This document shows positions 1 through 43,063 of a stretch of DNA of 43,063 nt, piece by piece. Made by a program: the position numbers and the translations under genes. Source of the DNA: Chiloscyllium plagiosum (Eukaryota); contig NC_057753.1 in assembly GCF_004010195.1 (NCBI RefSeq), positions 12,126,429 to 12,169,491 on the forward strand, in the 5' to 3' direction. The notes beneath the pieces are model-generated. The model ran no database searches. It saw nothing but the letters and a program-made list of their open reading frames with translations, and had not been told where the DNA came from. The stretch's first letter is position 1. Each line of letters opens with the position of its first letter.

Positions 1-583
1 GGAGAGAGAAGGAGGGAGCGAGGTGGGGAGAGAAGGAGAAATGGGAAGGGGGAGACGGGAGGACAGTAGGGAGGGGGTTGAGAGAGAGGGAGGGTGAGGG
101 AGAGAGGAGAATTGAGGCAGTTTTAGATGTGAGGCTGTTTCCCAGAAAGTCCCCGTGTACGTACTGCCTTTCCGTCCGGCTCATGTCGGGTGCAGGGGTT
201 GTGAGGGACCAAGCTCTGAGGAGTTCTCAGGTCGCCGTCTGTCCCTGACGGCCCTTGAGTCAGTCTTGAATCACAAGGTGCAGGATGTGTGCGAGAGAAA
301 GAGAAGGTGTGGGAGGGGGAGAGTTTGGAAGGGATGGAGGTAGGGAGAGGGTGGGGGAAGAGAGACAGGGAGCTCCATCCTCACGTTTACCGATCCACCT
401 CACCCCCCCCTCCCTCCTCCAACTCTACCCTAGCCAATCTTTCAGCTCAACCCATTCTGTTTGTGGGTGTTCAATTCCTCCCTCTCTCTCTCTTTCTTTG
501 TTTCTGAATCTGTTTGACAAGGTAATCGCGGACGGTGGGGGGGGGGGGATGTGAAGTTAACGAGGGCGGCTGGATATCTGGGC

Positions 584-915
584 ATGGAAAGAGCGAGCGT
601 GGCTCACACCGGGGAGAGACCGTTCACCTGCGCCCGAGTGCGGCAAGGGCTTCGCTCAATCATCCAGCTGGCTGAGCCACACCGAGGACAGGCCGTTCGG
701 CTGCCCGGACTGCGGCAAGGATTTCAAGAGCTCCGGGGAGCTGATACCTCCACCAGCGCGTCCACACCGTGGAGAGGCCGTTCCGGTGCCCCCCCCCCCG
801 CTGCGGGACAGGGTTCAAGTGGTCTTCGGCGCTTGCCGAGCACCAGCGCATCCACACGGGCGAGAAGCCCTTCTCCTGCGCCGAGTCCGAGCACACGTTC
901 ACTCGCCTGTCCACC
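584..915 (+). pseudogene. Frameshifted tandem C2H2 zinc-finger gene (pseudogene, paralog of ZNF-A)
   Basis: [51 protein letters not shown] read in shifting frames; cut at 916 by a Penelope tail; further decayed linkers (cactggggagagaccgttc, caccagtgagttca) at ~1235-1510 and AATAAA near 1585/1622. Confidence 0.8.
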
Positions 916-1005
916 AAAGTGTGGTGCTGGAAAAGCCCAGCAGGTCAGGCAGCATCCGAGGAGCAGGAAAATCGACGTTTCGGGCAAAAGCCCTTCATCA
1001 GGAAT
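916..1005 (-). mobile_element. Penelope-derived short tail (pLTR fragment) with hammerhead motif
   Basis: Reverse complement matches the 3' end of the long Penelope element (31250-31380). Confidence 0.8.
971..1005 (-). ncRNA. Minimal type-I hammerhead ribozyme motif, intact core
   Basis: Minus strand: attc-CTGATGA-A-GGGC-tttt-GCCC-GAAA-CGTC-gat; 4-bp stem II, ACGT palindromic stem III, GUC cleavage triplet. Confidence 0.75.
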
Positions 1006-1080
1006 AGAGACAGGGTGCCTGCAGAGTGGAGAGAGGGGGTTTGGGAGAAAGTAGCGAGGAGTTTTCTTAATCAGCTGCCC

Positions 1081-1226
1081 GTTGAGAGTCTGAAGCCTGA
1101 ATGCAGGTTGAGTTAGAACAACTGCACAGGGAACCATTTTGTCTCTCGCTGCAATAGTCACACAGGGCATGGGTCTTGAGTCTCCATGTTCTAACTCAGC
1201 CTGAGTTCAGGTTTCAGACTCTCACC
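1081..1226. repeat. ~40-bp inverted repeat around a 66-bp spacer (MITE-like or hairpin)
   Basis: gttgagagtctgaagcctgaatgcaggttgagttagaaca (1081-1120) vs tgttctaactcagcctgagttcaggtttcagactctcacc (1187-1226). Confidence 0.8.
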
Positions 1227-1711
1227 CGACACGTCACTCCAATGAGTTCACGTTGAGGAGGGGCCTTTGGCAACCCAAAGTAAGGGGAGTGATGTAGAAA
1301 CCTCAGTGATTTCTGATTTCAGTTGGATGTGTTCTCACTGGGGAGAGACCGTTCAGGTGCTCTCTCTCTCTCTCTCTTTCTCTCTCTGTTCAGACTGAGT
1401 TCAGACAACCATCTGCCCTCACTGTAAATACCAGTGAGTTCATACCATGGAGAGGCTGTGTTCACCTGCTAGATGTCCCACTTTCTGAGACACCAATGAG
1501 TTCATTAGAGACTGCGAGAGTGGGATTCGCTGTTAATCACATCGTAGGCACATCCACGTTTCATTGGGCCTTCTGACTGATGTCAATAAATTTCAGACCA
1601 GCTTCGTGTGTGAACATTCAGAATAAAATTCCTGTAAATTAATTTCGTGTTACAGACAGTGTGTTGAGTCTGCTTAATATCTCTCACACAAGTGAGTCCC
1701 TTTTGAAGGAG

Positions 1712-2210
1712 AACATAGAACATAGAACATAACAGCACAGTCCAGGCCCTTCGGCCCTCAATGTTGCGCTGACCTGTGAATCCAATCTGAAGCCCATCGA
1801 ACCTACATTATTCCATTATCATCCATGTTTATCCAATGACCATTTAAATCCCCTTAATGTTGGCGAGTCCACTTCTGTTGCAGGCAGGGCTTTCCATGCC
1901 TTAACTGCTACTCTCAGTAAAGAAACTACCTCTGACATTGCCCTATATCTATCACCCCTCAATTTAAAGTTATGTCCCCTCGTACTAGCCATCACCATCC
2001 AAGGAAAAAGGCTCTCACTGTCCACCCTAACTAATCCTCTGACTATCTTGTATGTCTCTGTTAAGTCACCTCTCAACCTTCTTCTCTCCAACGAAAACAG
2101 CCTCAAGTCCCTCAGCCTTTCCTCCTCGAACCTTCCCTCTATACCAGGCAACTTCCTGGTAAATCTCCTCGGAACCCTTTCCAAAGCTTCCACATCCTTC
2201 CTGGCTCTCC
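1712..2210 (-). mobile_element. CR1/HER1-type LINE 3' fragment
   Basis: LERVPRRFTRKLPG...LFSLERRRLRGDLTETYKI motif; tandem (aacatag)n tail at 1712-1730. Confidence 0.9.
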
Positions 2211-2227
2211 CTTGATTCCCTGACAAC

Positions 2228-2515
2228 AGGTGTGAGGAGCTCTTTTACCCCAGGGTGGGGGAGCCCAAAACACGAGGGTGTAGGTTCAAGGCAAGAGGGG
2301 AAAGATTTAAAAGAGACCTGAGGGTGGTGCATTCATGGAATGAGCTGCCTGAGGAAGTGGCGGAGGCCGGTACAATTACAGCACTTGAAAGGCATCTGGA
2401 TGAATTGGAAGGGTTTCGAGGGATCATGGGCCAAGTGCTGGCAAACGGGACTAGATTAATTTAGGCTATCTGGACAAGTTGGACCGAAGGGTCTGCTTCT
2501 GTGTTGCATGACTCC
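2228..2515 (+). mobile_element. CR1 LINE 3' fragment
   Basis: TRGCRFKARGERFKRDLR..WNELPEEVAEAGTI followed by CR1-like 3' UTR. Confidence 0.85.
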
Positions 2516-2859
2516 AGGCGCATCATCACCACCAAGATTGAGACAATATGATCAGCGGTCTCTGCTGCCCCCAACTCCCTTCCACTAGCTCACTGGGTCA
2601 AACTGCCTGTGAAACTCTCTCCAGTTTATCTCCTGTCAGAGTTAACTGTTCACTCTTCTGATATTGTCCATTAAACCTTCATATTCACTGATCCTTTTAA
2701 AAAAGAAAACTGTGATTCCATGGTGTCTAAAGACCTTTTAATAGGTATCCCTCCGATGAGCTATCCTTCGTCCCTCCTATTTCTCATCGGCAGACTGCCA
2801 CAAGTGGACGTCAACCAGAGAGCAGTCTGTTAGTTTTCACGTTTTCCCTGTAAATGCCT

Positions 2860-3530
2860 CCAGGGCACTCCTACACTTCTCCTTGCCTCTGTCACCACCT
2901 CCAGTTTGTACATCCCTCCCGATCCCTGTAATCTGTTCCAGTCCTGACATGTCTCCCCATCTCAGTATCGTCTACCAGCAGCTACATCCCTCCCCATATG
3001 TGAAAACACTGTCACCTTTTCCAGCTTGTATATCCCTCCCTCTCCCTGTGATTTGTTCCAGTCCTGACATGTCTCCCTATCTCAGTATCGTCCTCCTGCA
3101 GCTACAACCCTCCCTATACGTGAAAACACTGCCACACTCTCCATCACTTAATATCTCTGTAATGTCTTGCATCCCCAACACCACTCTCTATCTCTGTCAC
3201 CCCCTCCAGCCCATACAGCCTTCTCTATCTCTGTAACCTGCTCCAGCTCTAACACCCCCTTAATCTACATAATCTTTTCCAGCCCTTCCCTATCTTTGTA
3301 ATGTCCTCCAGGAACTACAAACCTCCCTTTTTTGGTACGCTCTGCCTTGTCTCTGTAAACTCTTCGAGTCCCTACATGCCTTCCTATCTCTGTCACCTCC
3401 TCCAGTTACCACATTCTTCCATATCCCTGTATCATCCTCCCATAGCTAAATTCCTCCCTTTATGTGAAACCGCCTCCGCCATCTACATCATTCAATATCT
3501 CTGTAACATCTTCCATCTCCTACACCAATC
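2860..3530. repeat. Degenerate pyrimidine-rich minisatellite including two ~120-bp tandem copies
   Basis: Recurrent 'ctccctatctctgtaacctcctccagc'-like units; ~2893-3010 resembles ~3010-3130. Confidence 0.7.
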
Positions 3531-3539
3531 TATAGCTCA

Positions 3540-4160
3540 GAATACAACAGCAGAGACATACTGCTGAGGCTGTATAAGACTCTGGTCAGACCACATTTGA
3601 AACATTGTGAGCAGTTTTGGACTTTGTATCTCAGGATATACTGGCATTGGAGGGCGTCCGGAGGAGGTTCACAAAAATAGTCCCAGGGATGAAGGGCTGG
3701 TCACATGAGACGTGGATGAGGACTCTGGGTCTGTACTTGATCAAATTAGGATGGCGGGGTTGAGGAGGAGGGTGGTGGTAGGGGAGGATGGTATCACTGA
3801 AACGTGCAGGATACTGAGAGGCCTGGATTAAGTGGCTTTACAGAAGGTGATTCCACTAGTAGGAGACACTAAGACCTGAGGGCACAGCCTCAAAGTGATG
3901 GAACAGGCCTTTAGAAGTGAGGTGAGAAGGACTTTCTTCAGCCAGAGGGTGGTGAATCTGTGGTGAACTCATCGCCGCAGAGGAGAGCCAAGTCGTTGAG
4001 TATATTTAAGGCAGAGATCGATAAGCTCTTGATTTGTAAGGGGATCAAGGGTAACGGGGAGAAGCTAGGAGAATGGGGTTGAGAAACATATCAGCCATGA
4101 TTGAATAGTGGAGCAGACTCGGTGGGCCCAAAGGCCTAACTCTGCTCCTATATCTTAGTG
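3540..4160 (+). mobile_element. CR1 LINE 3' fragment
   Basis: LRLYKTLVRPHLKHCEQFW; ttcttcagccagagggtggtgaatctgtgg; CR1-like 3' UTR. Confidence 0.85.
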
Positions 4161-4539
4161 AGGCTGAACCATGCTGTTCGTAATTTCACTCACAGATCTA
4201 ACCTCAAGATAAATTTCCAGCCACAAAACCACACTACCTCTGACACTGGATGTTTCAATCTCGATAATGTCAGCCATGTCAACCCCAGCTCATTTGTTGA
4301 TGAAACTCTCGTCTTTGAACCTGACAATCCCAGTGCATTCCTGATGAGTTTTCACATTCACCCAGGCCCCATTCCAGAAATGTGAAATCCCCCAAACCTC
4401 TGTTGTCCAGTTCCTATTTAATATTCCCTTTGAGCTGTGTGTGTGCAGTACTTGGAGGTCTGCACAGCCGGAATGAAAATTAGAGGGGATGCTGGTCCTG
4501 TTCACTCATCACCCTCTTTGTTCCCTGACAGCAATCCTG

Positions 4540-4988
4540 CTCATTTCCTTTTGGGGCAATACTACAGCTTTATGAGTTCCCTTTTGTCTTGGCTTTCAGA
4601 AGAAAAGTTTTAAGACAGAGGTGTCAACATGTCTATTAAAAACCCATAACTCGTGAGGCCTTGGGGTTTTGTTTTTGGAACAATAGATGCAGCCTGGGTG
4701 GGTCCAGCTCTCACAGATCCAGAGATTTTCAATTTCTTAGTTTTTCAGTAGCAGTTCTTGTTGCGGTATATCTCTCCCAGTTTCACTCTCTCTGAGTTCT
4801 CCTGGGCTGCTGGAGGATGCCAGTCCATGGTTTCTGAATTTGACTTTTACTCGGGGTGTGTTTTGCTTTGAATCCAGTAGTCTGACCAATTGAATGGAAC
4901 TGGAATGCAACATTTACCTTTAAAATAAGAAAAAGAGAAGGCGACCTTCTTAAAATAACTCTGAGGTGGTATGATCTGGCCCATAACA
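4540..4988 (+). mobile_element. Possible solo-LTR remnant
   Basis: T-rich LTR-like composition ending ...gatctggcccataaca; similar-looking tracts at ~7690-8450 and ~27060-27455; no internal ORF seen. Confidence 0.3.
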
Positions 4989-5229
4989 CTTTCTCGTGCA
5001 GAACTCTGATGTCTGTTTGTGGGAGTCATTGATGATCGCAGAAACTTGGAAGTTTCACTGGGTTATTTTCACCTCTCCTTCCACTGAATCTGTAAATCTT
5101 AGCTCCACACATCCTAGTTCTTCCCTCAGCAGAAACGCGAGTGCTTAGTGCATTTAATCAATTGCATTCCTCCACTCCCAAAGTCTTTCCACCCTCTATC
5201 CCGTCTGGGTTCAATTCTCCATACCTTGT

Positions 5230-5570
5230 GTGTGGACTGAGGCCAAAGTCAATGAGGTCAGAACTGCCTCTCATGCTCATGGGAATCTAGCAAAATGTGG
5301 AAGAATAGGTGAATGATTGCTCATGTGCATAACGTTTGGACACCCTTTCTCCAGCTGAACGTGCTGATCATGCAAGTAATCGTTTGAACTTTCAAAGTTT
5401 GTAGGTTTGGAAGAAGGAAAATTGAATAATTCCTTTTGCAGTCTCAACTATCAGAATGGCCTGTCTCCTGTTTGTACTGTTCTGTCGGGAAGTGGGGATG
5501 ACCAAGCGAATCCCTTTCCACAATTAGCTAGTGAGTATTCTCTCCCAGTTGTGATTACACCCACGATAAG
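5230..5570 (-). pseudogene. Heavily decayed C2H2 zinc-finger relic
   Basis: Minus strand gives CGKGFAWSSPL..VQTGDRPF*..FESSND..HVQLEKR..SFTYSST with stops and frameshifts. Confidence 0.55.
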
Positions 5571-5579
5571 CAATAACTG

Positions 5580-6045
5580 TTGTTAAACTCGAAAGTATTC
5601 AGAAAAAAATTTACAAGCATGTTGCCAGGGTTGGAGGGCTTGAGCTATACTGAGAGGTGACATTATAAAATCATGTGGGGCAAGGATAGGGTGAATAGAT
5701 AAGGTCTCTTTTATTGCAGGTGAGGGGAATCCAAAAGTAGGAAACATAGGTTTAAGGTGAGGGAAAAATATGCAAGGGACCTAAGGAGCATCTTTTTCAC
5801 ACAGAGAGTGGTGTGGATATGGAATCAGCTGCCAGAGGAAGTGGTGGAGGCTGGTATAATCACAGCATTTAAAATAAAAAGAGGTGACCTTCTTAAAATA
5901 ACTTTGAGGTGGTGTGATCTGGCCCGTAACACTTTCCCGTGCAGAACTCTGATGTCTGTTTGTGGGAGTCATTGATGATCGCAGATATATGAATAGAAAG
6001 GGGTTAGAGCAACATGGGCCAAATGGGACTAGATTAATTTAGGAT
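5580..6045 (+). mobile_element. CR1 LINE 3' fragment carrying a locally copied ~115-bp segment
   Basis: FFTQRVVWIWNQLPEEVVEAG; 5868-5985 duplicates 4918-5042. Confidence 0.85.
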
Positions 6046-6049
6046 AGCG

Positions 6050-6465
6050 ATTTTTGAGAAGATTTGTATCTCAGATTGATGATACATCTCTAAGTTAGTT
6101 CGCTGAGCTTGAAGGTTTGTTCTCAGACGTTTCATCACCATACATCATCAGTGAGAGTCTCTGGTGAAGTGCTGGTAGTATGTCCTGCCTCTCTATTTAT
6201 AGGTTTTGATTTCTTAAGTTGGGTGACGGTCATTTCCGGTTCTTTTTCTCAAGGGTAGGTAGATAGGATCTAAGTCGATGTGCTTATTGACTGAGTTCTG
6301 GTTAGAGTGCCTGTCTGAGAATGTGTGCGTTACCCCAGTCAAAGTGGTGTCCCTCTTTGTCTGCATGTACGGAAACTAATGAGTGTGGTTCACGTCTTTT
6401 GGTGGCCAGTTGGTGTTCATGTATCCATTGGCAAGTTTCCTGCTAGTTTGTCCGATGTAGTGTGT
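6050..6465 (-). mobile_element. Penelope-like element 3' end (GIY-YIG endonuclease relic plus tail), second family
   Basis: HYIGQTSRKLA..HEHQLATKR..HADKEGHHFDW..NKHIDLDPIY on minus; hammerhead-like tctca-CTGATGA-tgtatggtgat-GAAACGTC-tgaga at 6121-6156. Confidence 0.8.
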
Positions 6466-6934
6466 TTAACTTATGGTTTTACATAAAAAAGTGGAAACTT
6501 AGGTGATCCCAGATAACCAAGGGGCTGTTGCCAGAAGAATCTCACCTCAGAATCACTGAGCTGGAAGCTGAAATACATCAGGGAGAAAGGTAGCTGCACG
6601 GTTAGTTGACAGTCACACCTCATGATGTATGGTCGTCTTATTTGGACAACATTCAGGGATGTGAAAATATGACTCCAAATGAGGAAGGTTTGGGGACATG
6701 TTTATGTTTCTAAGAATGGCATTTTAAATCTAAATACGTATGCAGGCTGAGCTGGATAAAGCAAACTGGGAAACAAGGTATAAAGTTTGACAGTAGCGGT
6801 ACAATGGCAGAGCTTTAAGGGTATGTTTAATAATTCGTGGCAATGGTTTATCCTGGGAAGGAAAAAAAAAAGACTGACAGATACATTAACTGTGGGAAAA
6901 CAATTAAGGACAGCATCAAGTTGAACAGAACAAA

Positions 6935-7230
6935 AGTGGCTCAGTGGTTAGCACTGCTGCCTCACAGTGCCAGGGAGCCAGGTTTGATTCCACCCTCGGG
7001 TGGGTGCCTGTGTGGAGTTTGTGCGGTTCCCCCCCCATCTGCGTGGGTTTCCTCCCACAGTCCAAAAGTGCGCAGATTAAGTGGATCGGCTATGCTAAAT
7101 TGCCCAGAGTGTCCCGGCTGGATGGATTTAGCCCTGGGAAATGCAGGGCTGGAAGGGTTGGGTGGGATGCTGTTCAGAGGGTCGGTGTGGAATCCATGGG
7201 CTGAATGGGCGCTTGAGGGATTCTGTGACT
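6935..7230 (+). mobile_element. HE1-type tRNA-derived V-SINE
   Basis: gtggctcagtggttagcactgctgcctcacag A-box, B-box, V-domain ctgcgtgggtttcctccc. Confidence 0.9.
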
Positions 7231-8582
7231 ATATTGGAAGGTTAGTTACAGGTCAGAAGGTTGGACAGACTTTCGGGGACCAGCAAAGAATGACAATACA
7301 AAAGACGTTAGAGGGCATGAAAGCTTACTAGACAACAATAAGAAAACAGCAGGACCATTTATGAGTATTGATGTAACACACTTGAGGAAATGCATTGATT
7401 CTCAAGCTTCACTACTCCCTGGGTCACCACAAATATAAATGATCTAATCAAAGTACATAAAATCCCTGATTGTTTTGCTTTTATTCACTCATGGAACATG
7501 GGTGTTGCTGGCTGGCCAGCATTTATTGCTTGTCCCTCGTTGCCCTTGAGAAGGCAGTGGTGACCTGACTTCTTGAACCGCTGCAGTCCATGTGCTGTAG
7601 GTAGACTCACAAAGCCCACGACGGAGGGAATTCAATGTCGCTGTCTACTGGAATCAAGCGAACAGAAAAAAAAACCCAGGTCTGCACCGCATAAGAACTC
7701 CTGGTTATTACAAATAAATACTTTATAATCACCAGTAAACAGCTATGAATTATCAACATGCGGCTTCACTGTTTTAAACCCCCTTTCAAAACCCCTAAAC
7801 ACACACAGACAAACAAAACATTTTTTTCCCCCTCTCCATCCAAGAAAAAAGCAAACTGGAAAACACAATTCACCAGTTCATATGGTTCACTGAGATAATC
7901 CTTCTGGCTTGCCAAGAGTTTCTGTTAGTCATTTTTTTTTCTCCAGGTTCTTTCGCCTCTTCACAGGAGGCACACGGTAATTGGTATCCTAACCGCCAAG
8001 TCTCTTAGGCATTGATTAGAGGTAACAGCTTACAGCAATTGTGGGTGAAAATAATTGGTTTTCTTCAGGCTTCGGGTATTTTTGGTGCAGAGAGAGAGAG
8101 ACACACACACACACAAAACCTGCCCTTCCAGATGTTCGAAGGCTTCCCAACATATCGTCCACGCCCACAAGCTGTTCAGCCACCCAGGAACCATTCAGAG
8201 AGTTGTCGTCATGATGATTTTGGCCATCCACAACTAGTCACATTTTCACCAACCAGTCAGCTACTTGTTGCCGGATGAATCTCAGCCTGCATTTGCTCCC
8301 TGGTGTCAGGCCACTAACAAAATGGCTTCTCCTCTCTGTTTGAACAAAGCAGCTGTGCAAACACCATACACAATGAGCTTCAGTGATCTGTTTTTGAAAG
8401 CACAATTCCTTCCACAATAAAAATATGGAATTAAGTCTATTAATGACATGAATCCATGGTTGATTGTCAGTTAAAGAAAAACCCAGCTTCATTAACATCC
8501 TTTAGGGAAGGAAACTGCCATCCTTACTTAGTCTGGCCTGCAAGTAACTCCTGACCCACAGAATTTTGGTTAACTCTTGTCA

Positions 8583-8885
8583 CGGGGCAGCTTGGTAGCT
8601 CAGTGGTAAGCACTGCTGCCTCACAGCGCCAGTGACCTGGATTCCATTCCAGCTTCTGGCAACTGTCTATGTGGAGTTTGCACATTCTCCCCATGTCTGA
8701 GTGGGGTTTCCTCCAGGTGTTCCGGCTTCTTCCCACAGTCCAAACATGCACAGGCTAGATAGATTGGCCATGGGAAATGCAGGGTTACAGCGATAGGGGA
8801 GTGGCTCTGCTTGGGATGCTCTTTGGAGGGGGTGGTTTGGACTCGATGGGCTGCATGGCCTGTTTCCACTCTGTAGGGATTCTGA
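8583..8885 (+). mobile_element. HE1-type V-SINE
   Basis: tRNA-like head, gtttgcacattctcccc V-domain, CR1-like tail. Confidence 0.9.
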
Positions 8886-9574
8886 GTATAAGAGGGAAAC
8901 ATTCACAGGGATAAAGGATTGGATTTTATCAAGAAAGCAGAAGTAAATGGATCTTTTGGGGATGAAAAGCTATAACGAGTGGATTGTCATAAGGTTCAGC
9001 AGTGGGCCTTCAACTAGTTATAATCTATATCAATGACTTGGATGTCGGGGACCAAATACACGACAGCTAAATAGGGCGCTGCGGCACAGTTGAGATCGAG
9101 AGTAGTTGGTGAGCACAAGTGGGTCTCTGGTGATGGATGGTGAGAGGGCATCACAGAGGAGACTGAACCCAGTATGGGAGTAAGATCGAGCCCTCGTGGG
9201 GAAATCTCAGTACAGAGATCTGCAGGTCCATGGCGAGAGAAGGAACGCGATGCTGAATTCTTAACTTTCTTTCCTTATTTTTCCGCTTTATATACCTAAG
9301 ATTTTGCACCTGGGTACCTTTGTACCCAAAGGTGGCGCCGGGAATGCACACTTTTCACTGTACTCCTGCACTTGAGTACATGTCACGGTCAAACCTAATT
9401 CGAAACAAAACATTTGCTGATGACACCAAGACAAGTCGGAAAGTAAATTGTCAAGAGAGTCTGCCAAGAAGAGTAGGTAAGTGAAGTGCATGGCAAACAT
9501 TGGGCAATGGGGTATAATTTAGGAAAACGTTGGTGGAAAAAACTCAGAGGTACAGAGGAGCTGAGTGCCCGAGA

Positions 9575-10195
9575 TCATAGAACCCTTACAGTATGGAAGT
9601 GGGCCATTCGGCCCATTGAGTCAAACACGGACCCGCTGAAGAGCAACCCAACCAGACCCACTCCCTAACCCCATATTTCCCCATTGGCTAGCCTGCACAT
9701 CCCTGGGCACTGTGGGTAATTTAGCACGGCCAATCCCACCCTAACCTGCACATCCCTTGGCACTATGGGTAATTTAGCACAGGCCCATTGAGTCAAACAC
9801 GGACCCGCTGAAGAGCATCCCAACCAGACCCACTCCCTAACCCCATATTTCCCCATTGGCTAGCCTGCACATCCCTGGGCATTGTGGGTAATTTAGCACG
9901 GCCAATCCCACCCTAACCTGCACATCCCTGGGCACTATGGGTAATTTAGCACAGCCAGTGCACCCTAACCAGCACATCCCTGGGCACTATGGGTAATTTA
10001 ACACAGCCAATCCACCCTAACCTGCACATCTTTGGACACTGGGAGGAAACTGGAGTGCCCGGAGGCAACTTACACAGGCACCGGGGAAGAGGGGTGAAAG
10101 TGCAAACTCCACACAGTCACTTGAGAGCGGAATTGAACTCGGGTCCCTTGTGCTGTGAGGCAGCAGTGCTAACCACTGAGCCACCGTGCCGTCCC
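9575..10195 (-). mobile_element. HE1-type V-SINE with an expanded internal tandem array
   Basis: Head at 10195; ~53-bp unit cctgcacatccctgggcactatgggtaatttagcacggccaatcccaccctaa repeated ~6 times plus a ~170-bp duplication. Confidence 0.9.
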
Positions 10196-10207
10196 TAATA
10201 CAAGCAT

Positions 10208-10432
10208 AGGCTTAACAGACAATCAATTCTTCAATGTATAATTTCAGTTACATCACACTGCAAATTTTTGCTATAAATTCTGTGTTACGATCGAGCCCTC
10301 CACAATCACCTGATGAAGGAGCGTCGCTCCGAAAGCTAGCGCTTCCAATTAAGCCTTTTGGACTATAACCTGGTGTTGTGGTGATTTTTAACTTTGTACA
10401 CCCCAGTCCAACACCGGCATCTCCAAATCATG
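10208..10432 (+). mobile_element. Short probable Penelope-derived element (third family) with 8-bp TSD
   Basis: acaagcat at 10200-10207 and 10433-10440; contains a hammerhead motif. Confidence 0.65.
10307..10341 (+). ncRNA. Minimal type-I hammerhead ribozyme motif
   Basis: cac-CTGATGA-A-GGAGC-gtc-GCTCC-GAAA-GCTA-gcg; 5-bp stem II, AGCT palindromic stem III, CUA triplet. Confidence 0.75.
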
Positions 10433-11025
10433 ACAAGCATTGTGAGCCTAGTTTGTTCAATCTTGTTGTTGAAGACTGGGCCCAGTTCGTGGAAAGAATG
10501 CGATTTTTTTTTTCCCTGGGCAAATGACACTGGGGCAGGTGATAAGCAAAACAAAAGGTACAAGAGTCATACAAAGTTAGTCTGCAGGTACAGCCGCTGA
10601 TAGGTGGACAAATGTTGTCATTTATTGGAAGGGGATTGCAAGATAAATGCAGGGATGTTTCACTAAGTTGCATACAGCACTTGTGGGGCCACATCTTGTG
10701 TGCTGTGTACGGCTTTGGGTTTGGACGAATGCAAGGGGATTCATTGAACACGGTTCTGTTCTTGCGCAACCACACTTTATAGTAAACGATGCTTTTGAAA
10801 CAGAGCGAAAAGTGTTGGTGATGTAATCGCTTTCTGCATTTCTTTTTTAAAAGTTTGCGCTTGAGAATCAGCGTTGCCAATTCATTTATCATGTCACAGC
10901 GAGTTCGCGTTGACGAAATGTGTGCGGCAGTGGAACGATCTGTCTAAGACTTTAAGGGAAAAAGGCGGCTGGCTTTCAGACAGAGGGCGAGGATCTTATT
11001 GAGTCGTGGTCCTCCTCTCCTGGAA

Positions 11026-12069
11026 TTATTTGTGGACCCGCTGGTGCCTCAGCAGAGTGGACGACTGGGTGAAGGCCTTCCCGCACTCGGAGCAGGTGAA
11101 CGGCCGCTCCCCGGTGTGCGTCCGCTGGTGTTCGACGAGGTCAGACGCTCTGCGGAAACCGGAGCCGCAGTGGGAGCACCGGAAGGGCCGCTCCTCGGTG
11201 TGGACGCGCTGGTGCAGCAGCAGCTCCCCGGAGCTCTTGAAGCGCTTCCCGCAGTCCGGGCAGCCGAAGGGCCGCTCCTGGGTGTGGACCCGCCGGTGGA
11301 TTTGCAGGTGGGACGACTGGCTGAAGGCCTTCCCGCACTCGGGGCAGCGGAACGGCCGCTCGCCGGTGTGGACCCGCCGGTGGACGGTGAGCTGCGAGGA
11401 CTGCCTGAAGCCCGCCCCGCAGCGGGGGCAGGTGTACGGCCTCTCCCCGGTGTGCACCCGCTGGTGCTTGGCCAGGGCCGAGGACGCCTTGAAGCCGGCC
11501 CCGCAGCCGGGGCAGCGGAACGGCCGCTCGTCGGTGTGGACCCGCCGGTGCGAGCGCAGGTCCCGGGAGCTCTTCCAACGCTTCCCGCAGTCCGGGCAGC
11601 CGAAGGGCCGCTCCTCGGTGTGGACCCGCCTGTGCGAGAGCAGCAAGGACGGGTCGGCGAAGCCCTTGCCGCACCGGCGGCAGGTGAACGGCCGCTCCCC
11701 GCTGTGCGCTCTCCGGTGCCTCCGCAGGCTCGACGGCTCGGTGAAGCCCTTGCCGCACTCGGGGCAGGCGAACGGCCGCTCCCCGGTGTGGACCCGCCGG
11801 TGCCGCAGCAGGTGGGAGGACTCGGTGAAGCCCTTGCCGCACGCCGAGCAGCGGAACCGCCGCTCCCCGGTGTGCGCCCGCCGGTGCTTCTGCAAGCCGG
11901 CTGCCTGAGCGAAGCCCTTGCCGCACTCGGGGCAGGTGTGCTGCCTCTCCCCGGTGTGGCTGCGCCGGTGCGATTCCAGGTAGCACGGGTAAGGGAAGCT
12001 CTTGCCGCAGTCCCCGCATTCCCATGGCTTCTCCCGGACGAAGCCTAGTCCGGAGCTCTCCCCTTCCAT
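11026..12069 (-). CDS. Tandem C2H2 zinc-finger protein, 12 fingers, 347 aa (ZNF-A)
   Basis: Uninterrupted ORF; 12 CxxC-x12-HxxxH units with TGERP-type linkers; ATG in AAGATGG context at 12069; polypyrimidine tract and ttccag acceptor with exon start at 12144 (the ORF-track GTG start is the exon edge). Confidence 0.95.
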
Positions 12070-13010
12070 CTTCGACAGCCGGGCCGCAACCAGGTTCACT
12101 CCTTTTGGCTTCCCGACTCCAGGTCTAGTCCCCTTTCTAGTCACCTGGAAAGTTCATCGAAACAGGGCAGAAAGAAAAAAAAAGGGAGTGAGAGCGAACC
12201 CAGAAAGGTGGTGGGTCGAAGACCCCTGATCTCCACCCCCCCTCCCCCTTATGATTTTAGAAACCTCAACCTCCTCTGCTCCAGTGGGAAACGTCCTCGC
12301 TTAACGTGTAACTCCAGCCCTCCATTCCTGGCCACACCCTGGTAAATCTTTTCTGAACCCTTTCCAATTTAATAATATCCTTCCCATAACAGGGAATGGG
12401 GAGGGGATGGCCCAGTGGTATTATTGCTGGAGTCTGAAGCCAGAGATGAAGGCATGGCGCTGGCAAAGCACAGCTGGCCAAGAAGCCGGTGTAGTGGCTA
12501 AAATGCTGAAGTCCATTTTGCAACAGTACCAGACCCGCCAACTTTAAGGGCATTTAAATGGTCATTGGATAGGCATATGGACAAGAACGGAGTAGTATAG
12601 GTTAAATGATCTTCAGATTGGTTTCACGGGTCCTTGATGTTGTGCCAATCTCAGGGTCTGTACTGCGCTGTAACGTTCTATGTTCATTGTAAAAGATTTA
12701 ACTTTGATTACAAGAGCAGGAGAGGACAGAGACAGCAGGGAAAAGGAAATCATAGTTGACAATTCTACTGCAATATCTTGGGGATGTAACTAGTCGAGTT
12801 GATAAAGGGGGAACCAATGGGTGTGGTTTGCTTGGATTTTCAGAATAAGGTCACACATTAAAGGGATCAGCACATGGGAAGTATACTGACATGGACAGAG
12901 AACAGCAGACAAGAAACAAACAGTAGGAATAAACAGGTCATTTTTCGAGTGGCAACTAGTGACTAGTGAAGTATCACAGGTATCAACTTGAACAATATAT
13001 ATTTTGATGA

Positions 13011-13310
13011 TTAAGATGAGATTAGTTACAGTGTGGAAACTGGACCTTCGGCCCAACAAGTCCACACCGACCCACCGAAGCGCAAACCACCCAGACCCAT
13101 TCCCCTACATTTACCCCTTCACCTAACACTACGGGCAATCCACCCTGACCTGCACATTTTTGGACTGTGGGAGGAAACCGGAGCACCCGGAGGAAACCCA
13201 CGCAGACACGGGGAGAATGTGCAAACTCCACACAGACAGTCGCCTGAGGTGGGAATTGAACCCAGGTCTCTGGCGTAGTGAGGCAGCAGTGCTAACCACT
13301 GTGCCGCCCA
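13011..13310 (-). mobile_element. HE1-type V-SINE
   Basis: Full tRNA head, V-domain and tail on minus. Confidence 0.9.
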
Positions 13311-14364
13311 TGTGAGGAAACATATCTCCCAGTTTTCAGATGACACTAAGCTGGGCGGGAGGGTGAGCTTTGAGGTAGACGCTGAGATTTGTACAGGCTG
13401 AATGAGTGGGCGAATGCATGGCAGATGAAGCATAATGCGGTCAAATATGAGGGCAAAAACAGGAAGGGAGATTAGCTGAACAGTGATAGATTTGGAAACG
13501 GGATAGTACAATGAGACCTGGGAGTCCTTGTACACCAGCCACTGAAAGTATGCATGTGAAGAAAGCAAAAGGTTTATTGGCTTTCATAGTGAAAGGATTC
13601 GAGTACAGAAACAGGGATGCCTTGCTGCAATTGTTCAGGGGCCTTGGTAAGACAACACCTGGAGTATCATGTGCAACTCTGGTCTCCTTCACTAAGGATG
13701 GGCGTCCTGGCTGTAGATAAGGTGAATGGCAGGTGCTTTTTTTTCCCCTATGTTGGGGAATTTCAAAACTAGGGGGCACATTTTTAAGATGAGAGGAGAA
13801 AGATTTTAAAAAGACACAAGGGGCAAATTTTGTTTTTACACGGGCAATGGTTTGTGTGTGGAATGAATTTCCAGAGGAAGTGGTGGATGTGGGTACAGTT
13901 GCAATGTTGAAAAGGCATTTAGGGAGGTACATAAATAAGAAAAATTTGGAGGGATCACGCGCAGGTAGGTGGGACCAGTTTCGTTTGGGATTATGGCCAG
14001 CATGGGCTACTTTTGCTGAAGGGTCTGTTTCTGTGTTGTGCGACTCTATGGCTATGGAGGGATTGCAACAAAAGTTTACCGGACTTTACCAGATGCATGG
14101 GAGGAGTCATTTGGCTGGGTATATGAATAGGAAGGGTTTGGAGGGATGTGGGCCGGGTGCTGGCAGGTGGGACTAGATTGGGTTGGGATATCTCGTTGGC
14201 ATGGACGGGTTGGACCGAAGGGTCTGTTACCATACTGTACATTTCTATGACTATGACTCTATGACAGGACTGACCCATGAAGTGAGACTGGATCAGTTAG
14301 GAGTAGATTCGCTGGAGTTTAGAAGAATGAGGGGGCCAATTCTGACAGGACGAGACAGGGAAAA

Positions 14365-14485
14365 GGAGAAAGTGGGGACTGCATTTCAGAGTGGAAAAGT
14401 GGCACTGGAAAAGCATAGCAGAGATCAGGCAGCATCCGAGAAACAGAAGATACGATGTTTCAGGCATAAGCCCTTCATCAGGAAT
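14365..14485 (-). mobile_element. Penelope tail with decayed hammerhead
   Basis: attcCTGATGAagggcttatgcctGAAAcatcg on minus. Confidence 0.7.
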
Positions 14486-15064
14486 ANNNNNTGGGGAGGG
14501 GAGCAGATAGATGGGAAGGAAGATGGACAGGTCAAGAGGGCGGTACCGATTTGGAGGCATCTGGCATGAGTTAGGAGGGGAGGGGAGAGAAAGATGTTGT
14601 GAAACTTGAAAGGGTTCAGAAAAGATTTACAAGGATGTTGCCAGGGTTGGAGGATTTGAGCTTTCGGGAGCGGCTGAACAGGCTGGGGCTGTTTTCCCTG
14701 AAGCTTCGGAGGCTGAGAGGTGACCTTACAGAGGTTTACAAAATTATGAGGGGCATGGATAGGGTAAATAGGCTTTTCCCTGGGGTCGGGGAGTTCAGAA
14801 CTAGAGGGCATAGGTTTAGGGTGAGAGGGGAAAGATGTAAGAGACCTAAGGGGCAACTTTTTCACACAGAGGGTGGTATGGGTATGGAATGAGCTGCCAT
14901 AGGAAGTGGTGGAGGCATTTGGATGGGTATATGAAAAGGAAGGGTTTGGAGGGATATGGGCCGGGTGCTGGCAGGTGGGACTAGATTGGGTTGGGATATC
15001 TGGTTGGCATGGACAGGTTTGACCAAAGGGTCTGTTTCCGTGCTGTACATCTCTGTGGCTCTAT

Positions 15065-15215
15065 AAGGAAACTAGTGAAATCGACGCTGATGTTGTGTGT
15101 TTGGAGGGTCCCAAGGCAGACCATGAGGTGTTCTTCCTCCAGGAGTCAGGTGGCTCGGATTTAATGGTGGACGAGGCCCAGGACTTGAATGTCCTTATCA
15201 GGGTGGGAGGGGGAG
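15065..15215 (-). mobile_element. Penelope GIY-YIG C-terminal fragment
   Basis: DIQVLGLVHH..LEEEHLMVCLG..QTHNISVDF, homologous to 31080-31200. Confidence 0.7.
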
Positions 15216-15569
15216 TTGACGTAGACACGGAAAACAAAGGAAGGATGTCCCCAATGACGTGGGGAGTCCAGAACCAGGGGCTTACAGTCGAACGATACTG
15301 GGTAGGACGGGGCTGAGGAGATTTCTTCACCCAGAGGGTGGGCGAACCTGTGGTCATCTCTGTCACAGAAAGCGGTCGAAGCCAAAACATTAAATGATTT
15401 CAAAAAGGAGTTAGATACTGGGATCCAAGGGCACGGGGGTGTGGGAAGGTGAGGGACAGGGGGCTGACTTGGATGATCAGCCATGAATTGAAAGGTGGGA
15501 CAGGCTCCTGCTGCTCATGTCCATGCACTTGCCAATCTGATTGAGGTCCCTCCCAGTCTCACTGGATGT

Positions 15570-15910
15570 TCCCCTACAAAGATGGCGGCGGCCGACCGCG
15601 CTCCCTTACAAAGATGGCGGCGGCGCACGCGCGCTCTCACTTCCCGGTTCCCAACAAGATGGCGGCCGTGAGCCCAGCGCCGGAAGCTCCGGGAACCATC
15701 CCGTCAATTCTTCTCAAAGCCTGCCCCTTTACACCCGGTTATTTTCCGCAGACTTTCCCCTTCCCCGTCCCGAGCTCCGCTCCGGCTCTCTCGGCCTCCG
15801 TCTCACCGGGTTTTGGATCCGAGCGAGAGCCGTCCGCCATCGCGGGCTCCCATTCCCGCGCGTGCGCCGTGCCCACCCCACCCCGCACTGCGCCTGCGCA
15901 CCGCCCTTGC
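15570..15910 (-). promoter_or_regulatory. CpG-island promoter and first exon of ZNF-A
   Basis: CpG-dense; NRF1-type TGCGCAGGCGCA (~15889-15900); donor cccg/gtgaga at 15806; three YY1 motifs AAGATGGCGG at 15579, 15611, 15656; ETS-like ccggaag. Confidence 0.75.
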
Positions 15911-16689
15911 TCTGGTCTGAATGGGCCACATGCCCCCTTTGCAGGCACTGATTCAAGCCAGAGGGGGAATCCACCCTGAAACGTTCTGCACTTCAAGTCT
16001 ATCTGCTGTGGGGTTTATGCAACATGCAGATCAAAAAACTGAAATTCAGCACCAGAGGCAGAGGCTCTGTGAACAGACATGGTCTTTTCCCCCAGGGTAG
16101 GGGAGTGCAAGTCAAGGTGAAGGTGAGAGGGTAAGGATTTTAAAAAGGGACCTGAGGGGCAACTATTTCACAAAGAGGGTGATGCATATATGGAACGAGC
16201 TGCTAGAGGCGGGTAGAATTACAACATTTAAAAGATTTTTGGACTGGTGCTGGATTGGGAAGGTTTAGAGGGATATGGCAAAACCCGAAACATTGCTTTT
16301 CCTACTCCTCGGATACTGCCTGACCAGCTGTGCTTTTCCAGCACCACTGTAATCTAGACTTAGAGGGGTATGGGCAAAACGTTGGAAAACAGGACCAGTT
16401 CACTTGGAAAACCTGGTCGGTGCGGATGAGTTGGGCTTTAGGTCTGGCAGCATCTGTGGTGAGGAAGGGAGTCTGGTCACTTTTCATCAGAACTGTTGGC
16501 AGTTCGGAAAGAAAAGCCGTGCTTATGGCTAAATATGAGTCTGGGTGGTGGGGGAAGAGGTGAGTGGATAGGTGATGTTGGAGCTTGCCGGGGTGGGGGG
16601 GAATATGCAAAAGGGTAGCAGACTGATTATGTGACAACAAGAGCTAGGAATAAGCGGGAATGGGTGAGCTATACTAAAATCAACACATG

Positions 16690-16815
16690 ATTTGAAGAAG
16701 GGCTCATGCCCGAAACGTCTATTCTCCTGCTCCTTGGATGGTGCCTGACCTGCTGCGCTTTTAGCAACACATTTTCAGCTCTGATCTCCAGCATCTGCAG
16801 TCCTCACTTTCTCCC
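16690..16815 (+). mobile_element. 126-bp Penelope mini-insertion (hammerhead plus tail) with 16-bp TSD
   Basis: ctaaaatcaacacatg at 16674-16689 and 16816-16831; tTGAAGA-agggctcatgccc-GAAACGTC. Confidence 0.85.
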
Positions 16816-17002
16816 CTAAAATCAACACATGTAATGTGATGATTGCAGCGAACCTAGTCTTGAAGAAGGGTTAATACCTGAAATATTTACTTCTCCACCT
16901 CCTGATGCTGCCTGGCTTGCTGTGTTCTCCCCGCCTCCTGTGTGTCTACTAATGTGATATAGGCATAGGAGAGAATGGGTGCCTGTGCTAAAAAAAAAAA
17001 CA

Positions 17003-17313
17003 CTGTGGTTAGCACTGCTGACACACAGCACCTTGGACCCGGGTTCAATTCTAGCCTTGGGTGACTGTCTGTGTGGAGTTTGCACATTCTCCCCGTCCAT
17101 GCATGGGTTTCCTCCCACAGTCTAAAGATGTACTGGTTAGGGTGGATTGGCCATGCTAAATTGCCCATAGTGTTCAGGGATGTGTATGTTAGGTACATTA
17201 GGCAGGGGTAAATGTAGGAGAAATGGGTCTGGGTGGGTTACTCTTCAGAAGGTCGGTGTGGACTTGTTGGGGCGAAGGGCCTGTTTCCACATTGTCGGGA
17301 TTCTAGATTCTAG
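17003..17313 (+). mobile_element. HE1-type V-SINE
   Basis: tRNA head remnant, V-domain, tail. Confidence 0.85.
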
Positions 17314-18952
17314 AACAACCGATGTCATAATGAGACAGGTGTGGGGTGGGTAAAAAGAACGTGGAAGGATGTAATATGACAATATCAACAGTGACAGAGC
17401 TCCAACTGCAAATCAATCTTTGGTGTTCAGGCTCTGAAGTTATTGAACTATTTAGTCCTAGAGGCTGTGGGGACATGAAGCAGAAATCGAGATGTTGTCC
17501 TTTGAATTTATGCGGAGGCTACAGCGACCGAAATGTTGGTCTGGGAACATGGTAGTGTGTCGAAGTGGCAGGCAGCGAGAAGCTTGGGGTCATTTTTGGA
17601 GTTAGAATGTAGGTGTTTGGCAAAGCAGTCGCTCAGTCAGCATTTTGTCACTTCGATGTAGAGGAGACCACATTGTGAACAGTAGACTAGATTGAATGAA
17701 GTACAGATGAATCACCTAGAAGGTATGCCATAGAGTCACACAGCACAGAAACAGACCGTTCGGTCCAACCAGTCCATGCCGACCATAATCCCAAACTAAA
17801 CCTCTCCCACTTGTCTGCACTTGGCCCACATCGCTCCAAACATTTCTTATTCATTTACTTATCTAAATGCCTTTTCAATATTGCAACTGTACCCACATCA
17901 ACCACTTTTTCTGGAAGTTCATTCCACACACATGTTCATTCTACACATTGTCTGTGTAAAAACAAAATTTGCCCCTTGTGTCTTTCAGAGAGAGGAGGTG
18001 AATAGGAAGGTATTAAACCATTGCGATTGCATGGGACGGTGCTGTGGGAGCTTGAGGAGATGTTGGGAATGGAGGTGGAGTGGACCAGAGTGTCCCAGAG
18101 GGAATGGTCCATGTGTAATGGTTACTAGGCAGGGGGAGGGGAATGGTCATGGCAACTCGTTGGGAGTGTCAGGAACGGCAGCTTCCAATCCGTTGGACAT
18201 CGAGGTGGGTAGGTGAGGAACTGGGGGTCCTGTCATTGTTGTGAGAGGGAGAGGAAGGAGGGAGAGCGGATATGTGGGAACACAGCTTAGGGCCCTGTTA
18301 TCCACACCACTTACATCCTCAGATGAAGAAGAATCTGCAGTGAATTTCAAGTTGATTAATGTTTCTTTCCGAGATACCTGTCATTAAAAACCCAAAAGGC
18401 ATGGTTAATAAATTTGTGGATGACATCAAAATTGATAGTATACTGGACACTGAGGAAGGACATCGAAGATTACAAAAACATCTTGGTCAATTGGGTCAAT
18501 GGGCTGAGGGGTGATAGATGGAGTTTAATCGAGATAAACATGATTTATTGTATTTTGGTAAAACAAACAAGGACCTTGCGTAGTGTTGTCGAACAGAGAG
18601 ACCAGGGGTTCAGGTACATTAGTCTCTGAAGTTTGCATTAGATATAGACAGGATGGTTAAGGAGGCATCTAGCACGCTTGCTTTCATTGCTCAGGCGTTT
18701 GGGGAGACGGGTTAGGACGTCATGTTGAGGTTGTACAAGATTTTCTTTTTATTCATTCACAGAATGAGGATGTTGCTGGCTGGGTCAGTAATTTATTGCC
18801 CATTCCTAATTGCCCAGAGAGCAATTGAGAGTCAACTATATTACTATAGGTCTGGAATCAAATGTAGGCCAGACCAGGTCAGGATGGAAGATTTCCTTCC
18901 CTATAGGGCATTAGTGAACCAGATGGGTTTTCCTGATAATTGGCAATGGATT

Positions 18953-19330
18953 TATCTCCTATACATTGGGGAGACAGGCTGCCTACTTGCGGAACGTTTC
19001 AGAGAACACCTCTGGGACACCCGCACCAACCAACCCAACCGCCCCGTGGCTGAACACTTCAACTCCCCCTCCCAAGGGCATCCAGGTCCTTGGCCTCCTC
19101 CATCGCCAGACCATGGCAACGCGACGCCTGGAGGAAGAGCGACTCATCTTCCGCCCTCCCTACCTTTTATCTTAGCCTGTTTGGCACACCCTCCTCATTC
19201 TTGAAGAAGGGCTTACGCCTGACACGTCGATTCTCCTGCTCCTTGGATGCTGCCTGACCTGCTGCACTTTTCCAGCAACACATTTTTAAGCTCTGATCTC
19301 CAGCATCTGCAGTTCTCACTTTCTCCTAAG
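18953..19330 (+). mobile_element. Penelope GIY-YIG fragment plus tail
   Basis: LLYIGETGCLLAERFREHL..VAEHFNSP; RRLEEERLIFR; decayed hammerhead at ~19197-19232. Confidence 0.85.
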
Positions 19331-19353
19331 TAATGGATTTATTGTAGTCATTA

Positions 19354-19657
19354 CGGGCAGCACGGTGGCACAGTGGTTAGCACTGTTGCCTCACAGCGCC
19401 ACAGACCTGGGTTCACTTCCCGCCTCAGGCAACTGTCTGTGTGGAGTTTGCACGTTCTCCCCGTGTCTGCGGGGGTTTCCTCCCACAGTCCAAAACAAAT
19501 GTGCAGGTTAGGTGAATTGACCGTGCTAAATTGCCCGTAATGTTAGGTGAAGGGGTAAATGTAGGGGGACAGGTCTGGGTGGCTTGCTTTTCGGAGTGTC
19601 GGTGTGCACTTGTTGGACCGAAGGGCCTGTTTCCACACTGTAAGTAATCTAATCTAA
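19354..19657 (+). mobile_element. HE1-type V-SINE
   Basis: Full-length head, V-domain and (aatct)n tail. Confidence 0.9.
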
Positions 19658-19753
19658 TTAATTTCAGATATTTATTGAATTCAAATTCCACCATCTGCCA
19701 TGGTGGGATTTGAACCCAAGTTCCCAGAACGTTATCTGGATCTCTGGATTAAC

Positions 19754-20072
19754 GTTGAAGAGTGTGGTGCTGGAAAAGCACAACTGGTTAGACAGCATCC
19801 AAGGATTAGGAGGATCGACGTTTCGAGAATAAGCCCTTCATCAGGAAGGAGGCTTGTGGCCCAAAGGGGCTGGGAGTTAAATGGGAGTGGGGTAAGGTAA
19901 CTGGGAATGCGATAGTTAGATGAAGGTGGGGATAAAGGTGAAGCCCTAATGAAGGGCCTATGCTTGGAACGTCGATTCTCCTGCTCCTCGGATGCTGCCT
20001 GACTGGCCGTGCTTTTCCAGCATCACACTCTTCGGCTCGGATTTCCAGCATCCGCAGCCCTCACTTTCTCCA
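19754..20072. mobile_element. Two inverted Penelope tails inserted as one unit with 12-bp TSD
   Basis: ctctggattaac at 19742-19753 and 20073-20084; minus copy ~19757-19847, plus copy ~19944-20072. Confidence 0.8.
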
Positions 20073-20814
20073 CTCTGGATTAACAGTTGAGCGATAATAT
20101 CACTGGGCCTTCATCTCCTCATGTGGTACTGTGTCCAGTTCCGGGTTGCCCTGTTATAGGAAGGTTATTATTAAGCTGGAGAGTACTCAGAAAAACTTTG
20201 CCAGAATGTGGCCAGGAGTGGAAGGCTCGAGTTACAAGGAGAGGTTGGGCCTTTTTTTTCCACACAGTTGAGTGGTGAACTTATAGAGGTTCATAAAATC
20301 ATGAGGGGTGAATGGCAGGGTGATACGGTGAATGGCAGGTGTCTTTTCTCCAGGCGAGGGATTTCAAGACTCGGGGGCATATTGCTAAGGTGAAAAGGGC
20401 AAGATTTTATAAAAGGCATGAGGGGAAAGTCTTTTTACACAGAGATTAGTTCGTATGTGCATTGAACCTCCAGAGGAAGTGGTGGATGTGGGCACAGTTA
20501 CAACTTTTAAAAGACATTCGGGTAAGTGCATGAATAGGCAAGGGTTTGTAAGGGTATGGGCCAAACGCAGACAGGTGGGGCTACTTGAGTTTGGGATTAT
20601 GGTTGGCATGGACTGGTTGGACCGAAAGGTCTGTTTCTGTGCTGCATGACTGTGACAGCGATGGAGAAACTCAAGTGTCGCAGTACCTGTGGAATGAGAG
20701 GAACAGAGTTGACATTTTGAGTCCAAATTTTTTTTATTATGCACTCTTTTTGTGCTTTGACAGCGCAGACATTGACTCAAGCCTCACCCACTTTCCCCGT
20801 TGTAATCCGAGGTA

Positions 20815-22700
20815 ACCTTCAATGCTATCCACTAGATCTCCAATTTTGGTATCATCTGCAAACTTACTACCTATACCTTCTATGTTCATACCAAATCATT
20901 TATATAAATGACGAAAAGTAATGGACCCAGCACCGATCCTGGTGGCATTCCACTGGTCACAGGCCTCCAGTCTGAAAAGCAACCTTCCACCATCACCCTC
21001 TGTCTTCTACCTTTGAGCCAGTTCTGTATCCAAATGGCTCGTTCTCCCTGTATTCCATGAGCTCTAACCTTGCTAACCAGTCTCCCATGGGGAACCTTGT
21101 CAAACGCCTTACTGAAGTCTGTATGGATCACATCCACTGCTCTATCCTCATCAATCCTCTGTTAGTTCTTCAAAAAACTCAGTCAAATCAGTGAGACATG
21201 ACTTTCCACGCACAAAGTCACATTGACTATCCCTAATCAGTCCTTGCCTTTCCAAATACATGTACATCCTGTCCCTCAGGATTCCCTCCAACAACTTGCC
21301 CACCACTGACGTCAGCCTCCGTAGTTCCCTGGCTTGTCCTTACCACCCTTCCTTAACAATGGCACCACGTTAGCCAACCTCCAGTCTTCCACACCTCCCT
21401 GTAACTATTAATGATACAATTATCTTAGCAAGGGGCCCAGCAATCACTTCCCTAGCTTCCCAGAGTTCTAGGGTAACCTGATCAGGTCCGAGGGATTTAT
21501 CCACTTTATGCATTAAGACATCCAGCACCATCTCCTCTGTAATATGGACATTTTTAAAGCTGCCACCATCTATAACCCTGCATTGTGTTTCTTCCATGTG
21601 TTTTCTCCACAGCAAACACTGATGTAAAATACTCATTTAGTACCTCCACCATCTCCTGCGGCTCCACACAAAGGCTGCATTTGTATCCTGAAACATGAAG
21701 CTGCCAGTCCTTTCCATCCCTGAGCCACGTTTCCGTAATTACTATGACATCCCAGTCCCATTCCTAACCATGCCCTGAGTTCCCTGTTAGGCCTCTTGCA
21801 TTGAAGTGCACGCAGTTTATCAGTCCAGCCTTGTTCTCTGCTTTGTCCCTACCTGCTCTGACTATTTGACTTGCTTCTTTTCTCTACTGTACCATTCTCA
21901 GATTTGATGTCTTTCTCACTATCTTCTGGGTCCTACCACCACCACCCCAATCTACTCTATCCTCCTGTTCCTACCCTCACTAAATCGTAGCACCAGGAAT
22001 AATCCAGGTATTACTACCTTCAAGGACCTCCTTTTAAATTCCTGCCTAACTTTCTATATTCTCCCTATAGTCTCTCTCTCTTCTATAGTCTCATCCTTTT
22101 CCCTTATGTTGTTGCTTCCAATAACCTCCTGCTGGTCCTTTTCCCTTATGTTGTTGCTTCCAATAACCTCCTGCTGGTCCCTCTCCACTTTGAGACCATT
22201 CTGCACCCTCTCTGAGACATCCTTGATCCTGGCACCAGGGAGGTAACGTACCATTCTTGTTTTTTGCTGCTGGCCACAGAAACATGTGTTTGTGCTTCTG
22301 ACTAGAGAGCCCCCCCTAACACAATCGATCACTTGGAATCTGACATACCCCTCATTCCGCTCGAGCCTGTCTTGATACCAGAAACTTGGCTGTTCATGCT
22401 ACATTCCCCTGAGTGTCCATCACCCCCTAAATCTTCCAAAACGTGTTTGAAATGGGGATAGCCACAGAAGACTCCTGCACTACCTGCCTACCTCTCCCAT
22501 CTTCCCTGGAGTTAAGTCATCTACCTGACTGTATCTGCAGCTTTTCTCCTTTCCTATGACTGCCATCCATCACGTCCCCTTGCTCTTGTAAATTCCTCAT
22601 TGCCTCTAACTGTTGCTCCAACTGATCTATTCAATCTGATAGGATTCACAATCAAAGTCATTTATTGCAGACTTAATCCTCAGTAACACCTAACCTCTCT
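20815..22700 (-). mobile_element. Long decayed CR1 LINE (RT plus ORF1 esterase-like region)
   Basis: [35 protein letters not shown]; DKSLGPDQV; MVRYLPGARIKDVSERVQ (SGNH-like ORF1). Confidence 0.9.
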
Positions 22701-23029
22701 GTAACTTCCAACGAGAAGACCATATCACTCTATTAAAGGACGTTTTTGTTCCTTCACAATCTATAGACTGAGGAAATAGCACCGTCTTATTGCTCAAAAA
22801 ACACTACCCCAGGCTAATTTAATAATTGTTGTTTATATTGTTACAATTTAATCAAGAGAGTGATCTCAATAGAACATATAATCAGGAAAGAATCTACTCT
22901 TACTCACTGTTGTGTTAAGAGATAAGTTTAATAATTCCTTCAGTGTTGCTGGATCAAAGTCCTGGACCTCTCAGTGGATTGACCTGCAGCAGATGGACTA
23001 CACCAACTCATGGGCAATAAATGCTGGCA

Positions 23030-23630
23030 CAACTTGCGCATGCTCCAGATCGCAATGGGTGGCGGGGTGGGGTGGGATCCGGTTGATTGACGGCACGTCC
23101 TGGCCGATAGGAAGAGGGGCTGGCGCTGTAACCCCGCCCTCCGCCGGCGAGTGTGATCCTCTAACCAATCAGAGCGAGGGGGCCGTACCAGGTTGACTGA
23201 CCGCCGCTGGGGACCAATAGGAAGCTGGGGACGCCGCTGCAGGACCAACCTCCCGGTCCTCCAAACCAATGGGAGCGAGGGGGCGGGCCCCGGCGCGGGC
23301 ACGCGACCCGGACCTGGCGCTCGCGCAGTATCGCGGTGACCGCGCAGCGCTCGGGAGTGCGGCTGCTGAAGGATGAAAAGGAGACGGTGGAAGGTGAGGT
23401 AACGGCGAGCTGAGGATTGACTGGAGCGTGACCGTGCCCGTGCGGATTTCGTAAACGTTTGAGGCAGGTGTGTAGCTGTGGATCAGAAGCTCGCATTCCC
23501 CTATTCGGACCCTCCCGGTGGATGGGCTGCGGGCCTTGAGCGGGGCTGGGCCCAGGCTGAGCGTCGCCATCTTTGTCGGGGGCGCTGTTCGACCGAGCGT
23601 GTGCTGGGCAGCCATCTTTGTAGGGGGCAA
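23030..23630 (+). promoter_or_regulatory. CpG-island promoter and first exon of ZNF-B
   Basis: NRF1-like tgcgcatg (~23035); CCAAT at 23165, 23214, 23266; GC box ~23280; candidate donors aag/gtgagg or gag/gtaacg (~23394-23400); YY1-like GCCATCTTTG at 23566 and 23611. Confidence 0.75.
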
Positions 23631-24139
23631 AGGGCACTGGGGGCTGGTGGATTCCCAAAGAGCAAACTCAGAAAGTGAGGGCAAAGAGGGGTTCGAGGTG
23701 GACTGTCTTTGGGACCAGTTTGCGGATGTTTGCGAACAAGTGAACAAAAAAGAAAACTTGCTGCTGCTGCTGCTAAACTTTAAATGCTCAAGTGTTGTTA
23801 TTCCTGGACAGGCGACTTTTGTAAAAACCCTTTTTGTTGGTTTTTGAAAAGGAACAACTTTTATACACGGAAAATTCAAATCGAACTTCACATCCAGACC
23901 TGACCGAGCCGGTCCATTCATCTGGACCCAATAATCTTACAACTTTCTGGAAGTAGAAATATCCTTCTGGTTCTTCTTCGAGAAATCCAGCGCATCAGGC
24001 GAACCGTCGATACGCTCACACCCAACACTGACTGTGATAAGAGCTTTCAACAGTTGCATGGCCTAAGAAAATCATCACAGCACTTGCACTGCGGAAGAAG
24101 CGCTGCATTGCAGACGAGTGTTCAATTCGATTATCTAAC

Positions 24140-24901
24140 ATGGAAAGACAAAAGGACACAGGCGCTACAGAGAAACCGTGGAAATGCGGGGACTGTGGGA
24201 AGGGATTCAGTTACCCGTCCAAGCTGGAAGCTCATCGACGTAGTCACACCGGGGAGAGGCCATTCACCTGCTCCGACTGCGGGAAGGGGTTCACTCAGCT
24301 CTCCACTCTGCTGTCACATCAGCGAGTTCACACTGGGGCTCGACCGTTCACCTGCTCTGTGTGTGGGAAGGGTTTCGCCAAGTCCTCCACCCTCACTGAG
24401 CACCAGCGAGTTCACACCGGGGAGAGGCCGTTCAGTTGCTCTCACTGCGGGAAGAGATTCGGACGATCGTCCAACCTCACTGAGCATCTCCGCATTCACA
24501 CAGGGGACAGGCCGTTCACCTGCCCTGTGTGCGGTAAAGGATTCACTTGTTTAACCAACCTGACGTCACACCAACTTATTCACACCAATAAGCGACCCTT
24601 TCAATGTTCTGACTGTGACTCCAGCTTTAAAAGCACCAGGGACCTGCTGACTCACCAACGCAGTCACACTGGGGAGAAGCCCTTCATCTGCTCCGAGTGT
24701 GGGAAGGGATTCACTCATACGTCCAACCTGCTGGCTCACCAGCGACGCCACACTGGAGAGAGGCCGTTCAGTTGCTCCAAGTGCGAAAAACGGTTTCGTC
24801 GCTCGTCTGACGTGCTGAGTCACCAGCGAGCTCACATGGGCAGGATGCGTTCAGCTTCTCTGTTTGTGGGAGGGGAGTCATTGAGTCAGCCCACCTCCTG
24901 A
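24140..24901 (+). CDS. Tandem C2H2 zinc-finger protein, 8 intact fingers, 253 aa (ZNF-B)
   Basis: Open ORF; [26 protein letters not shown] plus 7 more fingers; C-terminal tail is a frameshifted ninth finger. Confidence 0.92.
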
Positions 24902-25140
24902 CCTACCCATGAGTTCCGAAGCTATTATCCTGCTCCGTGCGTGGGAAAGGATCCACTGATTCATCCAACCCACCAGAGTATTCACACCGGAGGCACAATG
25001 CTCCTGCTCTGAATGTGGGAGAGAATTTATTTAATTGATGTACCAGTGAGTTCACACTGAAGGGAGACGCTTCACTTGCTCATTGTTTTGGATGGGATTC
25101 ACTCAGTCATCACACCTGAGATACTAGCACGTTCACGATA
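24840..25140 (+). pseudogene. About 4 decayed zinc fingers in the ZNF-B tail/3' UTR
   Basis: tctgtttgtgggagggga, tgctccgtgcgtgggaaagga, tgctctgaatgtggga, ttcacttgc..ggattcactcagtcatc, with stops and indels. Confidence 0.75.
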
Positions 25141-25195
25141 AAAAAGACAAACAGCGACTTGCACTTTGCTCTTGGTCACATCCAGGACTGAATTA

Positions 25196-25613
25196 TCTTA
25201 GAATCCCAACAGTGTGGAAGTAGGCCATTTGGCCCATCGAGTCCACACTGACCGTCCAAAGAGCATCCCACCAGACCCATCCCCTATCTCTAACCCTGCA
25301 TTTTCTATGGGTAATACACCTAACCTTCACATCCCTGGATGCTGTGGGCAATTTAGCATAGCCAATCCACCCTAACGTGCACATCCCTGGGTACTATGGG
25401 TAATTTAGCATAGCCAATCCACCTAACCTGCACATCCCTGGGCACTATGGCCAATCCACCTTAATCCGCACATCTATGGACTGTGGGAGGAAACCCACGC
25501 AGACATAGGGAGATGTGCAAACTGCACACAGACAGTCGCCCGAGGCTGGAATCGAACCTGGGTCTCTAGCGTCGCGAGGCAATGGTGCTAATCACTGAGC
25601 CATTGTGCTGCCC
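25196..25613 (-). mobile_element. HE1-type V-SINE with internal tandem units
   Basis: Head at 25613; ~52-bp unit about 3 times. Confidence 0.85.
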
Positions 25614-25779
25614 AATTGAGCCACATGCTGTGAATTATGTTATTGGGGTTTATTTCTGCTGTTTTGAAGGAACTCCAGCCCCAGGTGCGGGTGTTAGTTT
25701 TCTGGAAGACATTTCCTCTCATCAGTTTTGTGTTAAATACAGTGTGCCTATTCTTTTTCCTAAAGGTCTCTAAAACCTG

Positions 25780-26490
25780 TCCATATCCAAATGCAGACGA
25801 TATCTCTGCTTGGGATGATAAGTGACAAGTAACATTTGTGCCACACAAATGCCTGGCAGTGACCATCTACGACAAGAGACAATCTGACCATTGCGTGCAA
25901 AGGCATGAGGGTTATGACCTTGCTGAATTCCCCCACTGTTGAGATGTCAGGAATTACCATTGACCAGACACTAAAACTGGACTTGCCATAGATGTACGGG
26001 AACTGGTCAGAGGCTGGGAATCTTGCAGTGAGTAACTTGTTCTCCACAGCTCGTCCGCGATCTACAAGGTGTATTTCAGGAGTGTAATGGAATGCTCTTC
26101 ACTTTTCTGCATGCATGCAGCTCCATCAACACTGAAGAGGCTTGTACCATGTAGGACAAAATGTCTTGCTTGATTGGCACCACATTCCATTCACTCCACT
26201 GGCGCGCAACAGCACCAGTGTGTGCAATATGCACTGCCTAAATTCCCCAAGGCTCCTTTAAACAGCACCTTCCAAACCCACGGTGACAATTACCTGGAAG
26301 GACATGGTCATCCAGTACGCCACCTGCAAGTTCCCCCATCCAAGCCACTCCCCGTGCTTCGGTGTCACTGGGTCAAAGACCTGGAGCTCCTTCCTGTTTA
26401 GCATTATGGGTTAATACACCCTCCAGAATTGACTACCACGGTTCAAAAAAAGACAGCTCACCATCGTTTTCTGATGAGCAATAAATGGAC
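25780..26490 (+). mobile_element. Non-LTR retrotransposon 3' fragment (CR1/L2 group); related copy at ~41360-42030
   Basis: Both share atctacaagg..caggagtgt.atggaat and a gcaataaat.ctgg-type tail. Confidence 0.6.
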
Positions 26491-27523
26491 CTCCTCGAAA
26501 TTTCAATTTAACGTTGATCTCGCTGTTTGCGCACCTTCACTGCAGTCATGACATTGTATTCGTTACTGTGTTCTATGACTCTAATGCGTTTTGTATGGTG
26601 CAGTCTACCTGTACTGCACACAAAACAAAACTTTTCACTGTACCTAGGTACATGTGACAACAACAAATCAAACAAAAAAAAAAAATGCTGACCCAGCCAA
26701 TGAAGCCCACATGTAACGAGTGAATTTAAAAAATTTAAAAAAAAGTTGTTGAATCCATTGAAATGGAAATGGCGCGCTGAGGAAATTTTAAGAAAAGTCT
26801 CGAGGTATCTAAAGAGACTTGAGGTTGCTGCTTTTCCAAGATAACTGGTAGGCTGCGTGCCGCCCAGCCTGGACTCAGCAGATTCTGCAGAGGTGTGCTG
26901 TCGTGGTGCCACCCTCGCAACCCAGATCGGATTTGTGCCGTTGTTGGCCGGAGATCAGGCCGCTTCCGAGAAGGAGAGGAGCTTAAATTTCTGCTGAGGC
27001 CATACAGCACAGGAACAGACCCTTGGGTCCAACACGTCCGTGCCAACCAGACATCCTGAATTAATCTAGCCAGCATTTGGTCCATTTCCCTTTAAACCCT
27101 GAGGAAGACACCGTTTCAAGGACCTTGTGCCTGAGAATGCTCACTAAAATCTGAACGGACTGTTGGGCCAATACATTGACTCTGTTGTATCTGCCATTCA
27201 GTGGGTAATTTAGTTTGTAACTGACCACGATTTGCCTGTTCATGTGTTTACCAGATGCTAATTCTTAGTGTTTTTTTTTTATTGAGGGATTTTTAGTGTT
27301 TGTCTTATTGGTTCTTGTGTATAGTTAAAAAGAAACACATTGGTTTAAAACCCATGGAATCTTGTAGCTGCTTTATCGTATTTAATAGTAAATAGCCTGG
27401 ATTTCACGTTTGTCTGTGTTAAAAGATGCTATTGATATTTACCAGGATCGTAATACTGTGTAAGAATCAAAAGGACTGGGTGATGCTGCCAATCAGGAAC
27501 CAGCACAAAGTGCAGGGAAGTTC

Positions 27524-27660
27524 AGCATCTGTGGGGAGAAATCAGAGTTTATGTTAAGTCAGTTTCTGAGGAGAGGTCACTGGACCAGAAACGTTAACTC
27601 TGCTTTCTCTCCACGAATGCTGCCAGATCAGCTGAGCCTTTCCAGTAATTTCTGTGTTTA
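27524..27660 (+). mobile_element. Penelope-like tail (fourth family) with hammerhead and an inverted partial copy
   Basis: agttt-CTGAGGA-ga-GGTC-actg-GACC-a-GAAACGTT-aact (27561-27599); 27524-27556 is an inverted copy of 27590-27622. Confidence 0.65.
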
Positions 27661-27744
27661 TTCATAATACTGTCTAATTGCTTAGCGCAGTAAGTGCACT
27701 GGGACGCATTTTCTTCGGTTTGTGTCCGTGTCTATTTATCTGCC

Positions 27745-28012
27745 CGGACGGCCCGGTGGCTCAGTGGTTAGCACTGATGCCTCACAGCGCCGGAACCCAG
27801 GTTCGATTCCAGCCTCGGGTGACTGTGTGGGTTTCCTCTGGGTTCTCCGGTTTTCCCCCTCAATCCAAAGACGTGCAGGTCAGGGTGAATTGGCCGTGCT
27901 AAATTGCCCGTGGTGCTAGGTGCATTAGTCAGAGGGAAATGGGTCTGTGTGGGTTACTCTTCGGAGGGTCGGTGTGGACTTGTTGGGCCGAAGGGCCTGT
28001 TTCCACACTGCA
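27745..28012 (+). mobile_element. HE1-type V-SINE
   Basis: tRNA head, internally deleted V-domain, tail. Confidence 0.9.
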
Positions 28013-28279
28013 GGCGATGTAACCTTATCTGTTGTTCCATTCGCACTGAGGTGTAAAATCCTTTCTTTCAGATGGAACAGACAATCATTCTCCTGATGAT
28101 TGTCAGATCCCAGGTGAATCAAGTAACTCTGTCAGATCCTGACATGCTGTTTGGTTTGGATTTTGGGTAGTTAAAAGCACAATGAAAGTTGCCAATGACT
28201 GGGAATCCAGACCAGGTAAAAAGTTTAAGGATACAAGGTGTCGGCTGTTTAGGATAGCGATGAGAGGAAATTTAGGGTC

Positions 28280-29190
28280 ACCGAGATGTACAACACGGAA
28301 ACAGACCCTTCGGTCCGTGTCGTCCATGCCAACCACTTATCCGAAAATAATCTTGTCCCGTTTGCCAGCATTTGTCCCATATCCCTCTAAATCCTACCCG
28401 TTCATGTATGCAGCCAGATACCTTCTAAATGTTCTAATTGTATCAGCCTTGATCACCTACTCTGGTAGTTTGTTCCATACACAGCAGCAGCTTCTGCGTG
28501 AAAAAGTTGCCACTTAACTCCCTTTTTTTTTTAAATCTTTCCCCTCTCACCTGAAACCTGTGCCCTCTAGTTTTGGACTCCCCTACCCTGGGGAAAAAAA
28601 AGATCTTGGTTACTCACCCTATCTATGCCTCTCATGATTTTATAAGCCTCAGTAAGGTCAGCACGGTGGCTCAGTGGGTTAGCACGGCTGCCTCACAGCA
28701 CCAGGGACCCAGGTTCGATTCCAGCCTCGGGCAATTGTCTGTGAGGGGTTTGCACATTCTGCCCGTGTCTGCGTGGGTTTCCTCCGGGTGCTCCGGTTTT
28801 CTCTCGCGGTCCAAAGATGTGCAGTTCAGGTGAACTGGCCACGCTAAATTGCCCATTAGGTGCATTAGTCCGAGGGAAATGGGTCTGGGTGGGTTACTCT
28901 TCGGAGAGTCTGTGTGGACCTGTTGGGCCAAATGGCCTGTTTCCACACTGTAGGGAATCTAATCTAAAGGTCACCCCTCAGCCTCCTATGCTCCAGTGAA
29001 AATAGCCCCAGCCCTTTATAGCTTTTCCCTCTCTCTCAACCCCTCCAACCCTGGCAACACCATTGTAAATCTTTTTTGAACCCTTTCAAGTTTCACAACA
29101 TTTTCTCTATAGCAGGAAGACCAGAATTGAATGCAGTATTCAAAAAGTGGCCTAAACAATGTCTTCTGTAGCTGCAGCATGACCTCCTTA
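28280..29190 (-). mobile_element. CR1 3' fragment with nested HE1 SINE (28660-28966, +, TSD aaggtca)
   Basis: LQLQKTLFRPLFEYCIQFWSS..KLERVQKRFT; SINE flanked by aaggtca. Confidence 0.85.
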
Positions 29191-29219
29191 CTCCTATTCT
29201 CACCCTCATCCCAATATAA

Positions 29220-31382
29220 CCCTGGGTCAACGAATTCTGTACGCATTGCGACATTGAAGTTTTCTTCCTCCACCTCTGTGAGGCTTCCACCCACCCTCTG
29301 AAGACCCCTTCTCCCAGCTCCAACATACTCCATCCTCTGCGACACCCCATGCTGGCCTCTTACCGTTTCTTGACCTCTTTGTCTCCAACTGCCATTGTGA
29401 CATTGACTACCTCAACCTGTCTACCCCGCTCACTCACCGCAACCTTTCACTCTCACAACATGTAGCCCTCCACTCCCTCCGCTCCAACCCCAACTTCACC
29501 ATCAAACCAGCAGAAAAGGTGAGGGGGGGGGGGGCGCTGTGGTAGTTTGGCGCACCAACCTCTACCTTGCTGAAGCCAGACACCAACTCACGGACACCAC
29601 CTCCTACTGCTCCCTCGACCACGACCCTACCTCTCATCACCAAACTATCATCTCCAGGGCCGTCCACAACCTCATCAGATCAGGGGATTTCCCATCCACA
29701 GCCTCCAACCTCCCCAACCCTGCACTGCCCTGTTTCACCTCTTACCCAAAATCCACAGATCTGACTTCCCCGGTCGACCTATTGTCTCCCTCTGCTCCTG
29801 CCCCAATGAACTCATCTCCTTATAGTTCAACTCCATCCTGTCTCCCTTGGTCCAGCACGTCCCCACATATGTTCGGGACACCATCCACATCCTCCATGAC
29901 TTTCGATTCTCCGGTCCTCATCTTCACCATGGATATCCATGTCCGATACATGTCCAACCACCATGGCGAAGGCCTCCAAGCCCTCTCCTGCCAATCAGTA
30001 CCCCTCCACCGATACACTCATTCAATTGGCAGAACTGGTCCTCCCCCTCAACAGCTTCTCCTTCAAATCCTCCCACTGCCTTCAGACCAAAGGGGCAACC
30101 ATGGCCACCTGTGTGGGACCCAGCTACACCTGCCTCTTCTACAGTTATCGTCGGCAGCATCCTGCACCTTTTCCTCGGCTATATCGATGACTGTGTTGGC
30201 ACCTCTGACTGTGCTCTCAGAAAGAGGTTGAACAGATCATCAACTTCACCAACACCTTCCACTCTGACCTTAAGTTGACGTGGACCATTCAAGAGACCTC
30301 CCTCCCCTTCCTGGACATCTCCGGTCACCGACTCGACATGGACATCAATTTCAAACCCGCCGACTCCCACAGCCACCTTGACTACACCTCCTTCCACCCT
30401 CTTCCCCCCCTCCCCCCCCTTCTGTAAAAATGTGATTCCTTATTCCCAATTCCTCTGCTTCCATTGTAATTCCACTCTAGGACATTCCAGATGTCCTGCT
30501 AATTCAGGGACCAAAGTTTCCCCTCCCACATGATCAGCAATACCCTCCAGCAGCGTATCTCCTTCACTTCCCGCATCTCTGCCCTCGAACTGCCCCACCC
30601 AACCACAACTAGGATAGAACCCTCTTGGTCTTCACCTTCCAGCCCACTCTTCTCTGGATACAGCACATGCATGTCCACCATTTCCACCACCTATAATCAG
30701 ACCCCACCACCAAGGATATATTTCCCTCCCCACCCTTAATGGCGTTCCTCAGAGACCATTTCCCCGGCAAGTCCCTTGTTAGGTTCACACCCCTCCCCCA
30801 AACCACCCTCCACACCCAGCACCTAACTGCCGCACAAGGTGTAAAACCTGCGCCCACATCCAAGGCCCCCAAATGATCTTTTCACATCCAGTAGAGATTT
30901 TCCTGTACATACACCCATCTCATCTACTGTGGCTGTAGCTCTCGATGTGGTCTCCTTTACATCAGGGAGACAGGGCGCCAACTCGCGGAACGTTTCAGGG
31001 AACACCTTTGGGACACAAACACCAAACAACCCCACCTGTGGCCAACAACGTCAACTCCCCCCTCCCACTCTGCCAAGGGCATGCAAGTCCTGGTCCGCCT
31101 CCACCGCCAAATCAAAGCCACCTGCCAACTGGAGGAAAAACGCCTCATCTTCCGCCTTGGGATCCTCCAACCACACGGCATCAACATCGATCGACCTCAC
31201 CAGTTTCCAAATCTTCCCCTCCCCCTATCCCTCAGCTCCTTCGCCCTCCATATTCCTGATGAAGGGGTGGTGCAGGAAATGTCGACTCTCCTGCTCCTTG
31301 GATGCTGCCTGACCTGTTTTGCTTTTCCAGCACCACCCTTTTTGACTCTGCCTCTCCAGCATCTGCAGTCCTCATTTTCTCT
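29220..31382 (+). mobile_element. Decayed Penelope-like retroelement: RT, GIY-YIG endonuclease and hammerhead-bearing tail
   Basis: TIKPAEK..GAVVVW; IFTMDI; KGATMATCVGPSYTCLF; FLGYIDD; YIRETGRQLAERFREHL; LEEKRLIFRLGILQPHGINI; attcCTGATGA..GAAAtGTC at 31252-31286. Confidence 0.9.
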
Positions 31383-31725
31383 TGTATGGAGTGCATTGAT
31401 CAGTAAAGGCAAGCATTCCAACTGCCTCCGTCACTACCCTGTTTAACAATGGCTCCACTTTCAAGGAACAATGAACCTGCACCCCAAGGTCTCTTTGTTC
31501 AGCAACACTCCCAAAGACCTTCCCATTAAGTTTATAAGTCCTGCCCTGATTTGTCTTTCCAAAATGCAACACCTCACATTTATCTAAATTAAACTCCAAC
31601 TGCCACTCCTCGGCCCATTTGCCCATATGATTGAGATCTCGTTGTACTCTGAGGTAACCATCTTCTCTGTCCACTACTCCTCCAAGTTTGGTGTAATCTG
31701 CAAAATTACTAACCATACCTCCTAT
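31383..31725 (-). mobile_element. CR1 RT fragment
   Basis: NFADYTKLGG..WAEEWQLEFNLDKCEVLHFG..QRDLGVQV. Confidence 0.9.
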
Positions 31726-32739
31726 AGCTCTTGACACAGCAACTGATAAGCCTGTGGAGTTTCTGTCGCAGGAAGTGGTTGAGTCCAAAATATTGAATGT
31801 TTTCTGGAGGTGTTAATTATAGATCTTGGGGTTAAAGAGATCAAAAGTCATAGGAAGAAAACAAGAACGCTGTACTCAGTTGGTTGATCAGCTATGATCA
31901 TCTTGAATGGCTTATTTCTACAGTGAAAGTAGTATACAGAGCTTACTCCTTTGGAATGGTGTTCTGCAAAGTGCCGACTGGGACCCCAATTGTGATTGTG
32001 TGTTCCAAGGCAGCATTAACCACGATGGAGGTTGGAGCCAGCTCCCGAACAACCAAGCTCAGATGGACAGGCGCAGAGGCCACCACCTCCACCACTATCC
32101 GTGTACCTTTCGTCACTTTTTCAACTGACCGGTAGCACCCTCCTTATCTTCTCCTGGTTTTTTTTCCCTCCAGTTCTCCAGCTCAGAAAGCTTCAGTTTC
32201 ACAGTCCTGCATTGCTGTCATCAATATATCACCCAGGCTCATCCTTTATGACTGGAGTTAACAAACTGTTTTGTCAAGTGCGGCATCCCTCACACTCCAA
32301 TCCAGTGACTACTTGTCCATTTTTTTTCTTTTTTTTTCTTTTTTAAAAAATCTTTACTACCCCCATGTAACTACTATGTAACTGCGGTAGTGCTTATATT
32401 TTCCCCAGCACCCCAGTTGTGTGTGTGCAGGTGTGAGACACAGTGAAAGACAACAGGTGTACAAATATTTATTCAATATCCACCCCCTCGAAGAAAGGAA
32501 ACACTCAAGTGGCCAGTGACGAGCAGTGCCGTTCACAGAGGGCATTGCTGCATGATTAAACAGTGAAGGGGAGGGCAGGGATTAAATCAAGATAGAGTTG
32601 GAGGGGGAAGTAACACACTCCAATACGTACGTGCTTTATTGGGTGACTGCGCACTGCGTTTCCATATTTCGTCCTTGACTCGTTACCTGTTGGACTGTCA
32701 TCCAGGGTAGTGTGATTTTTGAACGTGTGTGTGTGTCAC

Positions 32740-32950
32740 CTCTTGCATAATATGGCCGTAGCACCCACAAGACACCGCGCCAGTGAAACCGCTCTATGCG
32801 GCACCCAGGCGGTGGCCCGGAATTGCGCATGTCGCAGTGGGGTGAAGCGCGGCGTCTCTCAGTTGACGGGTTGCATCGCTGCCCAACAGGAAACCTTGGA
32901 GGACCGGAAGCAAGCCGGTCCTCCAGCCAATCAGGATGCCGCTATTGTCT
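32740..32950 (+). promoter_or_regulatory. Third CpG-rich promoter resembling the ZNF-B promoter, no CDS visible
   Basis: ttgcgcatgtcgca (32823); ggacc..ccggtcctccagCCAATcag matches 23241-23270. Confidence 0.5.
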
Positions 32951-33637
32951 GAATGCGGACATTGGATGATGAGTTACTGGTGGTCAGGCTTTTGGTTCCT
33001 CTGTGACTGAAAGCGCATTGAGCTTCACCCAGACCGAAAATTCTTCCTTTGTCCATCATCTGTGAGCATTAACATTATTTTCTTTTTCTACTTCTCATTT
33101 TTTTTCTCCCTCTCATTCCGGGATTAAATTGTTGATTTGCAAGAATTGAAGAGTAGGAAAGTGAACCCAGAGAGGGTGCAGACTCTGAAAGGGTTGGCCC
33201 AAATCTCCCATCCTTGAGAAGACCTCCTTTTGCTCCCTCAGCTTGACACGTTTGTTGGTCTGGCTAACAGAATGGGGTCTTTTTTTTTTAATGTTCACAA
33301 TTAAAAGGGGTGGTTTCCTAGAAACGAGATGACATGTTACATGAAAATGACATTAAGATATGTGTCATTGTACTATATTGTACACATTTGATATCATTCA
33401 GTTATAACATTCGTGTTATTGTTTCTACTCCTGAATGAGAATTGTTTTGAAATTCTCTATTTTAATGATGGACTTGTTATGGCACTAGAATCCATGCTGA
33501 CTCTTAAGCTATCCAGTCACTCTTATTCCCTCTCTATATCCCTCTCACCCTGCACGTTCATGTCCCTCAACTACTCGTCAAACTTAATTTTGAAGTCATT
33601 GTTGAATTTTTTTTAAAATTTTGAATCGATTGTTTGA

Positions 33638-34137
33638 NNNNNNNNNNNNNNNNNNNNNNNNNNNNNNNNNNNNNNNNNNNNNNNNNNNNNNNNNNNNNNN
33701 NNNNNNNNNNNNNNNNNNNNNNNNNNNNNNNNNNNNNNNNNNNNNNNNNNNNNNNNNNNNNNNNNNNNNNNNNNNNNNNNNNNNNNNNNNNNNNNNNNNN
33801 NNNNNNNNNNNNNNNNNNNNNNNNNNNNNNNNNNNNNNNNNNNNNNNNNNNNNNNNNNNNNNNNNNNNNNNNNNNNNNNNNNNNNNNNNNNNNNNNNNNN
33901 NNNNNNNNNNNNNNNNNNNNNNNNNNNNNNNNNNNNNNNNNNNNNNNNNNNNNNNNNNNNNNNNNNNNNNNNNNNNNNNNNNNNNNNNNNNNNNNNNNNN
34001 NNNNNNNNNNNNNNNNNNNNNNNNNNNNNNNNNNNNNNNNNNNNNNNNNNNNNNNNNNNNNNNNNNNNNNNNNNNNNNNNNNNNNNNNNNNNNNNNNNNN
34101 NNNNNNNNNNNNNNNNNNNNNNNNNNNNNNNNNNNNN
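33638..34137. other. Assembly gap of exactly 500 N
   Basis: N run; round length suggests a placeholder of unknown true size. Confidence 0.98.
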
Positions 34138-35300
34138 ATCCTTTCCAAACGTTTTCCCAAAAACAGACATAAGGCTCACTGGTCTATAATTACCTGTGCC
34201 ATGTCTACTGCCCTTGTTGAACAAGGATACAACATTTGCAACCCTCCAGTCCTCTGGCACTAAACCTGTAGACAATGACGACTCGAAAATCAAGACCAAA
34301 GGCACCACCATCTCCTCCAAGCTTCCCAGAGAATTATCGGAAAGATCCCATCAGGCCTTGGGGACTTATCTGCTTTCACACCTTCTGTAATTGATAACAC
34401 ATCCTCCTTACTAACGTCCATCCTTCCAAGACTAATAACCCGTATCTCAGACTTCTCCACCACAATATTCTCCTGTTCATGACTGAAACGAGATGTGAAA
34501 TATTTGTTTAGCACCTTCGTGATCTCCACATACAACATCCCACTTTCGTCTCTGACAGGCATTATTCCTTCCCATTATATCTCTGATGTTGAAGCATACA
34601 GATTTCAGACTACCTCCCCTGCTCTTTTCAGCAGGGTTACCTTGACTGCTCTTGCTGTTAGTCATTTTTGCCATGGTTACCCCATCTCTCTTACTTTGTC
34701 CATCTGCTGCTGTACTCCTCTGGCGCTCATTCCCCTATCACACAAGTTTAAATCCTCCTCAAGGCGTATCACCAAGTCCACCCACAAGGAATCAGTCCTG
34801 GACCTGCCCAGGTGCAAACAGTTCAGTTTGAACAGGTCCTACCTGCCACAGAATCGGTCCTAATGTCCTACGAATCTGATACACCCCCCTCACACCATCC
34901 TTTTAGCCAAGTGTTCATTGCATATATCCTGCTTTTCTATCATGACTGGGTCATTTCACTGGTAGCAATCCTGAGATAAGTACCTTCGAGGTACAGCATT
35001 TCCAGTTTTTTTTCCTAGTTCTCTGTACTCTGCTTTTGGCATCTCATCCTTGCTTTTTCCTATGTCGTGCGTACCAAGGTGTACTGCGATTACTGGCTAT
35101 TTGCCCTCCCCCTCCAGAATGCCCTGCAACTGCTCTGAGACATGGAGCATCCCAAAACCAGGCAGACAGCACACCATTCTGGAGTCTTGTTTTCAGCCAC
35201 AAAAGTGCCCATCTATTCCCTTACGATAGAATCCCACTGCAACTATAGTATCTCTATACCTCTTTCTCCCTCCCCCTGCAGCAGAGTCAACAAAATGCCA
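34138..35300 (-). mobile_element. Decayed CR1 LINE (ORF2 and ORF1 pieces)
   Basis: VPEDWRVANVVSLFNKG..NYRPVSL; DKSPRPDGIFP. Confidence 0.85.
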
Positions 35301-35468
35301 TGTATTTGGCTGCCCTTGAATCGCTTTCTCTCATCTCTGTTTTAAAGTATGCCTCCTTACTTTTCATCCATGAACCTTAGTTTTAGCTCCGCTCCCCCCA
35401 AAAGTAACCCACGTTAAATTCCCACCAGGAGCCCTCATAAAAATTCCTGATTAAACATGCGTCACTTG

Positions 35469-35500
35469 TGCAGTAGCGTCGATCCTCCAGCAGGTGGTGA
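35469..35500 (+). promoter_or_regulatory. Candidate CTCF site with upstream module
   Basis: TGCAG-N13-CCAGCAGGTGGTGA (one mismatch to the CCASYAGRKGGCR core). Confidence 0.45.
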
Positions 35501-35639
35501 CATTATGTCATTTGTTTTAAGCCGACGAGAGCAACAGGGAGATAATGCATCCAACCTGCACCCACATTTCTCCAACTAAGCGCAGAAATGAATACACAGA
35601 CAGAAACGCACGATGACAGATACACGTAGAAACACAAGC

Positions 35640-36125
35640 ATACACAGACGAACGCACACAGGCAGAAACACAGACAGAAACATAAAACACACACATACAA
35701 GCACACAGATATAATATGCAGAGGTGCGCGCACCCACTGACTGGCACACATATGCAGCTGAGCACGTACCTACGGGAGACTCGATCAGATTGGGATGTCT
35801 GTACTGCACAGTTGGGTTGGACTGAAGGCCCTGTTTCAGTGCTGTATGATTGTACGAGTTCGCATTTAGAAAGGCAAATTATACACAGATGAACGCACAC
35901 AGGCAGAAATACAGATAGAAACATAAAGACACACACATACAAACGCACAAATATAATATGCTCAGAGGTGCGCGCACCCACAGACTGGCACACATATTCA
36001 GCTGAGCACGTACCTAAGGGAGACTCGATCAGATTGGGATGTCTGTACTGCACAGTTGGGTTGGACTGAAGGCCCTGTTTCAGTGCTGTATGATTTTACG
36101 AGTTCGCATTTAGAAAGGCAAATTA
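35640..36125. repeat. ~242-bp tandem duplication
   Basis: 35640-35881 is nearly identical to 35881-36125. Confidence 0.9.
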
Positions 36126-36650
36126 AATATTGGCATTCATTTTGAGATCACCAGAATGCAAGAGCAAGGGAATGCATGATTGAGGCTGTATAAGGCTCTA
36201 GACGGACAGCATTTGGAATGTTGTGAGCATCTTTTAGCCCGATCTCTAAGGAAGGGTGTGCTGGCCCTGGACGGGGTTCAGAGGAAGTTTCCAAGTAGCA
36301 TGTCATATGAGAGGTGGTTGAAGTCTCTGGATTGTACTCGATAGAGTTTAGAAGGATGGGGAATCTGATTGAAACTTCCAGAATACCGACAAGACTGAAT
36401 AGCGTGACCCTTTTAGAACTGAAATGAGGAGGAATGTCTTCAGCCAGAGGGTGGAGAATCTGTGGAACTCATCGCTGCAGAAGTAGTGGAGACCAACTCA
36501 TCGAGTGTATTTTAGACAGAAATAGATAGCTTCTTGGTTAATAAGGGAATCGAGGGTTACAGTGAGAAGGCAGAATAATGGGTTTGCGTAACGTGATCAA
36601 ATGGCAGGACAGATTCGATGATGGGCCAAATGGCCTGATTCTGTTCCTCA
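36126..36650 (+). mobile_element. CR1 3' fragment
   Basis: RLYKAL..HLECCE; ttcagccagagggtggagaatctgtggaac. Confidence 0.8.
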
Positions 36651-36776
36651 TATCCTACACCCTTCCAGTTTCCACACTAGCCATGACTCAATTTCTGCTC
36701 CAAACTTCAGATTCCACGTCCTTACAGACACTAGTATAAAGAATCTATTACATTCTTTAGCAGAAGGAGATGAATG

Positions 36777-36779
<3 letters not shown>

Positions 36780-36807
<28 letters not shown>
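36780..36807. repeat. (TG)n microsatellite
   Basis: About 14 TG units. Confidence 0.95.
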
Positions 36808-36919
36808 AGTATGGGAGAGGCAGAGTGGAGTGATTTCTGACAGATCCTAACAGAGTGATTCACTGTAACGAGCTGTCAATGTCGCTCTTCCTGTTGTTCA
36901 TAACAGAAAGAAATAAACA

Positions 36920-39420
36920 TTTTTTATATTTCAAAATATTCTTCATTCATTCAAAATCTCTGTCTGTATGCATTATCACAAAAACAATTCAGTTCTATAC
37001 AGTTGCACATCAAGTAACAAACACGAAAAAAAATCTTTGAATCTATCAATAAAACACTTGTCTTACTCGTACAATACTAACGTTTACTCATTCTTAGGTC
37101 ATGAGTAGTCTCCAATAACAGAACAGACCCCCATTTACCTTCAGCAGAAAGAGCTCAGACAGTGGTCTTTCTCCAGTGCACCTCGGCGGCAGCTGCCTCA
37201 AGCTTCAGTGCATCCCTTACCATGTTAAGGATGTGTCAGTCTGCAATACTCAGTCGGGGGCAATTCCTTGTTCTGGAAGAACAACAAGTTTCCAGGCAGA
37301 ACAAAGAGCGTTGTTCACAGACCTGATGGTCCTCCGTGTGTGTCCCTGTGTCATGGAGCAGCTCGGGGCGAATCTTGGCACAAATCATTGCAACTTCCTC
37401 CAGACTTGCTTTGCAAAGGCACATTCCAAAAGGAGATGTATAACAGTAAATACCCTCCACAAAGGCAGCGTGCGGTGGTGCAGACTGACCGAGTGTGCAA
37501 TGTGGATCTGACAGTTAGTGTCCTTCTCACCACCAGACGACTTGTGGTGTTTTGGTGATTGTTAGAAAGTTCTGGTGATGAGGCATTTTGTCAAATTACT
37601 TGAAAGTCTGCTCAGGCAGCCACCCGACAGGATCCACCTTTCTGTCAGTGTCTCGAGGATGCTTTGTGCTGACCACTTCCTGATAGACTGGTGGTCAAAG
37701 GTGTTTCGATTTGCAAGTTTATTGATGGCAGGGTAGGTGACAACACGGGATCCTCCGACGATTTGGAGCATTCTATAGAAGCGAGGGCAGGCCCATCGAT
37801 CACAACATGTTGGCAGGTAAAACCTCGGTGCACAGTGACACTTGGTGTTTATGGAGCGAGCATCCACACACAGCTTGATGCAGCCACACACAAAGGTGGC
37901 TCTCAGGGTGAGGGCAACGCTGGCTAAGTTATATCCCTTCCTTATCCAGCGTTTTGTACATGTGATCCCTCCAGACCCGGACTGCTTTAGGCTTCCAGAT
38001 GAAGTGGAAAATAGCTCTGGTGACTGAAACAGCACAGGTTCGGGGAATGGGCCAGACCTGCACCATGTCCAACAACAGAGAGAATGCCTCACCCCTGATG
38101 ACCAGGTTTTTACCCACAACGGAGAGGGAGCGGTGCTGCCAAAAGCTCCATTTCTGCTTCCTTTTGGTGATGCGCTCCTCTCAACATTTTGCGCATGCTC
38201 TGAACAATATCCCGTGCACCTTCTGGTTATCTGTCCTGACGGTGAAGGGGATGAATGATCAGTCGGCCCAGTTCCCAAAGACCATGGCCTCCACTCTTGC
38301 CTTGATTTACCTTGGCTCCCGAGGAGAATTGAAGCAAAACGTCATCCAAGGGAGGCTTTGAGCTGCTGGACTCCGCTGCATGGAATAGTCACCCCTCTCA
38401 TGCTAACATTCTTCCTGACGGACACAGCAAAGACTCTACACGACACACAAACAAGTCAGGAGAGCGGGGATAGCCCAGCCTGACACCCGACTTGGATCAG
38501 GAAACTTTCTAATTCGCACCCATCGATTGAGACTGTGCTAATGATGTTGGCGTAGAGCAGTCAGATCGAGCTGTAGGTTCCTTCCCCAAAACTGTTTTTG
38601 GAGAGCATATCTCGCACGTAGGTGTGTGATATCCATCCCATCGTAGGCCTTCTCCTGGTCCGGGCTGATGAGGCAGATATCCACCCCCATATCTTGCATT
38701 TAAGCGATTGCATCCCTGAGGAGCATGAGGGACTTCTAAGTTGTCATGCTCGGTACAGCACAGGGTTGGTCGGGGTGGATCACGTTGACCCAATTGGCGA
38801 TGACGTCAACAGAATCAACAGATACCAATTTCCAATGCGCTCCCGCTCCCCCTCCTCTGGTAGATCAATGTGATACTGCCTTTCATCATGGATTTGCACA
38901 TGGTAGCTACCAGAAACAAAATGGCACAGACCGCCAGCATGTCCTGGCCAAGCTCGGTTGTACTGTGACTGTCAGGTAGCCTTGTTTCCCTTCAATCACA
39001 AAGCCTGAGTGTGGGCGGAATATATACCCACTGGCGTCCACGTTGAGGGTCACTTTTACCTGCAGATGGCTGGGTCCAAATCCCAAAGGGGTCCATTCCG
39101 TCTGTGCTGCCACCTTGAAGCTGCAGGTGCATTTCCCAGGAAGATCAGGCCATCTGCTTCTGGGACGTGAGGGCTTGTGCAAATGGATTGTCACATTCTG
39201 GCCCTTCTGTGCAAGGAGAGTGAACAATAATGCTGCGGACAGGAAGCAGAGTGGAGCCTCACCTATCTTTGGCCCCAGAATAACATCAGGAGTTCTCCAC
39301 ATTGCTTCACGCTCCTGAAGGTCATGTTGATGCAGCCACCACTGGGGGAGTTCTGCTAGACAGAACATACCTGTTGTTTGGAAGCCACAGCAATGCAGGA
39401 GGACTCTCTTCATGAAGAAG
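36920..39420 (-). mobile_element. Decayed L1/Tx1-clade LINE ORF2 3' half
   Basis: LISPDQEKAYD, a GVRQGCPLS-like relic, VTRAIFHFIWK..YKTLDKEG, C-terminal Cys-rich motif, A-rich tail at ~36920. Confidence 0.8.
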
Positions 39421-39489
39421 ACTCCGTGTAATCAGCGATCCATCCTCCACCCTCTTCGCAGTCACACTGACTGAACTGTGGACCCCTGA

Positions 39490-39980
39490 GCAGAGGTCAT
39501 ATCTGTGGTTTGGTTTGATTCAGAAGGCAGCAGAAAGAACCCTCAATTAATGCCTCATCGCCAGAACTTTCCAACGAGCACCAAGACATGGCTTGGCTGG
39601 TGGTGAGACGGGCTCTGCCGGTGAGATCCTTTATGCACGCCCGGACTCTCAGCAGCACCGCACGCTGCCCTCGAAGCGGCTGCAGGGGTGGGGGGGCGGG
39701 ACGAGACTGTCACACACCTCCTTCTGGAATGTGCCTATGCAGAGGAATTCTGGAGGGGAATGCAGTGGTGTTTGTCGAGGTTCGGCCCACGCAGTCATTT
39801 GGGCTCTGCTGATGCCTCAGCTAAATATATGGACATATGCTTGATACACGTACAGACCTGTATATACAAATGATAAATTCTGATCTCCTCATATAACTGT
39901 TTACGTATCTATGGCATGACCAACTGTACAGACCACCAAAATTATTTTATGCATAAAGTATATTTTTGAAATAAAAAAAT
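39490..39980 (+). mobile_element. Second L1/Tx1-clade 3' end
   Basis: AWLVVRRALPVRSFMH..CPRSGC..ETVTHLLLECAYAEEFW; tttttgaaataaaaaaa tail. Confidence 0.85.
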
Positions 39981-39983
39981 ATA

Positions 39984-40265
39984 ATGATTAGCTCCATCTT
40001 CCTGGTTCTGCTGACAATCCAACGATGAGAAGGCGTCTCACATCGGATCAGTTTGAACAACCACACAGTTTCAAAGTACACATCGACAATTTCAATGCAT
40101 TTCTGTCATTGCACTGAGAGTAATCGCTGTGTGGAAGAAAGCATTGGTTGCAATGCAGGAGGAAGGCATTCTGACATCGTTGGACGGTGCGAATAAATGA
40201 GAAATGCACAGTCTCACCTGTTCACAGCGTTTTCCCGGGAAGGACGACAGACCTGTTCTCATTGA
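39984..40265 (+). pseudogene. Possible decayed, truncated TCR V segment (leader plus FR1-FR2)
   Basis: Leader-like MISSIFLVLLTIQ, then KALVAMQEEGILTSLD[G]ANK*EMHSLT[C]SQRFPGK with G/C at the Cys/Trp spacing of the neighbouring V. Confidence 0.3.
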
Positions 40266-40297
40266 GCACAATCCTGTGAAGTGTAATGAGTGAACGT

Positions 40298-40331
40298 CGC
40301 AATTACATGTACTGGCCACTAGAGGGCAGTG
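40298..40331 (+). promoter_or_regulatory. CTCF site upstream of the V segment
   Basis: CGCAA-N10-TGGCCACTAGAGGGCAGTG; exact CCASYAGRKGGCR core. Confidence 0.7.
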
Positions 40332-40492
40332 CGAATCTGTGATCAATATTAAAAATGAGGGCTGGAGGAGGAGTGACCTTCCAGACATTGTGAGCGACTG
40401 TCAATGTGAGAAGCTTATGACAGAAACATAAACCAAGGCTCAGCTTCTTCTGCAACTTTAACCGGAAGGCAGTTCAGAGTTAGACGTAAAGC

Positions 40493-40932
40493 ATGCATTA
40501 TTCCAGTTGTGTACTCTTATAAAAATAACATTTGTATCTGATTCCTCACCAGAGCTCCGTGGAAAATTGCGTTCACCACTGTCCTTGCAACTTGATAATG
40601 TTCCAAATTTGCAAAATCTTCCTGATGTTTTCCACTCTGATGGCCACGGAGGTGACTGGAAAAGGCGAAGTGAAGTAACTCTCCCCGTTGGATAGTTGTT
40701 AGAGAAATGGGAATTGTGTCCATGAATTGCTCTTTCGCCAGTACAGCAACCAACGTGCGTTGGTATAGACAGCTCCCGAATCAGCCACCCCAGCTTCTGG
40801 TGATGGCTAAAAGCGACAATGATCAGCCTAAGAGGATCACCGCTTCAATCAGTGGAGATTACAAAACCAGTACCCTGACTGTCAAAGACACCAGACTTAA
40901 TGACACCGCCACCTACCTCTGTGCAATGAAGG
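40493..40932 (+). pseudogene. T-cell receptor V alpha/delta-like gene segment, probably a pseudogene
   Basis: SPRWIVVREMGIVSMNC-SFASTATNVR-WYRQLPNQPPQLLV..STLTVKDTRLNDTATYLCAMK; leader-like LFQLCTLIKITFVS is out of frame with the ATG at 40493; apparent frameshift at EVT[Q]SP (~40679). Confidence 0.85.
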
Positions 40933-40971
40933 CACAGTGTCGCAAACAGGTGGACGGCGTGTACGAAAACC
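40933..40971 (+). other. V(D)J recombination signal sequence with 23-bp spacer
   Basis: CACAGTG (40933-40939), 23 nt, ACGAAAACC (40963-40971; consensus ACAAAAACC), directly after YLCAMK. Confidence 0.95.
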
Positions 40972-42049
40972 TGCATGGAGTGGGAGTTCCAATACGTTGA
41001 TTTTGCAGTATCTGTGTTACTAATTCTGTGCCCCAAAAGCCGAGATATGAGAAATGAGAACAAAATTCACCAGAAAGCATGGAACAGCTTAAGTTAAAGC
41101 TGGTCAGCGGTGAAGACAATTACACATGCAGATGGTGATGAAGGAAGTGTATACTTGCACATCAGAAAAATGATAGAGAAAAAAGGAAAGTATAGAGATA
41201 GTTCAACAATGCTTGCAGTGGGCAGTATGTTGGGAACCTGTTGAAGAAGAACTGGAAGTAAGCGAAAAATAACAAGCATGATGTGCAGAGTTTAAAGGTC
41301 AGCTTATACACAATAAAAGGAAACATGAAGAAAATATGATAGATTTTCTTTGAAAATAATGTTACCATCACTGACTGCTCCACTGTCAACGTCCTGGGGG
41401 AATTTAATGACAAATAACTTAACAGGACTCACCACATAAACACAATGGGTACAAGAGCAGGTGAGAGGTTCGGATTACTGTGGAGAGTAACGTACTTCCT
41501 GACTCCCCAAAGAATACCCACCATTTACAAGGCGCAAGTTAGGAGTGTGATGGAATTCTCTCTAACTGCCTGAATGAGTGCACCCCCAACAATACTCAAG
41601 AATCTTGACACTATCCAAGACAAAGCAGCCTGTTAGATTATCACAGCATCCATAGGCATCCACCCCTTCCACTCCCGACTCTGAGTGTGCACTACCTGTA
41701 AGTGTCAGTGCAGAGGTTGACCAACGATCATTAGACAGTACCTTCCAAACCCACGAACACGTAGAGGGCCAGGAGATATGTAGGAACACCACCACATTCA
41801 AAGTCCCGTCGAAGCCACTCACCATTTAACTTGGAAATATATCAGCGTTCCTTCACTGTCGTTTGGTGAAAATCCTGGAAATCCCTCCCAAATGGCATTA
41901 TGTGTCCACACACAGCACATGGACTGCAGCGGTTCAAGAAGGCAGCTCGCTACAAAATCCTCAACACGGACAAGGAATGGGCAATAAATACTGGCAAGCC
42001 AGCGACAACCTCATCTCACGAATAAAAAAAAATGTTTTAGCACTCTAAT

Positions 42050-42295
42050 CATAGAATGCCTACAGTATGGCAGCAGATTATTGGAACCGTCGAGTCTCTG
42101 AAGAAAAACACACCCAAACTATCCCTGCATCGCCTCTGGCTAATTCAGCTACACGTTTGGACTGTCGGAGGATTCCAGAACACCCGCAGGAAACTGACAT
42201 AGACAGAGGGAAAATGTGCAGAGTGTCACCTGACGCTGAACTCGAACCTGGGTCTTTGGTGCCGTTTGGCAGCAGTCCGAACAACTGAGACACAA
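42050..42295 (-). mobile_element. Old HE1-type SINE
   Basis: Diverged head (ccaggttcgagtt) and V-domain on minus. Confidence 0.6.
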
Positions 42296-42689
42296 TGACA
42301 AAATCTGTGGGATTCTTCCTGGAGATTCAGGACTTGGTATTGCGCCAACTCACAAATTGCTCATTTCCTGGTGTTGCAAAATTACAAGAGATCTCATCAG
42401 AGTATGCATTAGTCACACTGACTGGAGCAGGTGATAACCTGGTCTTCTTGTGGACTCTTTGAATCATCATCAGCACTTACCTTCCCATTTATGTTTGTGT
42501 CATCTGTAAACGTAGCAGGATTTGCATCTCACGTTGGCGTATATCTCTGCTCTTACACCATTCCCATTCAGATGATGGAGACTTTACCAATTTGCTTTTT
42601 TCCTTTTAAAACATTTGGCAATCCTGTATGTGAGTGGCTAGTAACGCTGCCATCTACCTCTAATTAGGTAAAAACTTCTTCTGCTGCCC

Positions 42690-43063
42690 CCACCTCCGAG
42701 GTTACTTTCACAATCAGGACTCCGGCCCACCTCCAACACACTGCATCCACCTGGACACCCCACGCTGGCCTATTACCTGCCCTCGACCTCTTCATTTCCA
42801 ACTGCCGCTGGGGCATTAACAGCCTCAATCTGTCTACCCCACTCCCCCACTCCAACCTCTCACCCTTACAACACGCAGCCCTCCAATCCCTCTGCTCCAA
42901 TCCCAACCTCACCATCAAGCCAGCAGATTAAGGGGGTGCAGTGGTAGTCTGGCGCACTGACCTCTACACCAATGAAGCCAAACGCCAACTCGAGGACACC
43001 TCTTCCTACCGCCCCTTTGACCATGACCCCACCCCCCAACACCAAACCATCATCTCCCAGACC
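42690..43063 (+). mobile_element. Penelope-like RT fragment, same family as 29220-31382, running off the window
   Basis: SNPNLTIKPAD*GGAVVVWRTDLYTNEAKRQLEDTSSY..DHDPT. Confidence 0.85.

What the first reader, a model, noticed from the sequence alone, without database searches (positions are those of the whole stretch)
971..31286. About a dozen dispersed minimal hammerhead ribozymes from about four Penelope-type families, with covarying stems
Seen: CTGANGA...GAAA cores at 971-1005(-), 6121-6156(-), 10307-10341(+), 14452-14485(-), 16691-16720(+), 16857-16885(+), 19197-19232(+), 19813-19847(-), 19944-19976(+), 27561-27599(+) and 31252-31286(+). Families differ in sequence but keep the fold: stem II GGGC/GCCC, GGAGC/GCTCC or GGTC/GACC; stem III always a 4-nt palindrome (ACGT or AGCT); stem I tctca/tgaga, (a)gtt/aac(t) or cac/gYg. 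Most have an extra A after CUGAUGA. Established: Penelope-like element pLTRs carry minimal type-I hammerheads whose palindromic stem III favours dimeric cleavage. Inference: roughly one motif per 3 kb here, of which 971 and 10307 look potentially active. The class is known; the family diversity and density here may not be described.
Basis: partly seen in the sequence, partly recalled or inferred. Interest (0 to 1): 0.7.

Follow-up and report, generated by a model that had tools for sequence, protein, structure and literature searches.

The report
Penelope retrotransposon stubs carrying hammerhead motifs
These eleven motifs are mostly decayed end-pieces of five families of Penelope-type jumping genes with an already described tiny hammerhead motif, at the ordinary density for this shark-type genome; elsewhere in the genome eight U6 RNA copies are joined exactly at the predicted cut, which likely records the motif cutting RNA in living cells.

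Summary
Real but ordinary for this genome. The 11 motifs lie in 10 insertions, the end-pieces (pLTR plus tail) of five, not four, Penelope-like element (PLE) families. Two sit directly behind GIY-YIG remnants of their own family-A element, one of them also with RT. This is the published minimal hammerhead class.

Only 7 of 11 have the literal core, and 3 of 11 pass a strict descriptor. Only 971 matches its family fully; 10307 has an A·C mismatch in stem I. Stem I covaries between families (14 of 15 modal pairs Watson-Crick).

Density equals the genome background: 0.26 per kb here against 0.27 per kb in 375 kb sampled elsewhere. The genome holds at least 180,000 exact cores.

Two leads from earlier scan notes on other DNA of this genome were retested. 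All 8 clear U6 fusions near the motif (6 family A, 2 family C) join at the first base after the predicted cut. Short copies start mostly at the base of stem I and span the cut, so they likely copy uncut RNA. The scan had already reported all of this from other windows; the window adds examples, not a new kind.

The parts
916..1036 (-). Family A stub; hammerhead 971-1005, predicted cut after C974; the only copy matching its family at every core and stem position
   Evidence: 30-mer pattern matching it has 16,919 genome matches; no clear target duplication
6045..6464 (-). Family B (Penelope/Poseidon-type) 3' piece: GIY-YIG remnant, then hammerhead 6121-6156 with stem II deleted
10210..10432 (+). 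Family C stub; hammerhead 10307-10341, AGCU helix III, A·C mismatch in stem I; target duplication 10200-10209/10433-10442 (9 of 10 identical)
14364..14590 (-). Family A stub; hammerhead 14452-14485, helix III palindrome broken by CpG-type decay; 5' end approximate
16284..16359 (+).
16441..16495 (-). Family D-like remnant with first half-core and deleted centre; seen by eye, below the 18-bit HMM cut-off
16690..16815 (+). Family A 126-bp insertion starting at the base of stem I, C3 lost; 16/16 target duplication 16674-16689/16816-16831; empty site in paralogue L192
16853..16956 (+). Family E stub; hammerhead 16857-16885, C3 mutated and G1.1 changed
18956..19329 (+). Family A 3' piece: GIY-YIG C-terminal remnant plus pLTR; hammerhead 19197-19232 with two core mutations; target duplication 18943-18955/19330-19342 (12 of 13)
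19754..20072 (.). One family A fold-back insertion: minus arm 19754-19941 (hammerhead 19813-19847, core intact, stem II weak) and plus arm 19945-20072 (hammerhead 19944-19976, core broken); 12/12 target duplication
27522..27662 (.). Family D fold-back insertion; hammerhead 27561-27599(+) with A·A at 10.1-11.1; short inverted arm 27522-27555(-)
29175..31381 (+). Decayed 5'-truncated family A Penelope-like element: RT 29288-30756, endonuclease region 30625-31185, pLTR with hammerhead 31252-31286 (stem II destroyed)
   Evidence: tblastn E 8e-105 with P0001 and 4.7e-14 with P0028
42725..43063 (+). Younger RT fragment of the same element type (88% identical to P0001), running off the window; after an assembly gap a family A pLTR follows at L149:1552

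Best explanation
The motifs are end-pieces of five Penelope-like retrotransposon families, each carrying the known minimal type-I hammerhead motif, mostly decayed and present here at the genome's average density; most short copies were likely reverse-transcribed from uncut RNA, and a minority of source RNAs were likely cut at the predicted bond.

Shown: four families (A, B, C, E) have GIY-YIG sequence upstream of the motif in some copies; for D this rests on one interrupted locus. Copies end about 90-130 nt past the motif, and carry target duplications and fold-back arms. The stems covary between families, not within them, so the fold was likely selected in the source elements while genomic copies decay.

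Inferred mechanism: the element RT primes on nicked DNA and starts inside the RNA, in the tail behind the motif (shown in vitro for an Anolis PLE, PMC11167929). It copies through the intact scissile bond and usually stops, or folds back, at the base of stem I, likely an RNA 5' end.

The motif cannot close helix III alone, so it would cut only as a dimer through its ACGU/AGCU palindrome, or with protein help. The 5'-OH product would then sometimes be joined to U6 and retroposed. The window copies are likely inert passengers; only 971 could work if paired with a second copy.
For: RT plus GIY-YIG remnant directly before motif 31252, and GIY-YIG before 19197 and 6121. A family A motif lay about 100-260 nt downstream, in the same orientation, in 13 of 20 GIY-YIG loci by my reading. 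The RT of locus L145 finds proteins with PF00078, many also PF01541.

Density: strict descriptor 3 per 42.6 kb against 26 per 375 kb; HMM pieces covering the core 0.258 against 0.269 per kb. Genome counts: 156,661 ACGT-type cores against 66 controls, plus 23,982 family C cores against 0.

Covariation: 14 of 15 modal stem I pairs are Watson-Crick over 5 families; 1 of 120 strand permutations reaches this.

5' ends: of 72 family A pieces in 509 kb (31 fold-back arms, 2 at gaps), the other 39 are 19 long, 17 starting at -4..+6, 0 at +7..+26, 1 at the cut and 2 further down (I moved 7 rows from 'start' to 'long' on their upstream match score). Raw RNA reads of run X21 show a loose-end peak with mixed flanks at -4 (212 reads) and none listed at the cut.

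U6: 5 of 5 family A matches join at G1.1 although 31 spacings were allowed; a sixth is L212; their flanks are unrelated. For family C, 2 of 3 matches are clear U6 fusions and both join at G1.1.
Against: No cleavage was measured. Run X21 showed no place where many molecules begin or end, though it is a poly(A) single-cell library of another species label and unsuited to showing 5' ends.

No full-length element or tandem pLTR pair was recovered; the long frames were gap-filled. Family A stem I has only two firm pairs, and RNAfold gave neither monomer nor dimer of 971 or 10307 a hammerhead fold.

Stem I letters on one side (families A, E) or both sides (family B) were partly fixed by my search patterns, and A, D and E are related, so the covariation p-values are optimistic.

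U6 also joins the element elsewhere: L228 about 460 nt upstream in the ORF, and L224 similarly by eye. The U6 patterns did not reach position -4. The transcription start was not mapped. The third family C match (window 32660) has no U6 signal beyond chance.
Confidence: 0.85

Rival explanations
1. The motifs are a structural or promoter signal of the pLTR and never cut; U6 joins at G1.1 through an RT pause, template switch or host nuclease at that bond.
For: In vitro activity of animal min-HHRs is low (PMC4209133). Ribozyme mutants do not affect PAc insertion, and no reads ended at the cut (PMC11167929, parts 1-2 of 4). 11 of the top 30 U6 loci run into the 5' end of a SINE, by eye, so U6 fusions also form by other routes. 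Most copies span the bond.
Against: Eight of eight clear junctions fall on the same bond in two families with different triplets (GUC, CUA). There is no T-run microhomology at that bond, whereas one lies 2 nt downstream in family A. The catalytic core is kept across five families. The PAc motif did cut with protein, with C3/G8 rescue (PMC11167929).
Confidence: 0.15
2. The stubs are an independent non-autonomous family (retrozyme or SINE-like) spreading through circular RNA made by self-cleavage.
For: Many copies are only 100-130 bp with sharp ends and target duplications. Retrozymes derived from PLEs are reported in one chondrichthyan (bioRxiv 10.64898/2026.07.22.740005, parts 1-2 of 5).
Against: Tandem Repeats Finder found no array over any motif. 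Long copies of the same sequence run into GIY-YIG and RT. Copy ends are not at the cut and are not circularly permuted.
Confidence: 0.07
3. The window is locally enriched in active ribozymes kept for a host function in the zinc-finger gene cluster.
For: The window holds C2H2 zinc-finger ORFs; 971 is intact and lies next to a decayed finger array.
Against: Density and the intact share equal background: 3 of 11 here against about 25 of 101. 8 of 11 have broken cores or stems. Two insertions are absent from a paralogue.
Confidence: 0.03

Closest known systems
Minimal hammerheads (min-HHR) in pLTRs of metazoan PLEs (Cervera and De la Pena 2014, PMC4209133; parts 1-2 of 4 read, supplements not seen)
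   Same: Same core, extra nucleotide between 9 and 10.1, G10.1-C11.1, palindromic 15.2-16.2, short helix I, several covarying families per genome, mostly single motifs from truncated PLEs, opposite-strand pairs.
   Different: The parts read do not mention sharks. Counts given there are about 4,000 (coelacanth) and 9,000 (Xenopus), against at least 180,000 exact cores here with a different and looser descriptor. Family A helix I is weaker (2 bp plus U·U plus A-U).
Poseidon element PAc of Anolis carolinensis (Frangieh et al. 2024, PMC11167929; parts 1-2 of 4 read)
   Same: Hammerhead in the pLTR; reverse transcription starts downstream of it in a tail; uncut RNA is the main substrate.
   Different: They found no RNA-seq reads ending at the cut; here U6 fusions mark that bond in the genome.
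Neptune/Nematis-type and Penelope/Poseidon-type EN+ PLEs (Craig et al. 2021, PMC8557442; 12 passages read)
   Same: RT with C-terminal GIY-YIG, pLTR, tails, inverted 5'-truncated partners. A CX2-5CxxC linker is seen in family A loci and absent in family B.
   Different: Clades assigned by linker motif only, with no tree against named elements. Family E loci show only degenerate linkers; C and D linkers were not seen.
U6/LINE-1 chimeras made by RtcB ligation (Moldovan et al. 2019, PMC6789731; abstract and opening read)
   Same: U6 ending in five U's joined to a retroelement RNA; the chemistry needs a 5'-OH, which a hammerhead cut leaves.
   Different: The partner is a PLE and the junction is fixed at the ribozyme bond.
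Non-LTR retrozymes (Li et al. 2026, bioRxiv 10.64898/2026.07.22.740005; parts 1-2 of 5 and 2 passages read)
   Same: Type I hammerhead, PLE origin, present in one chondrichthyan.
   Different: Defined by tandem units each with a full motif; none occur in this window.

Membership tests
PLE minimal hammerhead (family level) | Core CUGANGA...GAAA...UH | tested here: met
   All five families at genome level; only 7 of 11 window copies have the literal core
PLE minimal hammerhead (family level) | Extra nucleotide between A9 and 10.1; G10.1-C11.1 pair | tested here: met
   A or T insert in all families; G-C or G-T (CpG decay) at 10.1-11.1 (largely fixed by the patterns, but also seen in the unbiased sample)
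PLE minimal hammerhead (family level) | Palindromic 15.2-16.2, no loop III | tested here: met
   ACGU in A, B, D, E and AGCU in C
PLE minimal hammerhead (family level) | Short helix I with covariation between families | tested here: met
   14 of 15 modal pairs Watson-Crick; 1 of 120 permutations; family A has a U·U mismatch at the third pair
PLE minimal hammerhead (family level) | Location in the pLTR of a PLE | tested here: met
   Downstream of GIY-YIG for A, B, C, E; D rests on one interrupted locus (L137)
PLE minimal hammerhead (family level) | Self-cleavage as dimer or with protein | not testable with these tools
   Only indirect: U6 junctions at N1.1
EN+ Penelope-like element | RT followed by C-terminal GIY-YIG in one ORF | tested here: met
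   Window 29175-31185, broken; L145 729-aa frame with an assembly gap
EN+ Penelope-like element | Two pLTRs flanking a full ORF, or tandem copies | tested here: inconclusive
   Six candidate loci were gap-ridden; no 5' pLTR seen
EN+ Penelope-like element | Inverted 5'-truncated partner and tail | tested here: met
   19754-20072 and 27522-27662; 31 of 72 sampled family A pieces are fold-back arms
Neptune/Nematis-type PLE (family A) | CX2-5CxxC linker between RT and EN | tested here: met
   Seen in L141 and L146; degenerate in the window copy
Penelope/Poseidon-type PLE (family B) | No Zn-finger linker before GIY-YIG | tested here: met
   L168 and L177 translations
Non-LTR retrozyme | At least two consecutive tandem units, each with a complete hammerhead | tested here: not met
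   No tandem array over any motif; nearest same-strand pair (16691, 16857) is two families, both without C3
Rfam hammerhead families | Match to a covariance model | tested here: not met
   No hammerhead family among 11 matches at E up to 5; expected for loop-III-less minimal motifs (own knowledge)

The most novel reading that the evidence does not exclude
This genome is a natural archive of about a million PLE end-pieces that records both fates of the RNA: run-off copies of uncut transcripts starting at the base of stem I, and U6 fusions fixed at the scissile bond in at least two families. The fusions would be genomic evidence that animal PLE minimal hammerheads cut in the germ line and leave a ligatable 5'-OH.
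Probability: 0.7. Interest if true: 0.65.

Novelty: new member of a known kind. Interest (0 to 1): 0.4.

Why it matters
The window itself is ordinary. The function of the PLE hammerhead is described as unclear (PMC8557442), and in vivo cutting was not detected for PAc (PMC11167929). U6 fusions at exactly the predicted bond would show that cutting happens and tell where to look for cut ends. The copy number suggests shark repeat annotations hold a very large PLE fraction. I found no paper on either point in the held library, which lacks most subscription journals and Lunse et al. (RNA Biol 14:1499).

Tried and rejected
Rfam scan: no hammerhead match. Pfam: 0 families on four decayed PLE frames of the window and only a sub-threshold GIY-YIG hit in L145.

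Long open frames were N-runs, so no full-length element. The MAFFT alignment across families was off by one column for family C; pairs were counted on core-anchored copies instead. My first 5'-end classification mixed fold-backs with long copies and was redone. RNAfold monomers and homodimers did not give the hammerhead fold.

Sequencing runs: no RNA holder listed; run X22 laid 0 reads, which is no test; contig runs X1 and X11 cannot show ends.

'Untemplated cap G' before the stubs: G precedes ATTC 8,663 times against A 4,742. But in 8 of 25 inspected loci with a target duplication of 10 nt or more (7 independent), and at window 16690, that G lies inside the duplication; 6 of 25 were flagged fold-backs. 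So it is target-derived there. Pairing with a cap-templated C or a target preference both remain open.

A possible old U6-family C fusion at window 32660 was rejected: 58% of random controls score as well. Lunse et al. could not be read.
Full report
Setting. The window is G000:C44:12126429-12169491 of a 3.56-Gb genome. It holds C2H2 zinc-finger ORFs among many dispersed repeats. The closest named proteins to the element RT are from Chiloscyllium punctatum (79-83%), so the host is inferred to be a shark.

Observation. All eleven places hold hammerhead-like sequence. Scored one by one, 7 of 11 have the literal core. Three of 11 (971, 10307, 19813) pass a strict descriptor of core, stem II of at least 3 bp and palindromic helix III; 100 shuffles gave 0 hits. 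Only 971 equals its family everywhere. 10307 has an A·C mismatch in stem I, 19813 a weak stem II, 6121 an 8-nt deletion in stem II, and the rest have core or stem damage. Rfam sees none of them.

Families. Pattern searches and loci define five families: A (seven listed motifs plus a partial at 16284), B (6121), C (10307), D (27561) and E (16857). Exact pattern counts were 16,919, 1,472, 23,982, 871 and 825, with 0 in each control. These patterns differ in strictness and are not family sizes. Stem I reads UUC/GAU, UCA/UGA, CAC/GUG, GUU/AAC and GUC/GAC in A, B, C, D and E. That is 14 of 15 Watson-Crick pairs, reached by 1 of 120 strand permutations. Part of these letters was fixed by my patterns and A, D and E are related, so the test is optimistic. 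Within families, differences look like decay, mostly at CpG.

Link to Penelope-like elements. tblastn places RT at 29288-30756 and the endonuclease region at 30625-31185, directly before motif 31252, and a GIY-YIG piece before 19197. The sequence upstream of 6121 translates to a GIY-YIG end. Families C and E have GIY-YIG ends upstream in some loci, D in one interrupted locus. Family A loci carry the CX2-5CxxC linker of Neptune/Nematis and family B lacks it, as Penelope/Poseidon does (criterion from PMC8557442). No complete element was found because the candidates contain gaps.

Anatomy. Target duplications delimit several insertions. 16690-16815 has a 16/16 duplication and an empty paralogous site in L192. 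19813 and 19944 are one fold-back insertion with a 12/12 duplication; 27561 is also a fold-back. Such inverted partners are typical of PLEs (PMC8557442).

Density. Strict hits: 0.070 per kb here, 0.069 per kb in 40 stretches (375,128 non-N bases) from 38 large contigs. HMM pieces covering the core: 0.258 against 0.269 per kb; neighbouring stretches 0.214; eight other stretches of small contigs 0.179. The window is not enriched. Genome-wide there are 156,661 ACGT-type cores (66 controls) plus 23,982 family C cores. Extrapolating the sample gives roughly 0.9 million core-bearing pieces; this is an estimate.

How the copies arise. This lead came from earlier notes and was retested. Of 72 family A pieces in 509 kb, 31 are fold-back arms and 2 abut gaps. 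The other 39 are 19 long, 17 starting at -4..+6 from C3, none at +7..+26, 1 at the cut and 2 downstream (with 7 rows reclassified by me as long). The reference began at -4, so slightly longer starts would be binned there. Raw reads of run X21 independently show mixed flanks joined at -4. Nearly all copies therefore span the scissile bond. This fits internal initiation in the tail on unprocessed RNA, as shown for PAc (PMC11167929). That -4 is a transcription start is inferred, not mapped. The G often seen before the stub lies inside the target duplication where one could be found.

Do the motifs cut? This lead also came from earlier notes. Among the top 30 of 48 U6 loci, two continue into family A at G1.1 and two into the ORF. 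A pattern allowing 31 spacings found 5 matches, all at G1.1 (one is the same locus as L229). With L212 that makes six unrelated loci. The family C pattern found 3 matches: two clear U6 fusions, both at G1.1, and one without U6 support. U6 ends in a 2',3'-cyclic phosphate and RtcB joins it to 5'-OH ends (PMC6789731, abstract); a hammerhead cut leaves a 5'-OH (PMC8782182 abstract, search listing). Ligation or template switching both need an RNA end at that bond. Fusions at -4 were not covered by the patterns, and no cut ends were seen in the one usable RNA run.

Comparison with what is known. The class, its family diversity and its scattering as single motifs are published (PMC4209133). A review passage restates the dimer model and the low rates (PMC6765202, passages; Lunse et al. 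not held). It is not a retrozyme array. Searches for Penelope with shark and ribozyme, with Chiloscyllium, with elasmobranch, and with U6 chimeras listed 2, 1, 4 and 1 papers. None dealt with these points by title or abstract start; passages were checked in two. Supplements of PMC4209133 and the 2026 preprint were not seen and may list a shark.

Verdict. New members of a known kind. The window is ordinary; the value lies in the genome-wide scale and the U6 junctions, both already noted by this scan on other DNA and here confirmed by my own calls.

Noticed in passing
window 11026-12153(-), 24041-24901(+), 601-902(+): C2H2 zinc-finger cluster: ORFs of 375 aa (12 zf-C2H2 stretches) and 286 aa (8), and a decayed array next to the 971 insertion.
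   Followed up: no
window 16003-17317 and L192 (G000:C1:12134104-12137134): About 1.3 kb paralogous segment on another chromosome-sized contig, roughly 80% identical, lacking both family A insertions but sharing the family E stub and SINE; gives the order of insertion.
   Followed up: partly
window 17520-17711(-): Old GIY-YIG remnant of a PLE with no hammerhead found downstream.
   Followed up: partly
window 32660-32730(+): Diverged family C-like tail without hammerhead, preceded by a 13-nt U6-like stretch that is not above chance.
   Followed up: yes
L210, L217, L218, L222, L227, L230-L235: 11 of the top 30 U6 loci run, by eye, into the 5' end of the common SINE; L213 into a tRNA-like sequence; L215 follows a 5S-like end (labels recalled).
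   Followed up: no
L224, L228: U6 copies joined to the endonuclease-coding part of a family A-type element, not at the ribozyme bond.
   Followed up: partly
L006 and other young family A copies: An upstream 7-mer is the reverse complement of a 7-mer in the tail and could close helix I beyond an internal loop; seen by eye, not tested.
   Followed up: no
L050, L052, L056, L153: Further Poseidon-type subfamilies with different stem I (CCA/UGG, GCA/UGC) and a longer stem II, extending the covariation beyond the five families in the window.
   Followed up: partly
window 35640-36125, 9610-9954, 2889-3143: Local tandem duplications of 244, 172 and 120 bp.
   Followed up: no
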